Part shown: positions 1 to 64,000 of the stretch, one piece after another
How the letters are laid out: each line of letters opens with the position of its first letter
Position numbering within the stretch: position 1 is the first letter of the stretch
DNA from: Candidatus Omnitrophota bacterium
GTDB lineage: Bacteria > Omnitrophota > Gorgyraeia > Zapsychrales > JANLHA01
DNA length: 64,000 nucleotides
Assembly (NCBI GenBank): GCA_022711395.1
Contig: JAKLFA010000003.1
Coordinates: 290,509 to 354,508, forward strand
Reading direction: 5' to 3'
Notes under the pieces: model-generated
What the model was told of the DNA's origin: nothing
Database searches by the model: none
Seen by the model: only the letters and a program-made list of their open reading frames with translations
Position numbers and translations under genes: made by a program

Positions 1-44
1 TTATTCAGGCGCACGCGCACGACGTGAAGGAACTGGACGTTTAG
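1..44 (+). CDS. possible 3' end of an upstream gene (frame reads ...IQAHAHDVKELDV*), partial; a gyrB-like C-terminus is plausible
   Basis: Open frame from the window edge to TAG at 42-44, immediately upstream of gyrA. The gyrB-gyrA order is common, but the fragment is too short to verify. Confidence 0.25.
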   Translation, partial: IQAHAHDVKELDV

Positions 45-71
45 GTTTTTTAACGAAAGGCTTATAAGTAG

Positions 72-2516
72 ATGAACAGTTTAGCGATCAAAGAAAAAGT
101 GGTCCCTGTTTTTATAGAGGAGGAGATGAAGCGCTCATATATGGCGTATTCGATGAGCGTTATCGTCGGCCGGGCGCTGCCGGACGTGCGAGACGGGTTA
201 AAGCCGGTCCATCGCAGGATTCTGTTCGCGATGAACGACCTGAACTTGGACCACAACAAGGCGTATAAAAAAAGCGCCCGTATCGTTGGTGAGGTTTTGG
301 GTAAATATCATCCTCACGGGGACACGGCCGTGTATGACACTATGGTCCGCATGGTGCAGGAGTTTTCTCTTCGGTATCCTTTGGTTGATGGACAGGGAAA
401 CTTTGGTTCCATTGACGGGGACTCTGCCGCAGCGATGCGTTACACCGAAGCGAGGCTTTCTGCCGTCTCGTCGCAGATGTTGATGGACATTGAAAAAAAC
501 ACGGTGGATTTTCTTCCGAATTTCGATGCCACGCTGCAGGAGCCCCAGCTTCTTCCCGCGGTTCTTCCTAATTTGTTGGTTAACGGGTCCAGCGGGATCG
601 CCGTCGGAATGGCAACCAATATGGCGCCGCACAACCTTCATGAGATCTGCGACGGGATCGTGCATTTGTTGGGCAATCCGGAGGCAACCATCAAGGACTT
701 GATGAAGTTCGTGAAAGGGCCGGATTTTCCTACAGGCGGGATCATTTGCGGCCGGGACGGCATTAAGGACGCATATTCAACAGGTCGTGGAAAGGTCGTT
801 TTGAGGGCGAAGGCCGCGATCGAACGGCAAAAGGGCAATAAAGACACGATCGTGATAACAGAGATACCCTATCAGGTCAACAAGGCGAACCTGATCACCA
901 GCATCGCGGATCTTGTTCAGAACAAATCCGTGGACGGCATTACGGATATCCGGGATGAATCGGACAAAGACGGGATTCGGATCGTTATTGAGTTGAGGAG
1001 AGACGTCGAGCCGCAGATCGTTCTCAATTATCTTTATAAACACACGCAGCTTGAAACGACATTCGGGATCATTAACCTTGCCCTGGTCCACAATACTCCG
1101 CGCGTTCTTAATTTGCGCCAGCTCATGGCGGAATATATTGTTCATCGCCGGGAAGTGATCCGTAGGAGAACACAGTTTGATCTGGACCGGGCTTTGAAGA
1201 GGGCGCACATTTTAGAAGGTCTTCGGATCGCGATCGATGCGATCGACGAGATCATTCAGACGATCCGTAAATCAAAGACGACGCCCGAAGCCAAGCTGAG
1301 CTTGATGAAAAAATTCAAGCTTTCGGATCTGCAGGCCCAGGCGATTTTGGAAATGCAGCTGCAGCGCCTGACGGCCCTGGAGCGTTCCAAGATCGAAGAA
1401 GAATATAAAGCCCTTCAGGAGGATATTAAACATTATCGAGCGATCCTGGCTTCTGAAAAAATGGTCGATGACATCATTAAAGAAGAGTTGGCCATGCTCA
1501 AAGAGAAATACGGAGACGATCGCCGGACGGAGATCGCCGCGACGGCGGAGGAGATCGAGGTCGAGGACCTGATCGCCGAAGAGGACATGGCTATAACGAT
1601 CAGCAACACCGGATACATTAAGAGGATCGCTGTAAGCGCCTACCGCAAACAGAAGCGCGGCGGAAAAGGCGTGAATGCCATGAAAACAAAGGAAGAGGAC
1701 TTTGTAAAACATCTTTTTGTGGCCTCTTCCAAGGACTTTCTTTTGATCTTCACGAATTTGGGAAATGTCCATTGGCTCAAAGTCTATGAGATCCCCATCG
1801 CGTCCCGAACCTCTCGAGGGAAGGCCATCGTGAACCTGTTGAGCTTGAGCAAAGACGAGGGCATCACCTCGATCGTTTCTGTCAAGGAGTTCAGTGAAGA
1901 CCAGTTCGTGGTTATGGCGACGGCCCAGGGCACGGTCAAGAAGACCCAGCTTTCAGCGTTCAGCAATCCGCGCAAAGGCGGGATCATTGGGGTCACGCTT
2001 GAGAAGAACGACTTTTTGATCGGAACCGCCGTCAGCAACGGTAAAAATGAGATCCTTTTGGCCACGCGTCAGGGCAAGTCTTTGCGTTTTTCAGAAAAGA
2101 ATATCCGGGAAATGGGCCGGGCGGCGAAGGGCGTTCGCGGCATCAAGCTGGGAAAGGATGATGTGGTGGTCGGGATGCAGGTCTTTCCGGCTGATATTGA
2201 TAAGACCGGAAGCACCCTTTTAACGGTCACCAGCCAGGGCTTTTCCAAGAGGTCCGCATTTGATGATTACCGCATACAATCTCGCGGAGGGAAGGGCATT
2301 ATCAATCTTAAGGCGACCGAAAAGAATGGTGTGGTTGTCGGTATTTTGACGGTCATGGACGATGACGAGGTTATGGTCATCACCCAGGAAGGAATGGTTG
2401 TCCGCTGTCCGGTCAAAGACATTCGAAAGTCAGGCAGAAGCACACAGGGCGTTCGGTTGATTTCTTTGAATGGAAGCGATAAAGTGACCTCGGTTGCCAA
2501 TGCGGTTAGCAGCTGA
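72..2516 (+). CDS. gyrA: DNA gyrase subunit A
   Basis: 814-aa ORF. It has the canonical GyrA N-terminus ([27 protein letters not shown]), the active-site region ([10 protein letters not shown]) and a C-terminal beta-pinwheel repeat region. Confidence 0.95.
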
Positions 2517-2613
2517 TCCGGGGGCTTAAAAAAAACTTGACCTCTCGGGAAGGGTGTATATAATATCACAATCTTAAGACGCCGCTATCGTGCGGATCGG
2601 GAGAGCATATAAA

Positions 2614-2687
2614 GACCCCATCGTCTAGCCTGGTCAGGACACAAGCTTTTCAAGCTTGCAGCGCGGGTTCAAATCCCGCTGGGGTCG
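2614..2687 (+). tRNA. tRNA-Glu (anticodon TTC)
   Basis: Cloverleaf readable by eye. The 7-bp acceptor stem is gacccca/tggggtc. The anticodon stem is caagc/gcttg with loop ttTTCaa. The T-arm is gcggg-ttcaaat-cccgc. No CCA is encoded. Confidence 0.85.
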
Positions 2688-2696
2688 TTGATTTTT

Positions 2697-2728
2697 AAAA
2701 AAGCAGCCGAAAAGGCTGCTTTTTTGTT
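2697..2728 (+). terminator. rho-independent terminator after tRNA-Glu
   Basis: The hairpin is gcagcc-gaaaa-ggctgc, followed by TTTTTTGTT. Confidence 0.7.
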
Positions 2729-2836
2729 CCTTAAAACAGCGCATTTTCAGAAAATTTTTAAGAAAAAGGGACAAAACAGCAAAAAAGGTATATAATTTTA
2801 CACAGTTTATTCACTGGGTGTGGAAAAAGGCGAAAA

Positions 2837-3622
2837 ATGAAAACGGCCATTATACAAATGAATTCGGGGCTGGACAAGAAAAGCAATATTCGTAGGGCCA
2901 AGCAACTTGTCCTTAGGGCCTGCCGGAACGGAGCAGGCCTAATCGTTCTCCCTGAAGTTTTTACCTACCGGGGGCCGCTGGGGCTGAAAAACCAAAAAGA
3001 ACAAATTGCTGACACAATGAGCGGGCCTTTGATCAAAGAATTTTCCACTATCGCCAGAGAGAAGAGCGCGTGTATAGTTCCGGGCTCGTTTTATGAACCG
3101 GGCAGGGACAAGAAAAGATTTTATAATACGATGGTTGTGATATCGGCAACGGGAGAAATTGCCGCTGTTTACAGAAAAAAGCATTTATTCAAAGCTTGTT
3201 TAAGAACGTCAGCCGTGAATGAGGACCGTCATTTTATTGCAGGAAAAAAAGCGGCGACCGCAAAGCTCGGCCCTTTTCGATTGGGTTGTGCGATCTGCTA
3301 TGATCTTCGTTTTCCAGACATGTTCCAGGAGTATTATAAAAAAGGCTGCAATGTTTTGGTCGTTCCGTCGGCATTTACACATGAAACCGGGAAAGCGCAT
3401 TGGGAGACTTTGTTGCGCGCCCGCGCGATCGAAACGCGAAGTTATGTGTTGGCGCCAGATCAATATGGAAATGGCGGCAATGGTGTCATGGCGCATGGAA
3501 ACAGCATGATCATCGACCCGTGGGGGACGGTTTTGGCAAGAGCGAAGACGGCTGGAACGGAAATCTTGTATGCTGAGTTGGCACTTGAGGAAATACAAAA
3601 AGCGCGCCAAAGACTGCCGTAA
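2837..3622 (+). CDS. carbon-nitrogen hydrolase family protein (nitrilase/amidase superfamily)
   Basis: 261 aa. The E-K-C catalytic triad is in its expected context: [26 protein letters not shown]. Confidence 0.8.
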
Positions 3623-3639
3623 TTTTTAAGGAGAGGGTT

Positions 3640-4623
3640 ATGAGTGAAAAAATCAAAGTTGTTGTGACCGGAGCCGCCGGTCAGATCGGGTATTCGCTGA
3701 TCTTTCGGTTGGCATCAGGAGAAGTTTTTGGGCGTGAAACACGGGTTGACTTAAGCCTTTTGGAGGTGGAAGCGGCGATTCCTTCGGCCAAGGGCGTTGT
3801 CATGGAGCTTGAGGACTGCGCATTTTCCAGTTTAAATAAAGTTTCGTTGTCGGCCGATCCTTACGAAGCGTTTAAGGACGCGGATTGGGCGCTTTTGGTG
3901 GGGAGTTTTCCCCGCAAGGCCGGTATGGAACGGGGAGAACTTTTAACGATCAACGGAAAAATTTTTATTGAACAGGGAAAGGCTTTAGACGAGCAGGCCA
4001 AGGAGACCTGTAAGGTCTTGGTCGTCGGAAATCCTTGTAATACAAACGCTTATATTGCTAAAGAAACCTGTCGTCGCATTTCATCACGCAATTTTTTTGC
4101 CATGACCATGCTGGACCAATACAGGGCCCAATCCCAGTTGGCCTTAAAGGCCGGGGTTGCGGTCTCGGAAGTTAAGAATGTGGCGGTTTGGGGCAATCAT
4201 TCCGCGACACAGTTTCCTGATTTTTATCATGCCACGATTTCTGGACGGCCCGCTTGCGAAGTGATCAGGGACGAACAGTGGCTGAAAACCGAATTTTTGG
4301 AAACGGTCCAAAAAAGAGGCGCAGCCGTGATTCAGACCCGGGGGAAATCATCTGCCGCTTCAGCAGCCAACGCGGTCGTAGGGACGATTCAGGGCCTGAA
4401 TAACCCCACCCCCAAAGGAGAATGGTTTTCGGTCGCGGTAGAATCGGACGGGAGCTATGGAGTTGAACCCGGAATCATCTTCGGATTCCCGGTTGTTTAT
4501 GACGGACACAAATGGACGATCGTTCAGGGCATTGAACATGATGAATTTGCGCGCGAAAAATTAAAGAAGACGCTGCAGGAGCTTCGACAAGAGCGCGAAG
4601 AAGTGCGGAAGCTTTTAAAATAA
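3640..4623 (+). CDS. mdh: malate dehydrogenase (LDH/MDH family, cytoplasmic type)
   Basis: 327 aa. It has the N-terminal Rossmann motif [15 protein letters not shown], plus [11 protein letters not shown] and [12 protein letters not shown] good SD (aaggagagg) precedes the ATG. Confidence 0.85.
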
Positions 4624-4734
4624 AGACCATATTGAAAAACTTGTTTCGATTGAACGGAAAAAATTGATTTTTCCCTGTAATCATTCTTGCTTCTCATGTA
4701 TACTTAAATTTGTAAATTACATAAGGAGGAGAGA

Positions 4735-5715
4735 GTGCGCATCGATAGCAAGCGAATCGGCTTTTATGTTTTGTTTTTATGTGTTGTTTCTGTTCTAGGA
4801 TGTGATCAGGTCCAGAAATTCACCCAACGAATATCCCCCAAAAAAGAAAAGCAAGGCCAGCTTCAAATACAGCAGCAAGCAGCGACGGGCCCTGTTTCGA
4901 ACTCAGCAGTACAGCAGCCGCAGTCCATGGAAAACGTCGTGGTCCGCGTTGGAAATTGGGCGTTAACAAAAACCGACTATGATAAACGAGTGGCTGCGCT
5001 CCAAGAAATGATCCCCGATTTTGATCCGCAAAACAAACAGCAGGTCCGTTTTATTATTGAAGAACTCCTCCAACAGCAACTTTTTGTCCAGGACGCATTG
5101 CGAAGAGGGTTAGACAAAGATGAGGATATGGAGATTGCCGTGCAAGAGTTTCGGAATTCTTTGCTGGCACAAAAATTGGCGGCAGACCTTTTGAAAGACC
5201 TGGCGGTTTCCGAGGAGGAAATAAAGGCCGCGTATGAACAGTATAAAGAAAATTTTACGGTTCCGTTTCAATGGAAGGTGCGGGAGATCGTCGTGAAGAA
5301 TGAAGCGGAGGCGCAGGATATCGTTGTTCAGTTAAACCAGGGATCCGCTTTCGAGGATTTAGCGCAGAAAAGGTCCATTTCTTCTAGCGCATCGAAGGGC
5401 GGCGACCTGGGGATCATGATGGTCGAAAATTTTGAATTTGAAAAGATGGCTCAGACCGTTTTTATTTTGGAGCCCGGGCAGGTCAGCAACTATTTTAAAG
5501 GCCCCTTAGGGTATTATATCGTGAAAGTGGAATCCAGGACGGGCGGAGAAAGCCAGTCATATGATGATGTGAAGGCGATGATCGAACAGGAGCTTTTGAT
5601 GCAAAAGCAGCAGAACGCTGTTTTGGAGCATCTCGATAAGTTGCGGAGCGAGATCCCGAATCAGATCAACGAACAGCTTTTGGGGTTGAGCCCGGAAGTC
5701 AATACGCAGAAATAA
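4735..5715 (+). CDS. parvulin-type peptidyl-prolyl cis-trans isomerase lipoprotein (SurA/PrsA/PpiC-like)
   Basis: GTG start with SD aaggagga. Lipoprotein signal with lipobox VLGC. The PpiC domain reads ...FQWKVREIVV...GGDLGIM...GYYIVKV. Confidence 0.7.
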   Translation: MRIDSKRIGFYVLFLCVVSVLGCDQVQKFTQRISPKKEKQGQLQIQQQAATGPVSNSAVQQPQSMENVVVRVGNWALTKTDYDKRVAALQEMIPDFDPQNKQQVRFIIEELLQQQLFVQDALRRGLDKDEDMEIAVQEFRNSLLAQKLAADLLKDLAVSEEEIKAAYEQYKENFTVPFQWKVREIVVKNEAEAQDIVVQLNQGSAFEDLAQKRSISSSASKGGDLGIMMVENFEFEKMAQTVFILEPGQVSNYFKGPLGYYIVKVESRTGGESQSYDDVKAMIEQELLMQKQQNAVLEHLDKLRSEIPNQINEQLLGLSPEVNTQK

Positions 5716-5762
5716 AAAGCATGCAGGCGAAGACTTAAAATTTAATTTATAGGAGATCCGTT

Positions 5763-6605
5763 ATGAATTTAGAAAACAAAAAACAGATCGCTATTATTTT
5801 GTTGGCTGTTGGTCTGGGCCTGGTGGCGTCGGTCTTGACGGCGCAGTTCGTTGATACGAAGATCGCCGAGCAACGGAAAGCGTTGAGCGAAGAGATCACT
5901 CAGACAAAAGTGGGGCCGCTGGTCCGCCAGATCCAGGAGCTTGAAAAGCAAATGGTCGATATGGCGGAAGAGCAAAAAAGGCTCGCTGCTATACGGGTCG
6001 CACAACCGGCTCCGACGGCTGAAGGCGGGGCGCCTGTCGAAGGAGCCTTGATCGCGGAAAAGGCGGTCAGCAAATCCACATTGGCGCTGATGACGCCTTC
6101 CGGAAAGCGCGCGTTCACGGTCATGATCGACTCGTTATCAGCGGTCGGAGGCATGATCAGCCCGGGAGATTTTGTTGATATCATTGTTGATGTCAAAATG
6201 CCAGACCCGACTGAAGGCGGAACAAAGGATGTTTCGTCGATCATTTTTCAGAACATACAGGTTTTAGCGGTAGATACGAACCTCAAAGCGTCTGGTCAAT
6301 ACGAACAGCAATCAAAAGCAAGGTCTTTGAACTTGACCTTTGCGCTCACGCCGGAGGAGGCGGGGCTGATGTCCTTTTTGCAAAAACATGGACAGATGCA
6401 GCTTTTATTGAGAGCTCCGGCGGAAGACGAGATCGAGCTTGTTGAAGTTGCTTCATGGAGGTCCTTGGCGGACTATGTGGCCGAAAAGCAAGGGACAGAG
6501 CTCGTGATCCCAAGGACAAAAGCGATCATTGAGCCGATCTCGACAAAGACGACAGAGGAAGTGAAGCCGTTTATTGAGATTTTTGAAGGCGGCCGGGCAA
6601 AGTAA
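5763..6605 (+). CDS. cpaB: Flp pilus assembly protein CpaB/RcpC-like
   Basis: 280 aa. One N-terminal TM helix and an SAF/CpaB-like core (GKRAFTVMIDSLSAVGGMISPGDFVDIIVDV). The gene sits first in the tad cluster. Confidence 0.65.
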   Translation: MNLENKKQIAIILLAVGLGLVASVLTAQFVDTKIAEQRKALSEEITQTKVGPLVRQIQELEKQMVDMAEEQKRLAAIRVAQPAPTAEGGAPVEGALIAEKAVSKSTLALMTPSGKRAFTVMIDSLSAVGGMISPGDFVDIIVDVKMPDPTEGGTKDVSSIIFQNIQVLAVDTNLKASGQYEQQSKARSLNLTFALTPEEAGLMSFLQKHGQMQLLLRAPAEDEIELVEVASWRSLADYVAEKQGTELVIPRTKAIIEPISTKTTEEVKPFIEIFEGGRAK

Positions 6606-6636
6606 AATTTTATGAGCATCTCAACAGGAGAAATGT

Positions 6637-8352
6637 ATGAGCCATACTCAAGTCTTTAAAAAACTGAGCTGTGTCCTGTTAAGCGCATGGCTGGCGATCG
6701 TCTGGTCGCTTCCTCCTTGCCAGGCGCAGGGATCGATCAATGAGGACATTGTTGACACCCGTGAGACCGACGAGATGTTTTTGTATCTCGGAGACCTGGG
6801 GACGCTGCGGGTCTATAATCTTACAAGGCTTGCCGTAAGCAACCCGGGGATCGTTGAGATCGTTAACACGGATGTGAACCAGATCCTTCTTGTCGGAAAA
6901 CAGGCTGGCGAAACACAGTTTTTCCTTTGGGACGAGTATGGCAAGCGGACGGTCATTATCCGGGTCCTTGAAAGGGATCTGGAGCTTATAAGACGGCGGA
7001 TTACGAAGCTTTTGGAGGCGGCCGAGATCGACGGGGTGATTTTGGATTATAATCCGCTGGAAGGGAAGATCCTTGCCCGCGGAAAAATGAACAAAACGGA
7101 AAAAGAGGAATTTGACAAGGTCGTTGAATCTTTTGGCGATTATTTGATCAACATGGTCCAGGAACAAAGCGATCTGATACAGATTGATTCACAGATCACG
7201 GAACTTAATAAGACGCTCAACGAGATTTTAGGGGTGAGCTGGAGCCAGTCTTTTAATGTTGAAGAAACGCTTCCTGGCTTTGACGGAAAAATTTATGATA
7301 CGTTCAGGATCGGGGACTTCGCCAGAACAACCAAGATTTTGGCGACAGTTAACGCCTTACTCACAACTTCGCAAGCCCGGAACCTGTCCCGTCCCAGCGT
7401 CACAGTTGCCGATGGAGAAGAGGCCAGCATTTTGGTTGGTGGCGAGGTTCCAATTACGTCAACGGTCGTGGGGGACGGGGGACAAACGGAAAGCGTTCAA
7501 TACAAGAGCTACGGCGTGGAGATGTCCGTTACGCCCAAGATCCAAGATGATAACAAGATCGAGATCACGCTTAGTGTTTCGGTGCGGGATGTTGATAGCG
7601 GGACGGGAAACACAACATCGTTTGCAACAACAACAGCGGACACCAAGGTCCTTTTAGATGACGGCCAAACGATCGTGATCGCCGGCTTGATAAAACAAAA
7701 CGAGCTGTCCACTGAAAAGAAGGTCCCGTTTTTGCATAAAATACCGATCCTCGGGCTGTTTTTCAGGAATCGCGATTACAACAAAACCACGGACAAAGAA
7801 CTTGTGATCTCTTTAACTCCGCGTATTTTGAGACAGAAGAACAAGGAAAAATATGTTAAGTCGGAGAAACGGCCGGCTGAGGAGATCAAGGCTGCGGCTC
7901 CGTCTTCTGGTGAAGAGCAGCCCGCAGATGTTTTAAATGAAGAGACGGATGTGGCAGCGGGATCCGAGATGGAGTTTTCAAATGAAACGGTAGATCTGGA
8001 GGCCATGCCGCAGATCTTATCCGAGGATGTTGAAGAAGATGATGCCGACCTTGTAGCGGAATACGCCCGCAAGGTCCAGAACAAGATCGCCAGTAAGATC
8101 ACGTTTCCTTATGAGGCGATCGAACAGGGATGGGAAGGCACCGTGATCTTGTCGATCGTTGTTTTGAGCGACGGGACCCTGAATAAAGCAGATGTTCAAG
8201 AATCTTCGGGGCGCGCGATTTTCGACAAAGACGCCGTGAATACCGCAGAGATCGTTTCTCCATTTGATCCGTTTCCTGTGGATTTAGAGATGGAAGAAAT
8301 TGAGATTTCCATACCGGTGATCTACAGTCAACAGCTGACAAGTAAAGAATAA
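6637..8352 (+). CDS. cpaC: Tad secretin (CpaC/RcpA family) with C-terminal TonB-C-like domain
   Basis: 571 aa. Signal peptide. A pilus-secretin N-domain (LRVYNLTRLAVSNPGIVEIVN...) and a secretin core (VADGEEASILVGGEVPITS...VLLDDGQTIVIAGLIKQ...KVPFLHKIPILGLFF). The C-terminal ~90 aa resemble TonB C-terminus (YEAIEQGWEGTVILSIVVLSDGTLNKADVQESSG...). Confidence 0.75.
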   Translation: MSHTQVFKKLSCVLLSAWLAIVWSLPPCQAQGSINEDIVDTRETDEMFLYLGDLGTLRVYNLTRLAVSNPGIVEIVNTDVNQILLVGKQAGETQFFLWDEYGKRTVIIRVLERDLELIRRRITKLLEAAEIDGVILDYNPLEGKILARGKMNKTEKEEFDKVVESFGDYLINMVQEQSDLIQIDSQITELNKTLNEILGVSWSQSFNVEETLPGFDGKIYDTFRIGDFARTTKILATVNALLTTSQARNLSRPSVTVADGEEASILVGGEVPITSTVVGDGGQTESVQYKSYGVEMSVTPKIQDDNKIEITLSVSVRDVDSGTGNTTSFATTTADTKVLLDDGQTIVIAGLIKQNELSTEKKVPFLHKIPILGLFFRNRDYNKTTDKELVISLTPRILRQKNKEKYVKSEKRPAEEIKAAAPSSGEEQPADVLNEETDVAAGSEMEFSNETVDLEAMPQILSEDVEEDDADLVAEYARKVQNKIASKITFPYEAIEQGWEGTVILSIVVLSDGTLNKADVQESSGRAIFDKDAVNTAEIVSPFDPFPVDLEMEEIEISIPVIYSQQLTSKE

Positions 8353-8393
8353 AGCTTCTTGCGCTAATAAAAGCAACCATAAAAAGGTAGAGT

Positions 8394-10556
8394 ATGAGCG
8401 CGCGTATTATCACGATTTTCAGCAATAAGGGTGGGGTTGGAAAAACATTTACAACGGTCAACCTTGCGACGACGCTTGCCATGTCCGGAAAAAGGACCCT
8501 GTTGATGGACATGGATTTTCAGGCAGGGCATGATATGGCGCGCATGATGAACATGGTGCCGAAGTTTGCCTTGGTCAACCTGCTTTCTCAGATCGAGAGC
8601 GAAGAGAATTCTGAGATCATTAAGAAGTTCGTTATTTCGCATTCCAGCGGGCTGGATTTTTTGCCGGCCGTGATCCACGCAAAACAGATCGGACACATCT
8701 CGGCGGAGAATATCAAACCGTTCTTTAAACGCGCCGCGGAAATTTATGAGTATATTATTATCGATGCCGGAAAGGCGTTCAGCGAAACGATGCTGACCGT
8801 TCTGGACCATTCTAACCTTATTCTTTTGGTCGCCACGCCGGATGTTCTGGCTGTTTATCAATTGAAATGGTGCATCGATATGTTGCAAAGCCTGCATTTT
8901 CCTTTGAAGATGGTCAAGATTGTGCTCAATCGCGCGGAAAGCCATGGAGGGGTTGCGTGGCAAGAGGTTCGTGCGGCGTTGAATTGTGACATTTTCGGGC
9001 GCATTCCTTCTGATGGGCGGGCCGTGGGGATGGCCTTGAACCGGGGGGTGCCGTGTGTTATTGACAGCCCTAAGAGCAAGGTTGTGGAAGCTTTCAAACA
9101 GATGGCCAATGAGCTGAAGAACAGTAAGCTCTATATTGAAGCGGATACGCAGAAAAAAGTCCGGGAAAAGATGCAGTGGTCTTCTGGCCAGGATGATTTT
9201 TGGCAGAAGTTCGGGATCTCTCAGCAGCGCTCAAACATGTCGACGGCGTTTTCGAAGGAAGAGGACGAAGTCGTCGCGCTTAAGAAAAAGATCCACGAAA
9301 AGCTGGTTGCTCGTTTGAATGTTCAGGACCTGACCCCGGAAACGCTGAGCGATCCTAAAAGGGCGCTGGAGCTTAAAGAGACCGCAAGAAAAATCATCGG
9401 GGACCTGCTGATCGAAGAAAAGGGGGCCCTGATCGCGTCTCATGAAGAACGGGCCCGCATTGTCAAAGAGATCGTTGATGAAGCGCTTGGCCTGGGGCCG
9501 CTGGAAGAATTTTTAGCAGACCCGGACGTTACGGATATTATGGTCAACAGCCGGGATGAGGTGTATATTGAGAAACACGGGAAGCTTCTTTTGACAAACA
9601 GAAAGTTCATGTCGGAACAGCAGATGAGGGCGATCATTGACCGTATTGTTGCCCCGCTTGGCCGGCGTATTGATGAGTCCGTTCCTATGGTTGATGCCCG
9701 GCTTCCCGACGGGTCTCGTTTTAACGCGATCATTCCTCCGTTGTCTTTGAACGGCCCGATGATCACGATCCGTAAATTCGGGGTTGAGCGCCTTTCGCTG
9801 GAGGAGCTTCTCAAGAAATATGAAAGTTTCTCGAAGCCCATGCGCGATTTTTTGGAAGCCTGTGTTATTTCTCGGCGGAACATTATTGTCTCCGGAGGGA
9901 CGGGCGCCGGGAAGACCACCCTTTTGAACGTTATTTCTGAGTTCATTCCGGACACTGACCGCATTATTACGATCGAGGACGCCGCTGAGTTGAGATTAAA
10001 GCAACGGCACTGGGGGCGTCTGGAATCCCGCCCCAGCAACGTTGAAGGCAAGGGGGCTGTTACGATCCGGGACCTGTTTATCAATTCGCTTCGTATGCGG
10101 CCAGATCGGATCGTTATCGGGGAGTGCCGCGGGCCGGAAGTTTTGGATATGCTCCAGGCCATGAACACCGGCCATGATGGATCTATGACAACGCTTCACG
10201 CTAACTCGACGCGGGATGTGGTTGTCCGCATGAGCTCCATGATCCTTTTAAGCGGGATCGAACTGCCCGTGCGCGCGATCTATGAAATGATCTCTTCTGC
10301 GATCGACGTAATCGTCCACATCGCCCGTTTTTCAGACGGGTCTCGTAAGGTCACGGGTATATCGGAAGTGGCTGGGCTTGAAAAAGACTTTCAGCTTGAT
10401 CTGCGGGATATTTTTACTTTTGAGCAAAAGGGGATGACCTCGGAGGGAATTATCCAGGGAGAGTTCTCGCCGACGGGTTATGTGCCAAAATGTTATGAAG
10501 ACATGAAGCGTATGGGCATCCATTTGGATGAGAGCATCTTCGCTCGCAAAAAATAA
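8394..10556 (+). CDS. tadZ-tadA: fused TadZ/CpaE-like ParA ATPase + TadA/CpaF secretion ATPase
   Basis: 720-aa continuous ORF. The N-terminus carries a deviant Walker A of the MinD/ParA type (NKGGVGKTFTTVNLA). The C-terminal half is VirB11/CpaF-like, with Walker A GGTGAGKTTLLN and the motifs ECRGPEVLDMLQAMNTGHDGSMTTLHANS. Confidence 0.85.
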   Translation: MSARIITIFSNKGGVGKTFTTVNLATTLAMSGKRTLLMDMDFQAGHDMARMMNMVPKFALVNLLSQIESEENSEIIKKFVISHSSGLDFLPAVIHAKQIGHISAENIKPFFKRAAEIYEYIIIDAGKAFSETMLTVLDHSNLILLVATPDVLAVYQLKWCIDMLQSLHFPLKMVKIVLNRAESHGGVAWQEVRAALNCDIFGRIPSDGRAVGMALNRGVPCVIDSPKSKVVEAFKQMANELKNSKLYIEADTQKKVREKMQWSSGQDDFWQKFGISQQRSNMSTAFSKEEDEVVALKKKIHEKLVARLNVQDLTPETLSDPKRALELKETARKIIGDLLIEEKGALIASHEERARIVKEIVDEALGLGPLEEFLADPDVTDIMVNSRDEVYIEKHGKLLLTNRKFMSEQQMRAIIDRIVAPLGRRIDESVPMVDARLPDGSRFNAIIPPLSLNGPMITIRKFGVERLSLEELLKKYESFSKPMRDFLEACVISRRNIIVSGGTGAGKTTLLNVISEFIPDTDRIITIEDAAELRLKQRHWGRLESRPSNVEGKGAVTIRDLFINSLRMRPDRIVIGECRGPEVLDMLQAMNTGHDGSMTTLHANSTRDVVVRMSSMILLSGIELPVRAIYEMISSAIDVIVHIARFSDGSRKVTGISEVAGLEKDFQLDLRDIFTFEQKGMTSEGIIQGEFSPTGYVPKCYEDMKRMGIHLDESIFARKK

Positions 10557-10562
10557 TCTTTC

Positions 10563-10910
10563 GTGAAAATCTTAAATACCACCAAAAGCACGGTTCTTGT
10601 TTTAAAAGCGGAAAAAGCCGACACTCCATTTTCTCGCATCAGGGGGCTTCTTGGGCGGGCGTCTATCGCCCAGGACGAGGGGTTGATCATTACGGATTGC
10701 AGAAGTATCCACATGATGTTCATGAAGTTCGCCATTGATGTGGTATTCGTGGACCGCCATCACACGGTGATCGGGGTGGTCAAAAACATCAGACCATTTC
10801 GCATGAGCCCTTATTTTTTAAGGGCGTCTTATGTTGTGGAGATGGCGCCCGGCCGGATCACAGAAAGCCGGACAGAAATCGGTGATCAGCTTAGGATCGA
10901 AGGCTCCTGA
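10563..10910 (+). CDS. DUF192 family protein
   Basis: 115 aa. DUF192-like pattern (RIRGLLGR...IHMMFMKFAIDVVFVD...SYVVEMAPG). GTG start without SD, so the start is uncertain. Confidence 0.55.
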   Translation: MKILNTTKSTVLVLKAEKADTPFSRIRGLLGRASIAQDEGLIITDCRSIHMMFMKFAIDVVFVDRHHTVIGVVKNIRPFRMSPYFLRASYVVEMAPGRITESRTEIGDQLRIEGS

Positions 10911-11177
10911 TCAAAAACTATCCCAATCGATATTGTTGATCGTTTGATTAAGCTCATCAAGCCATTTGTGACAGAATTTGCAAATGTGCGCTTCTTGCAG
11001 GATTTTTTCACCGCAAAAAATGCAGGGTTTTTTGTCAATGCTGGGGTAAGGGACATCTAGAAGGTCATCAATGATGAATTGATTGCAGTGGTGGCAGCGG
11101 TTGGTGTGTTCGTCGAGATGTTCGTAACAGTAGGGACATTTGAGCATAACGGACTCCTGGAATGAGCGTATAATCAA
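10911..11177 (-). CDS. small double zinc-ribbon protein
   Basis: 88 aa with two CxxC...CxxC pairs (CPYC..CHHC; CIFC..CKFC). It is convergent with DUF192, and the two stop codons abut. Confidence 0.45.
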   Translation of the reverse strand: MIIRSFQESVMLKCPYCYEHLDEHTNRCHHCNQFIIDDLLDVPYPSIDKKPCIFCGEKILQEAHICKFCHKWLDELNQTINNIDWDSF

Positions 11178-11216
11178 AGTATATCACGGCAAATAATGCC
11201 ACAAAATGGAAATTTT

Positions 11217-11292
11217 CAAATGTTTTATTTTGGACATTTGTGTTTGTAAGTTCTTTTATGGCTATGATATAATTAAACGTTCAAATGTCCAA
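11217..11292. promoter_or_regulatory. promoter/operator region of the HTH-protein gene. Palindrome CAAATGT-N10-ACATTTG plus a direct CAAATGTCCA copy and an extended -10 (TGaTATAAT)
   Basis: caaatgt at 11217-23 and acatttg at 11234-40 are reverse complements. tggacatttg at 11231-40 and caaatgtcca at 11282-91 are reverse complements of each other. tgatataat at 11263-71. Confidence 0.4.
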
Positions 11293-11303
11293 AAAGGAAT
11301 CTT

Positions 11304-12986
11304 ATGGGAGTTGTTCACAAACTCACGCAGGAAATCATCGATTTTATTCTTTCGCAGAAGAAAGAAAGCCCTTCTCTGAGTTGCCGGTCCATGACTAGAC
11401 TGGTTTCTGAACGATTCGGAATGGACGTTTCTAAATCTTCTATTAATAACTTGTTGAAAGAAGAACGCTTAAGCAGCCCTGTTGGGCGCAGATCCGCATC
11501 CTTACGTACGAATAAAAAGCAGTTTAAAATTCCAGAAACAAAAAGAAGCCAGATCCAGCTTGATCTTGCGTCCAGCTTTGTTCAACAATCAGCCATTGAT
11601 GGGCCTGAAGAGAAAAACAAGGCAGAAAAGCAGGCGGATCTTTTAGATGGCGCCGGGGTTATTTTCTTAAGGGCTGCGGAGTGCGACTTGACCAGGGGGC
11701 CTGTTCTTGGGGAGATCCTCGATTGTGGCGATGAAGAGGAGAGGGCGTTTGTCAAGATTTTGAGCCTTCTTCATGGGTTTAATTTAGACTCTTTTGAAAA
11801 AATCCGTCAATATTCTGGAAAAGGGATGTGGAGTTTGGCGAATTTTCATCAAATGGGAGAAAGGTCCTTTGCGCAATGGCTTGAAAAAGGTAAAGACTGG
11901 AAACAGGCTTTGCTCAAATTTTCTGTAAAATCTCCAGCTTTTTTTACAAAAGTTTCATATTTTAAGCTTTATTTAGAAGATAAAAGCGTGTTATATTTGG
12001 ATGCGCAGGCTGGGGCTGTTTGGTCAGAAAATGTCCAATCTGGACTATATGCTTCACTAGCCCAATCAACAGAAGTTCTTGCCCGGCAAATATTAAGCAA
12101 TGTCCAATCTGTGGTTTTGTGTGGAATGTGTCCCAAAAAACAAGGACAAAAGACAACATCTGCTTTATATTTTCAAAATTTTATTGAATCTTTTGAAGGT
12201 ATACACGGAAAAAAAATCGTGGCGATCGGGTTAATTGATGAGCAAGGCCGAGAATTGGCCCAGTTCAAATCGGACTTGAATATCCGCAGAGAGTTTATTG
12301 CGGGGGTTTGGCCTTGGCAAATCGAATTTCAGGGGCTGATGGAGTCAAAGCGGGAAATCGCCACAGGAAAATTGGCGATGAGCGATTTAACATCGGAGAT
12401 CCATTTTAAAGAAATAAAAGCTTCAAATCTTTTTGGCGATGGGACCACGTTTAAAACGTTGCGCGGGTTTTTACTTTATGAGCCGTTTAATAATATTCCT
12501 TTTGCCGGGCTGCTTTCCAACCTTGATCCGCAGCAAGAAGCACAACGAGTCGTTGCGGCTTATGTAAGAAGGTGGCCGTATCTGACCCAGGGGGCTGTTT
12601 ATCAAAGAATATCGTCGGGAGAAGCAAAAACGTTGCTGGGATCGGACAAGGGGGGGGCGGATACGCTTTGGGAAGGGCTTACCGAAAAAGGAGAGGCCTT
12701 TTCGGCCTTTGATCTGACTCGCAGTGTGGGTGAAATGTTAAATCGATACGTCCAATGCCGGTTTTTTCCCGCACAGTATCATGAAGCGGATTTTTACACC
12801 ATGCACAATCGTTTTTACCGGTTATCGGGGTCTTTGGTGGAAAACAAGCAGGAATATTGTGTTGTTTTGGATGTCTCTTCGGAAAACTTGGCCTATAAAG
12901 AGGACCTTATTTTTGCTGTCCGGGCGGTTAACGAAGCATCGATACAGATGTCCCACCATAAGCCTATAAAGATATTATTAAAATAG
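11304..12986 (+). CDS. hypothetical protein with N-terminal helix-turn-helix; possible regulator
   Basis: 560 aa. The N-terminus (IIDFILSQKK...SMTRLVSERFGMDVSKSSINNLLKE) resembles HTH_23/28-type DNA-binding motifs. The rest is unrecognised. SD aaaaaggaa. Confidence 0.6.
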   Translation: MGVVHKLTQEIIDFILSQKKESPSLSCRSMTRLVSERFGMDVSKSSINNLLKEERLSSPVGRRSASLRTNKKQFKIPETKRSQIQLDLASSFVQQSAIDGPEEKNKAEKQADLLDGAGVIFLRAAECDLTRGPVLGEILDCGDEEERAFVKILSLLHGFNLDSFEKIRQYSGKGMWSLANFHQMGERSFAQWLEKGKDWKQALLKFSVKSPAFFTKVSYFKLYLEDKSVLYLDAQAGAVWSENVQSGLYASLAQSTEVLARQILSNVQSVVLCGMCPKKQGQKTTSALYFQNFIESFEGIHGKKIVAIGLIDEQGRELAQFKSDLNIRREFIAGVWPWQIEFQGLMESKREIATGKLAMSDLTSEIHFKEIKASNLFGDGTTFKTLRGFLLYEPFNNIPFAGLLSNLDPQQEAQRVVAAYVRRWPYLTQGAVYQRISSGEAKTLLGSDKGGADTLWEGLTEKGEAFSAFDLTRSVGEMLNRYVQCRFFPAQYHEADFYTMHNRFYRLSGSLVENKQEYCVVLDVSSENLAYKEDLIFAVRAVNEASIQMSHHKPIKILLK

Positions 12987-12998
12987 TAAGACTTCAGG

Positions 12999-13028
12999 TT
13001 GACATTAATTTTATATTCATGTTATACT
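12999..13028 (+). promoter_or_regulatory. sigma70-like promoter upstream of the pilin array (TTGACA-18-TATACT)
   Basis: ttgaca at 12999-13004 and tatact at 13023-28. The same hexamer pair and the same tgttatact context recur at 24482-24508. Confidence 0.45.
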
Positions 13029-13226
13029 CTGGATATCAACAATTGATCTTTGTCTAATTCTCTGCCTAAGGTAGAGATTTTTCCGCGTAATACTTTGAGA
13101 TACAAGTATTTGCGGAGGCCGTGAAGAGCGGCCATATATGCCCACTCGGTTTTCTGCTTTAAGTTGCAAAAAGCGGGCAACGGTTCACCTGTAACACATA
13201 AGAAACAGGCGCGGAGAGGCTTGAAC

Positions 13227-13367
13227 ATGGTTTCAAAAATGGGACAAAGTTTAGTTGAATATGCCATCGTCGTGTCCATTGTGGCGGCCGCCATGGTTGC
13301 CATGAGTACTTATGTGTTCCGTTCGGTGCAGGCAACGCAACAGGCGATCCATGAGGAATTCCGATAA
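13227..13367 (+). CDS. flp: Flp-family pilin 1
   Basis: Class-III prepilin signal KMG|QSLVEYAIVVSIVAAAMVAM, with Glu at +5 of the mature peptide. SD ggagagg lies 8 nt upstream. The longer 13164 start is less likely. Confidence 0.75.
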   Translation: MVSKMGQSLVEYAIVVSIVAAAMVAMSTYVFRSVQATQQAIHEEFR

Positions 13368-13401
13368 AACTAAAAGAAGCAAACTTTAAGGAGGATTTAG
13401 T

Positions 13402-13596
13402 ATGTTTAAAAATAAACTCTTGAAGCGCCGCGGGCAAAGCACATTGGAATATATCGTGTTGGTTACAGCGATCATTGTTGTTTTGCTCATCTTCTTGAAT
13501 CCGAGCACGGGTAGATTTTCTACCTATTTGAACAGGGCCCTGGATTCAGCAGGCCAAGGCATGAATTTAATGTCTTGCCGTGTTTTTGCCAAGTAA
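13402..13596 (+). CDS. flp: Flp-family pilin 2
   Basis: KRRG|QSTLEYIVLVTAIIVVLLIF. SD aaggagg. Confidence 0.75.
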   Translation: MFKNKLLKRRGQSTLEYIVLVTAIIVVLLIFLNPSTGRFSTYLNRALDSAGQGMNLMSCRVFAK

Positions 13597-13610
13597 ATTT
13601 GTTATGGCAC

Positions 13611-13633
13611 GGCACGCCTTGGGCGTGTTTTTG
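13611..13633 (+). terminator. putative intrinsic terminator after pilin 2
   Basis: cacgcc-ttg-ggcgtg hairpin followed by TTTTTGG. Short stem, moderate confidence. Confidence 0.35.
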
Positions 13634-13670
13634 GCTCATAATGAATCTAAACGTTTAAGGAGGAAAAAAC

Positions 13671-14048
13671 ATGTTACAAACAATTTTAAAAAATAAAAGA
13701 GCGCAGCAGACCGCAGAATATGCTCTTTTGATCTCTTTGGTCGTTGCTGCTGTGGTTGCGATGCAAACCTATGCACAGCGCGCTCTGCAGGGACGCATCC
13801 GTCAAGGTGCGATTTACATGAAAAATCAAACGGATACTAAGTTTGATCCCACCGGTGCAGCCAGCACAAAGCTACAGTATGCGCCGTATTATTTGACATC
13901 AGAGTACCAGGTTACGAAAGATGAAAATACGGATGACTTTTATTCTAAGTCAAAAGGGTTTGGGATCGATCAGATTTCAAACACGACCAGAGACGCTGGC
14001 GGGTTTAAGGAAGAAAACTTCAACACCGGCGATACGTCAAATTGGTAA
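13671..14048 (+). CDS. Flp-like pilin paralog 3 (extended, 125 aa)
   Basis: KRA|QQTAEYALLISLVVAAVVAM, then the family motif QRALQGRIRQGA. SD aaggagg. Confidence 0.65.
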   Translation: MLQTILKNKRAQQTAEYALLISLVVAAVVAMQTYAQRALQGRIRQGAIYMKNQTDTKFDPTGAASTKLQYAPYYLTSEYQVTKDENTDDFYSKSKGFGIDQISNTTRDAGGFKEENFNTGDTSNW

Positions 14049-14087
14049 TATTAACCAAAGAGCTGAATTTTTTAAGGAGGATAAATT

Positions 14088-14411
14088 ATGTTTAAACGAT
14101 TAAGAAAAAGACGCGCGCAAAGCACCTTGGAATACGCGGTGTTGATTGTTATCGTCATCGGCGCGCTTTTGACTATTCAAACATATGTCAAACGCGGTAT
14201 CCAAGGCCGTTTGCGGCAAGCATCTGACGATATCGGCGATCAGTTTGATGTTGATATCAATATGAGCCGCAAGACGAAATTCCATTCCAAGACCAACGAA
14301 ATTTACAATGTTGGGACTTTGAACAGCGTCTTGATCGACAAAGAAACAACAAACGTTGTTTATAACGTGATCTTTACTGGAAACATGGATTACACATATT
14401 GGGGCAAGTAA
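14088..14411 (+). CDS. Flp-like pilin paralog 4 (107 aa)
   Basis: KRRA|QSTLEYAVLIVIVIGALL, then KRGIQGRLRQASDDIGDQFD. SD aaggagg. Confidence 0.7.
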   Translation: MFKRLRKRRAQSTLEYAVLIVIVIGALLTIQTYVKRGIQGRLRQASDDIGDQFDVDINMSRKTKFHSKTNEIYNVGTLNSVLIDKETTNVVYNVIFTGNMDYTYWGK

Positions 14412-14438
14412 TCCCTATATGTTAATTTGCAGCAACAA

Positions 14439-14487
14439 CAGGCTTACTCGGTCAGCCCGAAATCGGGTCGGGTAAGCCTGTTTTTTT
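14439..14487 (+). terminator. strong intrinsic terminator inside the pilin array
   Basis: caggcttac ... gtaagcctg stem with a nested cccgaaatcggg hairpin, followed by TTTTTTT (14481-87). Confidence 0.7.
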
Positions 14488-14521
14488 CCACAGCATCCAA
14501 GGACGTCAGGGGGCTGGAGTC

Positions 14522-14911
14522 ATGTTCAGGCGCAGTAAAAAACAATATGCACAAGCCGGAGTCGACTACGTTCTCATCTTTTTTTTGGTGACAGCCGCCG
14601 TACTTGCCATGTCTACTTACGTTAACAGGGCCATCCATGGCCGCCATCTTATGGTTCGCGGGTTTATGTATGATCAGGTCAATGCTGTTTTTCGAGACAC
14701 CACATTAAATCTATACGGAAATTTTGTTCGGGGTTACGACCCGTATTATTTAAAAGTGGAAAATGAACGCCGGCAGGATTCTGTGATCGTGGACACGTTG
14801 CAGGCCGGGGTTTATGGTGGGACGGTCCCTATAGCGAAGAAAGAATATTTGAACTATGAAACAGGAGCGGACTCTTTTTCTAACCAGCTTCCGCCAAAGT
14901 TTGCCAATTAA
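14522..14911 (+). CDS. Flp-like pilin paralog 5 (129 aa)
   Basis: KQYA|QAGVDYVLIFFLVTAAVLAM, then NRAIHGRHL. Confidence 0.6.
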   Translation: MFRRSKKQYAQAGVDYVLIFFLVTAAVLAMSTYVNRAIHGRHLMVRGFMYDQVNAVFRDTTLNLYGNFVRGYDPYYLKVENERRQDSVIVDTLQAGVYGGTVPIAKKEYLNYETGADSFSNQLPPKFAN

Positions 14912-14915
14912 GCTT

Positions 14916-15263
14916 ATGGAATATAAAGAATTAAAATATAAAGAAAGACAGAAGGCGCAGACATTTCTGGAGTATGTTTTGTTGTTCAGCATAGTTGTCG
15001 GGATCGTAATAGCGCTTTCTCCTTTGATGAAACGAGGGATACAGGCGACGGTGAAATCTGTGGCGGACCAGATCGGGCTTCAACAGTGCGCTGAACAGAA
15101 GGGCGGAGAGGACGGGAAAATTGATTTGGTTGATACGCGGGCGGACGTCAGAAAGAAAAAAACACGCATCGAGAGAGTGGGGAATTTAATGTATCAATAT
15201 GATGACGCGACGATTGTGGCGTCGCAACAGCTCACAAATTCGGGGTTTACCAAAGAATATTGA
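14916..15263 (+). CDS. Flp-like pilin paralog 6
   Basis: Internal ATG after the previous stop. QKA|QTFLEYVLLFSIVVGIVIAL, then KRGIQATVKS. Confidence 0.6.
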   Translation: MEYKELKYKERQKAQTFLEYVLLFSIVVGIVIALSPLMKRGIQATVKSVADQIGLQQCAEQKGGEDGKIDLVDTRADVRKKKTRIERVGNLMYQYDDATIVASQQLTNSGFTKEY

Positions 15264-15274
15264 AGGAAAAGGCT

Positions 15275-15589
15275 ATGCTATCTCGAAAAGGACAGTCTGT
15301 GTTAGAGCAATCCATGATCTGGGTTATCATTATGGCGGCGATCCTGACCATCGGGGTTTATTTTAAGCGGGGCATACAAGGACGATGGAGGGCCGCTATC
15401 GACGATGTGGGCGATCAGTATGATCCGTATATGGCGGATACGAACCTTGTTTTTGGCGATCGCGCCAACGTGTTCACCAAGATCTTGACCATGGAAGACG
15501 GAAGCGGGTATTGGACGTTAAGGGAAGATTATACCAATTCTACAAGCACTAAAACGGGCTATGAATCTTTTGGTTCTTTTATACCGTAA
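15275..15589 (+). CDS. Flp-like pilin paralog 7
   Basis: RKG|QSVLEQSMIWVIIMAAILTIGV, then KRGIQGRWRAAIDDVGDQYD. SD aaggaaaagg. Confidence 0.6.
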   Translation: MLSRKGQSVLEQSMIWVIIMAAILTIGVYFKRGIQGRWRAAIDDVGDQYDPYMADTNLVFGDRANVFTKILTMEDGSGYWTLREDYTNSTSTKTGYESFGSFIP

Positions 15590-15594
15590 GGCGC

Positions 15595-17172
15595 ATGGCG
15601 AGCATTATGAAAAAAAGATCTTTTTTTAAAACCCGATGGTTATCCGCTCAATCAGCCGCGGAGTTGGCGGTCTTTGGGGCTGTTGTCATGTTCGTGATCG
15701 CCAGCCTTATTAAAGTGGGCCTGAGCATGTCCCAAAGAACGAATAATCAGCTGCGCGCGTTCCGTTTAGCACTCCTGGAATCTTATCGGACCTCGGAGGG
15801 GCGATACGGCGACATCATTGCAGCGCGTAATTCAGCCAGCATCATGATCCTGGAGGACCGGCTCACTGTTGAGCCTGGCAGCAAACAGGGCACGAGCAAT
15901 CGCTTGCCATTCTTGGCCCAGGGGTCAGGCACGTTCAGCAAGAACATGTTATACCCTAAGGACATGGGCGAAAAAAGCAATTTCCCTTTTTATGATGTAT
16001 TTATCAACGGCCAACGGTTCCCTCTTATTATGGCTGATTTTATTTATTTGAATATTTCCGTTGCCGGCCAGGTAAGGATCCAGCGGCGCAGGGAAGGCCA
16101 GGCCTTTGGGTCGTCAGATCTTAATCCGGTTGTTTTGCCGCCGTGCAATACGGTTACGCCGCGGGCATGCTGGAACACGGGCGGCGGATTTGCGGTCTTT
16201 ATGCGTAAAAATTATAATTATCCGGCAAATGAACATTGGTGTTCCGGGACAGGAGGAGGCTCTTGCCCGAATCTTCCAGCCAAATGGAGGTTCGACCTGG
16301 ACCTTGACGGGGATTTAACGGATGTTGGCAATGGATATGTTCCGGAAAATTATACGTTAGATGCAGCCAATTCCGTAGAATTAAGAGATGAATTCATGTG
16401 GCAGTGGATCGCTGTGGCGGCTTATCCGGTCCCGGAAGAAGGAACCCCCCCGACGGTTTCAGTAACGTTTAGAGATGAAGCGGGAAGTCCGTTCACGGTC
16501 AACGGCGTGCTCGCCCTTCAGGTTGGGGAACGGGCGGATGTGGATAGCGATTTTCAGGATGAGACCGTGCATACGTTATCTTATGCCGGGGCCGCGGCAG
16601 GCGTTTTGTTGCCGACATCTTTTTTGGTGATGGATTCTCAAGAAGGCGAGATCGATTTTTCCTGGGACAACAGAAGCGACGAGCAGCTTAAGGATTTGGT
16701 CGCCTGGTGGACGGCTCATTGCACGACCGTTCCTTTGCCGGCCGGTTGTTCCGCAACTCAGCCGGTCAAGCCGGAGGTCGGCCTGCAGAAAGACGTGCGG
16801 ATGTATTCTTTCACGAAAGACGGCACGTATTTGAGGTTAGAGGAAGGGAAGCTGGTCATCCCGTCAACGAATCAGGTTGTCCGCAGCACGACCAAAAGGG
16901 ACCATGTGGATATCATTGAAAGAATTTTTTTGTTAAGCAATGACACGGACCGTTTTTGCGATGAAAGCGGCAGCCGTCGCGTCTGGGGAGGATCGACCTG
17001 GGCTTATAATAATGGAGTTTTCGGGCTTCCCAATCCGGTCGAGGCCTGCAATAATTGTTTTTCGGCGGAGAACGTGCAGAATACCTGTTTTGATGAATCG
17101 AGCAAAATTTTATATATCCGCAGCCGCTTGGACGATGTGCGCGGCCGAAAGTGGCAGACGATCTACAAGTAG
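15595..17172 (+). CDS. large TadE/TadG-like pseudopilin (525 aa)
   Basis: N-terminus SA|QSAAELAVFGAVVMFVIASL (Glu at +5), followed by a long Cys-containing periplasmic domain. Confidence 0.6.
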   Translation: MASIMKKRSFFKTRWLSAQSAAELAVFGAVVMFVIASLIKVGLSMSQRTNNQLRAFRLALLESYRTSEGRYGDIIAARNSASIMILEDRLTVEPGSKQGTSNRLPFLAQGSGTFSKNMLYPKDMGEKSNFPFYDVFINGQRFPLIMADFIYLNISVAGQVRIQRRREGQAFGSSDLNPVVLPPCNTVTPRACWNTGGGFAVFMRKNYNYPANEHWCSGTGGGSCPNLPAKWRFDLDLDGDLTDVGNGYVPENYTLDAANSVELRDEFMWQWIAVAAYPVPEEGTPPTVSVTFRDEAGSPFTVNGVLALQVGERADVDSDFQDETVHTLSYAGAAAGVLLPTSFLVMDSQEGEIDFSWDNRSDEQLKDLVAWWTAHCTTVPLPAGCSATQPVKPEVGLQKDVRMYSFTKDGTYLRLEEGKLVIPSTNQVVRSTTKRDHVDIIERIFLLSNDTDRFCDESGSRRVWGGSTWAYNNGVFGLPNPVEACNNCFSAENVQNTCFDESSKILYIRSRLDDVRGRKWQTIYK

Positions 17173-17182
17173 GAAGACGGTT

Positions 17183-17440
17183 ATGAGATCAAAAAGAGCG
17201 CAGGTAACGCTTGAATTCACAATGGCGATGATGGCGACGATCTTGCTGTTTGCCGGAATGATACGGGTGTTTTTATGGATCGGAAAAAGCATGATCGAAC
17301 AACGCAAGGCCCACGAGAGGGTTTTGATGACCGATTATAGCTCGGCTGGCGTGGCGGGCCCGCTGTATCAGCTTAAAGAGGATTTTTATACGCCGGCAAC
17401 GTTTGATGCTGCGGTCAGCAGCGATCTGTTTAAACATTAA
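17183..17440 (+). CDS. TadE-like pseudopilin (86 aa)
   Basis: KRA|QVTLEFTMAMMATILLFAGM. SD aggaag. Confidence 0.6.
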   Translation: MRSKRAQVTLEFTMAMMATILLFAGMIRVFLWIGKSMIEQRKAHERVLMTDYSSAGVAGPLYQLKEDFYTPATFDAAVSSDLFKH

Positions 17441-17464
17441 AGGACCGACCATAAAGGAATAAGC

Positions 17465-20400
17465 GTGATTCGATTCTTGCGAGAAACAATGTTCCATTCC
17501 ATCCGGAAAGCGTCTTTCAGACAAGGAGCTTCATCACTCCGTTCACAGTCAGGGCAGATCGGGATCATCCTGATCCTGCTGGCCGCTTTTGGGTTGTTGT
17601 TCTATGCGATCACGTTGAATTTTAACCGGGCCTCTGACTTAAAGACCCGGACCCTGATGGCGGCCGAAGCGTCTTCCGCGCTCACGGCGTCTTATTTGGC
17701 CGGAACGGCGGAAAAATTATCCCAGGAACATTTAAAAGGAGAAGCGGGATATTGCGATTCGTCAAGCTGGTTGGAGGCGGTATTTAAGATCATCCTGCTG
17801 TCGATCGTCATTGTTATCGCCATCATCATTAATATTATTCCAGGAGTTGGTTCGCTTGTCAGCGCGCTTTTGTGGGCAGTCGTTGTCGGCGCTATTTTGG
17901 CCATTGTGTTTACGACGATTTCCATTATTTTGCAGATCACCGTGGTTCAGCCCGGGATCACGTCCATGTGGAACGAAATGATGGCCAAGACCTTTAAGGA
18001 GATCGAGGACCAGGTCATTGAGCAGGGCATCCAGATCGCTATTCAGAAACTGGTCGATGACCCGATCGAGCTTCCTGACACACTGGATTTTGACAATGAC
18101 GGTGTTTATGTTGTTGTGAATGGCGGTGAGATCCAGGATGATGAAATTGTGGATTCATACGCGCGGTTCGCGCATTACAATACCCGCCGGCTGCAGGGGG
18201 TCGTGGGAACCCCGTCTTATTATGTGGATGAATTTTTGGCCCGCCTGGAAGACCTTGTTTATTTAATTCCGGGAGGGCCTTCGCCTACGGCTCCGGATTT
18301 GTGGGGGTTTGTGGATGGGCAGACCTTTATACCACCGATCGGAACATGCACGAACGATGCGTCTGTCTGCAATCCGTGCTGTTTTCCCGTGGCCGCGGCT
18401 TGTTGCGGCAGCTGTTCTGGCGATACACGCTGCACGGCCGGACTGCCTCCAGCGGATGTCCCGCCCTGTTGCGCTGTTGCGGCCTGCACGACAGAGGCGG
18501 ATCAGGCGACATGCGCGACGTCAAGGCCATCGTATTGCGGGGCGGAATATCCAGCCAAATGTTATCAGCGGAGCTTTTTGTATGAAGATGGTGACGCGAA
18601 TGACACTACGATCGAGGCATCGCGGGGATTACCGTTCATTTTTGATCCGTTCTATGAAGGGGCTGTTAACAATACAATGCACGCTGCTGGAGGCGCTGTT
18701 CGGATGATCTCATTCAGGGAATGGGTCGGCAGGGATGATGTGTCTGATGCGTATTATGTTGATCCCGAACCCAACGATTCAGTCAGGTGGCATTCGCTGC
18801 ACGCGGCGGCGATCGCGGACAACCGTCAAAAGATCGAAGACGGAGTGGCGACGGCAGCGTTAGCGTTTACGAACAGATTCGTTCTTTCTTTGCAGGACCG
18901 CTTCCGGGCCCAGGACGCCAGTGGGTTTTATATTTCACGGGGTGACGATCAGGTCGGTGTTTTTCCGCTATTCTATCGAATGAGGGACCAATTGGAATTT
19001 CCGACTTCTTTTCCGGGTGCGCATCATTTAGGGTGTTTGTGGTGGAATATTGCGGACCAGGCGTGCAATTACCGCACACTGTTCCGTCCTGTGGACCAGT
19101 TCACTCTTCCGTATTTGATCACCGCGGTCATTCAATACGGCGGACAAACGCTCACGGACAGTCTGGGCACGCCGCTTCGTTACGCGGATTATGCGGGAGA
19201 GCACGCCTTCATCGATATGGGATTTTATAACGCGCCCGATCGGGTGCGAAAAGGAGCCATCAACAGGCTGTTTGCCGCTGATGCTGTCTGTGCTGAAGTT
19301 GCGGCCAGGCCGACAGTGACCATGGCTGCTGTATCAGCATCGCAGAACGCCCGGACAAATATTAATTTTCCCGGGATTAAACAAGGAGCGGATTTCTATT
19401 GTTCGGCCAATTATCCGTATGATGTTGGGTGTTTAAAGCACGGAACGGGTGGATGCACCAGAACGCTTTGGTTTGAACGGATCAACGATGCGACAGGGGC
19501 CAAGGAAATGTATAGCCAGGTGTTTCCGGTGGACTGCGCTTGCGGAGAAGCCGGGTCAGCGCCTGCCGATAAGTGGCCGGATGATTTTCTGGACGCGTTC
19601 CATAAAAAGATCACGGAACTTAAGCTTTTGACCGCGGAATTGAGCGGCCTGAAGATGCGCGGGCTTTTGGTCTCGACATTTTCTGATTGGTATTTAAAGA
19701 TTGCGGACTGGATCGAGCCGGCCTATAACAAGGCCGCCTGTACCGCTAACAGCGCAAGCGTCGCGTGCAAAGAAACGGTGACGCGTAAGGAGCGCTGGGG
19801 CTACCTGTGGTCATTTCGAGAGCATTTTAGAGAGATCGCGCTTATTTTAAATGACTGGTTGAATGACCGGGACGAAGCAGGCGCGACGATGTCTTATCAG
19901 GCAGCCAATTGTTTTGATGCGTGGTGTTTACCCAACCCGGGCTGCACGATGCTGAGCGCCGAAGAGCGGCTGGGATATGATAATAACGGCGACAATCTTT
20001 ATAATGCCAATGATAACGGGCTTACAGCTGTTATAAAATGTATGGATTGGGCGTCAACCGCTGTGACGAACGACCTTACGTATTCTGCAGCGGTCCCGCC
20101 TCCGCGAAACAACAATCCGCAGCTTTTAAAGGACGCCAGCGGCAATAATTATGTGGGGATCAAAGGGAAATACCAGGCGTGTCTCGAGAACTGCGGCACG
20201 CAATATTGCGATGATCTTCCGCGGCCGTTCGTTCCATCGTATGAGGTCGATAAATCGATCACTGCCGGAGCGGACTGGAGGATATTATCAACGCCAACGA
20301 TCCCCGCGGCGGCCGGGGACGCTGTTTATTTGGGCACGTATAAAAAGTGCCTGCGTTCATTGACGGTCGCTCAGTGCACGGCCAACACGGCCGCGATCGA

Positions 20401-21889
20401 CGAATGTCCGGACGCTCCCGGTTATATCGCGCCTGACGGGCAGTATACCGCGCTGATCCAGTCTTTGACGAATCTTTGCCCGACGGCGACCTTTGTTCCG
20501 ACAACCCAGACCTGCCATGATGGAAGCACGTTGCTGGTGGACTGCACGACCCCTCAGACCCAGATCGATTCCTGCATGAGGCATCTTTTAAACTCTTGCC
20601 AGTGGATCGTGCCGGGACAGACCTCGCCATTTTATAACAATTTGATCGCTACAACGGATTGCGCGCAAGCCATTGGCGCCAACCCGGAGACGCCCTACCG
20701 GCAATGGTTAAAGGCCAATATCATGGTCGCGGATCCTTTTGTGAATAAACTTACTATGCGGAAAAACAGCCTGTCTTTGCGGAGGCTGCAGATGATCGAG
20801 GCCAGAGATAAATTTAATGAGGCTTACAATCGGATCACGGAGTTCCTTGATAATGGGACGCCTTTTGACACCCCCGCGGCGGATATCGCCCCGACCAATT
20901 GTCAGGCTGATCTGGGGGCCGGTTATCAGTTGTCGCTGTCCCCGACCCCGGCCGGGTATGCGCGGTCAAATTCTTTGTATACCAGCACAGTGGCTCCCTG
21001 CGCGCCGAGGTTTCCGTATAACCCGACGCAGACCATAACATATCATGACGCAAGCTTCACGGGCACGAATCAGGATTCTCCATCTGAGATGCTGATCGAC
21101 GCGCAGGAAGCAGAGAAGACCTCTGACGCGCTTGCGGCCTTCGCGATCTATGTCTGGCGGGGAAATCCGGATGATGACCCTGATTGGTCCGATGGGGCGA
21201 ATGTTCAGAATGACGGCCTTCTGCATGCCGTCAAAGTCGAGGCTAGGATCCCCCGGCGATGCATGGGGCTGTGTGATTACGCCGGAACAGGGCCGATGGA
21301 TTGGCCCAAGATCGAAACATACACCACGGGGTTTTTGGGGAGCACGCGCTGTTATGAATTGCGGAATCATTTTGGGATGACCAAGGCGCGCGTCATACGG
21401 TTTGATCAATCACCGAACATCTCGAAATTCAAGCTGTTTAACAAGATCCCGTTTTCTCTGCCGAACTTCTCGCATCCGGCGGTGGTCCATGGGCAGAACA
21501 TAACAGGCGGCGATATTTTTGATAAATGCGCGATGCATATTGATCCGCTGATCGAGGATTTGATCGCCCGGAACAGTCCGCCAAAGGTGCCGGCTGTGCC
21601 CATTTATTTGAGGCAGGGCTTCATGATCAATTGGCAACCGAAGTATATATTGACAGATCCGCCGGCAGGACCGCAGTATGAGCAGGACAGAAAAGAAAAA
21701 GCCTGCTGGGAAGCTGTCCATGAGATCTTGCGATACGGCGTGCAGAGCGCCAGCTGCGCGAACTATTACTGGGGCGGCTCAGGCGGGGCCCTTTACGGGA
21801 ACCAGGGCATGCGGGTGAAGTTCACGTCGTGCAATCAAACGTTCATTGAGTCGGGAGACATGGTCGCCCCACACAATATTCCCGAATAA
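17465..21889 (+). CDS. 1474-aa cysteine-rich pilus-associated protein (TadG/tip-adhesin-like?)
   Basis: GTG start (an alternative ATG lies at 17489). N-terminal hydrophobic segment GQIGIILILLAAFGLLFYAITL. A poly-Cys patch (CNPCCFPVAAACCGSCSGDTRC...PPCCAVAAC) sits at about 18340-18560. The gene is embedded between pseudopilins and flp/tadBC. Confidence 0.7.
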   Translation: MIRFLRETMFHSIRKASFRQGASSLRSQSGQIGIILILLAAFGLLFYAITLNFNRASDLKTRTLMAAEASSALTASYLAGTAEKLSQEHLKGEAGYCDSSSWLEAVFKIILLSIVIVIAIIINIIPGVGSLVSALLWAVVVGAILAIVFTTISIILQITVVQPGITSMWNEMMAKTFKEIEDQVIEQGIQIAIQKLVDDPIELPDTLDFDNDGVYVVVNGGEIQDDEIVDSYARFAHYNTRRLQGVVGTPSYYVDEFLARLEDLVYLIPGGPSPTAPDLWGFVDGQTFIPPIGTCTNDASVCNPCCFPVAAACCGSCSGDTRCTAGLPPADVPPCCAVAACTTEADQATCATSRPSYCGAEYPAKCYQRSFLYEDGDANDTTIEASRGLPFIFDPFYEGAVNNTMHAAGGAVRMISFREWVGRDDVSDAYYVDPEPNDSVRWHSLHAAAIADNRQKIEDGVATAALAFTNRFVLSLQDRFRAQDASGFYISRGDDQVGVFPLFYRMRDQLEFPTSFPGAHHLGCLWWNIADQACNYRTLFRPVDQFTLPYLITAVIQYGGQTLTDSLGTPLRYADYAGEHAFIDMGFYNAPDRVRKGAINRLFAADAVCAEVAARPTVTMAAVSASQNARTNINFPGIKQGADFYCSANYPYDVGCLKHGTGGCTRTLWFERINDATGAKEMYSQVFPVDCACGEAGSAPADKWPDDFLDAFHKKITELKLLTAELSGLKMRGLLVSTFSDWYLKIADWIEPAYNKAACTANSASVACKETVTRKERWGYLWSFREHFREIALILNDWLNDRDEAGATMSYQAANCFDAWCLPNPGCTMLSAEERLGYDNNGDNLYNANDNGLTAVIKCMDWASTAVTNDLTYSAAVPPPRNNNPQLLKDASGNNYVGIKGKYQACLENCGTQYCDDLPRPFVPSYEVDKSITAGADWRILSTPTIPAAAGDAVYLGTYKKCLRSLTVAQCTANTAAIDECPDAPGYIAPDGQYTALIQSLTNLCPTATFVPTTQTCHDGSTLLVDCTTPQTQIDSCMRHLLNSCQWIVPGQTSPFYNNLIATTDCAQAIGANPETPYRQWLKANIMVADPFVNKLTMRKNSLSLRRLQMIEARDKFNEAYNRITEFLDNGTPFDTPAADIAPTNCQADLGAGYQLSLSPTPAGYARSNSLYTSTVAPCAPRFPYNPTQTITYHDASFTGTNQDSPSEMLIDAQEAEKTSDALAAFAIYVWRGNPDDDPDWSDGANVQNDGLLHAVKVEARIPRRCMGLCDYAGTGPMDWPKIETYTTGFLGSTRCYELRNHFGMTKARVIRFDQSPNISKFKLFNKIPFSLPNFSHPAVVHGQNITGGDIFDKCAMHIDPLIEDLIARNSPPKVPAVPIYLRQGFMINWQPKYILTDPPAGPQYEQDRKEKACWEAVHEILRYGVQSASCANYYWGGSGGALYGNQGMRVKFTSCNQTFIESGDMVAPHNIPE

Positions 21890-21930
21890 AAAATTAAAAG
21901 ACCGGCCTTGTCATTACAGGCGGAGTTGTT

Positions 21931-22308
21931 ATGATGATATGGAGAAAAAAAAGAAGTCGGCGCGGCACGACCGCCATTGAATACGCGGCTTTGGTCACGA
22001 TGCTGCTGTTCGCGTTTTGGATCGGGCTGCGGGGGTATATCCAGCGGGGCATGCAGGGCCGCTGGAAAGCCGCAGGCGACACTTTCGGACAGGGCAAGCA
22101 GTATGAGCCGTTGGGAACAAACGCCGTCGGCAGGACCAGTGAATGTTTTTATTCGGACCTGATCAATCCATCGACCGGGGTCCGCGTTCGTGAATGGGTC
22201 GACCTGACGTGTTTTGAAACAAACTGCAATTGCACGCTGGAAAGCGACGCCAGCACATATTCTACCGTCTGTATACAATGTTTGAGGAACTGTGACTGCG
22301 TGTTTTAA
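21931..22308 (+). CDS. Flp-like pilin paralog 8 with an 8-Cys C-terminal module
   Basis: RRG|TTAIEYAALVTMLLFAFWIGL, then QRGMQGRWKAAGDTFGQGKQYE, then C..C.NCNC...C.QC..NCDC. Confidence 0.6.
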   Translation: MMIWRKKRSRRGTTAIEYAALVTMLLFAFWIGLRGYIQRGMQGRWKAAGDTFGQGKQYEPLGTNAVGRTSECFYSDLINPSTGVRVREWVDLTCFETNCNCTLESDASTYSTVCIQCLRNCDCVF

Positions 22309-22341
22309 GGCAGGGTTCGACTTCAGGGGGAAAGTCAAGTC

Positions 22342-23199
22342 ATGTTCGTTCTCGCGTTATTTTTCTTTTTTACAACCTGCGTGATCGTTGGGTATTGGAT
22401 CCTGCCGTCAGCGTATCGTCAAACAGTCGCTTTAAATCAAAAAAGGGCCCATCAGCTTTCTTCTAAACTGGAGAGGGTCATTCCCCGGGCCCAGATCCGT
22501 CAAGTGGTCCAGATGTATCTGCTCGCCCCGCTTCTTCTGGGCGGGCTTTTCTTTGTTTTCTTTCCGCAAAAAATGCAGGTTTACGGTGCCGTGGCGGGGG
22601 TCGTGCTCGGTTTTATTTTTCCGTCGATCTACACGCGATTTTTGATCGCGTCCAATAAAAAGAAATTTTCTGATCAGCTGATCGATGTGCTGATGATCAT
22701 GTCCAGCTCGTTCCGCGGGGGGTTAAGCTTGATGCAGTCGATGGAGGCGGTCACGGAGGAGATGAGCGACCCCGCCAATCAGGAGTTCTCCACTGTCCTG
22801 GGGGAAAATAAAATGGGCGTTTCGTTGGAAGAATCGCTGGAACATTTATACAATCGTCAACCGTCGTCGTCGTTGCAGCAGATGATCACGGCGATCCTTC
22901 TGGCCAGAGAGACCGGCGGTAACCTGCCGGCCATTTTTCAGCGTATCGTTGAGGTCATCCGCCAGCGGAAGCGGATCCAGGGGCAGATCGACACTCTGAC
23001 CCTTCAGGGAAAGATCCAGGGCGTGGTCATGGCGGCGTTGCCGATCGTCTTTTTCGGGTGGGTTTCAGGGATCAATCCGGACCATTTTAAGATCATGTAT
23101 GACACGCCGGTTGGAAGGAACCTGCTGGTCGCCTCGTTTCTGCTCGAAGTGGTCGGGGCGTATATGATATGGCAGATCAGTTCATTGAAGGATTTTTAA
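22342..23199 (+). CDS. tadB: Flp pilus assembly inner-membrane protein TadB (T2SSF domain)
   Basis: 285 aa. TM helices and a GspF-like domain (LIDVLMIMSSSFRGGLSLMQSMEAV...LQQMITAILLARETGGNL). Confidence 0.8.
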   Translation: MFVLALFFFFTTCVIVGYWILPSAYRQTVALNQKRAHQLSSKLERVIPRAQIRQVVQMYLLAPLLLGGLFFVFFPQKMQVYGAVAGVVLGFIFPSIYTRFLIASNKKKFSDQLIDVLMIMSSSFRGGLSLMQSMEAVTEEMSDPANQEFSTVLGENKMGVSLEESLEHLYNRQPSSSLQQMITAILLARETGGNLPAIFQRIVEVIRQRKRIQGQIDTLTLQGKIQGVVMAALPIVFFGWVSGINPDHFKIMYDTPVGRNLLVASFLLEVVGAYMIWQISSLKDF

Positions 23200-23217
23200 G
23201 AATCAAAAAGGAGCGGT

Positions 23218-24099
23218 ATGTTTTTTATCGCGGTCTTATTATGGTTTTTGTGCGCCTTTAGTTTTGTCCTGGGGCTGTTCCCCTTGGAAATGGAGGCCCG
23301 TCCGACATTGCAGGCCTTCGGTTATGAACTGCGTCCGACGAAGAAAAGAAAAAATCCTCTGGCGATCGTCCGGTCGGTTGCGATGTTCAACAGACCCTTC
23401 GTCGGTTCCGGGCAGTTGCGCGAAAAGATCCTGCGCGAACTTTCGATGGCGCATGTCAATTTAACGCCTGAGGAATTCTGGCTGTTCAAAGAGATCTCGA
23501 TCGTCGCGATGCTTATCTTTACGTATCCTTTGGTCGAGCCTGATTATATGGTCATCTGGCTTCTTTTGTGCGTGTTTTTTGGATACATGCTTCCGGAATA
23601 CTGGCTGCGCGGAAAGATCAAAAAGGTCAAGGGGATCATCATGAAAGAACTTCCCGACGCTGTTGATCTTTTGGGGCTGTGCGTCAACGCGGGGCTGGAT
23701 TTTATGCTGGCGCTGAAGTGGGTCGTTGAAAAGTCTCCGCCTTCGGTCATGGTCAGCGAGCTTAATATTTTGCTTCAGGAGATCAACGTTGGGAAGACCC
23801 GACGAGATGCTTTAAAGGCCCTTTCAGCCAAATATGATCTTGCGGACCTTGCGACCTTTACGCGGACCCTGATCCAGGCCGACAAGATGGGGACATCGGT
23901 CTCAGAAGCCTTGACCATCCTTTCAGAAGACATGCGTCTTGCCCGGTATCGACGGGGTGAGCAGCTTGCCATGAAGGCGCCTATGAAGCTTCTGGTGCCT
24001 CTTTTGTTCTTTATTTTCCCGGTTGTTGGTATCCTGGTCGGCGGACCGATCTTTATTCAGTTCATGACAGAAAACCCCATGAGCCGCATGACAGGATAG
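23218..24099 (+). CDS. tadC: Flp pilus assembly inner-membrane protein TadC (T2SSF domain)
   Basis: 293 aa. GspF-like domain (LPDAVDLLGLCVNAGLDFMLALKWV...TLIQADKMGTSVSEAL). Confidence 0.8.
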   Translation: MFFIAVLLWFLCAFSFVLGLFPLEMEARPTLQAFGYELRPTKKRKNPLAIVRSVAMFNRPFVGSGQLREKILRELSMAHVNLTPEEFWLFKEISIVAMLIFTYPLVEPDYMVIWLLLCVFFGYMLPEYWLRGKIKKVKGIIMKELPDAVDLLGLCVNAGLDFMLALKWVVEKSPPSVMVSELNILLQEINVGKTRRDALKALSAKYDLADLATFTRTLIQADKMGTSVSEALTILSEDMRLARYRRGEQLAMKAPMKLLVPLLFFIFPVVGILVGGPIFIQFMTENPMSRMTG

Positions 24100-24278
24100 T
24101 CTTTGAAGGATTTTCGGTGTTTTTGTATAGGCTGTTTCTGTTCTCCAAAATGACCCCGCTCAAATCAATGGCAGATGTCTCTATTTTTTGCTTGGCGAAA
24201 AATGGACAGCCTTTTTCTACCTATTTTTTGCTTAAGAGATATCAAATTTATAGTAAATTGCATGGCGTTTTTTTGTTT

Positions 24279-24338
24279 AATGTCCAGGCAGATTTTTAAT
24301 GTCCAATCAGAAAAGTTAAAAAAATAAAATGTCCAGTC
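24279..24338. promoter_or_regulatory. three direct AATGTCCA repeats (at 24279, 24298, 24328) in the AT-rich region upstream of the giant gene
   Basis: ttaatgtccagg, ttaatgtccaat, aaaatgtccagt. Further copies lie in the opposite orientation at 24491-97, 24570-76, 24659-65 and 24695-701. Confidence 0.5.
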
Positions 24339-24481
24339 AAAAGCATAAAGTTTCCGACGGGAAAAGGCATTATTATATATAAGAAACAATTTATTTTCGT
24401 TCGAGAAAATAGTTTTCAAAAAACGCCTAACTTGTTCTAAATAAAGCATTTCATTGATAAAAAAATTTTTGAAAAAATTTG

Positions 24482-24508
24482 TTGACACTATGGACAGGTG
24501 TTATACTT
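24482..24508 (+). promoter_or_regulatory. sigma70-like promoter (TTGACA-15-TATACT) with an overlapping inverted repeat ggtgtt...aacacc
   Basis: ttgaca at 24482-87 and tatact at 24503-08. The palindrome ggtgtt-N8-aacacc spans the -10. A GGAGG motif follows at about 24522. Confidence 0.45.
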
Positions 24509-24593
24509 GAAACACCTAGCCCGGAGGAAAGTGAGTTAAATTTAAGAAACCGCTTTACCTGAAAACATTTTGGACAATTCTTTAATTCTTCAA

Positions 24594-24622
24594 TGACCGC
24601 CTTTCGGCGGTTTTCTTGTTTA
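24594..24622 (+). terminator. terminator/attenuator-like hairpin in the leader of the giant gene
   Basis: accgcc-tttc-ggcggt followed by TTTCTTGTTT. It lies about 90 nt downstream of the promoter and about 85 nt upstream of the likely start codon. Confidence 0.4.
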
Positions 24623-24705
24623 TACAGAACCTTCCGGCTAGCAAACTAACGTACAATCTGGACATAAAAAAGACCCTTTTTATGGACGACAGACTGGACA
24701 TAAAT

Positions 24706-27700
24706 ATGCAGGCCATTCGTGTCTCTGATGCTCAAAGCTCTGAGAACGAGGGAGTCTCTATATCTAATAATGTCCAGAATACATATGGCACGGAGCCTGA
24801 AAAAGCCTTCAAAAGCCGTTTTAAAGGCTGGCTTCGTTTAGTTGCCGCGATCGTTGTTTTTGTCTTTCTTCCGGAGCAGATCAGCTGGGCCATGAACTAC
24901 AATCCGGCGGTCCTCTGGAGCGCTCAGCCGATCTCCATGACCGGCATGCCGATCGCCTCGCAGGCACCGGCGCTGGAGCTTCAGCTGCCGCAGCGGGAAG
25001 CGGCAGAAATGCTGGCGACCAATGTCCAGAGCCTTTTAAGCCGCGCCGCTATGGAAGGCAACCGCAATCTGGATATCCAGATCGCCTCTCCGAACCAAAA
25101 AGAATTCCGTGACATTGACGGTTTGCGTATTTCGGCCAAAACGTCTTTAAGCCCCGAAAAGATCCAGGAAGTCGCTCAATGGCTTCGCAAGCCTGGCATC
25201 CATCCGTTGAACTGCGGCGTTTTCGCCCTTCATGATTTCTTGAAATTAAGCAAAATGCCGATCTCCCTGGAACAGGCGGCTCTTTCGACCCTGTCGGTCG
25301 ACCTTCTTACAGACATTGTCAAGCCCGGAGACCCGACGCTTAAAACGTCCCTTTACGCGATCGATAAGGTCATCTCGCTCTATCAGCTCGATCACGCGGT
25401 CATTAAACTGGAACCGCAAGATATCCTAAAATTGAATGTTCCGTTCATCGCCAATTTCGGACAAGAACACTTTGTGACCGTCACGGCGATCGATGACAAA
25501 GGTGTCCACGTTCAGGACACCGGCGTTGAGCGGATCATGTCTCAGGAAGACTTCTTAAAAGACCTGAGCGGATATGTCTTGATCTTAAAGAAGAATATCC
25601 CGATCTCTGTTTCTTACCAAAATGTTGATGATGTCGAAAAAGCTTTCGTCTGGGGCGACCGCTGGGTCGATCAGTCGGATGAATTGCCCGGTCTTTTGGG
25701 CGATGTCGGCGAAGCCTGGGCGCGCGCGGGGACGGACGTTGCTATCACGGTCGTTATATCGATCGTCACCTGGGGTTTCGGGACATGGTTAAACAGCCTT
25801 GCTGAGGCTGGAAAGATCGCCGGCATGCTGGCCAAGCTCGCCAGCGAGCTGGCCAAAATGGGCACGATCATTGCGGGCATCGCCGCGATCGGTATCGGTG
25901 AACTTGTTAATACCATTAATCAGATCGCGATCATGAACGGCTGGTGGGACGAGGATGTGGGCTTCGTCATGGGCATTGTCCTTTCTACGGCGCTGTCCGT
26001 CGGCTGCGGTATGCTGACGTCGGGCTTTGCCGGAGCTCTGGATTCTTCGGTCAAGGCCGGGACGAACGGGTTGACTGGCGCGGCGCTGGGCGGGGCTGCG
26101 TTCCGGGGATTGGGGACCGGGATCGGCAACGTGCCGGTGGTTTTTGCCCAACGAATGGCGCAGTCGCTGATCGTTGCTTTTCCAAAGGCTTATCTTGCTA
26201 GAGAATTAGATAAAATTATAGACATTGATGATCCTATTTTAAAACAGGCCGCGGTCGGCTTTCTTTCAAGCCTGGGAACACAGATCGGCCTGATGGGACT
26301 TTCGTTTAGTTTAGACCAGGTTGGTTTAGATTCTGTTAATTCATTCTTAGATCTAAAGGCTCCTGAATCTTTGGGAGAATTTTTAAAAGAAGCGGGTCTT
26401 TCGATTGGCCGAGGACTTGTTGGGAATGCGGCAAGCATCGGCTTGCGGTATTTATTTTTAGAAATCGATGATGAAACATTTGCGGCCGACACTCTTGTGT
26501 CCCAGGCTATTGGTCAGGTGGGACAAACCTTTGGAAACCTTTTATTTGATATTGTCAGTTCAGGATCCTTGCCGCAAATTTTAAGAGGGGATGTTAAGAA
26601 AGGAAATTTTGTAGGTGATGACGAGGTTGTTTCTGCCGGACTGTTTGCGCGAGATTCAAACGGCGATTTACAAGAAGCTTATAAGGATGATAAAAACAAT
26701 TATTACATTTTAGGAGAGAACGACCAGAAACAGCTTGTAGGAATAGATAAAATTGTTACCCGCGGGATCGGAGATTCGGGAGTTGTTGAAAGACCTGGAG
26801 ATCAGCTCGAAAGCTTCAGAGGCATAACAATAGATGGTTCTAATTATGCTATACGCAAGAGAGACGGACAGCTGGTCGATGCCAACGACCAAAGGAGCCG
26901 GTATTTTATATTAGATAAACAAGGCCGGCCGGCTTTTCTTAATGTTGACAGCGACGGAAAGGTCACGATCCCTACAGAAAGTTTTGCGCAACTTAAAGCA
27001 AAAGGATTAGATCCCGAAGGAAACTATTCTCTTAAGGAAGACGCTTTAGAAGGGGGATTGCCGCAGCTTCATTTGATGCAGAGGCAGGCCCTATCCTCCA
27101 GATTGCTGGCGGAAGCTGTGCAGGGATTGGTAGGCGTAGCGATCGCCTTTGGAATGGATCGGCTGGAAGATGCGGTGATTGATGAAGATGATGAAGGGCA
27201 AAAAGATAAATACCAGACCCTTGGTTTACGTTTGGTCGGATTTTTGGGAACATTGGTGCTGGCAGAAGGAGCTTCCGCGCTAGGCCGTTCCAGCGGCAGC
27301 GCAGACGGCGCCAGTTTGGAAGGCGGGAGCGTTTTGAGTGCTTTCGGGGACACTTTTTATAGAGGGGGAGCGACCTTTGCTTTACAGCTTGGCAATAATT
27401 TCTTAAGGGCAAACGGCACCATGCCGAGCGGATGGGAGTATGGAAAAGGAAGCTTTGATTCTATTGAACAAATGGTCCGTTTTTATGAGCAGGCCGGCGA
27501 GCGTGCGGGTTGGGGAATGGATTCTATTTCTAAAATCCGCGGTCTGCGTAAACAGCTTGATGAAAACGAAGATCTGACGGATGAACAAAAACATTATTAT
27601 TTCTTTATGGGAGTTTCGAACATAACCAAAAAGGCGAAAGATGAATGGGCCATTGATCAGGTCAATACCAACCTTGCCGGAGGTTTTGTCAACAATGACA

Positions 27701-30700
27701 TGTTCATTGAGGGAGGGATCGTTACAAATATTAAGTCAACATTGGGGATGTTGTTATCGAAATTCCAAAAGCCGGAGATCACAAAAGACCTGTTAGGGTT
27801 TACTTATTATCGATGGGCTCTGGAAAAGACCGGAGAGGTAGAGATTGATGGAAAGACAGCTAAGGCTTTAGAAAAACTTGAGGGTGAGGCTAAGCAGGCG
27901 GGCGAAGAGCAGAGCAAGAAAGTTGATCGTTATGCTTATTATTTATATAAAACATCCGATGTCAAAATTGATACAAATATTATAGCGGAAGAAACAGAGG
28001 TCAGCATTGCCGGGGTCGGCCCTGCCGGATGGGAGATCGCCAAGATCCAGCCTGGCTTTGGAAGGGTGTCGTTTGGGATGGTCCTTGACGATGGCCTTAT
28101 GAAGAAATTAGGAATATCAGAGGGGGATATTCGTGATGGATTGGTAAAGAACGAAAATGGAGATGTGGATCTTGCTAAGACCCGCGATTCTTTGAGCCCG
28201 GATACGGTTGTCGGTATTGAAAATTTATTAAGATTGTTCAAAGAAGACAAAGGCCTGGATCAGATCTTTAACACAACTGTTTATTTAGGAGAAGGAAAAA
28301 CAGATCCAAGAAGCGTTAAGATGGAATATTTTCGTAGCGCTGGCGAAGTAAGTCCTTGGACCGCCAAAATTTTTAAATATAACGCTCCGGAAACAAAACA
28401 ATCCGGAGGACAGGTCGTAGAGAAGAGCAAAACGGTTTATTCTCTGGGATTTCAGCCGGATTATTTGAACCCCAAGGGCGCAGAGGAAGCTAATCCCACA
28501 TGGCTGATTGGACGTTTTAACGCGTCGGCTGCGGTTTATGGATATGACCGCACTCCAGGCGTGAAGGATGAGAAAGAACATATTTTAGAATTTGAAAGCG
28601 CAGCTGGTTTTAGATGGGCTTCGAAGCTTCCCGGGTCGATTGAACAGGGGCTTCCTCTTGGAGAAATGGGAATCGCTCCTGCGGTCAAGTTCGGAAAAAT
28701 GAACGCCAATCCCCGGGTGTTGGCTGTTTATGGGGACAAAACATATTACGCCCGTCAGGGAAGTCAGGGCGGGGCGTTTCAAGCGATCAATGATCTTGTC
28801 GGTTCTTTTATATCAGAGAGAAGTTTTCGTTATGATTCGATAGTCGGCGCTTTAGATGAAGGATATGTTATCTCGACATTTGAAAAATGGGGAGAAGAAC
28901 CCGGGGTCGATAAGACGGGACTTGTGCGTCTCGCCGGCGGAGGACAGCAGCCCAGTACGCTTATGATCTTCAGCGTCAATAAGGACCGTAAGATCGAGAT
29001 GGATCCTCAGACGCTTGAGATCAAAGAAAAAGAAGGTGTCAATGCTTTAAATGGACTGGGAGTGCTTGATCTTTTTACAGCAGGGATCTCGCCTTTGGAG
29101 ATCTTGCGCGGAAATATAGCGACGGGAAGTTTCTCTCCTGAACAAATGGCCGCCTATGAAGCGTCCTGGAAAAAGCTCGACGATAAAGCCCGGCAACTGG
29201 TCATGAAATTGGGCACTGATAAAAAAGTGCTGAAAGAGCTTTTAGATATCGTTAACAGCTATATCGCGCAGAACGGAGCGGCTTCTGCAACGCCGGAAGG
29301 GCTGGAAGCGTTCGTTAATTCAAAGGAAGAAGCGAAAAGCGCGGTCGGCAATCATATGGGGGAAGTGAAGGATCTTTTAGGCTTGCAACAGGCGCTTGAG
29401 GAGGTCAAGAAGCTGAATCCTTTAGATGCGGGGCAGACCCGTTTTGCCCGGGCCCGCATGTTTTTGCCAGCGGAAGATGGCACACATCCTTCTGCGACCA
29501 CCGCATCGTTTTTCCAACAGGGAGTTATTGATGAATTAACCGTAGAGGCGCTTCATCAATATTATGTTAAGGAAAGCGATAACCCGACGCCGCCAGAAGT
29601 GAAATTCGTCAAGCCCGGCACATCAACGGTCGCGGACGCTGAGACGCTGGACTCGCCGTTTGGAGTGCTGCCGAAATACGCGTCTCTTTCTGAAAGCATT
29701 GCAGGCGGTGATATTTTTTATAAAGACGGGCAGCTTGCTGATTATACAGCGATCGGCACAAGCGGAACGATTTTTAATCTGGACGTATCAAGCGGCCGGG
29801 CTATGGCGTATACGGTCGATGCAGCTAGAAAGATAAATGTTCCGGAGGCCTTTGATAAGCGATTTAAAACAGAATATGCCGGCGATTATAAGATGCAGAT
29901 CTTTTCTAACCGCAGCGGTGTTATGGCCGGAGAGGGGTCCATTCTTAATTATGGTAATAATTTCGGCTGGACCATCGGAGGCTTAAATGATTCTGAGATC
30001 AAGAACGCCATCGCTGTTCATGACGGATTGAATGTCCGCTATTTCGGAACGGAAGGGAAGGAAGGGTCAGAAGTAACATTTTTGCAAACACGCACATTTA
30101 GAGAATATAAGCCGACCGCGGATATAGAAAGGAATGCAACATTAACAGAAATCAAAGATGGCAAAACCGAAGTGGTTGGCTTAATTCATAAGATGGATAC
30201 TAAGGTTTTTGAGCTTTCTTCTTTTGAAATTGGCGGCGGATTCAGATTTTCGCTGGAAGGCAAAGGATCGGATTTTAAAGACACCTCGATCGCTCCATTA
30301 TATCGTTTTGCCACAAGCGATGGAGCTACCATAACCGTTAAGCTTCCCGATGAGCCGGATGCGCGTGTTTTGAAAGCTGACGTGTCTTTAGATTTTTCTG
30401 AAAAAGATGATGGGACTTTCCTGCGCCTGTCAAATTTAAGAGGCGATTATGACGTCAAAGCAGAGGCGGCGGGAAATAATTCAGTGGAATTTAGAAAAGG
30501 ACAGAATCTGGTCATTCCTATTATAAGCGCCCTTGGCCGAGCGACGATAAGAGAGCAAGAAAAAACAGTCGATCCGGCTCTTATAGGAGAGATTGCGAAA
30601 AAGGCCTCAACCGAACAGCAGCCTATAGACGCGAGTCAAGTGGTCGCTTCGCATTTTGTTTCTGCCGAGTTTATGGATAAAACGGCGGCGCCAGGGGCAT

Positions 30701-33700
30701 CTGCCGTGTTGGTCGAAGCGAAAGCGGGAAACGACGGCAAAAAGCAATTCGTTCTTTATGTTCTTGAAGCCGAAAACGAAGCGGAGCCAAAGGATCTTGG
30801 CCCTGTTCAGGTCATGGTTTCTCTTGATGAATTTTTACAAAGAGGGAAGATCGCTTTGGGCGAGGGCGAGAAGCAGCAGCCAGTTGTTTTTTCGACAGCT
30901 TCTATTAAAGACGCGAACGGAAATGTTATTACCGGGCTTACAGCGGAAACAGCACGAACGGCCCTAGAAAGCGCGGCAAAGAAAGATCCGTCCAGAGCCG
31001 TTTTTGTTGAACAGGTCCTTGTCCTTTCCAGTGAAGATGAGGAAAGTAAAAAAATGGTGTTAGCACAATTCCCGGAAGGAACCCAAGCAGGAATTCTCGG
31101 GAAAACACTGTTTCTTACGCCGGAAGCCCTGCAGGATCTGGCGAACGTCTCTTTTTCTCAACCGTTGAATCCCTCGCAAATTGTTGAGGTTTCTGCTGCG
31201 GATGGGTCCTCGCGCAAAGTGCTTTCCGATCCAAGCCTTTCGGCGGAAGACGCGATCTTCGCGGCAGGCGTTATACAGCAACAGCTGGTTTCTACTGCTA
31301 AAGTCGAGGACGCGGGATTTTTCTCAAAATTCACACATATTGGAATTGTTGAAGATGACCAAATTATGGGTGGTCAAATAGCCATAAGTTTTGAAGGGGA
31401 TGTTGCCCTTATTACTAAGAGCGGTCTAGCAAAGATCAAGGAGGCTCAAGAAACAGGAGAGTCTTTCTTGGGGCTGCTTGATAGAGGCAGGATCAATTCA
31501 GAGGATCAAAATTTTCAAAATTTAGGTTTTGTCGGAACCCTTGCTAAAGCAGACCCCTTGGCTGAGATCACCTTTGAGAATGGCGGCAAAGCAAATGTTA
31601 TAGCTGTTGATTTTCAAAAAGGAAAAATTCCTGAGGTTCTTGAAGCCAGGGATGAAAATGGAACGCTTATAGGGCAAGCTCTTGTTGAGAAAGCTGAACC
31701 GCGTCTTTCCTATTTATACAATCCTTTGCAGCAGGGGTATCAGGAGGATATTATTGCTGGGTTTGATATGAGCGGACGGCTTTTTGTTCCCTCCACAATG
31801 CCGGTCAGCATTTTTAAAGAAGTTCAAGAAACAGCTTTGCCTGCGGGGGCTCCGGAAGCCATTTTAAAAGAAAAAGGTCTTTTGCCGATGACCAGCCGTT
31901 CATTGAGCGGATTTTCCGGGATCATTGATTTTAATCAAGACGGGCAATTTAGGATCCACGCCGGATCAAGAGGGATCAATGAGGCCATTCAGATCATGCT
32001 CACGAAAGGCACGCCTGAAAGCAAAACAGACTGGCTTGTTACAACCTTGAAGCAGACAAGCGTTGATTATTTCAATGATTCCGGCATTAAATCCTTGAGC
32101 GAGTCTTTTGAGCAAAAGCTGAGCCAGGCTTTTTCCAGCAATAATTGGGTGGCTGTTGATAATGAGGCAAAAATTACAACATTTTTGGAGGGAACAGCCA
32201 AAGGACGAGGCCTTTTGCGTTGGCATGGTGAAGATCTTAATTTGAATGGATCTTCGGGAACGATGTTCGCCAAAGTTTCCGTAATAGATGCCAATGGGCA
32301 GACAAAAGAGCTGAAATCCAAAGAGGTTTCTTATGATCACGCCCTTGCTATGGAGAAAGGGCGAACGAATCAGGGAGACGCGTGGGTTCCAGTCAGCGGA
32401 CGTGTTGCGGAAGCGTACGTGAAAGCGAATGATGTGAGCGATCTCCCGATCGATCTTAAGAATATTCAGATCTATAAGAGACCGATGAGCCAGGAGACGC
32501 TTGATGCGTTAGTTAAATTACGGAAAGCTGTGCAGCGCTATCAAGCTGATAAGATGTTTGGTGACGGGGTATCAGCTCCTCAGGCGGAGATGGACAAGAT
32601 CATCGAGCAGGCCGAACGGCTTTATGGACGGGTAACACCGGATACGATTGTAAAAACCATGCTTTTTGGTGGTGCAGGAATTAACAGCAGCATGGTGGAT
32701 GTTATTTTAAACGAACACAACGCTTCTGTTTTCAGAGATGCCGCTGAAAAGGATGGATTAGCCGTTCAAATTCAAACGGATGTGCATTTGTCTGTATTGT
32801 CCCGAGGGCTAGAAGGTATTAATGCTTATAGCAATGTTTTATTAAGTGGCCTTGATTTGACTTCAGACGCGGGAAAGGCTGAATTCCAAAAAAGGATCAA
32901 GGATCTTAGAGAAACGTTGGCAAATAATCCAAGAGCGTCGGCCATGATCCATCTTTTAAGACGGGAGGATCAGGCGGAGGCCGGTTTGTTAAATCGTGCA
33001 ATTCAGTTTGTAAAGGTGGGTCCGGGAGGGACCGGAGGTCTGGGCTCTAATATCGAAGATCCTGCCAAATTTGCCGCGTTGGTTCTAGTGGCTATTTATA
33101 AATTGACCGAAGGCAAAAAAGATATGATGAATAAGCTGGATCCAGCACAAAATCCAGCGGTGGCGGTTATAAACGCCTTATATAACAGCCCTAAGTTCGA
33201 TCTTGCTGCCGTAGGAAGCCTTTTTGATGAAAAATTGAACGGTTCTGATCTGGGGCTTACAGAGGAGCAAAAGGCAAGTGCTATTAAGTTTTTGACCGAT
33301 GTCGGGAACTCAATGCGGGCGGAAGATGATGCGGAGACCGCTTTTCAATTTATTGTGCGTAATCAGGATCGTCAAAAGATCTTAGGAAGCGTCGAAGTTT
33401 TATTAGGAGAAAAGGTTTCAGAAGAATTAAAACAAAAGATCGGGATCGTTACCAATTTTGAGGGGGCTTTAGATAACGGAAAGGTCAGGAGGGTCGTATT
33501 TGGGGCATTTTCGGATGATACTTACAAAGCCCTTGCAGATTTTGGCAAGCAATTAAGAGCTGTTGTCAATTTGAGCGAAACGTTCAATGACGCCGGATTG
33601 ACCTTGTCCGAAAGTAAAACGTTAGTGGCCCAGGTCAGCGCCCTTCAAGAGGGAGGAAAGGCAGTAAGCCCGGCGGATGTTGTTGTTCAACTGTTTGAAA

Positions 33701-36700
33701 ACAGCGCGTATAAAAATCAAATGATCAAGATTTTTGGAGCCCTGGGAATTAAAGACGAAGAATTCTTAAATGCTGCGGTAACGACTTATCATGCGACGCA
33801 ACGGGAGGCCAAAGAAAACGAATTTCTAAAAATGGCTAATTTTATGGCCTCGGCTGGGCCGGCTAATATTGCACGCATTTTTGCGGACCCGAACAGTGCT
33901 ACTCAAGCGACATTAAAGGCGGATGGCGAAGGAGAGGCTTTATGGATCGCGTTTGGGAAGCCCCAACAGAGCCGATTGGAAGTTTTTATGTTCGCTTTAG
34001 CCAGCGGAAACACTAGTGCGATCGGGCAAATTTTAGGTGAGGCCAAAGTTTCTCCGGAAGAGATCACAAATATACAGATCGCCGCTCTCCAGTTCAGCAA
34101 AGAAGCCGCGGCCAATGATTTTAAACCTGAGATCGTTCAGAAAGCTTTTAAAGAAAAGTTTTTACCGTCTTTATCGGATAAGGCCCTTCAGGCTCTAACG
34201 AATCGCGATACCATTGATCAGATCGCCCGCTTTGTTAATCCGGAATACGACCAAAAACAACTGGAAGTCAATTTCAATCCCTTCCTGGAAGGCTCGGTAT
34301 TCAGCAAAGGGGAACCGGCCGGAACGGACGGTATCACGGTCGCGCGGGATGATTTCGCCGGAGTGAGCTCTGTTCTTAACAGCGGCGCGGTAACGATCAA
34401 GAACGGCACGTTCTTTGTGCAGGAAGCCGGGCTTAAAACGACATCTCCGATCTACGCTCCCGGCGTGATCGGGACGCTGGAGAATGTGATCAACTATAAA
34501 GAAGGCTTACCTGTAAGCGCCTCTTCGATCAATGTTAAGTATTCTGACATGATGACGGCGAAAGGAACAGATTGGAATGTTAGTTATGGCTTGTTCGCTT
34601 TGAAGGCCGGCCAGATGGAAGAAGGTCTTTATGGGCCGCCAGTGCCTGTCGCGGCAACTTTCGGACTGGAAGGGATTGATAAATATCAGCAGGATTATCT
34701 GTTTGTTCCGCAGGATTTTTCGATCGCTGAAGGGGTTGCGGTTAAGCTTGCTAAAGAAAGCGGCTGGTCCCAGACACGGTTTGCTGATGGAAAAACTTTG
34801 AACGGACAGTTTACAAAAGTTGTTTTGAAAGACGGCTTTTTAAGCAGTGCGGCGTTATATGGCGAGGGATCTTTCTGGGAACGGGTAAAGAAGGAGAAGG
34901 CAGGATATAGTCCACGGCAGGCTACTGATATGGATTTTGCGACGTTTGCTATGGTTGAAGGAGAAACGGTCAAGAACGATCAGGGGGTTGAGGAAAAATA
35001 TACACGATATGCAACACCGGCTAACGTCGATAAGACCCTTGGTTATATAAATGAGAAAAGCATACCGAAGGACATGGGCCCTGATGGAAAGAGGTCTTTA
35101 GAGGTCATGAAGGCCGAAGGCGGACGATTGGTTTTTGCTCTTGGAGCGACAGGAGCAGATGGTAAAGGATATTTCACCGGGATTCTTCGGCCGGATTTTA
35201 GAAGGTCTGGGAGCTTGCATTTGTTCTCCAAAGACGCGCGCATTAAGCCGGTTTATGATAAGGATGGAAAGGTTATTAAAGGTTCTTTTGACCTGAGCAA
35301 AGCTGTTACACAATTCGTTGAAGGAACCGGCGATTTTAATACAAAAGGGTTGCCAAAATTTTTAAACGCTCTTTATGATCAATTTTATGCAGCGGAAGGG
35401 GTTCAGCGTAGTGTTGCTGTTAAAGATGGACTATATGCTTATGGGCGCATTGCTCACGTTGTCCCCCAAGGAAAACAAGCACAGGAAAACTATAGCAATA
35501 TATCAGATGCCCCGGAAGATGTTTTAGTTGGGCAGGTTTTTACAGAAGATGGAGTAAAATATTTTGGAGCAGGGGATCTGGGAAGATTTACCGACAATGC
35601 TTTTGTTGGGTTGGCCAAAACAGGGTCGTTTAAGGTAGATCCTTCGCAAAAAACAATTCCGAGTTGGCTTCTTTTTGAAGAAAAAGGTCTTCAAGTCCTG
35701 GGAGAAGGCGGGCAGTGGTTGGGTGTGAGCAAAGATACTTATAATATTAATATCTATCAGATGGCCCTTGGTCAGCGTGAGGATGGGTCGTATGCTCCAC
35801 TGTTGACCCGGGAACAGAAGGTTGACCGCAAAACGACATGGCGAGAAGTGAGGGTCCAGGGAGATGATAAAGAGTTTGAAAAAGCAAATCAGGAACTGCT
35901 GGACGCAAAGCGTCTACAGTTGGTCTTCTTGAAGGAGAAGTTGTCTGGAATGGGAGACGTCGTTCTGGAGCGTCGCCAATGGGAATTTTCGACAATGCGA
36001 AAAATGAACAGCACGATGGCCTGTCACGGGGGAGGGGTTTCGTGTGAGCGCCCTGCCGCGATCAAAGAATTAGACCGGCTGGAGGCGCAAGTTAGAGATT
36101 TGGAGAATCAAGTGGGTCTGCTTTCTGCAGAGTTCCGGCCGATCATTTCTTACGGCTCCAATTGGGGCTATTTGACGGATGATAATGGTAATGCGACGCG
36201 TATGGAGTATTTTTTGGAAAATGGTGAACTTGTCGGACAGTTTGGAGCGGGGGAATCCGGAAGGGCCGTCGGCATGCCGATCATTTCATATCAAAAGTTG
36301 ATCAGCGATCCTTTTAATGAAATAGCCAAGGAGGGCGCGGAGAATACGCTTCTTGGTAAGCTGGCGTCTGGTGATATAAAGACGGGAGATGCGGTCAAGC
36401 TTCCGAATTCGATCGATCTTCATGCGGGCGATATTACACATGTGGTGAAATTAAAAGGAAGGCTGACCAGAGACCAGGTTGGGAGGGACAATACCGCACT
36501 TTATGATTTAAGCGGTGATTTTAGTGTGGGGATCGTGATCGATGGTGTTGATACTTATAAAGGGGAGATCAGGGCCCGGACAACAATGGATATTCCTGGC
36601 ACGCAGATCCTTTTACCGGACCCAGACTCGGTCCTGATCGATAAGCGCGCTAGTATCTATAATCCGCTGAGCGATACTAAAAAATTTGATATTGTAAAAG

Positions 36701-39700
36701 GGGCGGATAAAAAATCATTTAACAGCTTTTTGTATGCAGCCTCAGAAAAAGAATATCAGAAAAAATTAAAAGAAATGACCGTGGGATTGACCGCGAAGGC
36801 TTTTAGTGACGCGAAATACGCGTCTCAATTATTAGGCAAGCCCCTTCAGGAAGATTGGGTTGGATATCCCAAGCTGACCTATCAAGAAGGAAAAGATTTG
36901 CATGCAGCAATTAAGAAAGAAGCGGAAGCAAAAACAAATCAGGAGTGGGTTCAGGATGCAAATCGAGCGGGTTATCGTCTTGAATTCGGAATGATGGATC
37001 TTGATGACCAGATAGCATATATGCGAGAGGATAAAAATAAGGGCGGCCTTGGAATGCTGTTGTTTAGTTATGACTATGAAGGGGGGGCCGCATTTTTAAA
37101 TTTTATGAACAACCCGGATCCGCTTGTGCATGCGGAAACCAATGAAGAGCGCACAGCTATCCGGATGGCAGAGATTGTTTATGGGGCTAATTTCGATCTA
37201 GATGAAAAGATGGATGATTTCCGGGTTAGCAGAGAATACGAAAAAGCTTTAAGAAAAGAAGAGAGAAACGACCGTTATGAATTTGCTGCGGGACATTATG
37301 AGCCCTGGCAGCTTTTGAATGATGATAATAATTATCAGCAACTTTCAGCGATTCGCACGCCGAATTCTGTGACGCTGAAAACAGGGCAGAAGGGTGGGCT
37401 TTTAGGATGGTTAGGCAATCGATTTAAAGATGACGAGACATTTACTGCGGCGGAATTAGAGGCCAATCGCGAGCAGAGGATCAAAGAAATCCATGAGAAC
37501 AGCCTTAAGTATAAGGGTCAGGGATGGGGCCCTGATGATGATGACACAAGTTTTAGTTTTATGTCCGGGGGCCGCAACTTCGAATTTTCTTTGGATGATG
37601 AATACGCCAAGCCGGCTTTTTATGATCTAGCCTATCATGGGTATGATGAGTTGGGTGTTCATGCGCAAACAATTGGAACTTTAGGGAACATGGTCGCGGT
37701 AACGACGACCATTGATGTTGCAAGTTATGCCTGGTTGGCAGTGGACGTTATCGTGACGGTTGGCACGTTGGGGGCGGCTACTCCCGCGACAGCTGCTTCG
37801 GAGGCCGGTAGAATAGCGGCAACTCAAGCGGCAAAGAAAGGCTTGATGTTCGCTGCCAAAAAAGCTATTTATACTCAATTGCGTAACGCAGGTTTTAGGG
37901 CAGCCACGTCTCATGCTATGGCCAAGGTCATTGTTCAGGCAGGGACAAGGGCCCTTATATATGCGGGCATAAATGTCGGATTTACGGCGCTGATAAGTGG
38001 AGGAAAAGCAGACGCTGGTGATTATGCCAAAGCTGCCGCTTGGGGTGTTTTGTTCTCCCGTCCGTGGGCAGGATTGGGGCGGATGTCTGCCGCCGGTCTT
38101 GTGAAATCCGGCATGAACAAAATAACTTTAGCAGCGCTTAAGAATGTTCGAACGGGATCAACTGCCGCCGTCCAGGCAGTTGGACAACAGATAGCAGCAT
38201 CAGGAGCCCAGATCGCCGCAACAGGAGGGACGACCGCAGGGGTTTGGGGACAACGAGTAGTCAGTCTCGGCCAATTTGTTAATCGACATGATAAAGCGAT
38301 TGCATACACAGGCCTTGCGGCTATTTTGGGAACGGGAACATATTTTGGAGTTAAGTCTCAGAAAGAAAAGCTCGGAGAATTCGTAAAGACACACATAAAT
38401 ATAAGTTCTATCGGCGGTGGTTTGGTCGTTGGCGGGATTGCTGCAGGAGCGCTTTGGGGCAGGGACAAGGTTATGTTTGCAATGAAAGAAGGGATCAAAA
38501 AATTTAAGGATGCTTTTTTGTATAATATCGTCAAATTTGACGATATTATACAAAAAAGCATCCTTTCAAATTCAGTAGGAAAAGTCGCTTTGGGTTCTAT
38601 TATTGGCACCGGCGTGGCGGCGGCAGGCGGATATGGAATTAATTCAATATTTAATAATGACAGCTTAGACTCCCGTGGATATGTGGCAAGCGTTGGAACT
38701 CTCGCTTTGGCAGGGTTGGCGCTTTATGGCGCTAAGAAAATTCCCGCGCCTGTTTTGCAGAATATAAAAACACGGGCCGTAAATGTAACTAAGCCGTTAG
38801 TTGCTATTGCTAAAGAAAATCCCAAGGCGGCCCGTTATGTTGCAGTAGGCGCAGGGGCGGCGGGATTGTCAGCGTATGCCGAGTACCAATCCTATAATCA
38901 GTATATGGCGAAACAGAAAAGTTTAAAACCCGGTGAATCAACGTCCTATACGGGCTATGGGCGTCCCACTCTTGCGATTGCCAGCGCGTTTGCTGCTGTT
39001 CTTGGCGGCAGAAAAATGTCGCGATTCTTGGCAGCGAATCCAGAGGCATTATTGATCAGCATTTATCAAACAGGAGTAGATGCTCGGTATGATCAGAATC
39101 CAGCGGAAAGCAGCCTTTTAACGAATGTTTTTAGAAGCATTGTTTTATCGCCTGGTCGTGCCATTGTAGGAAGCATGGCGGGAGAGGGCGGACGTAAATT
39201 CTTGGCGCGGAGGACATATTTAGAACAAGAGGCGATATTTGAATCTGCTCAGAATAATCTTGGAAGTCTTGGCGCTGCGGGGCTTTCTTTCGCTACGGCA
39301 TATACTCGCGCCCTTTTTACGTGGGGAACGGGAGCTTATCAGGCTTCGGCAGTATTATCGCCACTCGATACGATCAAAGAATTTGCGGATATGTCCCGTA
39401 AGCCCAAGAACATTCCGCAGAACACCCAAGAAGAGTTTAAGCTTGCTCATTTGGCCTGGATGGCTGGAAGCATTATGGGTGTAAAACCGGGTGTGAAAGC
39501 GGCTAACGTTAATTTGAAAGGGCTTCTTCCTCCCGGCGGATTACGGCAAGTTCTTAGAAGAACAAACGCCGCTATGCCAAGCTGGGTTTTTGTTAATTCC
39601 GCCATTAATATTTTTGCTCCTAGTATTTTTGGAGAAGGAACAGATGAGATGCCGGATCGTATTAAATCAACGGCTTATCAATCTGATAATGTTGCCCGCG

Positions 39701-42700
39701 GGGCGTTCGGGGCGGCATTGCTTTATAATGCGGTTCTTTCTCCAATTGTTAAAGGAGTTTCCGCTCGATATACTCGCGCCACACAGAATTGGAGCACGAC
39801 CACTCAGACCATGGTGGGCGGCGGCCTTACAGTCAGCGGTGTGGCCATGCACGTGTTGGGCACTCAATGGAAAGCCAGATTGGAATCAGAATATGAACTT
39901 CTTAAAGCGGAAGAAGTCGCTTTAGCAAAAATAAAGAATAGGGCCCCGGATTTTAGTAAGATCCCCAAAAAGGGAGTTTTTGCAAATATTCTGGCTAACA
40001 GCGGATTGCTTGTTCAAAGCGTCGGAACATCGATTCTATTGAAACGCCTTCATCCAAATACTTGGACAAAAGATTTTAAATCATACACAAATCGGCAAGG
40101 GACGTTTTTTGTTGGCGGAGAGACATCATTGACAGCAAGAGTAACAGACCGGCTTTTTGTTCGGCCAGGAGCGTTTTTAACCGGCACATCACTCGGGGTT
40201 CTTTCCGCTGCAAGCGCGGTCTACGGAAGCAAGAAGCTGGTGGTGGATCACGTGATAAGCGCTTTTCAGGCTCGTCAGAATAATGAAGCAGAGGGAGGGT
40301 TTTTGAGTCATTTTGCCGCAAACTATCTTGAGAAAAGCACGCCATATCTTTTAAGAGGAAGAGAGTATTCAATAAATAAAGCAGTAGATTTAGTGGCCAT
40401 GGCAAAAGCTTTGAAAGTTCTTGATAAGGATGCTACGTTCGATGAAAAACAAACGATCAAAGATAAAACATATTCAAAGATGACGAACGAAGCCCTTAAG
40501 GAAGAGGCAAAGGCATTAGGCATGTCTGAAACAGAAGTAGATAAAAAATTGCAAGCCAATGATCGGGATGCGATTGTATGGGCTGTCATTAAGGGTAAAG
40601 TGGACCGGGCGATGGAATCGTATAAGGTTGCAGGAAAAGATAATGAATACAGCTTTAACGGGGAACTTTTCAGCAAAAATCGAGATGAAAATTATGAGCG
40701 CAGGGTCGGCGGATACGGGACAGATTTACCAATTTATTTGCTTGAAGGGTTGATGGTCGCGGCGACGGTCAAAGGCATAAAGGAATATCGAAGTAAATTT
40801 GCTGAGTTAAAGAGAAATAATGATTCAGTTAAGGGTGTTTCCAAAGGGCTCGATGACTATTTTGCGGAATCAGGAAAACTCAGACAGGCGACTGATAAGT
40901 TTGGTCAAGAACACGCTTTTGGGACTGCGGCGGCATGGGCTGGCGCTGGCGGCGTTCTTTGGGGAGGCGGCGAATTGTTGGAGAGGGCAGGGCAGGGACA
41001 AAAGAATCAGACTATGCAGGAATGGGGGAGGGCGATTCAGGTTCTGGGAAAGACCGGAGTTGCTATTGGAGGTGCGGTTGCTTTGGGCGGTTTTGGGGAT
41101 AGGATTTTACAATCGTCCAAATTAAGCTTTGCTGGAAAAATGAACAGCGGGGCCATAATGGTTGGAAAGATGACAGCAGAAACGGCGAGCAATTTAGCTT
41201 TTGTTATGGCGCCTCTTTCAGGTGTTTTGGAAGGAGTTTCCTGGGCGGCCAACAAGGCGGTTCCTTTGGCTGGATCTGATATGGAAAAGAACTTCTTGAA
41301 ATATACGGTTGCCGGATTCTGGGATGACACGCAGGTCTTGGCTAAGGACGGAAAAACCTGGATCGACAGAGGTGCAGTGAAATATCAGGGAGCCACATCG
41401 ATTTTTGGTGTTATGGGCCGTGCGTATTCATCGGGCCTGTTCGGATATGATGTGGCGACGGGAGAACTGAAAGTCGCGTCTTTGAGCGATATTCCGACCA
41501 CACCGCAAAAATTGCTTCCGCTTCCTGAGAGCATGGGCGGATCCCCCACGGAAGAATATAAAGGCCTTCAAGGACAAATGATCGGATTTTCTGCCGGATT
41601 GACAGCATTGCGATGGATGACACCGGTATTAAATAATATCAAATATGCTGATTTTGGACGCAGATTCCAAGCCATGAATCACTCGTTTGATAAAACGTTT
41701 GATATTGATCTGTTTAAGTCAAATTCAAAAGTAGGAAAGATGTTTGAAAGGTTCCCGCTTCATCCGTCACGCATGATCAGCGGCAGCATCGAGGAAATCG
41801 GCGAGCAGTTCGCCCAGATCGGCCTTCAGATGACGCCGGTGGGCTATGTGGGGCCGATCTTAAGGCAGTTCGGGGTTTCTCCGACGGCAGCAAGAAGCTT
41901 TTCAGAACAGTTCAATGAGATCGTTCAGGAGATCGTTTTAAGCGGAAGCAAGATCGGTGTTAAGAATTCACGGTATGCTAATCAGCAGGTCCTGCAGTTT
42001 TTATCGAACAATGCCGGACGGTTCTCCGGAAGCCAGGGCCTTGAGAACCTTAAGGCGGGCCTGCGGGACGCGGCCAGCGCCGACCAGCTGGGAGATATCC
42101 GGGCCGATGAAGTGGACTATGTGATCGAGAATTATGAAGAGATCGGGTTCGTGGATTCTTACGGCGTCACCATGCCGGCGAGAATGGTCCTTGCCGCCAC
42201 TAACGGGATCGGCGCGGATGCCAGAGGATATGGCGCGGAACAGGCCAGGCAGGCGCTTGCGAACTTCAAGGCTTTGATCACGCAGGATATTGAACTTCAG
42301 ATCGACGAGCAGAATCGATCCGTTGAGCAGGTGGCAAATGTGTTGGAGGCGCAGGCGCAGCAGAAAGGGCAGTCCTTTAACCGTCAAGAATTTTTAGCGT
42401 CTGCCAGATCGAGCGGACGGCTTATAACATCTGAGAAAAGGGCAAAGATCCTGGAAAGCTACACAAAGTCGCTGGAGGCTTTAGAAAAGAAAGATGATTT
42501 GACTGTTTTGGATGTGGCCCAGAAAATGGATGAGCTGAAGGGTTCATCCGCAAATCTTCAGCAATTCTTTACTTTAGCGGCGGACCGGGGAGGGTTTGAC
42601 GCGTCCTCGCTTCAAGGCGTGACGTATGGCGAAGTTGCGGCGTTTTTGCATGAGGGCGGATTTAGAGGAACGCAGTTCGCGGGGGTGACCCAGAGCGATA

Positions 42701-45700
42701 TGCGACAGCAGCTGTTTGGCCAGGCAGGAGATGTGACAGGTGCGACGATCTTCCGCCATGGCGATCTGGGCGCGGGCGGCCAGCAGCAATTATACGCCAT
42801 GCTCAGAGGCGGCACGGGCATGGTTGCGGCCCATGATGTGGAAATGGGAGACGAGATCATCATTGAATCCATGGCGCATCAGCCGGTTTCAGCGGACGCT
42901 TTTGGAGGGACACAGCCTCAGGCGCCTCCTTCAGCCACGCCAGCGGCCAGCGCGTCTTCTGCTTCACCGACTTTAAATACGACAACACCGTCTTCATCAC
43001 CAACACCGCTTGATCCTTCTGCACCGACACCGGGCACAAACGCATCCGTAACGCCTTCTACACCGACAACTCCTTCTGTTTCACCGGCTCCTGCCACAGC
43101 GCAGGCTCCGGCTCCGACTTCCGCAAGCGCGGCAGCAGAGGCCGTGGCTAAACTTGTAGAGCGCAAGCCTGGAGATATTGCCCGTGAAAAAACTTTGAGC
43201 AGCCTTTCCATGGGACGCGCTGTTCAGAGGGTCATGAAAAAGGCCAAAGATGGCAAAGTCGAATTGATAGGGTTTTTGAACGCCACGGCGCAGGCGGTTG
43301 AGATCGACGTTGGCTCCGGAGAAAAAGTTCAGCTGAAGAGCGGAGAATTTTTAAGAGCGAAAGACGCGGCGGTCTTTGGCTATGACGCTTCACGGCTGGC
43401 CGGCCAGACCGATAAAGCGCGCGTGAAGAGCTTCGGCTTTGATGAGGCTAAACCGGTCGCCTTGTTTGAGCAGGAAGTGGAGACTCCGGGTGTTACACAG
43501 ATCAATCCGATGACCGGTAAACAGGAAGTCGTCAGCCGGGATAAACTCCGCACAGTCCGCCGAGAGGTCATGACCGATGCCGCGACCGGCAAGAGATTTA
43601 TTGAACGCAAGATCGCTGATGTTGAAATGACGGTCGGTGTCGAGCAGGCGCCTTTAGCGAATGTTCCGCAGATCGAAGTCAGGTCCACGCAGGAAGTGAC
43701 CGTGGAAGGCGATAAGGTCGTTGTTTCTCCCCGGAAGATGACCAATACGATCCATATTGTGCAGCCTGCCGCCAGCGAAGAAGGAGTTGCTCCGGCAGCG
43801 ATCGATCCGCAGGTCCAGGCGTTAGATGGCGCGCGGGTCGAGGGCAACGTGGTGTATTCCGCTTCCAATAATACACCGGTCGCGCTGATCCATGACGGTT
43901 ACAGGTCCATGCAGTTCGTTGATGCCACGGACGCGGGTTACCGTATCAAGGGCGGCGATCTGTTCGCTGAAGCGGTGGTGCAGCGTTTAGGGCTGTCCCG
44001 GCATTTACCGTCTCAGGACGCCGAAGATGCCCCTGACATCATTATTCCAAAAGCTGAATTTGAGAACGCCCTTGGGCGCAACCGCGAGCTTTCTCAGGCT
44101 GACACACGGATTTTAGGAAACGTTGTTTATCGTAATGAAGCCGGAGAGATCCATACGGATTTTGTCGACCCGACAGGACGAAAATTTGTTGTTTTGAGAG
44201 GGAGCGATGGCGCTTCCTATATTATTGAGCGTGATGAAAGTGTCGGTGCGTATCGCGTGGCCGCCAACAATACGGAAGCCAGGATCCTTTTGCGCCGTTC
44301 CGGGATCAAGACCCGTTCAGAGGCGGGACAGGATATCCTGATCTCTGACGCGCAGATGGACCAGGCGCTGTTAGGTAACGGCAAGTTCCATATGGCGGCG
44401 GAGATCAACAGCCGTTTACGAAACAAACAATCTCAGGACCCGGCGGCTGATGCTCAGAAGCTGGCGCAGTTGACCACGGAATTGATCTCATATTATCATC
44501 CTAACGCGACCGTTACGCCAAGCGTGGAAAAGGGAACGTTAGTTCATACGTATAGCGTTCCTGATGGATCAGGCGGGCATAAGACATTCAGGTTCCTGCC
44601 GACGCTGGAAGCGGAAAAAGGAAAATCGTCCGAGCACTATCGCGAATCAGAGCGCGTGGACACAGGGTTCCAGGCGCTGGTGGCGGAGTTGACGCCGTTT
44701 AAGCCGACGGAAGGCGTTGGCGTTGTGGGCCATGAAGGCAGGCACGTTTTTGATTTCCGCATGAGAGTGCAAGGCGGCAGGCGATTGGGCGGCAGCGCGA
44801 TGATCACCGGAGCCGTGGCCCTTCCGATCCGCAAAGGCTTTGTCAGCAGCGGAAAACGCAATGATCTTTCCGATGTTCAGCACACAAACATTTATTTATC
44901 CTCAGTCCAGGGCGCGCAGAAAGCGACCGAGTTGGGCGAAGTCCGGGCCTACCGTTCACAGCTTTTAGCCCAGGTCGGCCAGTTCCTGGAGAGCGCCGAT
45001 ATTGAGGATCATGAGCTGGCCCAGGAGCAGGCTAAAGATATGCTGTATTTTATGAAGCTTGCCCGAAACATTTCTTATAAAGCGGAATTTGGTTATCGGC
45101 AGGCGTTGGGCATTATTCGAGGAGGCCAGTTAGGACAGGATTTTGCCATTACAGCAGACCCCTTGAACGCGCAGGGTTCCATTGTTGTTGTAACATACAA
45201 AGATGCCAGCGGCCAGGTCAGAAAGATCCAGCAGCCGATCGATCCCCGGGCAAGGGACCGGATCAGCGCGAAATATGCCGCTCAAGGCATTACAAAGACA
45301 GACGATGAGGTCACAAAAGAAGCGGTCATTGAGATCTTTGAGAGCACGGTCCAGGAAGAGCAGGCCCAATCGGCCCGTATCGAGCAGGCGATCGTATTGT
45401 TGGATCAGGTGGGAAGAGACGCCTCTCAGTTCAATCCGTTAGCGTTCCGGGTGGCCTTTAAGGGTTACAGCGCGACATCGAGAGGCGGGAACACGCGAGA
45501 GCATTTAGCCCGCGTTTTTGACCAGGCGGTCGATAGAGAAAGAAATTTTGCCGGGATCGGCAATGAAGGGATTGCTTCAGATATTCAGGCCCGCCGTGTG
45601 TTGGCGGAGATCACGTCGGATTCTGTTCGCGTTGACGGAGGAAGCTCGGAGTTCACGAGATTGACAGGAAGAGCGGCGGATTCGAATATGATCTTGGAAT

Positions 45701-48700
45701 ACAACGCGCAGACCGGCCGAGGCGTGATCTACGAAAAAGAAGGGCAGAAGGTCATTGCTGACGCTCCGGTCTTAGGGAAAGACGCCAGCGGAAAAACGAT
45801 CGTGGTCGAGCGGAAAGATCAGGTCAAGAAAACGGGCGGTAAGATTTTTGCTTTTGTTTCCGTCGGCTCCAGCGGCTCGCCGAAACAGATCCAGGACGTT
45901 CGCGCCAAGATCGATTTTGACAGCACGGCCAAGATCGAGGTCGTGAAGGCCCAGCAGCCGGCAACACCGGCCGCACCGGCAGGAACCAGCCCGGCGATCC
46001 TGGTGAGCGCTCCGGCTGCTTCCGCGTCGACCCCGGTTCCGGCTGTGTTGACAGCGCAGGCGGCCCTGTCACAGAACACAGAATCTTATAGCGCTGATAT
46101 GGCGAGAGCCACGCCTGTTGAATTTGCAAAATATACATTGGGCCGTCAGGCCAGCAAAGGCAGCACAACAGCGCAGAAAATTTTGGCGGGCGAGATCCCG
46201 CTTCAATTAAGCGGAACAAGCGCGATCGTTCCGGCTGGATCAGATGCGGCAGAGACTCAGCCGACACCGCGCGCGGCGATCAATGCCGCATTCAGAGACA
46301 GCAAGCCGGTGAACGCCGAACTTTTGGCCGCCTATAACGCAAAGTCTGAGCGTCCGATCAGCGTTCCTCAAAATTATGTCCAGCAGGGTGAATTTTTGGT
46401 TCCGTCCTCTGGCGCCGTTTCTTCATCGACCAGCGCGGCAGTCCTTTCAACACCGGCGACTGAGGCCGCACTTCCGGCATTGGCCACGCCGCCGGATGTC
46501 GGCACGGCCGCACCGGTCGGCACATTGCCTGTTGCGCCTGTTCTGACGCCGGTGGCCGTTACAGGGATGCCGTTGGCGGCGGACCTTGACGCGATGAAGA
46601 CAGCGGATAAATTAGCGCGCGCGCATATTGACAATATTATTGCCGACAAACCGGGCTCGGTTGAGCCGGCCGGCACATCTGCAGTCGATAGACAACCACA
46701 ACCACGCGTGTCCCAGGGTTCGAGATATTCCTCCGGGCAAGGGGAAGTAACCGGGGCACGCACTGTCGATCAAGCGAAGGTCCTGGACGCGGCGATGAGC
46801 GCGGTCAAGCCTGATTCCAATCAGGTGATCGCGACCCGACGCGCGGATGGGACGATCGTTTCCATTATAAATCCGAACACGAAAACAGTTGAGATCGCCG
46901 GCGTTGCCTTGCAGCCCGGCCAGGAAGCGGTCATGGCCCAGGAACCGCAGACGCAAGAATACAAGGCCATCAAGGTAGAACGAAGGCAGAGCGAAGGACA
47001 GACACAGACGGTCGTGAGCGAACCGGTCACGATCGGGGCCATTCAATTAGAGCGCGGCGATATCGTTGAATACGCCAAGACCGGGGAGGTCCGGATCCTG
47101 GACAAGGCCAAGCCTCAGATGGTGAAGGCGGAAGTCGCAGGCCAGGTCCGCAGTGATATTGAACCGGACGCGGTCAAGCAGGTTGAGGTTCAGAAGACCT
47201 TCGGTGATCTGAAAGTGGTCAAGGCTGATGTTGCGGTCGCGACGGGAGAATCTAAAACTTTGTATGTGCAGCCGACTGAAACCGTTCAAAAAGTTTTCCC
47301 GGACCGTAAAGCGGACGAAAGCGGAAATGTCCGTTTGAGCGAGCAGGAAATAAAAACAGTCTTCAGCCTGGAAAATACAGGTGTCACTAATATAGAGAAG
47401 ACCCGCCGTGATCTGAATCAGGCGGTTGTGGCGAAAGCGGAAGGACGCGGAGAGGTTAAGACGCTTACCGCAGCGCCGAAAGTTTATCAGCAGGCTGTTG
47501 AGGCGGCCCGTCAGGACCTGCAGGGCCAGTTGATGATCGCTCAGGCTAAGGCCCAGGACAGTAAAGGGGAGGACGAGAGGGCCCGGTTTGAAACGCAGGC
47601 CCGCCAGATCCAGAGCGAACTGGATCTTTTACGTGACGAGAATGTGGTTGTCCTCGATACTCCGCAGACACAAGTCCAGACATACAGAACAGAAGCTCAA
47701 GCTGAACAATTAAAACCTGAACAGGCTGTTGCCGTTGAGCGCGTCTTGAATGAGCGCGTGGAAGGCGGTTTTGTTGATAACACAGGCCGCGTCGTTGTAT
47801 TTGCTGATACAGCGGAACGCAATTTCGATTATGCTGTCAAAACAGAGCAGGCGAATTTGATTCAGGACAGCGTGAAGGCGCGCGTGGCCGAAACAGTTAA
47901 ACATGAAGTCGCGGCCGCGGCGAATCAATACAGCACGGATGCGGCCAATATCGAAGCCGCACGGACACGCATCGCGGATTTAGGTCTTCCGACGCAGGCA
48001 AGCTTGACCGGACGTGAGGGGGACAAGACGGAGGTCATGGATGCCTCCAGCGTAACGGCGATGTTAAGCGGCCAGAAACATGAAGTTCGTCCGTTTGACC
48101 GTCGACGGGAGGTCGCGCCGCGGAATTGGGAGGTCGTCTTCCCCGAAACAGTTTTTAAGGCCCAAAACATCAGCTTCCAGGAAGAAAAACTGATAAGCGC
48201 TTCCCGCGCCCGTGAAAGTTTCGTTCATGGATTTTTATTAAATCAGCCCCAGCTGGAAGTTGAGAGCGCGATCAGCAGAGTTCTTAAGAAACCGGTCAAT
48301 CTTGACGATGTTAGCGATAGGATCACGTTAAGTTATTTTGATGAAGGAACGAATAAAGACGTCTTTAAGGTCACCATGACCGCTCAAAACGGAGAGCAAT
48401 TTACATTTAAGCTCGCGCATAAGCAGCCGAAAAAGGGTGGCGATATCTCGCCGAGAGAAACGGTCAATCTTTCTGCCGTTTCAGATGTTTCCGGAGCGGT
48501 TCCCGGTTTTGGCGGGCGCTATGAATACAATGGCCGGGCATTTTATATTGAGGAATTCATTGAAGGAAAGACCGTTCGCCAGATCAACCAGCAGGGCGGT
48601 CTTACTCACGCGATCCGTGAAAAGTCGGTCAAAACGATCCTGGAAGTTTCTAAAACGCTCCATGATCTGGGAGAGGCCGAAGATATGCCGAAGGATATCC

Positions 48701-51700
48701 ATACCGGCAACGTCATGATCCGGGATCGGGACGGCTCCGCTGTAATGGTGGATATCGGTAATAATTATGTTCCGGTTGGACAGGGGGTCCAGAACCTGGT
48801 CCGGTTCTACGGTTATTTCGGTGAGAACAAGGACAAGGGAAGCAATGAATTCATTTATCAGGCCCTTTTGGATGCCTATGGCCGGGAAGATGGTTTGAGA
48901 TATTTGCAGAGCAATGTTGATCACATCAAGGCGGCCATGGCCTATGATCAAAAGACCGGCCGTGAAGCGGGCGTAACGTCACCCAAGAAAAAGCAGATCA
49001 GAGAGCAAAGGGATGAGCCGGCTCTCAGGACGGAAGATTCTCTGCAGGTCGTTCAGGAAATGGAAGATTTTATCAGACGCGTGTCCAGCAGCCCGTCATC
49101 GGATCTCGTAAGGGGCACGAACGCCGCGGTCATTGCTCCGGCCGTCACATATAAAGTTTCGCCGCCGCAGATGGATAGGCCTGTTCTGGAAAAGACCTTT
49201 GTCAGCCCGCAATTCGTCCATGACCTGAAGGTCCTGGGAGTCCGTGATGAAAATATTTCAAAGGTCGAGATCGGGCAAGGCGTAGGCGGACGGGAAAAGA
49301 CATTTTATCCGGTCACAGCGGGAGATCAAAAGGTCGCCGTTGTCGTGATCGGCGGTGGTCAGGAGAATGTGGACCGCAGTTATGAATTCCAGAAATTGGT
49401 CAGTCAAAAATTGCTTGGTGTGACGCAGACTCCCGTGAGCCTTCAGAAATATCCGGGCGGCGTCGGGGTGAAGGTTGAAGAGTTGATTCCCGGGCCCAGC
49501 CTTGAAATTATTTCCCGCAGGCTTTATGAGCGCGCCGCAAAGCCGGAAGTGGATGAGGCGACACGCGGAAAGATGATCGCCACGGCGCAAGCCCTGACGC
49601 GAAAGAGCGTGATGCGCTATGTCAGGCTTTGGGACCAGTTCGGCATGACGGTCGACACAGATCCAAGTAATGTGAAGTTCAAGGCATCAAGCGAGAAGAG
49701 ATTCGGGATGCCGGTGATCGTTGATCTGGACGCTCCGCAGGAATTTGATCCCAGCATGCCGGAAGAATTCACGAGATCTTCAAAAACAGCGTCGGAACTT
49801 ATCGAATCTATAGGCGATCCCTTCGGTAACGGCACAGTGAGCTATGACGCCGTCATGGATGAATATGTGGCAAAAGCCGTCAGACAGGGCAAAACGGTCG
49901 AGGCAGGAAAGCAGGAAGGCGTCCGGGTATTAAGAGAAGCGCTGGCGGAGTTCAAAGCGAAGGCCGCTCCTACCGTTGGAATGAATTTCACGCAGATCTA
50001 CACGGACCAGCTGACATCATATATTGATGGAGATGGCCTCAAGAATTATGAATATGTCGATCATCGCATTGAGAGGATGAATTTACCGGTCATGTCCGAG
50101 ACGGAAGCGGTCAGGACCGCCGCCCGTGATCAGCTGGAGATGATCAAGACCAGACAGACGCTTGCCAGCGCCGGCACGAATTCCGCGGTTCTTTCCGAAG
50201 CACCACGGTCTGCGTTAGCCGCTGCGGTGGATCTTAAGACCGTTCTGCCGGTGAACGCGGAGACCCGCCGGCCGGAACTGAAGGTCGTTTCTTCAGATAA
50301 GAATTATGTGATCGTTGCTTCTGAGCCCAAAGAATCGGTCGTTCCGGGCAGGATGCAGAGCCATTTCAATGTTTATGCGACGGACGCTCAGGGCAAAGTC
50401 GAGATGTCCAATGGTGAGCCGCGCGTGATCGGTGATTTTAAACTTTCTTCTTCGATGCAGAACGGCCGTCCAGTCGTTGAGATCAATGAGGTGGCGATCC
50501 CCAGAGCGCAGGACAGAGGCCAGGGGATCTACGGCGCGTTTGTTGACCAGCTCAAGACAACAGTCCCTGCTGGCGCTGAGATCAAGATCACGGATGTCCG
50601 TCATGCCCAGACGTTGGCGGATTTTGCCGGCGCGGTTTCCACAGAACTTAAAGCCCGCGGAGACGTGGCCGGTTTGAAGGCTGTTAAATTCATGGCCCTC
50701 CGTTCAGAGCTGCAGCAGATCAATGATGACTTTGAACAGGGCAAGATAAGTCTTTTGGAATACACCATGGCGGTTGAAGCCCCGCGGAAAGCGCTCGTTC
50801 CGCTTTTGCATCAGTATGATCAGATCAGCGAATTGGATCAAAGCCTTCCGTCGCTGACTGTCATGGCCAGGAAGACAGATTTCGGCAAACGCCATCAGGG
50901 TCTTTTTGATGTGGAGACGGTTTCCTTCACGATGCCACGCAATGATGGAGATATTCTTCTTCATATTTCGGGCGCGGCGAAGGGAACGGCTTCTCTCGCT
51001 CAAACCGGTACTAACGCTGCGGTGCTTTCTTCGGGATTAGGCAGGACACTCGCCAAGGCCGTTCTTCCGGTTTCCCTCCTTTTTGCGGGAGCTTCGTTCG
51101 ATACGGCGGAAGCGGTGACAGATAGAACAGCGGCCGCTTATGCCGGAAATAACGCGAGATTCGGCGTCGGTTCTTCTGAGATCGTCAAGGCCAGGGCTGA
51201 AATGGACCGTGGGCTTGATGAGATCTTGAATATTGTTCAGAAACGCAATGGCGGAAACCTTATTCCCGGTGGAGTGAACGCTCCGGTCTTATCTGAGATC
51301 TTATCGAAGGCCGTTAAGCCGGGAGAGGCTCCGCGGTTCGAGACGGTTTCTTCCGCGATCAGAAATGAATTGACCTCCCGTTATCAGAAGTTCGATTCCG
51401 GAAAGATGTCTCCTGCGGAGGTCGCCGAACTCGAGCAGCTCGAACAGGATGTGGCTGTCTTTACAACGCGCCTTGTGACCGAAAGCTCTCAATATGACGC
51501 GACGGGCAGGGGCGAGGAATATATGGCCTTGCGTAACATTGTTTATGGATGGCCAACTGTTGATGGAAATATAGCGCGCCGATATGTCTGTGAAGGTTGC
51601 GCGGCAATGAACACGCTGATCGGAGAGAATGAGTTCGGGCTGAGAGAATTCCGCAAACTGAATGTCCAGATGGATGCCAAAGGAATAGTCTTCGGCATTG

Positions 51701-54700
51701 ATGGGGAGGCCGGCCACTCTAATAATTATTTGCGCACGGCCAGCGGAAAGACGGTCCTGCCTGTTGATCAGGGCGTGTTCGGAAAAGATGCGGATCATCT
51801 AAAAGTAGATGTTTGGAATGACCAGGGCGAACACCGTGTCGTTCAGATCTCAGATCTTTCCAAGCCCGAACTTAAAGGGTTCCGTGGCGAAAGCGCCAAT
51901 GAAATTAAAGCCAGGGACGAGGCTGAATTACGGTTAAAGACGTTGACCGATCAGAACAATCTTTCAGCGCGGCTTTCGAACGGACGATCGATGGAGCAGT
52001 TGAGCCAGGTCCGTAGAGAAGTCCAGATGATCGAATCTTCTCCCGAGCTTATGAAGGCTATTGCCCGCCATCCTCATCTTCAGAAAAATTTTGACGGATT
52101 AAAGAAGGGCGTGACGGGCAATATTAAGATTACGACTTACAATGAGGCTGTGGAGCAGTTCAATGGATTGAGCCGTCAGCTCAACGGAGTCGGAACGCTT
52201 TTTGAAAATAAGGATTATAAAGCAGCGGCAGGCCAATATGAAAAGACTGCCACGGATATCAAGAAGGCCATTGAAACGCTCAAAGCGAACGGATTTGAGC
52301 AGTTACAACAGGCGTCTTCTGACGGCCAGATCGTTCGTGGAGGATCGCTGATCTCCGGCCTTGAAAAAATGCTCAAGGTCGCGGAGGACAACGCCGCCGC
52401 GGCCCGCCACAATGCCGGAATCGGGACTGGCCTCACATCAAGAACGCCGTCATCCGTCGTTGCGACCGGCAGCCGCACGGAAGCGCTAAAGGTCAACGGG
52501 CTTATTTCACGGTTCAATGAGGCCAGCCAAGCCAAGAATATTTCTGAGCTCAAGCAGCTCTTGTCCGAGGTTGAAACGCTTTCTGGCACAGTGAACGACA
52601 AAGCAATGTCAGAGGCGCTGGGTGACATTAAGACAAAGGCCGGTCAGAACATTACCGTTCTTCAGTTCAATGACCTTGCGGCGCGTTTTAATGTTTACGC
52701 TAATCAAAGAGGCCAGGGGGCTGTCAAAGAATTAGAGAAGATCCAGGCCGACGCAGAAGAGGCTTTAAAGACCGCTCCGCAAACAAGCCCCGTAAGGACC
52801 AAGCTGGACGATATGATCCGTCAGACACGCCAGATCATTGAAAGAAGGAGATCCGGCGCTTCTGTTGATCCGCAGCAAGCCTCTCCGTTGAAGGAAGCGG
52901 AAGGGCAATTGGCTTCTGTGAACACCGTGACGCCTTTGATCGAGGCGACTGCGGAACTTTCGCCTTTGCCCTATGAAACGGTCACAACATACAGCGTCGA
53001 CCACGGGGTTGTGGTCGCGCGGGGAACGCCATGGATGGACACGCTGGCAGGACAGGCATCAGATGCTGATCGTGCCGGCCGCAATTATGAGAACGGCTCT
53101 GCCCAGGCATTGGGCCGCCCGGCGCCTCAAACCAACGCCGCGGTCCTCGCCCAGGAAACCATAAAGATCAATTACCGTTATCCCAAGTCAATATCGGCAG
53201 GCTTGGGCAGGGCTTCGAATTTTGAAGGAAAAGCGGAGATCTCTCGCAAAGCGCATCAGGCCAACAGCGGCAAGGGGGATTTCAGGCAAGTTCATGTTAT
53301 TGCTTCCGATGACGCGGATCCCGCGGCCCAGGCCGAGAAGATGGTTTATGAAAGACAGGCGCGGAAGGATCAAACGCCGGTTTATATTTTTGATGCTCAA
53401 GACTCTCAGTCTCCGCTGAAGGCAGTGGAGATCACGGATAAGGGACAGATCAGCTACCGCAAAGTTCAGCCAAGTGAGATCGAGACGGGTACGGTTGTTG
53501 TCGCCAATCCTCGCTTGAATACCGCCGCGGCTTTCAGCCCGGCTTCCGAGACGGCGCGCAACTTGGTCAAAAAAGGGAACGTTATCGTTGATCCGGACGT
53601 CTTTTCAGTGGAACATCTGGATGGCCAGGCAGCGCCGGAAACTTCTGTGATCGGACTATCGGCAGCTCAGACCACTAAAGTCCATGCGGCAAGCATTCCT
53701 GCGGTTCAGGCCAAGGCCATGAAAAGCGTGCGGATTGTTCTTGGCGTTCAGGACGGGGTCGTTCTGTCTCGCGAAGCTTTTGTTGATCCGCGCATCAGGC
53801 AATATTCTCCCAAAGAACAGCAGAACTTGAATGACGCGATCTTTGTTTTTGCTCAGCAAGGAACGTTTGATTACGTGCAGATCGATGATACGGATCCGAG
53901 CAGTATGCGGACAGAGATCATCCGCACGGCGGACGGCATGAACATTTTAGTGATCGGCGCAGGATATTCTAGAACAGAGATGCGCACGTTGGTCGAAAAT
54001 ATTGGTGATGAAGCAGCTCAAGATAGCGGCTGGGCGGCGTTGGCTGTCAAGACGGCGTCGAACTGGTTGACAAAGATCAGACCATCTGTGGTCTTAAGTG
54101 ACAAGACCGCGGGAGATATTATGGTTGGCCGTAAGAATTTGACTCCTGGTCAGGCTCCGATCATCTCGGCTCAAGCGTCCGCGGCGCTCGTCGGGCCCAA
54201 GAGCGGAAAGATCCCGAGCTGGAGCGAGGCTGTGTCGAGCTTAGCAGCGGAGCAGAAAGCCGGTGTTCAGGGAATCAATGTGGCGTCGGGATTAAAGGCT
54301 TCAACCTCTTCAACACAGGTTAATAATGCCGTTCTTTCATCCGGAAATAGCGGCAACGAAGACGGCATGGATGCTGATCAGTGGGTCGCTTTGATGCAGG
54401 CGCAGTCAGGGATATCGGATACCGAGATCGGGGACGTGTCTGTTGTGGAAGGATTTATTCCCAGCATGCATGATGGCGAAGGTTCTCTGGAAGAAAATTC
54501 CCGAGAAGGCGAATATTACCGGATGACCAGAACAGGCGCTGGATTTAAGGTTTCAGAGATCAGACCGGCGAATGATTTTAAGGCAGTGGATGAGGCCAGC
54601 GATATTGTTTTGTTCGTCCGCAAGGACCGGCCGGAGGTCATCGCGAAATATCATTTAAGGACCGCGTCGGGAAAAGAAAAGCCTGAAGCAGAGATCTCAA

Positions 54701-57700
54701 GGGCGGTCAAGACCGTGTTCGAAAGTGAGCAGTGGAAGAACCGCCAGCCTCAAAGCGTCAGGCAGGCGCCCGCTTCTGAGAACAGAGGGGCCAATGCTGC
54801 TGTCGTGAAGGAGCCTTCAGATATTTTCTTGGGTGGAGTTCCGACGAGAGGGGAAACTGTTCTGGGATTGATCGGCACGGTCTCTTCTGAAACCCAGCCT
54901 GTCGCAGGAGCGGAGGACAGCGCTCCCGTTCAGAAACATGTGATCAATTTCTTCTCTTCCAACGAAGGAAAAGATAGTTCGGCAGGCGCCGCACGGAACT
55001 ATCCTTTGGAAACTCCGATCACAGACACGCTGCAGAGCGAGATCCGGGACCTTGAACATGAATTTGATCAGGCGCAGGTTTCCGCTCAACCAGCCGAAGT
55101 TCAGGAAACGGCTTATCGTAAGCTTGTGGCCGCCAAGGCACTGCTTTTACGTGAATATGAAACGCGCCTGTTGAACCAGGTCGCAAAGGCGCGTAATGAT
55201 GATGCTCTGCAGAATGCCACAAATCCGCTTGAGCATGATATTCGTATTAATGGAAAGACAGTCCTAACACTTAAAAATTCAGAAGGGATTCTCAGAGGCG
55301 GCAGTTGGTATGACCAGCTGGCAAAACAGGCCCAGGATCCCGAGGTTTTGGATGTCTTGGATGTGGCTAAGAATTTGGATCGGCAGGCGGATCATTTATC
55401 GCATTTTGACGGGCAAGGAATGTCAGTATCAGCTATTAGAGGAGAGATCTCTTCTCTGGCCGGACAATTGAATTGGCTGAAAGTCAGGCTTTCTGCATCC
55501 GATCGTTCAGACAGGGCTGTTGCTCGCGCTCAGCGTAGTGTGCGCCAGCAGACACCGCGAACAACAACTCAGGCCGTTTCGGCATTACAGCGGCCGTCCA
55601 AGGTCGGTTCGGTGATCGTTGGAATCGCGACCAGCACCAAGAACCCGATGGATACGGAAGCATGGCGTCCGTTCTTGGAAGGAAAGATCAAGGCCGGAGA
55701 CCAGGCCGCGATCGCTGAATATGTGGCGCTCTTCCTGTCGGGCGACGCGAACTGGGTTGAGTTTAGAAGGCTTTTGGAGGCGGGAGCGATCGAAACCGGC
55801 GAAATTTGGGCCCCGGTCTTAGAACTGGTCTACGCGAAAGAAGCGGAGCTGGCCGCTCAAGGAGCTGTTAATGAAACAGAAGATGCGAATGCCGCTGTTC
55901 TTGGAGGATCATTCTGGGTTCGCGGAGCGCAGTCGCTGTTAGTGGCCGGAATGCTCGCTCAGGGCATTTCAGGATTTAATGCCGGAGCGGCAGAGGCTAT
56001 TGCTGATTCAGTGAAGCAGGAGATGGCCGCGGACGCCCGCTTAAGAGACGAATTGCATCGAGCGATGGCTGAATTTGACAGGATCGAGAAAAAATACACG
56101 CTTAAGCGCGAATTCAAGCCTGGCTTGCACATGATCGGAGATTTTGATGACATCCGTCCGACGGTGATCTTGATCCATGGCGGGTTCTCCAGGCCGGACG
56201 CTTTTGAGCGCTTCGCGCCGTATTTCAGAGAGAAATTCAATATCGTTATCTTTGCGCATGATTCCGCGGAGCGCTTGACTCGCACAGGCGAGCTTTTCAG
56301 GGCGGATTATGAACGGTTGTTGAAGGGGACATCTTCCAAGAAGATCGTTGTGACCCATTCATTCGGCAGCACGGCGTTCATGAGGGCGATGCTTGACGCG
56401 AGTCCGGAATTTAAGGCGGAACTCAAGACCGCCAAGGTCTTTATGCTGTCACCGGCGTTCTTCGGTTCGGCGCGCGTTGGCATGGGCGGCAGCTGGTTCG
56501 TCCAGGGCCAACTGTGGCTGGGATCATTGGGCGGCGCGTTCGATTTTCTTGAAGCAACTCGACGACAAGGACAATATCATGATCCAGATGGCAAAACGAC
56601 CGCGGAATTATATAAGCGGTACCAGGAATTTAAAGCCCTGTTCAATGATGAGGTTGAAGTTATTGCTTTGACCAATGATTCTCATGCGCCGAAACGGCAA
56701 GAGAGTGTTTTAGGGCAGCGTTATCAGCAGATCGTTGTTGAGGGCGGCGCGCTTTTGCCGGCTGAAACGGATGTCGGGCATTCTGAGATCTTGCGCCGCA
56801 GAGATGTTGTTGAAACGATCATTAATAAAGTTTCAGGAGGCGCTTCAACGGAGACAAACCCGGCCGTGCTTTCACGTGATTTTGAATGGCCGGCCCTTCC
56901 GCAGAATGAAAGCCAGTTGCGCTCACAACTTAAGGAATCTTTTGCTAGAAGCTGGAATCCTGTCAGAGGAACGCCTAGAGATGCGTTAAGGATCTATCGT
57001 GTGAACGGACGATTCTTTGTGAAGGCGCCTTTGGCCGCGCATTTGATCTTAGGAAAAGAGCTGGCATTGAACGCCTTTGGTCGCCATTTTATACCGACGA
57101 CGGCGTTGGTCGCCTCTGTTGATTCCTTAAAGTATGGAGTGGTGGATCAATACGCGGCGAACGATCCGGGAGCGCCCGTGGTTTATGTTCAACCGGTCGT
57201 TCAGCCGTTCGTGGATGTTGTGCAGGATGAATTTGGGTTCCAGCACGCGGTCGCCGGCCAGGGTATTTTGAATGCTGAACCTGCCCAATCGATTGCGCGC
57301 ATTGATTTTTATTTCGAGATCCTGGAAGACATGCTTAAAGTCGGATTGTCGAACGCGGACGCGACTATTGCCCAGGTTGGCGTTGCTGAAAACAATAGAA
57401 CGTATTTCTTTGATATTGAGCGGTTCCGCGAGGTTAAACCGCAACTGGGTGATGCGCAGGATGTGCAGGTCAACACGTTGTTGGCCATTGATGCACGGAA
57501 TAGAGAATTGTTGGCGGAAGCGGGTGTTGGTAAAGAGATTTTGAGCCACTATGACCTCAGGTCAAAGGCATTCTTCAAGCAAGACACGCTTGATAAGCTG
57601 TGGCAAGCTGAGATGAACTTACGCCAGCCGGTAAGCAGCTTGTTTGATTATGCGAAAGATGTGGCATCACGGTTCACGCCGTCATTAACAAAAGAAGAGT

Positions 57701-60700
57701 TTAAGCAAAACGTGGCCTTGCCTGAATTAGGGGAAGCAGTAAACGCATCCGCCATGCGCGGAAAAGCTGCGCCTGTGGCAGGGGATTCAGCGTTGACGAA
57801 TTCAGCCGTTCTGCCGGGAGCAGATGACAGTGCGCTGCCGGAGCTTCCTCAACCGGATATTAATCCAGCGGTCCTTCCGGATACGTCAACACCGTTGCCG
57901 ATCCAGCTTAATCCCGGCATGTTGCCGGTCTATATATTAGGGAAGGCGGATACAAATGTTCCTGATCCGATAGGACAAGGTTCTGAACGAGATTCTAAAC
58001 AGTCTCCGGTTGTTCCTGTCAGTGGAAGTCAATTACCGCTTCCTCTTATACCGGCTGATGGCGGAACTCCTGGACCCGGCACAGGCACAGGATCAAAGGC
58101 AAATTCTACCGCATTTGTGGTGTTAGCCCGTTCAATCTTGCCTGCGTCTAAGCAAGAAGTGCGAGCAGCGCCTAATAATTTGGATCAAACTCAAGGAGAT
58201 TTTGAGATCACAGATATCCGAATGGCCAGTCGCAAGAACTGGACTGGTACGGGCTTGAGTCCAACGGCATGGGTCTCTGCCGACCACTCCACAGTGGTTC
58301 AGGCAGAGGGAGCAGTAGAGTGGATAGGACTTGGAGTAGGAACAGTTGTAGAAGGTGTGGTATTTGACAATGTGGCTAACTTGTTGAGCAACACAGGCTT
58401 GAGTAGAGTGGCGCTTAACGAGGGAGAAGCAGATGCGTGGTCTGTGCGCCTTGGCGCGAACTTCACGCAAGAAGTAGCAGGATCAGTTGTAGAGGTAGAA
58501 GCAGCAGTAGAAGGTGTGACTGATGGATCGAACTCGGCTGTCTTAGGTGGCGTAACGACTGATAAGGGAGAAACAGAAGCACGGTCTGTGCGCTACGGCG
58601 CAGAAAACGTGCAACGTACTGGAATAGTAATAAGCAGCAGAAGTAGCCGTAGAGGTAATCGTTCTTTGAAGGGTCATGATACTGAAGCGCGCGGCATTCT
58701 GGTTGCCGCTATTCAGCCTTGGGCTCTGCTTGAGGCCGGAGAAGGCATTCTGGATGTGGTAAGCGGCTTAGGTACCAAGATCCTGGCTAGTGTAGTTGCA
58801 GTAGGAAGTAAACCTGTTGTAACGGGTGTCAAACAGGGTTCTCAGAGTGCGGGTTCTAGAGATAGAACTGAGCATTCGAGTCCGCTGGCGATGCCTGAGG
58901 TTCTTGGGGTGCGTATTGACAGCTCATATAGTGTCAGCCGTAGATCCAGGAATCAAAATGCCGGACGTTCGAACAGCAAAGCCTTTGGCCGCGCTGTGAA
59001 TCGTTTGGCCAGAACCATTAGAGGTATTATTGGAACAGTTGTAAGAAGTAGACGTAATCGCTCTGTGGAACACAACAGTCGTGGGTCGGATAGTTCTGCT
59101 GAAGGTGAATCCGCTGATTCTGATGCGGATGCTGATGCAGAAGATTCACGAAGTGTAAGAACAATCAGTGGAAGTTATGATGTAGAAGGAAGTCGTTCTG
59201 TCATCAGTTCAGTAAGTGCGGATCAATCCGAAAGATTGGTCCAAAATGCAGTTCAGGGAGTGCGAGAACTGCAGAATGTAAGCGCCGGATCCAATGCGGC
59301 TGTAGTCGCGGAAGGTCAGGTGAATTCTGCTGATGCTGATGATCAAGGTGTGAGAAGTGTTGGAACTAAGGATGTAGAAGGAAATCGTTCTGTCATCAGT
59401 TCAGTAAGTGCGGATCAATCCGAAAGATTGGTCCAAAATGCAGTTCAGGGAGTGCGAGAACTGCAGAATATGACCGCAGGATCTGATCGTGCGGTTTCTG
59501 CTATTACTGATGATCATGGAGTTGAAGGTAATCGCTTGCTGAATGCAGGCGCTGTATATAGTGTAGGAACCTCACAGCTCGAAAGAGCTGATTCTGATAG
59601 TCCTGAGTTGCGCGAAGAAGAAAGAGCGGCTCAGGCTCAAGACGTTTCTACCACAAGTATTCCGGCTGCGACAACAACCGGAACAGGCTTCGATGGAAAT
59701 GCGAAGAGAAGCCAGTTCTGGGCATCTGTTCGTATGGCCGGGTTCAAGACAGAAGCACGCATCATCCTGACCAGGATGACAGGTGCTTTGAGTACGTTTA
59801 TCCTCGCAATACTCAAAGGCGCTCAATCCATCCGTGCGCCGAACTTCGTTAATTTAACAGCGTCTATTAACTTTATGAAGAGCCTGATCAAGGGCGGTCT
59901 TTCTATTGTCCGGACCGCGTATGATCAGGCTTCTTCATTTATCAAAGGAGGGTCATCATGGTACTCGTTAACACACAACCAGATGTCGAATTCAAGTATT
60001 TCCTTGAAGTCCCTAAGTCACGCTGCACGTTCTGCTCAGGGAGAGACAGAACAACCGGTAAGACCAAGCTTTACCTTGTCTTCCATGAACACCAACGCGT
60101 CTACACTCGCAACGGGCTCAGAGGAACCTGGGAAGAGCTCGAATCAGGAACAAGCAGACAGCTTAGAAACATCCTCAACGATGCCTACACAGACATCAGC
60201 ATCCCGCGCTACAGCTCGAACAAGTACCAGTCGCTTATCAATTAGAGATCATGTGTATTCAACCGGGCTATGGCTGCTGTTGGGGATTGTTCTTTCTGCC
60301 TATATGTCCGGGATGCATATTTTAGTCATTGTAGCGATCGCGTCTGTTTGGTTAGGAATCTCAGCCAGGATCTATCAAGGAACATCCTTAAGCCAGAACA
60401 AAGGCAAAGGGCTCTTAACTCGTATTGTTGAGAATACGGTTTTAAAGAACACCATTTTGTGGTTCATGATCTTCTTCTATGGATTTGCCGGAAACGCCAT
60501 GGGCGCTTCCATGAAAGCCGAAGATCGTGATGCTGGATACAAAGCTCCAAACGTGGTCAATGTGGAGAATTGGACCGGTCACCAGAGCGGCATGTCGTTG
60601 TCTGGCACCACATTATGGATGGGCGATCGCGCGAATGATCAAGGAATTTTAAGGTTAGCGCATGCGATGGCTCAACAGAACCGCGGGCCGGCCAAGGTTG

Positions 60701-63700
60701 TGGCGGCTGCTGACATGACCGGTGACGGCAATAACAATCCGCCAGCCCAGCCTGATGCAGAAGACACCAAACCGGCCAAGGCCCAAGATCCGGCTCCGGC
60801 TAAAGACACTAAGAAGCCGGTTGAGCCCAGCAAAGCTCCCGTGGCGCCGATTGCCACGATCGATGATGAGACGTTAGGAAAGGCCCTCACCAGCGGTATG
60901 CCGCTGCGCTCGGAAGAAATTTTTGCCAACTTCGAGCATCCGTATAATGTCCGGCTTTTCGCCGCGGCTTTAGCCCAGGCTGAAAGCAAAATGCAACATC
61001 AGATGGCCACCGATGACGGCAGCGGCTTGTTCGGCATGAGCGAAGAAGAGTGGTCTCAGGCCGTTCAATATATGCTCAACCATAAGTTGTTGGAACAGCC
61101 GTTGTCTTACGCGCATGTCTTAGACCCGAACGTGGCCGCTGAGGTCGCGATGGCTAAGTTGAACTATCAGTTCGAGCTTCTGAAGAGCAACCATATGGCT
61201 GACGGCAAGTCTCAGGAAGAGGTCCAGAGACTGGCCCTGGCTGCTTACAGGATGGGCATGGATGAAGTTGTCAAAGCCGGTAAAGTCCCAGCCGCGGCCA
61301 AGGCCTTTGTTGACCAGGTGATGGCTGATTATAAGCGTTCTGATGAGATGACACGCAAAGCCTACAACCTGGAAGTTGTTTACAACCTGCCTAAGACCAT
61401 GTCCGCCGCGCCGGTCTTTACGCCGTATACCAATGGCTTGGGCATTGTTGATGCTCTGGAAGGAAAACATGAAGAACATAAAGTCGGTCCGAAAACAGAA
61501 GTGTTGGAAGCCGTAAAGCAGAGCGCTGAAGATGCGGTGACCAGGTCTGTTCCGCAGAACGCGAAAGCGGAAGAAGACAGAACTGATGCAGCTCTTGCGC
61601 AAGAGAAGAAGTCTTCTGAAGATCCGCTTCTGCCGGCCCTTCCAGAAGGAGACGTTTCGCTCGACCCGACCAGCATGGTCCTGCCGCCCAAAGACGCGTT
61701 AGGGACAGAGTTGCCCACGCTTTCGATCGGGGAACCTGTTGAGGGGACAGGGATGTTCCGTCGCGTGCAGGTCAGCATTAAAGCGAAGGGCCTGGAAGAT
61801 GTTCAGGCTACAAAATATGGATATCAATCAGACGAGCATATTGACAGCAATTCTTTGAACGGGATCGGTCATAGCAATAACCGTCTGGTCAAAGATGTGA
61901 GCGTGGCCCTTATGGCGGAAACAGCCAATGCCTTGGGAGTGTCTTCAGGTGATTTGATTGTTATCCGTTTGAAGAATGGGCAAACGCTCCTGGGAAGATA
62001 TGATGACACCATTCCGTCATTGTATAAAGGGCACAGGGTTGACTTCTATACGCCATCGGGAGAGTTGTCTTTTGATGGGCAGAAGGTCGAGTTGTTTAGC
62101 TATAAACAGATCATGAGCGGCCTTTCTGCTGAAGATCAGACAACGATCAAGGCGGAAGCCGGCCTGCTTGCTTCGAAGACGAATGACACACAAGAAGCGG
62201 CCGTGGCCGGCCAGAGCAAGATATTGAGGAACATGAGCACGCAGGTCGAGCTGACGGCCGATCTGAGGGTCGAAACGATCGACGGCAAAAAGACCCTGGT
62301 CCTTGACCGCAGCTATTATGAATTGGGCGAGAACGAGTTGGCGAAAGTGTATCTGCCGCTGATGGAGAAATTGGGCGTTGACCGCATCGTGATCAAGGGC
62401 AAACAGCCGGTCGCTTATTTCATGGAAGACGGCAAACTGAACACCAAGCGCTTTATGCAGACAGCGGCTCACGGCCAGACCTACCGCGAAAGCGGATATT
62501 ACGGCACGGCGGTCGATACCAAGAGCTGGATCGTGACGGTTCAGGTTCCGTTCGCCTCGCCGGTCCGCACGCCGGTTGCCGGTAACGTGGCCGCGGTCGC
62601 CTTGACAGCGGACGGCTGGAAAGTCACGGTCCAGGCCGAGAACAAGATTGAGACGATCTTCACGCACCTGGGCGAAACAGCGGTCAAGGCGGGCGAAACA
62701 TTGGCAGCGGGCGATCTGATCGGTCTGGCGGGCGAATTCAAGAGCAAGGATGCGAAAGAATATCATTTCCGTATCCAGGTCAAAGAAGACGGCAAGGAGG
62801 TCAACCTTTTGAAGAAAAATGACGGCGCCTCAACGATCGAAGGCGTTCGTCAGGCCTTTGTGAAGAATTTCAACCTCGATCAGGCGGAAGTCGATTTCTA
62901 TACCGGCAAGCTCGAAACGCATGAAGAGCGTAAGACAGAAGCGGACAGCGCCATCGCCGATAACAATGCCCATGTTGAAAAAGGCAAGCTCGAGATCGAG
63001 AAGCAAAAAATCGCTGTTGAGCAGGCCAACGATCCGGAACAGATCCGCCGCAGAGAACAGAGCGCGATCGGCTTCTACTTGTTCGGCAAGCGCGATTGGG
63101 ATGTGGCGAATCCTTATGGCAACGCGAACGCCAGCCGCAGCATGACCGACGCCTTATACGGCACGCCGGCCAATGAGGGCGGTTTCTGGTTCGGGGTCGG
63201 GTTCAATTCGATCTATTCAACGGGCGTCGGCGGTCCGGTCCTCACCCTGGGCGACAACAGCTTCTCACTCGATATTTCCGGCGGCGTGAACAATCAATTC
63301 TTAGGCACATGGGGACAGCTGGCTGGCGATGTGTTTGGGGCTGAAGATGTTCTTTCTAAGGGTCCGGCTGCTACAGCGTTGTTTGGCATTTCATTAACCG
63401 ATAATCTTATTAAGTTGCGCAATACATATGAGGATATTTCACACCGCGCCAATCAGTATGGCTATACTGAATTTTTTGATCAGGGCTGGATCTTCAACAA
63501 ACCTTGGAAGTTGGCGCTGGATACATCCAGGGTTGTTCCCAATCCGCGCCCGATCAACGGTGAATGGGTCAGCGATCCGTATCATCACGCGGACTTTACG
63601 CCCGCGCGCATATTAGAGTATCCCGGCAAGCTGGTCAAAGGCCTGCTGACACTGGATGCCTTTACATCTGATTTCTGGAGCAATAATCCGCTTTATAAGC

Positions 63701-64000
63701 CGTATGAGTCGATCTGGCATGAAGGCTGGATGCAGCGTGAGTGGAGCAAGCGCGCCTTTGAGGCAACGGATGTGAGCGAGTTCTCGATCTTCAGCCGTCT
63801 GTCCGGCGAACCGGAAGCCCTGACTTACGGAAAGGTCAGCCGTTTGGCCGACGGAACATTGTCCTACACGGAAAACATGAAAGAACTTCCGTTCTTAGGA
63901 TATGATGCCGCGACCGGTGATTATGCCAACCGCGAATTCTTTGATGTTTCCAGGAACTGGAGACGCAATGTTGATGCCGGAACGCTGAACATCGTTCCGT
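24706..64000 (+). CDS. giant multidomain protein, 5' complete and 3' truncated by the window edge (>=13,098 codons)
   Basis: Hand translation in frame 1 finds no stop from the upstream TGA at 24559-61 to nt 64000. The frame was verified at 27541, 30001, 36001, 42001, 48001, 54001, 60001 and 63961. All - strand ORFs in this span are short. Candidate starts are 24592 (inside the hairpin), 24682 and 24706. N-terminal TM anchor; domains listed separately. Confidence 0.85.
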   Translation, partial: MQAIRVSDAQSSENEGVSISNNVQNTYGTEPEKAFKSRFKGWLRLVAAIVVFVFLPEQISWAMNYNPAVLWSAQPISMTGMPIASQAPALELQLPQREAAEMLATNVQSLLSRAAMEGNRNLDIQIASPNQKEFRDIDGLRISAKTSLSPEKIQEVAQWLRKPGIHPLNCGVFALHDFLKLSKMPISLEQAALSTLSVDLLTDIVKPGDPTLKTSLYAIDKVISLYQLDHAVIKLEPQDILKLNVPFIANFGQEHFVTVTAIDDKGVHVQDTGVERIMSQEDFLKDLSGYVLILKKNIPISVSYQNVDDVEKAFVWGDRWVDQSDELPGLLGDVGEAWARAGTDVAITVVISIVTWGFGTWLNSLAEAGKIAGMLAKLASELAKMGTIIAGIAAIGIGELVNTINQIAIMNGWWDEDVGFVMGIVLSTALSVGCGMLTSGFAGALDSSVKAGTNGLTGAALGGAAFRGLGTGIGNVPVVFAQRMAQSLIVAFPKAYLARELDKIIDIDDPILKQAAVGFLSSLGTQIGLMGLSFSLDQVGLDSVNSFLDLKAPESLGEFLKEAGLSIGRGLVGNAASIGLRYLFLEIDDETFAADTLVSQAIGQVGQTFGNLLFDIVSSGSLPQILRGDVKKGNFVGDDEVVSAGLFARDSNGDLQEAYKDDKNNYYILGENDQKQLVGIDKIVTRGIGDSGVVERPGDQLESFRGITIDGSNYAIRKRDGQLVDANDQRSRYFILDKQGRPAFLNVDSDGKVTIPTESFAQLKAKGLDPEGNYSLKEDALEGGLPQLHLMQRQALSSRLLAEAVQGLVGVAIAFGMDRLEDAVIDEDDEGQKDKYQTLGLRLVGFLGTLVLAEGASALGRSSGSADGASLEGGSVLSAFGDTFYRGGATFALQLGNNFLRANGTMPSGWEYGKGSFDSIEQMVRFYEQAGERAGWGMDSISKIRGLRKQLDENEDLTDEQKHYYFFMGVSNITKKAKDEWAIDQVNTNLAGGFVNNDMFIEGGIVTNIKSTLGMLLSKFQKPEITKDLLGFTYYRWALEKTGEVEIDGKTAKALEKLEGEAKQAGEEQSKKVDRYAYYLYKTSDVKIDTNIIAEETEVSIAGVGPAGWEIAKIQPGFGRVSFGMVLDDGLMKKLGISEGDIRDGLVKNENGDVDLAKTRDSLSPDTVVGIENLLRLFKEDKGLDQIFNTTVYLGEGKTDPRSVKMEYFRSAGEVSPWTAKIFKYNAPETKQSGGQVVEKSKTVYSLGFQPDYLNPKGAEEANPTWLIGRFNASAAVYGYDRTPGVKDEKEHILEFESAAGFRWASKLPGSIEQGLPLGEMGIAPAVKFGKMNANPRVLAVYGDKTYYARQGSQGGAFQAINDLVGSFISERSFRYDSIVGALDEGYVISTFEKWGEEPGVDKTGLVRLAGGGQQPSTLMIFSVNKDRKIEMDPQTLEIKEKEGVNALNGLGVLDLFTAGISPLEILRGNIATGSFSPEQMAAYEASWKKLDDKARQLVMKLGTDKKVLKELLDIVNSYIAQNGAASATPEGLEAFVNSKEEAKSAVGNHMGEVKDLLGLQQALEEVKKLNPLDAGQTRFARARMFLPAEDGTHPSATTASFFQQGVIDELTVEALHQYYVKESDNPTPPEVKFVKPGTSTVADAETLDSPFGVLPKYASLSESIAGGDIFYKDGQLADYTAIGTSGTIFNLDVSSGRAMAYTVDAARKINVPEAFDKRFKTEYAGDYKMQIFSNRSGVMAGEGSILNYGNNFGWTIGGLNDSEIKNAIAVHDGLNVRYFGTEGKEGSEVTFLQTRTFREYKPTADIERNATLTEIKDGKTEVVGLIHKMDTKVFELSSFEIGGGFRFSLEGKGSDFKDTSIAPLYRFATSDGATITVKLPDEPDARVLKADVSLDFSEKDDGTFLRLSNLRGDYDVKAEAAGNNSVEFRKGQNLVIPIISALGRATIREQEKTVDPALIGEIAKKASTEQQPIDASQVVASHFVSAEFMDKTAAPGASAVLVEAKAGNDGKKQFVLYVLEAENEAEPKDLGPVQVMVSLDEFLQRGKIALGEGEKQQPVVFSTASIKDANGNVITGLTAETARTALESAAKKDPSRAVFVEQVLVLSSEDEESKKMVLAQFPEGTQAGILGKTLFLTPEALQDLANVSFSQPLNPSQIVEVSAADGSSRKVLSDPSLSAEDAIFAAGVIQQQLVSTAKVEDAGFFSKFTHIGIVEDDQIMGGQIAISFEGDVALITKSGLAKIKEAQETGESFLGLLDRGRINSEDQNFQNLGFVGTLAKADPLAEITFENGGKANVIAVDFQKGKIPEVLEARDENGTLIGQALVEKAEPRLSYLYNPLQQGYQEDIIAGFDMSGRLFVPSTMPVSIFKEVQETALPAGAPEAILKEKGLLPMTSRSLSGFSGIIDFNQDGQFRIHAGSRGINEAIQIMLTKGTPESKTDWLVTTLKQTSVDYFNDSGIKSLSESFEQKLSQAFSSNNWVAVDNEAKITTFLEGTAKGRGLLRWHGEDLNLNGSSGTMFAKVSVIDANGQTKELKSKEVSYDHALAMEKGRTNQGDAWVPVSGRVAEAYVKANDVSDLPIDLKNIQIYKRPMSQETLDALVKLRKAVQRYQADKMFGDGVSAPQAEMDKIIEQAERLYGRVTPDTIVKTMLFGGAGINSSMVDVILNEHNASVFRDAAEKDGLAVQIQTDVHLSVLSRGLEGINAYSNVLLSGLDLTSDAGKAEFQKRIKDLRETLANNPRASAMIHLLRREDQAEAGLLNRAIQFVKVGPGGTGGLGSNIEDPAKFAALVLVAIYKLTEGKKDMMNKLDPAQNPAVAVINALYNSPKFDLAAVGSLFDEKLNGSDLGLTEEQKASAIKFLTDVGNSMRAEDDAETAFQFIVRNQDRQKILGSVEVLLGEKVSEELKQKIGIVTNFEGALDNGKVRRVVFGAFSDDTYKALADFGKQLRAVVNLSETFNDAGLTLSESKTLVAQVSALQEGGKAVSPADVVVQLFENSAYKNQMIKIFGALGIKDEEFLNAAVTTYHATQREAKENEFLKMANFMASAGPANIARIFADPNSATQATLKADGEGEALWIAFGKPQQSRLEVFMFALASGNTSAIGQILGEAKVSPEEITNIQIAALQFSKEAAANDFKPEIVQKAFKEKFLPSLSDKALQALTNRDTIDQIARFVNPEYDQKQLEVNFNPFLEGSVFSKGEPAGTDGITVARDDFAGVSSVLNSGAVTIKNGTFFVQEAGLKTTSPIYAPGVIGTLENVINYKEGLPVSASSINVKYSDMMTAKGTDWNVSYGLFALKAGQMEEGLYGPPVPVAATFGLEGIDKYQQDYLFVPQDFSIAEGVAVKLAKESGWSQTRFADGKTLNGQFTKVVLKDGFLSSAALYGEGSFWERVKKEKAGYSPRQATDMDFATFAMVEGETVKNDQGVEEKYTRYATPANVDKTLGYINEKSIPKDMGPDGKRSLEVMKAEGGRLVFALGATGADGKGYFTGILRPDFRRSGSLHLFSKDARIKPVYDKDGKVIKGSFDLSKAVTQFVEGTGDFNTKGLPKFLNALYDQFYAAEGVQRSVAVKDGLYAYGRIAHVVPQGKQAQENYSNISDAPEDVLVGQVFTEDGVKYFGAGDLGRFTDNAFVGLAKTGSFKVDPSQKTIPSWLLFEEKGLQVLGEGGQWLGVSKDTYNINIYQMALGQREDGSYAPLLTREQKVDRKTTWREVRVQGDDKEFEKANQELLDAKRLQLVFLKEKLSGMGDVVLERRQWEFSTMRKMNSTMACHGGGVSCERPAAIKELDRLEAQVRDLENQVGLLSAEFRPIISYGSNWGYLTDDNGNATRMEYFLENGELVGQFGAGESGRAVGMPIISYQKLISDPFNEIAKEGAENTLLGKLASGDIKTGDAVKLPNSIDLHAGDITHVVKLKGRLTRDQVGRDNTALYDLSGDFSVGIVIDGVDTYKGEIRARTTMDIPGTQILLPDPDSVLIDKRASIYNPLSDTKKFDIVKGADKKSFNSFLYAASEKEYQKKLKEMTVGLTAKAFSDAKYASQLLGKPLQEDWVGYPKLTYQEGKDLHAAIKKEAEAKTNQEWVQDANRAGYRLEFGMMDLDDQIAYMREDKNKGGLGMLLFSYDYEGGAAFLNFMNNPDPLVHAETNEERTAIRMAEIVYGANFDLDEKMDDFRVSREYEKALRKEERNDRYEFAAGHYEPWQLLNDDNNYQQLSAIRTPNSVTLKTGQKGGLLGWLGNRFKDDETFTAAELEANREQRIKEIHENSLKYKGQGWGPDDDDTSFSFMSGGRNFEFSLDDEYAKPAFYDLAYHGYDELGVHAQTIGTLGNMVAVTTTIDVASYAWLAVDVIVTVGTLGAATPATAASEAGRIAATQAAKKGLMFAAKKAIYTQLRNAGFRAATSHAMAKVIVQAGTRALIYAGINVGFTALISGGKADAGDYAKAAAWGVLFSRPWAGLGRMSAAGLVKSGMNKITLAALKNVRTGSTAAVQAVGQQIAASGAQIAATGGTTAGVWGQRVVSLGQFVNRHDKAIAYTGLAAILGTGTYFGVKSQKEKLGEFVKTHINISSIGGGLVVGGIAAGALWGRDKVMFAMKEGIKKFKDAFLYNIVKFDDIIQKSILSNSVGKVALGSIIGTGVAAAGGYGINSIFNNDSLDSRGYVASVGTLALAGLALYGAKKIPAPVLQNIKTRAVNVTKPLVAIAKENPKAARYVAVGAGAAGLSAYAEYQSYNQYMAKQKSLKPGESTSYTGYGRPTLAIASAFAAVLGGRKMSRFLAANPEALLISIYQTGVDARYDQNPAESSLLTNVFRSIVLSPGRAIVGSMAGEGGRKFLARRTYLEQEAIFESAQNNLGSLGAAGLSFATAYTRALFTWGTGAYQASAVLSPLDTIKEFADMSRKPKNIPQNTQEEFKLAHLAWMAGSIMGVKPGVKAANVNLKGLLPPGGLRQVLRRTNAAMPSWVFVNSAINIFAPSIFGEGTDEMPDRIKSTAYQSDNVARGAFGAALLYNAVLSPIVKGVSARYTRATQNWSTTTQTMVGGGLTVSGVAMHVLGTQWKARLESEYELLKAEEVALAKIKNRAPDFSKIPKKGVFANILANSGLLVQSVGTSILLKRLHPNTWTKDFKSYTNRQGTFFVGGETSLTARVTDRLFVRPGAFLTGTSLGVLSAASAVYGSKKLVVDHVISAFQARQNNEAEGGFLSHFAANYLEKSTPYLLRGREYSINKAVDLVAMAKALKVLDKDATFDEKQTIKDKTYSKMTNEALKEEAKALGMSETEVDKKLQANDRDAIVWAVIKGKVDRAMESYKVAGKDNEYSFNGELFSKNRDENYERRVGGYGTDLPIYLLEGLMVAATVKGIKEYRSKFAELKRNNDSVKGVSKGLDDYFAESGKLRQATDKFGQEHAFGTAAAWAGAGGVLWGGGELLERAGQGQKNQTMQEWGRAIQVLGKTGVAIGGAVALGGFGDRILQSSKLSFAGKMNSGAIMVGKMTAETASNLAFVMAPLSGVLEGVSWAANKAVPLAGSDMEKNFLKYTVAGFWDDTQVLAKDGKTWIDRGAVKYQGATSIFGVMGRAYSSGLFGYDVATGELKVASLSDIPTTPQKLLPLPESMGGSPTEEYKGLQGQMIGFSAGLTALRWMTPVLNNIKYADFGRRFQAMNHSFDKTFDIDLFKSNSKVGKMFERFPLHPSRMISGSIEEIGEQFAQIGLQMTPVGYVGPILRQFGVSPTAARSFSEQFNEIVQEIVLSGSKIGVKNSRYANQQVLQFLSNNAGRFSGSQGLENLKAGLRDAASADQLGDIRADEVDYVIENYEEIGFVDSYGVTMPARMVLAATNGIGADARGYGAEQARQALANFKALITQDIELQIDEQNRSVEQVANVLEAQAQQKGQSFNRQEFLASARSSGRLITSEKRAKILESYTKSLEALEKKDDLTVLDVAQKMDELKGSSANLQQFFTLAADRGGFDASSLQGVTYGEVAAFLHEGGFRGTQFAGVTQSDMRQQLFGQAGDVTGATIFRHGDLGAGGQQQLYAMLRGGTGMVAAHDVEMGDEIIIESMAHQPVSADAFGGTQPQAPPSATPAASASSASPTLNTTTPSSSPTPLDPSAPTPGTNASVTPSTPTTPSVSPAPATAQAPAPTSASAAAEAVAKLVERKPGDIAREKTLSSLSMGRAVQRVMKKAKDGKVELIGFLNATAQAVEIDVGSGEKVQLKSGEFLRAKDAAVFGYDASRLAGQTDKARVKSFGFDEAKPVALFEQEVETPGVTQINPMTGKQEVVSRDKLRTVRREVMTDAATGKRFIERKIADVEMTVGVEQAPLANVPQIEVRSTQEVTVEGDKVVVSPRKMTNTIHIVQPAASEEGVAPAAIDPQVQALDGARVEGNVVYSASNNTPVALIHDGYRSMQFVDATDAGYRIKGGDLFAEAVVQRLGLSRHLPSQDAEDAPDIIIPKAEFENALGRNRELSQADTRILGNVVYRNEAGEIHTDFVDPTGRKFVVLRGSDGASYIIERDESVGAYRVAANNTEARILLRRSGIKTRSEAGQDILISDAQMDQALLGNGKFHMAAEINSRLRNKQSQDPAADAQKLAQLTTELISYYHPNATVTPSVEKGTLVHTYSVPDGSGGHKTFRFLPTLEAEKGKSSEHYRESERVDTGFQALVAELTPFKPTEGVGVVGHEGRHVFDFRMRVQGGRRLGGSAMITGAVALPIRKGFVSSGKRNDLSDVQHTNIYLSSVQGAQKATELGEVRAYRSQLLAQVGQFLESADIEDHELAQEQAKDMLYFMKLARNISYKAEFGYRQALGIIRGGQLGQDFAITADPLNAQGSIVVVTYKDASGQVRKIQQPIDPRARDRISAKYAAQGITKTDDEVTKEAVIEIFESTVQEEQAQSARIEQAIVLLDQVGRDASQFNPLAFRVAFKGYSATSRGGNTREHLARVFDQAVDRERNFAGIGNEGIASDIQARRVLAEITSDSVRVDGGSSEFTRLTGRAADSNMILEYNAQTGRGVIYEKEGQKVIADAPVLGKDASGKTIVVERKDQVKKTGGKIFAFVSVGSSGSPKQIQDVRAKIDFDSTAKIEVVKAQQPATPAAPAGTSPAILVSAPAASASTPVPAVLTAQAALSQNTESYSADMARATPVEFAKYTLGRQASKGSTTAQKILAGEIPLQLSGTSAIVPAGSDAAETQPTPRAAINAAFRDSKPVNAELLAAYNAKSERPISVPQNYVQQGEFLVPSSGAVSSSTSAAVLSTPATEAALPALATPPDVGTAAPVGTLPVAPVLTPVAVTGMPLAADLDAMKTADKLARAHIDNIIADKPGSVEPAGTSAVDRQPQPRVSQGSRYSSGQGEVTGARTVDQAKVLDAAMSAVKPDSNQVIATRRADGTIVSIINPNTKTVEIAGVALQPGQEAVMAQEPQTQEYKAIKVERRQSEGQTQTVVSEPVTIGAIQLERGDIVEYAKTGEVRILDKAKPQMVKAEVAGQVRSDIEPDAVKQVEVQKTFGDLKVVKADVAVATGESKTLYVQPTETVQKVFPDRKADESGNVRLSEQEIKTVFSLENTGVTNIEKTRRDLNQAVVAKAEGRGEVKTLTAAPKVYQQAVEAARQDLQGQLMIAQAKAQDSKGEDERARFETQARQIQSELDLLRDENVVVLDTPQTQVQTYRTEAQAEQLKPEQAVAVERVLNERVEGGFVDNTGRVVVFADTAERNFDYAVKTEQANLIQDSVKARVAETVKHEVAAAANQYSTDAANIEAARTRIADLGLPTQASLTGREGDKTEVMDASSVTAMLSGQKHEVRPFDRRREVAPRNWEVVFPETVFKAQNISFQEEKLISASRARESFVHGFLLNQPQLEVESAISRVLKKPVNLDDVSDRITLSYFDEGTNKDVFKVTMTAQNGEQFTFKLAHKQPKKGGDISPRETVNLSAVSDVSGAVPGFGGRYEYNGRAFYIEEFIEGKTVRQINQQGGLTHAIREKSVKTILEVSKTLHDLGEAEDMPKDIHTGNVMIRDRDGSAVMVDIGNNYVPVGQGVQNLVRFYGYFGENKDKGSNEFIYQALLDAYGREDGLRYLQSNVDHIKAAMAYDQKTGREAGVTSPKKKQIREQRDEPALRTEDSLQVVQEMEDFIRRVSSSPSSDLVRGTNAAVIAPAVTYKVSPPQMDRPVLEKTFVSPQFVHDLKVLGVRDENISKVEIGQGVGGREKTFYPVTAGDQKVAVVVIGGGQENVDRSYEFQKLVSQKLLGVTQTPVSLQKYPGGVGVKVEELIPGPSLEIISRRLYERAAKPEVDEATRGKMIATAQALTRKSVMRYVRLWDQFGMTVDTDPSNVKFKASSEKRFGMPVIVDLDAPQEFDPSMPEEFTRSSKTASELIESIGDPFGNGTVSYDAVMDEYVAKAVRQGKTVEAGKQEGVRVLREALAEFKAKAAPTVGMNFTQIYTDQLTSYIDGDGLKNYEYVDHRIERMNLPVMSETEAVRTAARDQLEMIKTRQTLASAGTNSAVLSEAPRSALAAAVDLKTVLPVNAETRRPELKVVSSDKNYVIVASEPKESVVPGRMQSHFNVYATDAQGKVEMSNGEPRVIGDFKLSSSMQNGRPVVEINEVAIPRAQDRGQGIYGAFVDQLKTTVPAGAEIKITDVRHAQTLADFAGAVSTELKARGDVAGLKAVKFMALRSELQQINDDFEQGKISLLEYTMAVEAPRKALVPLLHQYDQISELDQSLPSLTVMARKTDFGKRHQGLFDVETVSFTMPRNDGDILLHISGAAKGTASLAQTGTNAAVLSSGLGRTLAKAVLPVSLLFAGASFDTAEAVTDRTAAAYAGNNARFGVGSSEIVKARAEMDRGLDEILNIVQKRNGGNLIPGGVNAPVLSEILSKAVKPGEAPRFETVSSAIRNELTSRYQKFDSGKMSPAEVAELEQLEQDVAVFTTRLVTESSQYDATGRGEEYMALRNIVYGWPTVDGNIARRYVCEGCAAMNTLIGENEFGLREFRKLNVQMDAKGIVFGIDGEAGHSNNYLRTASGKTVLPVDQGVFGKDADHLKVDVWNDQGEHRVVQISDLSKPELKGFRGESANEIKARDEAELRLKTLTDQNNLSARLSNGRSMEQLSQVRREVQMIESSPELMKAIARHPHLQKNFDGLKKGVTGNIKITTYNEAVEQFNGLSRQLNGVGTLFENKDYKAAAGQYEKTATDIKKAIETLKANGFEQLQQASSDGQIVRGGSLISGLEKMLKVAEDNAAAARHNAGIGTGLTSRTPSSVVATGSRTEALKVNGLISRFNEASQAKNISELKQLLSEVETLSGTVNDKAMSEALGDIKTKAGQNITVLQFNDLAARFNVYANQRGQGAVKELEKIQADAEEALKTAPQTSPVRTKLDDMIRQTRQIIERRRSGASVDPQQASPLKEAEGQLASVNTVTPLIEATAELSPLPYETVTTYSVDHGVVVARGTPWMDTLAGQASDADRAGRNYENGSAQALGRPAPQTNAAVLAQETIKINYRYPKSISAGLGRASNFEGKAEISRKAHQANSGKGDFRQVHVIASDDADPAAQAEKMVYERQARKDQTPVYIFDAQDSQSPLKAVEITDKGQISYRKVQPSEIETGTVVVANPRLNTAAAFSPASETARNLVKKGNVIVDPDVFSVEHLDGQAAPETSVIGLSAAQTTKVHAASIPAVQAKAMKSVRIVLGVQDGVVLSREAFVDPRIRQYSPKEQQNLNDAIFVFAQQGTFDYVQIDDTDPSSMRTEIIRTADGMNILVIGAGYSRTEMRTLVENIGDEAAQDSGWAALAVKTASNWLTKIRPSVVLSDKTAGDIMVGRKNLTPGQAPIISAQASAALVGPKSGKIPSWSEAVSSLAAEQKAGVQGINVASGLKASTSSTQVNNAVLSSGNSGNEDGMDADQWVALMQAQSGISDTEIGDVSVVEGFIPSMHDGEGSLEENSREGEYYRMTRTGAGFKVSEIRPANDFKAVDEASDIVLFVRKDRPEVIAKYHLRTASGKEKPEAEISRAVKTVFESEQWKNRQPQSVRQAPASENRGANAAVVKEPSDIFLGGVPTRGETVLGLIGTVSSETQPVAGAEDSAPVQKHVINFFSSNEGKDSSAGAARNYPLETPITDTLQSEIRDLEHEFDQAQVSAQPAEVQETAYRKLVAAKALLLREYETRLLNQVAKARNDDALQNATNPLEHDIRINGKTVLTLKNSEGILRGGSWYDQLAKQAQDPEVLDVLDVAKNLDRQADHLSHFDGQGMSVSAIRGEISSLAGQLNWLKVRLSASDRSDRAVARAQRSVRQQTPRTTTQAVSALQRPSKVGSVIVGIATSTKNPMDTEAWRPFLEGKIKAGDQAAIAEYVALFLSGDANWVEFRRLLEAGAIETGEIWAPVLELVYAKEAELAAQGAVNETEDANAAVLGGSFWVRGAQSLLVAGMLAQGISGFNAGAAEAIADSVKQEMAADARLRDELHRAMAEFDRIEKKYTLKREFKPGLHMIGDFDDIRPTVILIHGGFSRPDAFERFAPYFREKFNIVIFAHDSAERLTRTGELFRADYERLLKGTSSKKIVVTHSFGSTAFMRAMLDASPEFKAELKTAKVFMLSPAFFGSARVGMGGSWFVQGQLWLGSLGGAFDFLEATRRQGQYHDPDGKTTAELYKRYQEFKALFNDEVEVIALTNDSHAPKRQESVLGQRYQQIVVEGGALLPAETDVGHSEILRRRDVVETIINKVSGGASTETNPAVLSRDFEWPALPQNESQLRSQLKESFARSWNPVRGTPRDALRIYRVNGRFFVKAPLAAHLILGKELALNAFGRHFIPTTALVASVDSLKYGVVDQYAANDPGAPVVYVQPVVQPFVDVVQDEFGFQHAVAGQGILNAEPAQSIARIDFYFEILEDMLKVGLSNADATIAQVGVAENNRTYFFDIERFREVKPQLGDAQDVQVNTLLAIDARNRELLAEAGVGKEILSHYDLRSKAFFKQDTLDKLWQAEMNLRQPVSSLFDYAKDVASRFTPSLTKEEFKQNVALPELGEAVNASAMRGKAAPVAGDSALTNSAVLPGADDSALPELPQPDINPAVLPDTSTPLPIQLNPGMLPVYILGKADTNVPDPIGQGSERDSKQSPVVPVSGSQLPLPLIPADGGTPGPGTGTGSKANSTAFVVLARSILPASKQEVRAAPNNLDQTQGDFEITDIRMASRKNWTGTGLSPTAWVSADHSTVVQAEGAVEWIGLGVGTVVEGVVFDNVANLLSNTGLSRVALNEGEADAWSVRLGANFTQEVAGSVVEVEAAVEGVTDGSNSAVLGGVTTDKGETEARSVRYGAENVQRTGIVISSRSSRRGNRSLKGHDTEARGILVAAIQPWALLEAGEGILDVVSGLGTKILASVVAVGSKPVVTGVKQGSQSAGSRDRTEHSSPLAMPEVLGVRIDSSYSVSRRSRNQNAGRSNSKAFGRAVNRLARTIRGIIGTVVRSRRNRSVEHNSRGSDSSAEGESADSDADADAEDSRSVRTISGSYDVEGSRSVISSVSADQSERLVQNAVQGVRELQNVSAGSNAAVVAEGQVNSADADDQGVRSVGTKDVEGNRSVISSVSADQSERLVQNAVQGVRELQNMTAGSDRAVSAITDDHGVEGNRLLNAGAVYSVGTSQLERADSDSPELREEERAAQAQDVSTTSIPAATTTGTGFDGNAKRSQFWASVRMAGFKTEARIILTRMTGALSTFILAILKGAQSIRAPNFVNLTASINFMKSLIKGGLSIVRTAYDQASSFIKGGSSWYSLTHNQMSNSSISLKSLSHAARSAQGETEQPVRPSFTLSSMNTNASTLATGSEEPGKSSNQEQADSLETSSTMPTQTSASRATARTSTSRLSIRDHVYSTGLWLLLGIVLSAYMSGMHILVIVAIASVWLGISARIYQGTSLSQNKGKGLLTRIVENTVLKNTILWFMIFFYGFAGNAMGASMKAEDRDAGYKAPNVVNVENWTGHQSGMSLSGTTLWMGDRANDQGILRLAHAMAQQNRGPAKVVAAADMTGDGNNNPPAQPDAEDTKPAKAQDPAPAKDTKKPVEPSKAPVAPIATIDDETLGKALTSGMPLRSEEIFANFEHPYNVRLFAAALAQAESKMQHQMATDDGSGLFGMSEEEWSQAVQYMLNHKLLEQPLSYAHVLDPNVAAEVAMAKLNYQFELLKSNHMADGKSQEEVQRLALAAYRMGMDEVVKAGKVPAAAKAFVDQVMADYKRSDEMTRKAYNLEVVYNLPKTMSAAPVFTPYTNGLGIVDALEGKHEEHKVGPKTEVLEAVKQSAEDAVTRSVPQNAKAEEDRTDAALAQEKKSSEDPLLPALPEGDVSLDPTSMVLPPKDALGTELPTLSIGEPVEGTGMFRRVQVSIKAKGLEDVQATKYGYQSDEHIDSNSLNGIGHSNNRLVKDVSVALMAETANALGVSSGDLIVIRLKNGQTLLGRYDDTIPSLYKGHRVDFYTPSGELSFDGQKVELFSYKQIMSGLSAEDQTTIKAEAGLLASKTNDTQEAAVAGQSKILRNMSTQVELTADLRVETIDGKKTLVLDRSYYELGENELAKVYLPLMEKLGVDRIVIKGKQPVAYFMEDGKLNTKRFMQTAAHGQTYRESGYYGTAVDTKSWIVTVQVPFASPVRTPVAGNVAAVALTADGWKVTVQAENKIETIFTHLGETAVKAGETLAAGDLIGLAGEFKSKDAKEYHFRIQVKEDGKEVNLLKKNDGASTIEGVRQAFVKNFNLDQAEVDFYTGKLETHEERKTEADSAIADNNAHVEKGKLEIEKQKIAVEQANDPEQIRRREQSAIGFYLFGKRDWDVANPYGNANASRSMTDALYGTPANEGGFWFGVGFNSIYSTGVGGPVLTLGDNSFSLDISGGVNNQFLGTWGQLAGDVFGAEDVLSKGPAATALFGISLTDNLIKLRNTYEDISHRANQYGYTEFFDQGWIFNKPWKLALDTSRVVPNPRPINGEWVSDPYHHADFTPARILEYPGKLVKGLLTLDAFTSDFWSNNPLYKPYESIWHEGWMQREWSKRAFEATDVSEFSIFSRLSGEPEALTYGKVSRLADGTLSYTENMKELPFLGYDAATGDYANREFFDVSRNWRRNVDAGTLNIVP
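25180..25600 (+). other. domain: C39-like papain-fold cysteine peptidase in giant protein
   Basis: HPLNCGVFALHDFL (Cys) ... 85 aa ... EHFVTVTAIDDKGVHVQDTG (His, then Asp). The spacing and motif context match the bacteriocin-processing peptidase fold. Confidence 0.55.
48270..48960 (+). other. domain: protein-kinase-like fold 1 in giant protein
   Basis: FKVTMTAQNGEQFTFKL (Lys), catalytic-loop-like DIHTGNVMI, and DFG-like VMVDIGNN. Confidence 0.4.
49290..49790 (+). other. domain: protein-kinase-like fold 2 in giant protein
   Basis: Glycine-rich VVVIGGGQENV, then DTDPSNVKF (HGD-like loop), then VIVDLD. Confidence 0.35.
56100..56840 (+). other. domain: alpha/beta-hydrolase (lipase/esterase-like) in giant protein
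   Basis: Oxyanion motif VILIHGG, nucleophile elbow VTHSFGS, and downstream Asp (TNDSHAP) and His (TDVGHSEIL). Confidence 0.6.
59180..59480 (+). repeat. tandem direct duplication (~201-nt period, 2 copies, core ~85 nt essentially identical) inside the giant ORF
   Basis: cgttctgtcatcagttcagtaagtgcggatcaatccgaaagattggtccaaaatgcagttcagggagtgcgagaactgcagaat occurs at about 59194 and about 59395. It encodes RSVISSVSADQSERLVQNAVQGVRELQN twice. Confidence 0.85.
60265..60510 (+). other. two internal transmembrane helices about 11.85 k residues into the giant protein
   Basis: GLWLLLGIVLSAYMSGMHILVIVAIASVWLGI and ILWFMIFFYGFAGNAMGA. Confidence 0.5.
60950..61340 (+). other. domain: lytic transglycosylase (SLT, lysozyme-like) in giant protein
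   Basis: AQAESKMQHQMATDDGSGLFGMSEEEW (ES...GLMQ-like), LDPNVAAEVAMAKLNY, and ALAAYRMGMDEV (AYNAG-like). Confidence 0.65.
62470..62790 (+). other. domain: degenerate M23/LytM-like beta-barrel in giant protein
   Basis: YGTAVDTKSWIVTVQVPFASPVRTPVAGNVAAV...FTHLGETAVKAGETLAAGDLIGLAGEF...EYHFRIQV. The topology is M23-like, but the HxxxD and HxH metal ligands are replaced (Y...D, YHF). Confidence 0.35.

What the first reader, a model, noticed from the sequence alone, without database searches (positions are those of the whole stretch)
5763..64000. Tad/Flp pilus locus placed directly upstream of the giant gene on the same strand: a candidate two-part adhesion and lysis system
cpaB, the secretin, tadZ-tadA, 10 pilin/pseudopilin genes, tadB, tadC and the giant gene are all co-oriented. 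The only non-coding gap is the 600-bp control region at 24100-24705. The giant protein combines a membrane anchor with peptidase, esterase, SLT and M23-like modules, which are tools for attacking another cell's envelope. I recall that giant ORFs adjacent to Tad- or T2SS-like loci have been reported in Omnitrophota metagenome bins and linked to predatory or epibiotic lifestyles. This window matches that pattern, but I cannot verify the taxon. The specific domain order, the motif array and the fused components seen here may not have been described.
Basis: partly seen in the sequence, partly recalled or inferred. Interest (0 to 1): 0.85.

Follow-up and report, generated by a model that had tools for sequence, protein, structure and literature searches.

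The report
Omnitrophota Tad pilus–giant gene locus
This is a new example of an already published arrangement in Omnitrophota bacteria, a Tad pilus gene cluster followed by a giant membrane-protein gene; the new part is a conserved 13-base DNA motif shared by the giant gene's control region and by a DNA-binding protein gene inside the pilus cluster.

Summary
The window holds a complete Tad (type IVc) pilus cluster at 5763-24099, a 600-bp AT-rich gap, and an ORF of at least 13,098 aa that runs off the window end. The taxon is Omnitrophota.

The Tad-to-giant-gene linkage is real. Among 80 related loci, TadC lies upstream on the same strand in 60 of about 70 testable cases. This pattern is already published (West-Roberts 2023; Seymour 2023; Nielsen & Lui 2026), including the C39 head, the upstream PPIase and the small class-III-signal genes.

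Several details fail:
- No SLT domain was found.
- The M23 domain lacks zinc-ligand motifs, so it looks like a degenerate LytM domain.
- The esterase call is below the Pfam threshold.
- A conserved antisense zinc-ribbon gene and other non-coding gaps exist.

The "lysis toolkit" is therefore weak for this 13-kaa fragment.

What appears undescribed is the motif array. AATGTCCAATCTG is 47-fold enriched upstream of giant genes across the phylum. It also flanks the promoter of, and lies inside, p560, a conserved gene in the Tad cluster. p560 has a Tc3/Pax-like HTH domain, a weak Tn5-like body and no conserved DDE triad. I propose that p560 is the motif-binding regulator that couples the two modules. 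This is untested.

The parts
4735..5715 (+). PpiC/SurA-type peptidyl-prolyl isomerase. It is the conserved first gene of the block described by West-Roberts.
   Evidence: NCBIfam PPIase hits. Rotamase domains at the same position in L084, L085, L088 and L089. Paper section 11.
5763..6605 (+). CpaB/RcpC
   Evidence: Pfam RcpC 7e-24
6637..8352 (+). Tad secretin (RcpA/CpaC) with a C-terminal TonB_C domain fused
   Evidence: Pfam Secretin 1.8e-42, T2SS-T3SS_pil_N 8e-10, TonB_C 8e-15. Same fusion in all relatives examined.
8394..10556 (+). Fused TadZ (ParA/MinD-like) and TadA (T2SSE ATPase)
   Evidence: Pfam AAA_31/ParA at aa 4-241 and T2SSE at aa 365-645. The fusion is conserved.
10563..10910 (+). 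DUF192 protein, conserved in the cluster
   Evidence: Pfam DUF192 4e-20
10911..11177 (-). Double zinc-ribbon protein, transcribed divergently from p560
   Evidence: Pfam DZR_2/DZR. A 77-79 aa minus-strand gene at the same place in L083-L086 and L088.
11226..11296 (.). p560 promoter region bracketed by two motif copies. The (-) copy is at 11226-11238 and the (+) copy at 11284-11296. The promoter-like site TTGTAA-18-TATAAT lies at 11244-11273.
   Evidence: The same bracket is conserved in the close relatives L083-L087; in L088 and L089 only (+) copies lie near the start.
11304..12986 (+). p560: conserved protein with a Tc3/Pax-type HTH domain and a weakly Tn5-like, non-DDE body. It is the candidate motif-binding regulator.
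12030..12111 (+). Two perfect AATGTCCAATCTG copies inside the p560 gene (12030-12042 and 12099-12111), 69 nt apart
   Evidence: Conserved at homologous positions in L083-L086 and L088; 31 nt apart in L087.
12999..13028 (+). Strong promoter-like site (TTGACA-18-TATACT with TG) ahead of the pilin genes
13227..15589 (+). Seven small Flp-type prepilin genes (13227-13367, 13402-13596, 13671-14048, 14088-14411, 14522-14911, 14916-15263, 15275-15589)
   Evidence: Class-III leader motif followed by a hydrophobic helix
15595..17440 (+). Two TadE/F-like pseudopilin genes (525 aa at 15595-17172; about 85 aa at 17183-17440)
   Evidence: Leader motifs AQSAAELAVF and AQVTLEFTM. Homologues at the same place in relatives.
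17465..21889 (+). 1474-aa Cys-rich (3.4%) protein with a TadG-like N-terminal hydrophobic segment
   Evidence: Homologues in most relatives. L089 has a Pfam Tad-domain protein at a nearby position in its Tad cluster, though not in the same slot.
21931..22308 (+). Flp-type prepilin, 125 aa, Cys-rich (6.4%)
22342..24099 (+). TadB (22342-23199) and TadC (23218-24099)
   Evidence: Pfam T2SSF in both
24180..24216 (+). Terminator-like hairpin plus T-run about 80 nt after the tadC stop
24198..24781 (.). Motif array of the giant gene's control region. Core TGTCCA (+) lies at 24281, 24300, 24330 and 24771. Core TGGACA (-) lies at 24203, 24491, 24571, 24659 and 24695.
   Evidence: Phylum-wide enrichment.
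24499..24507 (+). Extended -10 element TGtTATACT, the likely giant-gene promoter. TTGACA at 24482-24487 is only 14 nt away.
   Evidence: Read from the sequence. Conserved in L003. The same TGnTATACT type occurs at p560 promoters in L087 and L088.
24595..24622 (+). Leader hairpin GACCGCC-TTTC-GGCGGTT plus T-run, between the promoter and the start codon. It is a candidate attenuator.
   Evidence: Conserved in L003. Similar hairpins occur in 17 of 77 loci against about 0.2 in shuffles.
24682..63999 (+). Giant ORF, truncated by the window end. It encodes at least 13,098 aa from ATG 24706 (NCBI uses ATG 24682). It has no internal repeats and 0.05% Cys.
25153..25605 (+). C39 (double-glycine peptidase-type) domain just after the N-terminal TM helix (TM at 24832-24888)
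56164..56691 (+). Possible alpha/beta-hydrolase domain (aa 10487-10662)
   Evidence: Abhydrolase_6 at 24.7 bits, below the 26.3 cut-off. THSFGS motif.
62539..62805 (+). Degenerate LytM/M23 domain (aa 12612-12700)
   Evidence: Pfam 3e-10. PDB hits to ShyA, SpoIIQ and DipM, with catalytic motifs missing.

Best explanation
The window is a piece of an Omnitrophota chromosome. It carries the phylum's conserved block: PPIase, then a Tad (type IVc) pilus machine, then a giant gene whose product begins with a C39 domain and is membrane-anchored.

SHOWN
- The Tad cluster is nearly complete: RcpC, a secretin fused to TonB_C, fused TadZ-TadA, ten prepilin/pseudopilin genes, a TadG-like giant pseudopilin, TadB and TadC.
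- The giant gene follows it in most relatives.
- The two are separate transcription units. A terminator-like hairpin follows tadC, and the giant gene has its own extended -10 promoter and a leader with a second hairpin.
- An asymmetric 13-nt motif, AATGTCCAATCTG, is arrayed in both orientations around the giant gene's promoter and start codon in most Omnitrophota relatives. The same motif brackets the promoter of p560 and sits twice inside the p560 gene. p560 is a conserved Tad-cluster gene, and its most conserved part is a Tc3/Pax-type HTH domain.

INFERRED
- p560 is a transposase-derived, non-catalytic DNA-binding protein. It binds the motif, autoregulates, and gates giant-gene transcription. 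It may do so by pairing inverted sites and looping the promoter or 5' end.
- This would couple production of the very costly giant protein to the pilus module.
- The pilus mediates attachment to a host or prey cell, and the Cys-free giant protein is threaded out from its N-terminal membrane anchor to act on the partner's surface. This last step rests on published proposals. It does not rest on lytic domains in this fragment, where that evidence is weak.
For: Identity and taxon.

Published pattern.

Synteny:
- TadC lies upstream on the same strand in 60 loci, at gaps of 349-8440 bp. The ORFs run off the locus end, more than 3,600 aa from the match wherever the full 10-kb flank is held.
- Whole-block synteny from gyrA to tadC holds in L084, L085 and L088.

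Separate transcription units.

Motif:
- TGTCCA is the top 6-mer in an unbiased scan of 62 intergenic regions: 122 observed against 9.4 expected, present in 52 of 62.
- The positional profile is sharp and the extended logo is the same in both orientations.
- The 13-mer (up to 2 mismatches) occurs at 1.66/kb in the 1.4 kb upstream of the giant gene against 0.036/kb in the other 1.15 Mb, a 47-fold difference. Perfect copies number 30 against 3. At least one copy occurs in 63 of 76 loci.
- The motif is also present upstream of giant genes that lack an adjacent Tad cluster.

p560:
- It always sits between DUF192 and the first flp gene.
- Motif copies lie just downstream of the -10 box in all 8 loci examined. 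The two internal perfect copies are kept even at 43% protein identity.
- AF2 model: pLDDT 79, pTM 0.72.
- The family has 906 representatives at 50% identity, all with a single architecture.
- Residues conserved at 85% or more lie almost entirely in the HTH domain, and there is no DDE triad.

Cys depletion: 0.05% in the giant protein against 3.4-6.4% in the pseudopilins. The median is 0.13% in relatives.
Against: - No binding, expression or localisation data exist for this locus. p560 binding the motif is purely correlative. The small divergent zinc-ribbon protein or an unlinked factor could be the binder.
- Exact motif pairs also occur elsewhere in metagenomes: inside yidC, near parAB, and after a T4P-like operon. 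The motif is therefore not exclusive to these two genes and could be a dispersed MITE-like or terminator element.
- About 10 of 70 giant genes are not next to a Tad cluster.
- Envelope-attack domains are poorly supported in the 13,098 aa available.
- No prepilin peptidase (TadV) gene is present in the window.
Confidence: 0.65

Rival explanations
1. The Tad-like machine is not mainly an adhesion pilus. It is the dedicated export or assembly apparatus (a T2SS-like piston plus secretin) for the giant protein or for its C39-processed fragments. The adjacency would then reflect a secretion system and its substrate.
For: West-Roberts describe the upstream genes as a T2SS/T4SS-like secretion system. 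Linkage is conserved. The giant protein is almost Cys-free, as expected for a protein exported unfolded. A PPIase chaperone gene heads the block. The pseudopilin set is unusually large, including 525-aa and 1474-aa members.
Against: The gene set is diagnostic of Tad rather than T2SS: RcpC, TadZ, Flp-type leaders and two T2SSF paralogues. Secretin pores pass folded proteins of ordinary size, and no precedent exists for a substrate above 13,000 aa with its own N-terminal TM anchor. Ten of about 70 giant genes lack the adjacent cluster. The two are separate transcription units.
Confidence: 0.2
2. The motif copies are not operators. They are relics or active copies of a miniature inverted-repeat element derived from the ends of the ancestral p560 transposon. 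They persist because inverted pairs serve as terminators or RNA hairpins, and p560 may have a role unrelated to the giant gene.
For: After tadC in one clade the pair forms a 13-bp stem followed by a T-run. Exact pairs also occur in frame inside yidC, near parAB, and at the end of a T4P-like operon. p560 has a transposase-like fold, and its own gene is flanked by and contains the motif. This resembles REP/RAYT-type systems (my own knowledge).
Against: Copies sit at fixed positions relative to the giant gene's start codon and to the p560 -10 box across lineages with only 30-45% protein identity. Density elsewhere in 1.15 Mb is near chance. Single copies and same-orientation arrays are common, and these cannot form hairpins. 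p560 lacks a conserved DDE triad, so it cannot mobilise anything.
Confidence: 0.15
3. The inverted motif copies are recombination sites of an invertible promoter switch. This would give phase variation of the giant gene, catalysed by p560 or by an unlinked recombinase.
For: (+) copies lie upstream and (-) copies downstream of the promoter. A transposase-like protein is encoded in the cluster. Phase variation would suit a gene this costly. Piv-type transposase-derived invertases at pilin loci are a precedent (my own knowledge).
Against: An independent assembly of the same species and the 82%-identical relative both show the same orientation. There are many more than two copies, and both orientations occur on both sides. 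The p560 promoter bracket is only about 55 bp. p560 has no conserved catalytic triad.
Confidence: 0.07
4. Adjacency without cooperation. Both modules simply occupy a conserved neighbourhood (gyrA, tRNA-Glu, mdh) inherited vertically, and they work independently.
For: The whole block from gyrA onwards is syntenic. The two are separate transcription units, and insertions between them are tolerated. Some giant genes lie elsewhere.
Against: The tadC-to-giant junction survives across relatives with only 27-45% N-terminal identity, and even where other genes are inserted. A shared cis-motif links a Tad-cluster gene to the giant gene. Published proteomics, as summarised by Seymour et al., reports Tad expression in co-culture and 3-fold more giant-ORF peptides in attached V. 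archaeovorus cells.
Confidence: 0.1

Closest known systems
Omnitrophota giant-gene loci (West-Roberts et al. 2023, bioRxiv 10.1101/2023.11.21.568195; Nielsen & Lui 2026, bioRxiv 10.64898/2026.06.07.730766)
   Same: A giant ORF with an N-terminal C39 domain next to a TM/signal segment and a long N-terminal region without annotated domains. It is preceded by a secretion/pilus system of more than 10 genes with gspD/E/F- and rcpC-like genes, a Rotamase PPIase, and many small class-III-signal genes.
   Different: Only the first 13,098 aa are visible. In that part there are no SecA_DEAD, glycosyltransferase, dockerin or TSP3 domains, so the subtype (Archaeovorin or Dockerin-type) cannot be assigned. 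Those papers do not mention the promoter, the 13-nt motif array, p560, or Cys depletion.
Velamenicoccus archaeovorus LiM Tad complex plus 39,678-aa ORF (Kizina et al. 2022, as summarised in Seymour et al. 2023, PMC10066038)
   Same: A complete Tad cluster that is expressed in co-culture, and a giant multi-TM ORF more abundant in attached cells. This is the model for the epibiotic predator lifestyle.
   Different: It is a different lineage. I could not retrieve its sequence to test for the motif or for p560, and no expression data exist for the present organism.
Canonical Tad/Flp pili (Aggregatibacter tad, Caulobacter cpa; my own knowledge)
   Same: RcpC/CpaB, RcpA/CpaC secretin, TadZ/CpaE, TadA/CpaF, TadB, TadC, Flp prepilins and TadE/F/G-type pseudopilins.
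   Different: TadZ and TadA are fused. The secretin carries a TonB_C domain. There are eight Flp-type genes, and the pseudopilins are very large and Cys-rich (525 and 1474 aa). DUF192, a zinc-ribbon gene and p560 are embedded in the cluster. No TadV, TadD or RcpB gene is present in the window.
PCAT / AMS C39 double-glycine peptidase domains (PCAT1, LahT, ComA)
   Same: The fold matches (Foldseek prob 1.00, target TM about 0.7) and the Cys/His pair is conserved.
   Different: The domain is not attached to an ABC transporter. It follows a single N-terminal TM helix at the head of a giant protein. Its substrate is unknown, and self-processing has been proposed.
Domesticated transposase-derived DNA-binding proteins (Tc1/mariner-type HTH as in Pax and SETMAR; Tn5 inhibitor protein; my own knowledge)
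   Same: p560 has a Tc3/Pax-like N-terminal HTH domain and a weakly Tn5-like body. It is single-copy and syntenic, lacks a catalytic triad, and its cognate-looking 13-bp sites are arranged like inverted element ends.
   Different: No sequence similarity to any known family. DNA binding is untested. The fold match outside the HTH domain is weak.

Membership tests
Tad/Flp (type IVc) pilus system | TadA-type secretion ATPase | tested here: met
   T2SSE 7e-60 in aa 365-645 of the 8394-10556 product
Tad/Flp (type IVc) pilus system | Two T2SSF-family platform proteins, TadB and TadC | tested here: met
   T2SSF in the 22342-23199 and 23218-24099 products
Tad/Flp (type IVc) pilus system | RcpA/CpaC secretin and RcpC/CpaB | tested here: met
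   Secretin 1.8e-42 and RcpC 7e-24
Tad/Flp (type IVc) pilus system | TadZ/CpaE ParA-like localisation ATPase | tested here: met
   AAA_31/ParA/CbiA in aa 4-241, fused to TadA
Tad/Flp (type IVc) pilus system | Flp prepilins with a G/A-x4-E-Y processing motif, and TadE/F pseudopilins | tested here: met
   Ten ORFs carry the motif. Relatives' copies hit Class_IIIsignal and Flp_Fap weakly.
Tad/Flp (type IVc) pilus system | Dedicated prepilin peptidase TadV/CpaA (A24) | tested here: not met
   No A24 peptidase was seen among the window ORFs that were scanned. It may be encoded elsewhere in the genome.
Omnitrophota giant proteins (West-Roberts) | N-terminal C39 peptidase domain next to a signal/TM segment | tested here: met
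Omnitrophota giant proteins (West-Roberts) | Length above 30,000 aa with numerous TM helices | not testable with these tools
   The ORF is cut by the window end at 13,098 aa. Only 4 TM-like segments were found by a crude hydropathy scan.
Omnitrophota giant proteins (West-Roberts) | SecA_DEAD / preprotein-binding domains | tested here: not met
   No Pfam hit in the visible 13,098 aa. They could lie further downstream.
Omnitrophota giant proteins (West-Roberts) | Preceded by a multi-gene secretion/pilus system, a PPIase and class-III-signal genes | tested here: met
   Also true in 60 relatives.
Omnitrophota giant proteins (West-Roberts) | Followed by PilZ genes and solute-binding/glycosidase genes | not testable with these tools
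   The 3' end of the gene lies outside the window.
Peptidase C39 | Papain-like fold with a catalytic Cys and His | tested here: met
   Foldseek prob 1.00 to PCAT1/LahT/ComA. C170 (HPLNCG) and H255 (EHFV) are invariant in 8 sequences.
Active M23/LytM metallopeptidase | Zn ligands HxxxD and HxH | tested here: not met
   No HxxxD or HxH in aa 12500-12800. Pro sits at the aligned Asp position, and E-Y-H replaces H-x-H. The Pfam match starts at profile position 8.
SLT lytic transglycosylase | Recognisable SLT domain or the catalytic E-S...GLMQ signature | tested here: not met
Alpha/beta hydrolase (esterase) | Significant profile match and a Ser-Asp-His triad | tested here: inconclusive
   24.7 bits against a 26.3 cut-off. 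T-H-S-F-G nucleophile elbow and a C-terminal GH are present.
DDE transposase (Tn5/IS4-like), for p560 | RNase-H-like catalytic core with a conserved D, D, E triad | tested here: not met
   Only D233 is at least 85% conserved among acidic residues in 142 sequences. The fold match to Tn5 is weak.
Sequence-specific HTH DNA-binding protein, for p560 | Three-helix HTH domain; demonstrated binding to a site | tested here: inconclusive
   The fold criterion is met. Binding is not testable here; there is only co-occurrence with the motif.

The most novel reading that the evidence does not exclude
p560 is a phylum-wide, transposase-derived but non-catalytic HTH protein encoded inside the Tad cluster. 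It recognises the 13-bp element AATGTCCAATCTG. By binding, and possibly synapsing, inverted copies around its own promoter and around the promoter and start of the giant gene, it acts as the master switch for giant-protein production. This would give the Tad module and the giant gene a shared regulatory circuit. Motif pairs in yidC, near parAB, and after a T4P-like operon hint at a wider regulon that prepares the envelope for the giant protein.
Probability: 0.35. Interest if true: 0.65.

Novelty: new member of a known kind. Interest (0 to 1): 0.42.

Why it matters
The Tad-plus-giant-gene arrangement itself adds only one more example to a published pattern. Its value is as an independent confirmation across 80 genomes.

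The motif and p560 would matter more. Nothing is known about how cells control genes of 40-400 kb, whose products cost a large share of the cell's resources. A conserved operator-like element plus a candidate regulator makes that question testable by DAP-seq, EMSA, reporter fusions and regulon scans of the 176 complete genomes. It would also provide the first mechanistic link between the pilus module and the giant protein.

The finding that the M23 domain is degenerate and SLT is absent is a caution against reading 'cell-wall attack' from domain names alone.

Tried and rejected
- SLT: searched for by Pfam on whole 5000-aa pieces and on 1000-aa chunks at E 0.5, by PDB phmmer, and by regex. Nothing found.
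- Known RNA elements in the leader: Rfam gave no hit, either at gathering threshold on the whole window or at E<=1 on 24050-24850. The only hit in the window was tRNA-Glu at 2614-2687. The leader folds only mildly better than shuffles (z = -2.7).
- Internal repeats ('motif array' at protein level): self-BLAST of the giant protein found none at E 1e-4.
- Chimeric assembly as the cause of the GC jump at about 41.9 kb: an independent NCBI contig is 100% identical across it, so this was rejected.
- oriC or DnaA boxes as an explanation for the AT-rich motif array: GC skew does not change sign, and the motif is absent from a dnaA-yidC intergenic region.
- DNA-uptake-sequence-like genome-wide repeat: background density in 1.15 Mb is near chance.
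- Inversion: the window, L002 and L003 are colinear.
- p560 annotation: no hits in NCBIfam, in PDB by sequence, or in PDB by profile. The afdb50 fold library was unavailable.
- Literature search for the motif string returned only unrelated primer sequences.
- Giant N-terminal C39 as a substitute prepilin peptidase: considered and set aside. The Flp leaders are not double-glycine type, and the predicted topology places C39 on the opposite side of the membrane (inference only).
Full report
WHAT IS THERE

All substantial genes in the window are on the + strand. In order they are:
- gyrA (72-2516)
- tRNA-Glu (2614-2687)
- a CN-hydrolase
- mdh
- a PpiC/SurA-type PPIase (4735-5715)
- a Tad cluster

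Pfam confirms the following Tad genes:
- RcpC/CpaB (5763-6605)
- a secretin with a C-terminal TonB_C domain (6637-8352)
- a fused TadZ-TadA protein (8394-10556)
- DUF192 (10563-10910)
- TadB (22342-23199)
- TadC (23218-24099)

Between DUF192 and TadB lie:
- a small double-zinc-ribbon gene on the minus strand (10911-11177)
- a 560-aa gene with a weak HTH signal (11304-12986, called p560 here)
- ten ORFs with a class-III (Flp/TadE-type) leader motif
- a 1474-aa Cys-rich protein with a TadG-like N-terminal hydrophobic segment

After a 582-606-bp AT-rich gap, a single open frame runs from 24586 to the end of the window. In-frame ATGs lie at 24682 (NCBI's choice) and 24706, giving at least 13,098 aa.

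THE GIANT PROTEIN FRAGMENT

- A basic tail and one TM helix (aa 43-61) are followed by a C39 domain. The domain is supported by Pfam and by an AF2 model matching the PCAT1, LahT and ComA peptidase domains at Foldseek probability 1.00. Cys170 and His255 are invariant among relatives.
- About 10,000 aa then follow with no Pfam or PDB match and no internal repeats.
- Near the end of the window there is a sub-threshold alpha/beta-hydrolase match at aa 10487-10662. It scores 24.7 bits against a cut-off of 26.3, and a T-H-S-F-G nucleophile elbow is present.
- An M23 domain lies at aa 12612-12700. It lacks the HxxxD motif and has E-Y-H in place of HxH. It also matches degenerate LytM proteins such as SpoIIQ and DipM. 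It is more likely a binding or activator module than a peptidase.
- No SLT domain or signature was found.
- The fragment has 6 Cys in 13,098 aa (0.05%). The neighbouring pseudopilins have 3.4-6.4%. The first 2,000-3,600 aa of 56 relatives have a median of 0.13% Cys.
- GC content jumps from about 0.46 to about 0.56 at about 41.9 kb inside the gene. An independent contig is identical across this point, so it is not a misassembly.

TAXON AND LITERATURE

- The N-terminal 800 aa is 100% identical to a partial protein of an NCBI 'Candidatus Omnitrophota' MAG, GCA_035453615.1. All other hits are also Omnitrophota.
- West-Roberts et al. (2023) state that Omnitrophota giant genes have C39 domains near the N-terminus. 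[quoted passage not shown]
- Nielsen & Lui (2026) found secretion or pilus flanks at 13 of 14 giant genes. [quoted passage not shown]
- Seymour et al. (2023) summarise that V. archaeovorus expresses its Tad complex in co-culture, and that giant-ORF peptides are 3-fold more abundant in attached cells.

NEIGHBOURHOOD TEST

I scanned one genome per GTDB species with an alignment of the conserved N-terminus. This gave 80 loci, nearly all labelled Omnitrophota; some are evidently mislabelled 'uncultured Planctomycetales'.
- The ORF that starts at the match runs off the locus (>3,600 aa) everywhere except three loci containing N-gaps.
- TadB and TadC lie upstream on the same strand in 60 loci, with gaps of 349-8440 bp.
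- Ten loci with at least 2.5 kb of upstream sequence have no Tad genes there. They have housekeeping genes instead, or in L075 a second C39-headed protein.
- Where the gap exceeds about 2.4 kb, it holds inserted DUF4143-type ATPase genes, transposase-like genes or other genes.
- Fetching contigs through p560 homologues showed that the whole order is conserved down to 30% p560 identity: gyrA, CN-hydrolase, mdh, PPIase, RcpC, secretin-TonB_C, TadZ-TadA, DUF192, (minus-strand zinc ribbon), p560, pilins, 500-aa, 1400-aa, Flp, TadB, TadC.

Linkage is strong but not obligatory, and the 'fused components' are traits of the phylum.

TRANSCRIPTION UNITS

- A terminator-like hairpin follows tadC at 24180-24206.
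- An extended -10 element, TGtTATACT, lies at 24499-24507. It is conserved in the closest relative, and the same type occurs at p560 promoters in L087 and L088.
- A second hairpin plus T-run (24595-24622) sits in the leader. Comparable hairpins occur in 17 of 77 loci against about 0.2 in shuffles.
- Strong promoter-like sites also precede p560 (11244-11273) and the pilin genes (12999-13028).
- The cluster and the giant gene are neighbours, not one operon.

THE MOTIF ARRAY

- An unbiased 6-mer count over 62 tadC-to-giant intergenic regions puts TGTCCA first: 122 observed against 9.4 expected, present in 52 of 62 regions.
- The extended consensus is the asymmetric 13-mer AATGTCCAATCTG, and it is the same in both orientations.
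- Positions are structured. (+) copies cluster 400-900 nt before the conserved FKSRFK codon. A (-) copy lies at the start codon, where it encodes the 'RLD' of many predicted N-termini. Another (+) copy lies about 33 nt before FKSRFK, where it encodes 'NVQS'.
- With up to 2 mismatches, the density is 1.66/kb in the 1.4 kb upstream against 0.036/kb in the remaining 1.15 Mb, a 47-fold difference. Perfect copies number 30 against 3. At least one copy occurs in 63 of 76 loci.
- Giant genes without an adjacent Tad cluster also carry the motif.

Within the window, the only perfect copies are two inside p560 (12030 and 12099). Weaker copies bracket the p560 promoter.
- In seven other p560 loci, a (+) copy sits just downstream of the -10 box.
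- The two internal copies are retained even at 43% protein identity.
- I found no mention of the motif, of a promoter or of p560 in the two giant-gene papers, and no relevant literature hit for the motif string.

p560

- It has no family assignment.
- It belongs to a large family with a single architecture: 906 representatives at 50% identity, 612 of them at E<=1e-30.
- The AF2 model has pLDDT 79 and pTM 0.72.
- It shows an N-terminal three-helix domain that matches the Tc3-transposase, GcrA and Pax paired DNA-binding domains.
- Its body's best hit, though a weak one, is Tn5 transposase.
- In 142 family members, the residues conserved at 85% or more lie almost entirely in the HTH domain. No DDE triad is conserved.
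- At the p560 promoter, and at the giant gene's 5' end in one clade, the copies are oriented CAGATTGGACATT...AATGTCCAATCTG, like inward-facing element ends.

I infer that p560 is a domesticated transposase acting as a site-specific DNA-binding regulator. This would mean autoregulation plus control of the giant gene, possibly by pairing inverted sites. This is correlation only.

CAVEATS ON THE MOTIF

- A metagenome scan for the exact convergent pair found only five contigs.
  - One is directly after tadC.
  - One lies between a T4P-like pseudopilin/prepilin-peptidase operon and a ligase gene.
  - Two are in frame inside yidC, next to dnaA and parAB.
  - One is next to parB.
  The element therefore has other locations. 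This suggests either a wider regulon or MITE-like dispersal.
- In one clade, the pair after tadC forms a 13-bp hairpin plus T-run and may simply terminate transcription.
- No inversion is seen between independent assemblies.
- Rfam finds nothing in the leader.

VERDICT

- The interpretation matches published hypotheses. It is supported here by synteny, but not by lytic domain content.
- As a Tad-plus-giant-gene locus, this is a new member of a known kind.
- The conserved 13-nt element shared by p560 and the giant-gene control region is the one feature that appears new and worth following up.

Noticed in passing
window 24706-63999; L003-L082 downstream of the match: The giant protein is almost free of cysteine. 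It has 6 Cys in 13,098 aa, one of them the C39 catalytic Cys, and there are CxxC-like pairs at aa 3773/3780 and 8962/8965. Relatives show the same depletion (median 0.13%). The adjacent pseudopilins are Cys-rich (3.4-6.4%). The giant-gene papers I read do not mention this.
   Followed up: partly
window 6637-8352: The Tad secretin carries a C-terminal TonB_C domain. The same fusion is present in every relative examined. Nielsen & Lui noted 'TonB-domain flanks' in two cases, apparently without linking them to the secretin.
   Followed up: partly
window 8394-10556: TadZ (ParA-like) and TadA (ATPase) are fused into one 720-aa protein. The fusion is conserved across the phylum.
   Followed up: partly
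window 10911-11177 (minus strand): A conserved double-zinc-ribbon protein gene is transcribed divergently from p560. The 126-bp region between the two genes carries motif-like copies. This protein is an alternative candidate for the motif binder.
   Followed up: partly
window ~41,800-42,000: GC content rises abruptly from about 0.46 to about 0.56 inside the giant ORF, with a Lys-to-Arg shift in the protein. An independent contig is identical across this point. A 40%-identical homologue (P0025) ends at nearly the same place. This may be a recombination or module boundary.
   Followed up: partly
window 24595-24622; 17 of 77 related loci: A terminator-like hairpin lies within the giant gene's leader, downstream of its promoter. 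It may be an attenuator or an antitermination control point for a very long transcript. The GGCGGT in its 3' arm loosely resembles an RfaH ops element, but that comparison rests on my memory only.
   Followed up: partly
L092 3779-3824, L093 893-938, L091 1639-1678, L094 2503-2536: Exact convergent pairs of the 13-nt motif also occur outside this locus. Two are in frame inside yidC (encoding NVQS...QIGH), one is just upstream of parB, and one lies between a T4P-like pseudopilin/prepilin-peptidase operon and a DNA ligase gene. The taxon of these contigs was not verified.
   Followed up: partly
intergenic regions of 24 related loci (e.g. L015 around -150, L010 around -160 relative to the FKSRFK codon): A second enriched word, GCCACGG/CCACGG, occurs 33 times against 3.2 expected. 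In some loci it appears to flank the start-proximal motif copy as a short inverted repeat (CTTGCCAC...GTGGCAAG).
   Followed up: no
L027, L032, L033, L035, L039, L044, L051, L055, L062, L063, L069 (between tadC and the giant gene): The tadC-to-giant gap is an insertion hotspot. It holds AAA/DUF4143-type ATPase genes, transposase-like genes and, in L063 and L069, extra ORFs of 1352 and 2378 aa. In L069 the motif array stays next to tadC rather than next to the giant gene.
   Followed up: partly
L075 331-5427: A second C39-headed protein of 1699 aa lies in tandem upstream of the giant gene, in a locus without an adjacent Tad cluster.
   Followed up: no
record titles; P0025: Many loci with this Omnitrophota-specific gene head are deposited as 'uncultured Planctomycetales', one as Elusimicrobia and one as Deltaproteobacteria. 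A 40%-identical fragment of the giant protein is labelled 'Candidatus Bathyarchaeia archaeon'. These are probably mis-binned or mislabelled records.
   Followed up: no
window 72-5715 and L084, L085, L088: The housekeeping genes upstream (gyrA, tRNA-Glu, CN-hydrolase, malate dehydrogenase) are syntenic with the Tad cluster across distant relatives. The whole block therefore has a fixed chromosomal position.
   Followed up: partly
window 5763-24099: No prepilin peptidase (A24/TadV) gene is present in or near the Tad cluster, even though it has ten genes with class-III leaders.
   Followed up: no

Follow-up and report, generated by a model that had tools for sequence, protein, structure and literature searches.

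The closest described counterparts of the protein analysed here come from two textbook systems, the secretins and TonB. Tad secretins of the RcpA/CpaC type, represented by the RcpA-TadD structure of P. aeruginosa (8odn), consist of a PF13629 N-terminal domain followed by the secretin core, and are encoded together with CpaB/RcpC, a TadZ/CpaF-type ATPase, TadB, TadC and Flp-type pilins. At its C-terminus RcpA has a short, unstructured S-domain; the last four residues of this domain bind the TPR pilotin TadD, a contact that is essential for assembly. The C-terminal domains of TonB, HasB and FusB share one fold, and the related domain III of TolA binds its partners by strand addition. Binding of peptidoglycan by TonB C-terminal domains has been put forward in the literature as a proposal only. 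In the gliding machinery of the predatory bacterium Myxococcus, which serves motility and adhesion, GltG and GltJ also carry a TonB_C-like module on a flexible linker; both reside in the inner membrane, are coupled to the AglRQS motor and, it is proposed, exert a pull on an outer-membrane partner.

Attachment of secretins to the cell wall has been described with other modules. The LysM protein TsaP, judging from entry 6ve2, is presumably a wall anchor of a secretin. The AMIN domains of PilQ, GspB/OutB and ExeAB are published precedents for such anchoring. The logic proposed to be shared by all of these is that a periplasmic accessory module fixes the secretin to the wall.

The locus studied here has been published as a conserved "type II-like secretion system" upstream of giant genes in Omnitrophota, a phylum with almost no cultured members. 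One 2026 preprint lists its flanking "TonB-domain" genes, which it does not recognise as a secretin. We describe one such locus in a stretch of 64,000 nucleotides from a Candidatus Omnitrophota bacterium (the window), in which a Tad-type secretin is fused to a TonB_C domain. This combination is not described in the papers searched.

Organization of the gene and its locus

The ORF of interest starts with ATG and encodes 571 amino acids, with boundaries exactly as given in an earlier, sequence-only reading of the window. An NCBI entry (P0001) that matches its product with 100% identity goes by the name 'TonB family protein [Candidatus Omnitrophota bacterium]'. From the N-terminus, the four parts of the protein are a signal peptide, the Tad-type secretin, a linker that is acidic and unconserved, and the TonB_C domain (Table 1). 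The gene lies upstream of a giant gene within a strongly syntenic Tad locus, which has the parts known from RcpA/CpaC systems: CpaB/RcpC, a TadZ/CpaE-type plus CpaF/TadA ATPase, TadB, TadC and Flp pilins. Gene order is kept in 75-77 of 80 related loci, with CpaB/RcpC found in 77 of them, the fused ATPase in 75 and the pilin cluster in 51. The lipoprotein PPIase, described for this type of locus in a 2023 preprint, has 66 orthologs in the same place, adjoining CpaB. The pilin assignment rests mainly on sequence motifs, because the Pfam matches of the array are weak and sub-threshold (Class_IIIsignal, E 0.052; Flp_Fap, E 0.095; and TadE, E 0.021, on the ortholog from a related locus). The giant protein begins with a transmembrane segment and a Peptidase_C39 domain. 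Neither a TadD-like or TPR lipoprotein gene nor genes for TolQR, TolB or Pal were found in the conserved neighbourhood of the related loci.

Table 1. Features of the Tad locus and of the secretin-TonB_C gene, in positions of the window
Feature	Coordinates	Strand	Evidence
Lipoprotein PPIase, SurA/PrsA-like, lipobox GC/D, first gene of locus	4735..5715	+	Rotamase_2 E 3e-18
CpaB/RcpC, periplasmic Tad component	5763..6605	+	PF16976 E 7e-24; TIGR03177 97.7 bits vs cutoff 71
Whole gene: Tad-type secretin + C-terminal TonB_C	6637..8352	+	ORF, Pfam/NCBIfam domains
Cleavable signal peptide, ~aa 1-30, ...PPCQAQ/G; not a TonB-type membrane anchor	6637..6726	+	Read from sequence
Tad-secretin N-terminal beta domain, PF13629 T2SS-T3SS_pil_N	6748..6969	+	Pfam + model
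Alpha/beta periplasmic ring-type domain, between N domain and barrel	6979..7206	+	Model secondary structure
Secretin core (gate + barrel)	7321..7833	+	PF00263
Short basic helix right behind barrel, aa 401-419, S-domain position	7837..7893	+	Model helix
Acidic, disordered, unconserved linker, aa 420-465	7894..8031	+	pLDDT, homolog comparison
TonB/TolA-type C-terminal domain + leading helix, aa 466-566	8032..8334	+	Pfam, NCBIfam, PDB search, model
Fused ParA/TadZ-like + CpaF/TadA-type secretion ATPase, 720 aa	8394..10556	+	AAA_31/ParA aa 4-241, T2SSE aa 365-645
Flp/TadE-like pilin gene array, class III signal motifs	13164..15589	+	Motifs, e.g. RGQSTLEYIVLV, RAQSTLEYAVLIV
TadB + TadC platform proteins, two T2SSF genes	22342..24099	+	PF00482 E 6.6e-18, 5.2e-12
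Giant ORF, >13,138 aa, continues beyond window	24586..64000	+	Stop-free frame

The protein belongs to the secretin superfamily PF00263. The Pfam match to this family spans residues 241-399 (E 1.8e-42, 145.2 bits against a cutoff of 27.5) and is preceded by T2SS-T3SS_pil_N at residues 61-108 (E 7.7e-10, 38.8 bits against a cutoff of 23), which is present instead of N0 or AMIN; the Pfam scan of the 571 residues returned neither AMIN nor STN. Residues 38-111 are modelled as all-beta with pLDDT of about 96, and residues 115-190, with pLDDT of 93-97, lie in the region of the full-length model that aligns with secretins in Foldseek, the matches being GspD, PilQ, InvG and RcpA-TadD 8odn. The signal-peptide region is modelled as a helix at residues 4-23 and is unconserved among homologs. 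The helix behind the barrel has a pI of 9.6 and a low information content, i.e. it is poorly conserved. The linker that follows has a pI of 4.05, with pLDDT below 50 at residues 423-456. In homologs it measures 38-247 residues, with a median of 86, and is rich in E, A, S, K, D and P, without sequence conservation. Compared to RcpA, the position of the S-domain is thus held by a leash of about 65 residues and a folded TonB_C, with no TadD nearby; the RcpA-type S-domain/TadD feature was not found in the 571-residue protein.

The C-terminal module has the TonB_C fold

The sequence-only reading had taken the end of this secretin for a TonB-C-like domain, and this is confirmed. Pfam places TonB_C at residues 488-563 (E 8.4e-15, 55.4 bits against a gathering cutoff of 24.6), and the residues cited in that reading, ITFPYEAIEQGWEGTV..., begin at residue 488, within the match. 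TonB_2 is matched at residues 474-557 (E 3.3e-5), and the NCBIfam model tonB_Cterm, TIGR01352, gives 50 bits against a cutoff of 27.1. The top hit of a PDB sequence search is the C-terminal domain of Helicobacter pylori TonB (6sly, E 3.4e-5), with TolA domain III second. The AlphaFold2 model of the last 124 residues has a mean pLDDT of 82.5, and its core blocks reach 90-96. Its top 24 Foldseek matches in the PDB are exclusively C-terminal domains of TonB, TolA, HasB and FusB, among them 9dc4_T (rmsd 1.5 Å, TM 0.75) and 2gsk_B from the BtuB:TonB complex (rmsd 1.7 Å, TM 0.77). The profile and fold scores of the module are far above chance.

Beyond the fold, the signature positions YP, EG.V, DG, SSG..D..A and P..P and the final strand are shared with TonB, HasB and FusB. 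The best PDB matches to TonB are those of H. pylori (6sly/5lw8) and Neisseria (9dc4_T) and 2gsk_B. A leading helix and a three-stranded sheet are shared with TolA domain III, as seen in the TonB_2/TolA profile matches and in the Foldseek matches 1lr0, 3qdp and 6s3w. The classical Tad secretins of Rhizobium and Caballeronia, as well as RcpA, are without TonB_C, in agreement with the earlier reading that secretins do not usually carry an accessory domain of this kind.

Conservation and distribution of the fusion

A survey of homologs found the same fusion throughout. TonB_C stands at the extreme C-terminus in 118 of the 120 homologs listed, i.e. in all 118 that are complete. Loss of the module in the other two (P0038 and P0084) was considered and rejected, as both sequences are truncated and P0084 meets a contig end. 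The fusion is real and is kept across Omnitrophota, being present in the best 80 of at least 592 species-level genomes, which were the ones inspected and are mostly labelled Omnitrophota. The module is conserved as strongly as the barrel, and Y476, P491, G501, G513, S524, G525, D530, P542, F546 and P560 are invariant in the 118 sequences. Such strict conservation across species, within these best 80 of at least 592 genomes, implies that the module is functionally required.

The module is also found outside single-copy secretin fusions. Two tandem modules are present in 22 of the 199 secretins of the set (~10%). The same subfamily, with 40-51% identity and shared motifs, occurs on TolC-like (OEP) channels that carry the phylum label; there one to six copies are located N-terminally, in contrast to the C-terminal module of the secretin. 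One of these TonB_C-TolC-like channels is encoded inside an RND efflux operon, and one TolC-like ortholog has TPR repeats where others have TonB_C. There are also free-standing proteins with a signal peptide or lipobox and 3-4 modules. Proteins with a single module were considered as a separate 'solo' class, which was rejected since most of them are pieces broken off from secretin fusions; just two, P0237 and P0255, resemble real TonBs. From this distribution we tentatively suggest, at odds clearly below even, that the module class is reused phylum-wide in Omnitrophota as a motor-free tether of tunable copy number on outer-membrane channels that are unrelated to each other, the Tad secretin and TolC-like efflux ducts, and on free lipoproteins.

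Absence of the other parts of a TonB system

The secretin fusion protein is not a TonB, with which it shares only the C-terminal TonB_C fold. A transmembrane anchor of the TonB type and an SHLS-type motif are absent; at the N-terminus, a cleavable signal peptide precedes the secretin domains. There is no proline-rich spacer either: the linker, rich in E, A, S, K and D and unconserved, contains 6.7% proline. No match to ExbB or ExbD was obtained by phmmer at E<=10 in the six-frame ORFs of the window and the 80 loci around the fusions (1.29 Mb). Having neither a membrane anchor nor a motor-binding region, the module itself cannot transmit the proton-motive force.

These observations bear directly on the idea, raised in the sequence-only reading, that the module couples the pore to an energised partner. 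By engaging a TonB-box-like segment or a stator of the ExbD/TolR type, the module would allow a motor driven by the proton-motive force to gate the pore, or to draw a substrate such as the giant protein through it. TonB, HasB and FusB do use the same fold at energised outer-membrane transporters, there is a structure of the FusB C-terminal domain bound to its substrate, ferredoxin (9hi3), and the secretin gene is followed downstream by a giant one. Related C-terminal domains also occur in genuine TonBs; one of these, whose C-terminal domain is 37% identical, is a member of an exbB-exbD-tonB operon, and P0237 has an N-terminal transmembrane helix of the TonB type. However, the secretin module is tied to an outer-membrane pore and not to an inner-membrane motor, is acidic and sometimes duplicated, and has no linkage to exbBD within the 1.29 Mb around the fusions. 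It differs from TolA in the same way, by the lack of a membrane anchor and of motor linkage, and from GltG and GltJ in that it belongs to the outer-membrane component and has no motor in its vicinity. Modules on TolC proteins of efflux pumps and in tandem copies do not fit a substrate-specific puller. The further suggestion that the module helps in handling the giant substrate has nothing to support it: the giant protein has a membrane anchor of its own at its start, no observation links it to the module or to the secretin lumen, and the same module is present on TolC-like channels. We consider energy coupling improbable.

Candidate ligands and assembly

Several conserved segments of the locus were considered as ligands of the module. 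The C-terminus of CpaB carries a strongly conserved KPxIQIFRGGxEL behind an unconserved spacer. It was rejected as the ligand and as a co-evolved partner, since CpaB of Caballeronia has the same tail (EIEVIRGGRAE) while its secretin is without TonB_C, and since loci with two modules show no change in the tail. A similar tail was also looked for on the adaptor encoded in the TonB_C-TolC operon; the one adaptor examined ends in ...IGRIISVDEFEESD, with no resemblance. The N-terminal motif of the PPIase, C-D-x-hydrophobic-x-x-hydrophobic-K-E-Y-F, was rejected as the ligand because several fusion-bearing loci are without it, though many have it.

The PPIase also enters into a different explanation, in which TonB_C serves assembly or targeting. 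The module would replace the S-domain/pilotin contact and capture a peptide of an assembly factor, for example the upstream lipoprotein PPIase, with no later structural role. It occupies the very position from which the RcpA tail reaches TadD, a TadD-like gene is missing from the conserved neighbourhood, and the lipoprotein PPIase is conserved beside CpaB. The TolC-like ortholog with TPR in place of TonB_C suggests that peptide-binding modules are interchangeable at that site. On the other hand, as many as six modules are found on TolC-type channels, for which no need of pilotins is known, and the variable copy number and leash length look like avidity and reach more than a one-to-one chaperone contact. 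The loci that retain the fusion without the PPIase motif also speak against it. In E. coli, Asp after the lipidated Cys means retention in the inner membrane; this rule may not hold in Omnitrophota, but if it does, the conserved Asp at this site of the PPIase would retain it there. Taken as the sole role of the module, assembly appears rather unlikely, although less so than energy coupling.

A proposed passive tether or docking module

In the reading that we consider most likely, with a probability of about one half, the gene product is the outer-membrane secretin of the Omnitrophota Tad/Flp-type pilus machine, and its module is a non-energised periplasmic tether or docking module that fixes the secretin at the level of the cell wall. 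Each subunit of the ring would end in a TonB/TolA-type domain, attached by a flexible acidic leash and suspended in the periplasm. The periplasmic location is suggested by analogy, as secretin cores end on the periplasmic side, where the RcpA tail binds its pilotin. Also by analogy with RcpA, one ring would present about 13-14 modules, on leashes whose 38-247 residues would suffice to reach the cell-wall layer. Through the module, the pore would be held to some general component at this level, one not specific to Tad. Such a general tether is favoured over a Tad-specific part because of the tandem copies, the TolC-like channels and the free-standing module proteins. The putative ligand is most likely a protein segment caught by beta-strand addition, otherwise peptidoglycan itself. 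Docking would fix and mechanically brace the channel, and the module may in addition replace the missing TadD-type pilotin contact in assembly.

Many modules per ring and tandem copies would also favour homotypic contacts, and TonB C-terminal domains are reported in a review to dimerise in vivo. The modules could accordingly dimerise or strand-swap among themselves, of which isolated TonB C-terminal domains are capable, stabilising the secretin ring or clustering outer-membrane channels. Solved secretin rings, however, all assemble via their own core and N domains, for which a disordered leash of 38-247 residues would be an odd supplement. RcpA rings have 13 or 14 subunits, and a 13-mer cannot pair fully. 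We consider self-association an improbable alternative to the tether.

The tethering of the pore to the cell wall, as the sequence-only reading had put it, is plausible, in that the architecture and the comparative distribution fit a passive tether. As regards direct binding of peptidoglycan, the tandem copies count in its favour, and the acidic and variable charge of the modules counts against it. The secretin-borne modules have a median pI of 4.75 and a net charge ranging from -14 to +11, which is not conserved; electrostatic support for binding of the anionic peptidoglycan was therefore rejected. Compared to modules of the AMIN, GspB and TsaP type, which have unrelated folds and demonstrated peptidoglycan binding and are N-terminal or separate proteins, the Omnitrophota module has a TonB_C fold, is C-terminal, and its binding of peptidoglycan is only putative.

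The name "TonB family protein" wrongly hints at iron or nutrient uptake and obscures that the protein is most likely the pore, in the outer membrane, of the Tad machine characteristic of the phylum. The recurrence of the module on TolC-like channels points to a lineage-specific anchoring or docking of outer-membrane machines. If the reading of a tether reused phylum-wide is true, it would represent a hitherto unrecognised way in which such machines are attached, be it to the cell-wall layer or to a scaffold of the envelope, and the tether could help predatory cells of ultra-small size to withstand the load that arises when pili retract on their prey.

Domain organization and fold of the secretin fusion

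The sequence-only reading had described a Tad secretin fused to a TonB C-terminal-like domain, and both the position of the 571-residue ORF (table) and this description proved right, with Pfam, NCBIfam, AlphaFold2 and Foldseek in agreement. The TonB_C match in Pfam is overlapped by a weaker TonB_2 match, and the NCBIfam tonB_Cterm model also passes its cutoff on the secretin. Among solved structures, the last 124 residues are closest in sequence to the Helicobacter pylori TonB C-terminal domain (6sly, E 3.4e-5), with TolA domain III next. The AlphaFold2 model of these 124 residues, with 118 homologs as input, is confident (core pLDDT 90-96) and has a helix-helix-strand-strand-helix-strand topology. 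Its top 24 Foldseek matches in the PDB are all C-terminal domains of TonB, TolA, HasB and FusB; comparison with TonB from the BtuB, FhuA, FoxA and TbpA complexes yields rmsd values of 1.5-2.5 Å and target-normalised TM-scores of 0.7-0.77.

The full-length model (mean pLDDT 83) runs from a signal-peptide helix through a beta-rich N domain, an alpha/beta ring-type domain and the secretin core to a short helix at residues 401-419. Residues 423-456 are disordered (pLDDT <50) and are followed by the TonB_C module with its leading helix at residues 467-563. In Foldseek searches the body of the model resembles GspD, PilQ, InvG and the Tad secretin RcpA (8odn), and the tail separately resembles TonB domains. 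The combination of a Tad secretin and a TonB/TolA-type accessory domain is genuine and strongly conserved, and its annotation is wrong. An identical protein in the database is titled "TonB family protein [Candidatus Omnitrophota bacterium]".

Conservation of the fusion

A survey of homologs, one of the checks suggested with the sequence-only reading, found the same fusion in 118 of the 120 best homologs, with TonB_C at the extreme C-terminus; the two others are truncated genes, one of which reaches the contig end. The linker before TonB_C is unconserved, 38-247 residues long (median 86) and rich in E, A, S, K, D and P. In the alignment of the 118 sequences, its information content is almost nil, and invariant positions are as numerous in the module (Y476, P491, G501, G513, S524, G525, D530, P542, F546 and P560) as in the barrel.

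A scan of one genome per species gave at least 592 relatives, the best 80 of which all align through residue ~563-571, except one at a contig end. These 80 are labelled Omnitrophota or, for example, "uncultured Planctomycetales", labels of the latter type probably being placeholders; one is labelled Phycisphaerae and one Elusimicrobia. Gene order round the fusion is highly conserved in the 80 loci, out to gyrB and gyrA, and the Tad locus therefore looks vertically inherited rather than a mobile island. The fixed chromosomal position across the phylum comprises gyrB, gyrA, CN-hydrolase, malate dehydrogenase, PPIase, CpaB and secretin (72-5715 in the window; related loci L001-L080). Unlike the Omnitrophota secretin, the classical Tad secretins of proteobacteria (Rhizobium, Caballeronia) do not carry TonB_C.

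One paper has described this type of locus as a "type II-like" secretion system, conserved and lying 5' of giant genes in Omnitrophota, with gspD, gspE, gspF, rcpC, a Rotamase_2 PPIase and class III signal peptides; another describes it as the Omnitrophota Tad complex. TonB is mentioned in neither. A 2026 preprint reports giant genes flanked by two "TonB-domain" genes, which it discusses only with regard to the absent TonB-dependent import. Our literature searches found no description of a secretin-TonB_C fusion.

The Tad locus

The secretin gene of this uncultured Omnitrophota bacterium is part of a Tad/Flp-type locus in the window.

Features of the Tad locus and domains of the secretin
Feature	Position	Strand	Remarks
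Lipoprotein PPIase	4735-5715	+	First gene in locus order
CpaB/RcpC	5763-6605	+	Between PPIase and secretin
Secretin with TonB_C	6637-8352	+	571 aa
Tad-type N-terminal domain (PF13629)	aa 61-108		Pfam
Secretin core (PF00263)	aa 241-399		Pfam, E 1.8e-42
TonB_C (PF03544)	aa 488-563		Pfam, E 8.4e-15, 55.4 bits vs cutoff 24.6
Fused TadZ-like/CpaF ATPase	8394-10556	+	After secretin; single 720-aa protein
DUF192 (PF02643) gene	10563-10910	+	Directly 3' of ATPase; kept in 62/80 loci
88-aa ORF	10911-11177	-	Four CxxC pairs (zinc-ribbon-like); same position in 21 related loci
560-aa protein	11304-12986	+	After DUF192, inside Tad cluster; kept in 58 loci
Array of Flp/TadE-like pilins	13164-15589	+	
Large pilin-like protein, 525 aa	15595-17172	+	
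Large pilin-like protein, 1,474 aa	17465-21889	+	
TadB and TadC	22342-24099	+	
Giant ORF, >13,138 aa	24586-64000	+	Last in locus order; no stop, frame runs beyond window

Classical Tad systems have separate genes for the TadZ/CpaE-type protein and the CpaF/TadA ATPase, whereas here they form one protein, kept at about 720 residues in 75 of the 80 related loci. Its ParA/MinD-like TadZ/CpaE-type domain spans residues 4-241, and its CpaF/TadA-type T2SSE ATPase residues 365-645. The 560-residue protein shows only weak helix-turn-helix matches, near its N-terminus, and no family assignment. At their N-termini the two large proteins resemble pilins (hydrophobic segments like class III signals), and their bodies are Cys-rich; neither had a match in a Pfam/NCBIfam search. 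They may represent tip adhesins or minor pilins of giant size.

The giant ORF likely starts at M33 or M41 (nt 24682 or 24706). Its product begins with its own membrane anchor (transmembrane segment at about residues 83-97) and a C39-like peptidase domain (Peptidase_C39, residues 254-337, E 2.9e-10), C-terminal to which lies a Gly/Ala-rich hydrophobic region (about residues 400-560). Nothing connects the module to this protein, and the suggestion that the module helps to handle a giant substrate is not supported.

Comparison with TonB and energy coupling

Three features define TonB and TolA: a transmembrane helix at the N-terminus that engages the ExbBD or TolQR motor, a spacer across the periplasm, and a C-terminal domain that binds its targets by beta-strand addition. 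Of these the secretin shows only the last: it starts with a cleavable signal peptide and secretin domains where TonB has a transmembrane helix, and its spacer is acidic, not proline-rich as in TonB. In P0237, the control from the exhaustive search, a transmembrane helix and a proline-rich spacer accompany a C-terminal domain with 37% identity to the module; the P0237 gene lies directly 3' of exbB and exbD. When this ExbB and ExbD were used as queries against all six-frame ORFs from the window and from 80 related loci (1.29 Mb), no match was found even at E<=10. Because the other two TonB features are absent and ExbB/ExbD find no match in these loci, the name "TonB family protein" is misleading. 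Coupling of the pore to an energised partner through the module, which the sequence-only reading had raised, thus gains no support from the anatomy or the genomic context of the fusion, and we consider it improbable.

The module on other proteins

An exhaustive phmmer search with the module only returned 4,295 cluster representatives at E<=1e-3, 181 of them at E<=1e-10; three results are notable among the best 150 matches. Roughly a tenth of the secretin fusions bear the module twice in tandem, as seen in 22 of 199 secretins of the combined set and in 7 of 78 genome loci. N-terminal modules of the same subfamily occur on TolC-like efflux proteins of the outer membrane, the copy number being one, two, three or six (P0233, P0250, P0192, P0260). 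They are 40-51% identical to the secretin-borne modules and have in common with them the leading helix with a conserved Tyr and the motifs "SSG..(L/F)D..A" and "sPy.pFP". The source labels of these carriers are Omnitrophota or Omnitrophica. One carrier lies in an RND efflux operon adjoining another giant gene (>4,373 aa); P0273, a close ortholog of this channel, has TPR repeats where the TonB_C modules would be. P0268, P0269 and the sequence at 10001-12076 of locus L081 belong to this set of TolC-like proteins with 1-6 N-terminal modules. Secretin-free proteins with a signal peptide or lipobox and three to four modules exist as well. P0181, P0241, P0184, P0186, P0201 and P0238 are secreted proteins or lipoproteins of 3-7 tandem TonB_C repeats only; such proteins include a Bacteroidota-like subfamily (FPGG motif), one member of which has a BlaR1/M56 domain.

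Two unrelated classes of outer-membrane channel thus carry the module, which can sit at either end of the protein and varies in copy number and in the length of its leash. This distribution is hard to reconcile with a Tad-specific role, a substrate-specific role or force transduction, and is what a module for general anchoring or docking in the periplasm would be expected to show.

Proposed role of the module

In RcpA, a solved Tad secretin with a ring of 13 or 14 subunits, the C-terminal S-domain is an unstructured tail, and the pilotin, the TPR lipoprotein TadD, is bound by the final four residues of this tail. By analogy, some 13-14 TonB_C modules per Omnitrophota ring would lie in the periplasm, close to the inner side of the outer membrane. 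The modules could associate with one another, a reading to which we give little weight. The module takes the place where the pilotin binds in RcpA, TadD is missing from the conserved neighbourhood and a conserved lipoprotein chaperone is encoded next door; a role in assembly or targeting therefore stays a serious rival, compatible with anchoring, if rather unlikely.

In the anchoring that we propose, the modules would fasten the pore to some general component of the envelope. With 0.35 nm per residue at full extension, leashes of 38-247 residues are estimated to span roughly 13-85 nm, far enough for the wall layer. Since capture of short peptides by strand addition is the only structurally demonstrated binding mode of the TonB_C fold, a protein is our first guess for the predicted partner, and peptidoglycan itself the second. 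The wall tether suggested in the sequence-only reading is plausible and unproven; in the literature, binding of TonB C-terminal domains to peptidoglycan is no more than a proposal. The secretin-borne modules are acidic, with unconserved charge. Wall anchoring recurs among secretins, as with the PilQ AMIN domains and GspB/OutB, and for a very small predatory cell with a retractile pilus it would be mechanically sensible.

Two candidate ligands of the module were rejected. The CpaB tail is a general CpaB feature, also present where the secretin is without TonB_C, and the PPIase motif after the lipidated Cys is common, yet not universal, among the loci that keep the fusion. In CpaB, a very conserved KPxIQIFRGGxEL tail (residues 268-280) follows an unconserved spacer, beyond the TIGR03177-aligned stretch (residues 10-257); the classical betaproteobacterial CpaB of a Caballeronia Tad locus (L083) has a tail of the same type, EIEVIRGGRAE. 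It may be a general, undescribed CpaB docking motif. Residues 22-40 of the lipoprotein PPIase, like the orthologs in L001-L080, show a strongly conserved lipobox, GC|D, whose Asp is at +2. Many orthologs also have a C-D-x-hydrophobic-x-x-hydrophobic-K-E-Y-F motif, after which comes a P/A/Q-rich spacer of 30-50 residues.

The multi-copy occurrence of the module on TolC-like channels of the same phylum turns one odd fusion into a possible lineage-wide tethering strategy.

Follow-up and report, generated by a model that had tools for sequence, protein, structure and literature searches.

A conserved sequence motif marks the promoter of a transposase-like HTH protein gene and the start of a giant gene in an Omnitrophota secretion locus

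Autoregulation by transposases or their inhibitors at terminal inverted repeats is known from IS1 (InsA), IS911 (OrfA) and IS50/Tn5 (Tnp and Inh). Transcription factors have also been derived from transposases, as represented by the Pax paired domain and Tc1/mariner-type HTH, the plant proteins FHY3/FAR1 and the bacterial TldR repressors, which are derived from nuclease-dead TnpB. A further type of related system consists of multi-operator looping repressors with intragenic auxiliary operators, such as LacI (O1/O2/O3), GalR (OE/OI) and DeoR. In Omnitrophota, a T2SS/Tad-like locus is conserved upstream of giant genes, the 'archaeovorins' (West-Roberts et al. 2023, bioRxiv 10.1101/2023.11.21.568195; Seymour et al. 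2023, PMC10066038). Term searches in these two papers gave no mention of a regulator, promoter or cis motif, and the gene for a 560-aa protein considered here is left unannotated in both; no description of a Tn5/IS4-derived cellular regulator was found in papers on Omnitrophota giant genes.

The window, i.e., the whole 64-kb stretch of DNA analysed here, contains such a Tad/T2SS-like locus with the same neighbourhood as in those papers, running from rotamase via rcpC, secretin, ATPase and class-III-signal pilins to two T2SSF genes and a giant gene of the "archaeovorin" type, which codes for an N-terminal C39 domain. The HTH gene coding for the 560-aa protein is present in a single copy and at the same position in 17 of 17 contexts seen. 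The original prediction had proposed an operator set shared by the control regions of these two genes. Every copy listed there is present in the sequence, two of them displaced by one position (TGGACA starts at 24571 instead of 24570, and AATGTCCA at 24769 instead of 24768). The 8-mer does recur, but a count of ten or more was overstated: the two control regions together have only six exact copies of AATGTCCA (11231, 11284, 24279, 24298, 24328 and 24769), and the remaining ones have only the 6–7-nt core TGGACA(T) in common. Further copies were detected at 12030 and 12099 (both AATGTCCAATCTG, inside the HTH gene) and at 25021, together with a weak core at 24203. The full motif form is AATGTCCAATCTG, corresponding to an asymmetric sequence of about 13–14 bp, wAATGTCCA(A/T)TCTG.

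In the 64-kb window, AATGTCCA occurs 12 times vs. 2.33 expected copies, a number reached in none of 100 shuffles. To compare the density of the cores with that expected for random intergenic DNA, this AT-rich DNA was simulated with first-order Markov models. The non-coding DNA (1,906 bases in 12 intergenic regions) contains nine TGTCCA/TGGACA cores, all of them confined to two of the regions, and their numbers there are far above the Markov expectation: the 126 bp upstream of the HTH gene contain two cores vs. 0.06 expected (P = 0.0014), and the 582 bp upstream of the giant gene contain seven vs. 0.17 expected (P < 5e-5). TGGACA is the top enriched hexamer in the control-region DNA (22-fold). 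Comparison with other genomes, using one locus per genome and about 64 kb of this genome, showed that the control regions drifted in their flanks among diverged relatives, yet the sites persist at their positions. The promoter of the pilin operon, the third of the locus, is conserved but carries no motif, and therefore the sites are specific; moreover, none were found at any of the other ~20 genes per locus. Positional conservation in diverged control regions and absence from the pilin promoter speak for the proposed operator set, and judged by sequence, the motif is a real, evolutionarily conserved control signal marking the HTH-gene promoter and the giant-gene start. The features around the HTH gene are as follows.

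10911–11177, minus strand: divergent gene for a double-zinc-ribbon protein of 78–88 aa, with a 126-bp control region in common with the HTH gene
11228–11240, minus strand: left arm of a 13-bp inverted repeat, TTTTGGACATTTG (minus strand reads CAAATGTCCAAAA), just upstream of the predicted −35
11244–11273, plus strand: predicted HTH-gene promoter with −35 TTGTAA, 18-nt spacer and extended −10 TGATATAAT (10 of 12 matches, TG present)
11282–11294, plus strand: right arm of the inverted repeat, CAAATGTCCAAAA, between the −10 and the Shine-Dalgarno sequence AGGA (11295–11298), a putative autorepression operator
11304–12986, plus strand: gene of the 560-aa candidate regulator with N-terminal HTH, AT-hook-like arm and Tn5/IS4-transposase-like core
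12030–12042, plus strand: intragenic site 1, AATGTCCAATCTG, codons N-V-Q-S; also in L014, L016 and L017
12099–12111, plus strand: intragenic site 2, AATGTCCAATCTG, codons N266-V267-Q268-S

The two copies predicted at 11231–11240 and 11282–11291 are real and belong to a perfect 13-bp inverted repeat, whose arms TTTTGGACATTTG and CAAATGTCCAAAA are separated by 41 bp and surround the extended −10 (TG at 11265–11266, TATAAT at 11268–11273). This pair is kept in L014 (65% protein identity), L016 (43%), L013 (36%), L017 (33%) and L012/L030 (30%), the left arm having its counterparts, counted from the ATG, at −113 in L013 and between −69 and −79 in L014, L016, L017 and L012/L030; HTH-gene orthologues also keep the extended −10 (TGnTATAMT). 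In 14 of the 15 distinct orthologues (23–65% protein identity), a plus-oriented TGTCCA precedes the ATG by at most 50 nt, which corresponds to P ~5e-23 vs. background density if the orthologues are treated as independent, which overstates their independence because they are related by descent. As far as sequence comparison can tell, this placement of a motif next to the start of the gene is what comparative genomics classically shows for autoregulated transcription factors. The distant family member L041 carries three sites, one of them within the −35/−10 spacer, and short-form orthologues contain a tight palindrome, AATGTCCAnnnTGGACATT, in which the arms are invariant and the spacer varies. 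The promoter-proximal site is placed more constantly relative to the start codon (about −15 to −26) than relative to the −10 (5–62 nt); a simple operator would not usually behave in this way, and a function at the mRNA level would be compatible with it, too. Inside the gene, L012/L030 retain the DNA motif of site 1 (TTGTCCATTCTG) in a different frame, read as L-S-I-L. Site 2 is under nucleotide-level selection within the coding sequence: its codons AAT GTC CAA are identical in five genomes while synonymous sites elsewhere are scrambled, and of 74 degenerate invariant codon columns, only seven show no difference between five orthologues, three of these seven being AAT GTC CAA; across the family, the conservation of V267 and Q268 reaches only ~35%.

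The family of the 560-aa protein is large (~900 clusters) and uncharacterised. The protein starts with a paired/Tc3-like HTH (residues ~9–53), followed by an AT-hook-like arm, LSSPVGRR. HTH_32 and HTH_Tnp_Tc3_2 matches were obtained for 10–11 of 15 family members (best E 4e-7), and the HTH matches the Pax6 paired domain with a probability of 1.0 and 30% identity. The recognition residues R28, S43, K44, S45, N48, G61 and R62 are 90–100% invariant among 101 members, and this near-invariant recognition region parallels the invariant DNA core. L024, the sole orthologue with a degraded HTH (R28Q, N48H, arm lost), also lacks the motif. The only significant fold match of the whole protein was Tn5 transposase, with probabilities of 0.94–0.97 for two independent models (one with a pLDDT of 89) and low TM-scores of ~0.2. 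Analysis by hhalign placed the family sequence LLTN...YxxRW on the Tn5 YREK region without the catalytic glutamate, in a weak profile-sequence alignment (E 0.16); both this glutamate and the second aspartate are missing family-wide, leaving the DDE triad incomplete. In these models, the protein looks like a domesticated Tn5-like transposase and not like an ordinary transcription factor, which the original prediction had overlooked, while its choice of the adjacent HTH protein as a candidate regulator of itself and the giant gene is supported by the 14 of 15 own-gene placements, the invariant HTH and the joint loss in L024. Both parts of the original prediction, the operator set and the regulator, thus withstood all of the computational tests applied, with support from comparative genomics. 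The giant-gene region contains the following features.

24198–24210, minus strand: weak core-only copy, TGGACA at 24203–24208 with poor flanks, overlapping a terminator-like hairpin after tadC
24279–24340, plus strand: array of three direct repeats, (T)AATGTCCA at 24279, 24298 and 24328, ~160–225 nt upstream of the giant-gene −10
24482–24507, plus strand: predicted giant-gene promoter with extended −10 TGTTATACT (24499–24507), TTGACA (24482–24487) only 14 nt away and TGGACA (24491–24496) in the spacer
24566–24578, minus strand: leader site tttTGGACAatt, about +56 from the predicted transcription start; identical in L014
24654–24666, minus strand: leader site atcTGGACAtaaa, 23 nt before ATG 24682
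24682–64000, plus strand: 5' part of the giant gene (>13,100 codons, continuing past the window end) with Peptidase_C39 near the N-terminus; presumed regulated target
24690–24702, minus strand: translation-start site CAGACTGGACATA, codons R-L-D-I (AGA ATG/TTG GAC ATA in orthologues)
24769–24781, plus strand: first-codons site AAT GTC CAG (N-V-Q) at +89, forming an inverted pair with the +13 site
25021–25033, plus strand: further in-frame copy AATGTCCAG at +341

Orthologues of the giant gene code for 32,545 aa (L010), 24,214 aa (L011) and 25,316 aa (L043). The site at 24695, which had been thought to overlap the start codon, is real, but ATG 24682 opens the reading frame, which also includes the previously assumed ATG 24706, and the site therefore covers codons 5–7 (CTG GAC ATA), which read ATG/TTG GAC ATA in the orthologues. 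A minus-oriented core is found at exactly +13 (once +16) from the annotated ATG in eight of ten genomes and a plus-oriented core at +65 to +89 in six of ten; altogether, sites upstream of or over the giant-gene start are present in nine of ten genomes at a density of 7.6 times background. L014, L016, L017 and L020 have orthologous arrays of three or four sites between −350 and −456 relative to the ATG, with diverged flanks; site clusters also occur in L022, L023, L043 and L044, and the extended −10 (TGnTATAYT) is kept in L014, L016, L017, L020, L022, L023 and L028. A minus-oriented site at −18 to −25 is shared by L014, L023, L043 and L044 and absent in L016, where the counterpart of the leader site at 24566–24578 has the opposite orientation (aatTGTCCAatc). 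The core at 24491 is not conserved among the orthologues, L014 having TTGACA there; no conserved counterpart of the weak copy at 24203 was seen in the orthologues, and it is possibly a chance occurrence. Likewise, no site was found at the position equivalent to the 25021 copy in L014 and L016. L028, a short form, has the palindrome at its own HTH gene, but no TGTCCA upstream of the giant gene. The giant-gene sites lie mostly within predicted transcribed DNA.

The motif is probably the operator of a locus-specific regulator, namely the domesticated, catalytically dead IS4/Tn5-type 560-aa protein, which would repress its own promoter and control the giant gene by multi-site binding; we infer the protein as the binder, its multimerisation and repression as the effect. 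The N-terminal paired/Tc3-like HTH and the AT-hook-like arm would have been kept from the transposase ancestor, and each protomer would read a single site. The protomers may join via the transposase-like core, as transposases pair two ends, and may thereby connect sites that are arrayed or form inverted pairs. The regulator would act negatively on its own gene from the pair around the promoter, whose downstream arm is placed between the −10 and the ribosome-binding site, and from the two auxiliary intragenic sites. On the giant gene, the three-site upstream array, the sites of the ~170-nt leader and the +13/+89 inverted pair straddling the translation start could be covered by a nucleoprotein complex, which would most likely keep the gene silent by looping or as a roadblock until a signal, perhaps prey contact, relieves the silencing.

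It is unlikely that the motif is a true operator of another binder, either an unlinked global regulator or the divergent double-zinc-ribbon protein, with the HTH gene being a target instead of the regulator. The zinc-ribbon gene does use the same control region, and the right arm could provide its −35 (TGGACA, 16 nt, TATCAT on the minus strand); in addition, the scope of one locus per genome would allow for a larger regulon and, with it, another, global protein as the binder. However, the motif is also found upstream of the HTH gene where the zinc-ribbon gene is absent (L012/L030, L028, L029, L035, L037 and L038), the other genes of each locus are free of sites, the invariant recognition helix of the HTH protein parallels the invariant core, and the HTH decay in L024 coincides with the loss of the motif.

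A role in RNA is less probable still: translation initiation would then be controlled by AAUGUCCA and UGGACAUU located in 5' UTRs and initial codons, either through base pairing with each other or through recognition by an RNA-binding factor. The constant distance of the sites to start codons and ribosome-binding sites, the many sites in transcribed regions and the mutual complementarity of the two orientations would agree with this; furthermore, the short-form palindrome could form an 8-bp hairpin 4 nt before the AUG, and the giant-gene leader is structured (z = −3.3), the 24659 site pairing with the start-codon region in the predicted fold. Nevertheless, the predicted transcripts include neither the left arm nor the upstream arrays, a site is on the other strand in one orthologue, both orientations keep the extended asymmetric flank ATCTG, and an Rfam search gave no match. 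The arms are invariant without compensatory changes while the spacers vary, which points to a constraint on sequence, not on structure.

The Tn5-like fold, the transposase-type HTH and the 13-bp inverted repeats around the promoter could also point to transposon-end relics or live recombination sites at which an active transposase or recombinase cuts, inverts or excises DNA, e.g., as a phase-variable promoter switch. We regard this as very improbable in view of an HTH gene that is single-copy and strictly syntenic in 17 contexts (23–65% identity), shows no flanking repeat in a search at its 3' end and codes for a protein family devoid of the catalytic glutamate and second aspartate; moreover, the arms are only 41 bp apart, and all six independent assemblies of the species share the same orientation of the region. 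Chance recurrence or a compositional or repeat artefact has a negligible probability: the regions are indeed AT-rich (28–33% GC) and the copies at 24491, 24203 and 25021 are not conserved, but the Markov and shuffle controls and the positional conservation in more than ten diverged genomes rule it out.

Taken as an operator of the 560-aa protein, the motif would be the first concrete lead on the switching of giant predation-associated genes in Omnitrophota. The proposed system resembles the autoregulation of insertion sequences in its transposase-type HTH, a short asymmetric site (~13–19 bp) in inverted copies, the Tn5-like core and one copy overlapping the promoter of the protein's own gene, here with proposed negative autoregulation. 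It differs in that the HTH gene is not mobile (single-copy, syntenic, no 3' repeat, incomplete DDE triad), that both arms lie upstream of the gene, and that a second, cellular target, the giant gene, also carries sites. Like the transposase-derived transcription factors, it would represent a DNA-recognition module of a mobile element reused as a sequence-specific regulator after loss of catalysis, but here the whole transposase body is kept and not the HTH alone, the bacterial phylum is Omnitrophota, and recognition is not RNA-guided. The 560-aa protein has a fold unrelated to those of LacI, GalR and DeoR, shows no recognisable effector domain and would read an asymmetric half-site in direct arrays and inverted pairs; in common with these looping repressors, dispersed copies of one site surround the promoter with tens to hundreds of bp between pairs, and some lie inside coding sequences, constraining codons.

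The conserved T2SS-like locus with its giant "archaeovorin"-type gene is known for Omnitrophota (West-Roberts 2023 preprint; Seymour 2023), and the window carries it in the gene order listed here. The same sequence was found on contig DAOTBU010000002.1 of the MAG GCA_035452745.1, ENA assemblies and a JGI metagenome contain it too, and the source records of the TadC homologues name Candidatus Omnitrophota.

Genes of the window in their order
First genes of the window: gyrA, a tRNA, CN-hydrolase, Ldh, rotamase and RcpC, in this order
6637-8352: secretin
8394-10556: ParA-T2SSE fusion ATPase, followed by DUF192
10911-11177, minus strand: small double-zinc-ribbon gene
11304-12986: HTH gene (560 aa), followed by small pilin-like genes with class III signals
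Between the pilin-like genes and the T2SSF pair: genes for proteins of 525 and 1474 aa
Up to 24099 (end of the second gene): two T2SSF (TadB/TadC) genes
From ATG 24682 beyond the end of the window: giant ORF of >13,100 codons, with a Peptidase_C39 domain close to the N-terminus

In the secretion ATPase, a ParA/MinD-like (CpaE-type) part and a T2SSE (CpaF-type) part are fused in one protein of 720 aa, an arrangement kept in all relatives examined. Within the giant ORF, the GC content rises in a step near 42 kb, from about 0.46 to about 0.55, and remains at the higher level, suggesting that the gene is of mosaic or modular origin.

The original prediction listed copies of a short motif at the promoter of the HTH gene and in the control region of the giant gene, and proposed that the adjacent HTH protein autoregulates and controls the giant gene. 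Every listed copy exists, with two coordinates off by one base. The exact 8-mer AATGTCCA occurs 12 times in the window against 2.33 expected copies, but only six of these exact copies lie in the two control regions, where ten or more had been claimed; the other listed copies share just the core TGGACA(T). Two further copies at 12030 and 12099, both within the HTH gene, had been overlooked. Nine cores were counted in 1,906 non-coding bases, all of them within two of the twelve intergenic regions of the window and none in the other ten, and TGGACA was the top enriched hexamer in the two control regions. Because first-order Markov simulations of equally AT-rich DNA gave expected numbers of 0.06 and 0.17 cores for these two regions (P=0.0014 and P<5e-5, respectively), the motif density is clearly higher than in random DNA of the same AT content, the comparison on which the original prediction had staked its case. 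Exact copies of AATGTCCA were also present at 484 and 1764 (gyrA) and at 51661 deep in the giant gene; we do not regard these as sites, as no conservation was seen and their number fits the approximately two chance copies expected.

For analyzing the conservation of the motif, orthologous loci of relatives (designated by L numbers) were gathered from genome and metagenome collections via the HTH protein, via TadC and via the mid-locus 525-aa protein, the latter two also serving as anchors for loci extending to the giant gene. Upstream of the HTH gene, the order of TGGACAT, extended -10 box, AAATGTCCAA and ribosome-binding site is kept in L014, L016, L017, L013 and L012/L030, whose HTH proteins are 65% to 30% identical to that of the window and whose remaining intergenic DNA has diverged. 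The paired motif around the extended -10 box is present in at least six genomes, and in 14 of the 15 distinct HTH orthologues (pairwise identity at most 65%) the ATG has a plus-oriented TGTCCA within 50 nt. With a background of 4.2e-4 per nt and strand, this corresponds to P ~5e-23 if the orthologues are taken as independent, a figure which overstates their independence because they are related by descent. The distant family member of L041 is preceded by three sites, one of them within the -35/-10 spacer, and a subgroup of short-form proteins (344–361 aa) shows the tight palindrome AATGTCCAnnnTGGACATT, with invariant arms and a variable spacer, between the extended -10 box and the ATG of their own genes. 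In the short-form loci L028 (6250-6285), L035, L037 and L038, AATGTCCAnnnTGGACATT directly follows the extended -10 box; the proteins of this subgroup carry SKSSVHDVLK as their recognition helix and TPRGRKPK as an AT-hook-like arm.

Among 74 degenerate, amino-acid-invariant codon columns common to five orthologues, just seven are codon-identical, and three of these are the consecutive AAT GTC CAA of site 12099. Across the wider family, conservation of the encoded V267 and Q268 is only about 35%. The counterpart of intragenic site 12030 in L012/L030 is preserved as DNA in a different reading frame, and L016 carries one of the giant-gene leader sites on the opposite strand. Judged by these patterns, the sites appear to act as DNA and not just as codons, and conservation of the NVQ copies at the protein level alone is ruled out by the codon test, the family-wide variability and the frame-shifted copy.

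At the giant gene, sites are present in nine of ten genomes and occupy the following conserved positions, which do not include site 24491 of the window. From 63 sites of nine genomes, we obtained the asymmetric consensus wAATGTCCA(A/T)TCTG.

Conserved sites at the giant gene (positions relative to its start)
Around -350 to -456, or immediately behind tadC in loci with a long spacer: array of three to four sites
Near -20: one site
Exactly +13 (once +16), minus-oriented: one site, eight genomes
+65 to +89, plus-oriented: one site, six genomes

The region upstream of the giant gene in the short-form locus L028 (15105-15195) contains no TGTCCA; what it carries is a one-base variant, CAGAATGGAAATT...AATTTCCATTCTG, which reads TTTCCA where TGTCCA would be expected and is present in both inverted and direct copies. 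This variant may represent an altered-specificity or low-affinity operator. Another relative, L022, contains nine copies of the palindrome GGGAC(A/T)GTCCC (at 3728-4250, 17850, 18547 and 19006), several of which have a TGGACAT site 10-14 nt away, together with a minus-strand ORF at about 17900-18440, whose 180-aa product has an HUH-like motif (HVHFIV) and resembles a REP-associated tyrosine transposase. From its sequence, this looks like a REP/RAYT system inserted upstream of the giant gene.

For the giant-gene leader itself (24512-24710, about 170 nt), a structure is predicted, with an MFE of -47.1 kcal/mol (z = -3.3). Its closing helix pairs CCCGGAGG (24521-28) with CCUUCCGG (around 24631-38) and is conserved in L014 and L016; it further contains an internal terminator-like hairpin with a U-tract (24595-24612) and a second hairpin in which the start codon is paired with the region of site 24659. 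As modelled, the structure could serve as an attenuator or translational switch. A known riboswitch, leader or sRNA was rejected, since no Rfam family matched meaningfully in 24100-24800 at E values up to 5 and the sole above-threshold match in the whole window was a tRNA.

The candidate regulator belongs to a large family. A word-indexed search had returned 15 homologues, suggesting a tiny family, which was refuted by an exhaustive profile search yielding 903 clusters, of which 610, mostly full-length, had E<=1e-30. Residues 9-53 form a three-helix HTH, which matches the paired domains of Pax6 and Pax5 with Foldseek probabilities of 0.98-1.0. The Pfam models HTH_32 and HTH_Tnp_Tc3_2 were matched by 10-11 of 15 members (best E 4.4e-7), and the window protein stays under the Pfam cut-off with 18-19 bits; bar one marginal match, only these transposase-type HTH models were found in the family. 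DDE_Tnp_1_4 matched one member marginally (E 0.017). In an alignment of 101 sequences, the HTH and the adjoining LSSPVGRR arm are nearly invariant, with R28, S43, K44, S45, N48, G61 and R62 conserved at 90-100%. For two AlphaFold models (pLDDT 75 and 89), Tn5 transposase was the sole significant whole-protein fold match, with a probability of 0.94-0.98 and E values of 5e-5 to 2e-4 over about 450 aligned columns, at a TM score of only about 0.2 and an rmsd of 15-17 Å. A profile search against PDB sequences gave no match for the family, and hhalign against the Tn5 sequence, which was checked against PDB, was weak (E 0.16), its single local alignment placing LLTN...Y420xxR423W424 on Y319xxR322W of the YREK region of Tn5. 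The family shows neither an intact D-D-E triad nor the Y-(2)-R-(3)-E-(6)-K signature: the position equivalent to the catalytic glutamate E326 of Tn5 is L or F and is acidic in 1% of cases, the second aspartate, expected behind strand 270-272, has no acidic counterpart there, and only D233 (98%) and D226 (86%) are conserved. The 560-aa protein is thus probably a domesticated, inactive IS4/Tn5-like transposase. An active insertion sequence was rejected in view of synteny, copy number, the absent 3' repeat and the lost catalytic residues: the gene occurs once per locus in 17 of 17 syntenic contexts, with DUF192 (with or without the zinc-ribbon gene) on one side and pilin genes on the other, and no motif follows its stop codon. 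Larger members also occur, such as the 978-aa protein of L023 (3724-6657) in which about 400 aa are inserted between HTH and transposase-like core, and further members of 750-970 aa in a representative search of the family.

Three features expected of an autoregulated transcription factor were found at this locus, namely a DNA-binding domain, the motif at its own promoter across orthologues, and the motif at a target together with its absence from neighbouring promoters. The pilin-operon promoter (12999-13028) is conserved and free of TGTCCA. It is a strong promoter (TTGACA, 18 nt, TGTTATACT; 11 of 12 matches), and its leader of about 200 nt (region 12999-13230) opens with a conserved terminator-like hairpin (13059-13077) and a T-tract, the same layout being present in L007 and L009. 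An autoregulated, locus-specific regulator with a multi-site operator set is the best-supported reading of these sequences, in line with the original prediction; which protein binds, that it multimerises and in which sense it regulates are what we infer from them. Because one site of the HTH gene lies between the -10 box and the ribosome-binding site, its partner lies upstream of the -35 box and there are intragenic auxiliary sites, we argue that the protein would repress its own gene with bridging between sites. The layout at the giant gene, with an array upstream, sites in the leader and a pair at +13/+89, suggests that a repressive looped or roadblock complex would form.

That the motif mimics a -35 box, given the resemblance of TGGACA to TTGACA, was rejected, since its distance to the -10 box is wrong: the HTH promoter has a spacing of 31 nt, and at the giant promoter only 5 nt separate the core 24491-96 from TATACT (24502). 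On the minus strand (11264-11291), the right arm is usable as a -35 box (TGGACA, 16 nt, TATCAT) of a promoter that reads divergently into the zinc-ribbon gene. In that case, the two promoters would face and overlap each other, and binding of one protein could control both genes. This use of the right arm fails in L012 and L013.

Among the alternatives, binding of the motif by another protein is unlikely. In the single case of L024, the HTH orthologue has R28Q and N48H exchanges, a lost arm and repeat insertions, and no motif is present upstream; this joint loss points in the direction expected if the HTH protein is the binder. The gene appears decayed (3547-4990), with the peptide GARHAVPL encoded three times by inserted repeats, and similar short palindromic repeats fill the intergenic DNA nearby. 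A role of the motif at the RNA level would agree with the constant distance to the start codons, but it is rather improbable, given that sites have flipped strand or lie outside transcripts and that covariation is lacking. Recombination at the sites is a still fainter prospect: inverted repeats do flank the HTH-gene promoter, but an invertible promoter of the fimS type was rejected, as the arms are just 41 bp apart, the locus contains no tyrosine or serine recombinase, and six of six assemblies show one orientation. Recurrence of the motif by chance is negligible in view of the simulated expectations.

Giant genes of 25,000-40,000+ codons beside a Tad/T2SS-like machine are a signature of predatory or parasitic Omnitrophota, and the literature we found on them is silent on the control of so costly a gene and on the transposase ancestry of the family; a term search of the West-Roberts 2023 preprint and Seymour 2023 returned no mention of a regulator, promoter or motif. 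The organisms are uncultured; a 13-bp operator and its candidate regulator are amenable to tests in vitro or in E. coli that need no culture of them, and offer a search key for the regulon in any Omnitrophota genome. Both together provide a way to ask if prey contact switches on giant-gene expression; attached cells showed a three-fold increase of giant-ORF peptides, according to the proteomics as summarised in PMC10066038. More speculatively, and with somewhat less than even confidence, we propose that the whole family of about 900 clusters of dead Tn5/IS4-like transposases is a domesticated, dedicated master switch of the Omnitrophota Tad-like secretion and giant-gene predation locus, which would silence or license a 40-100-kb gene via transposon-end-like 13-bp sites and synaptic-complex-like bridging. 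If true, this would give a first handle on how giant genes are regulated and would be a bacterial example of a full-length transposase that became a cellular transcription factor. The logic of a transcription factor and its operators is classical, and the regulator family is uncharacterised; with its large size, Tn5-like body and lost active site, it would represent a clear bacterial case of transposase-to-regulator domestication.
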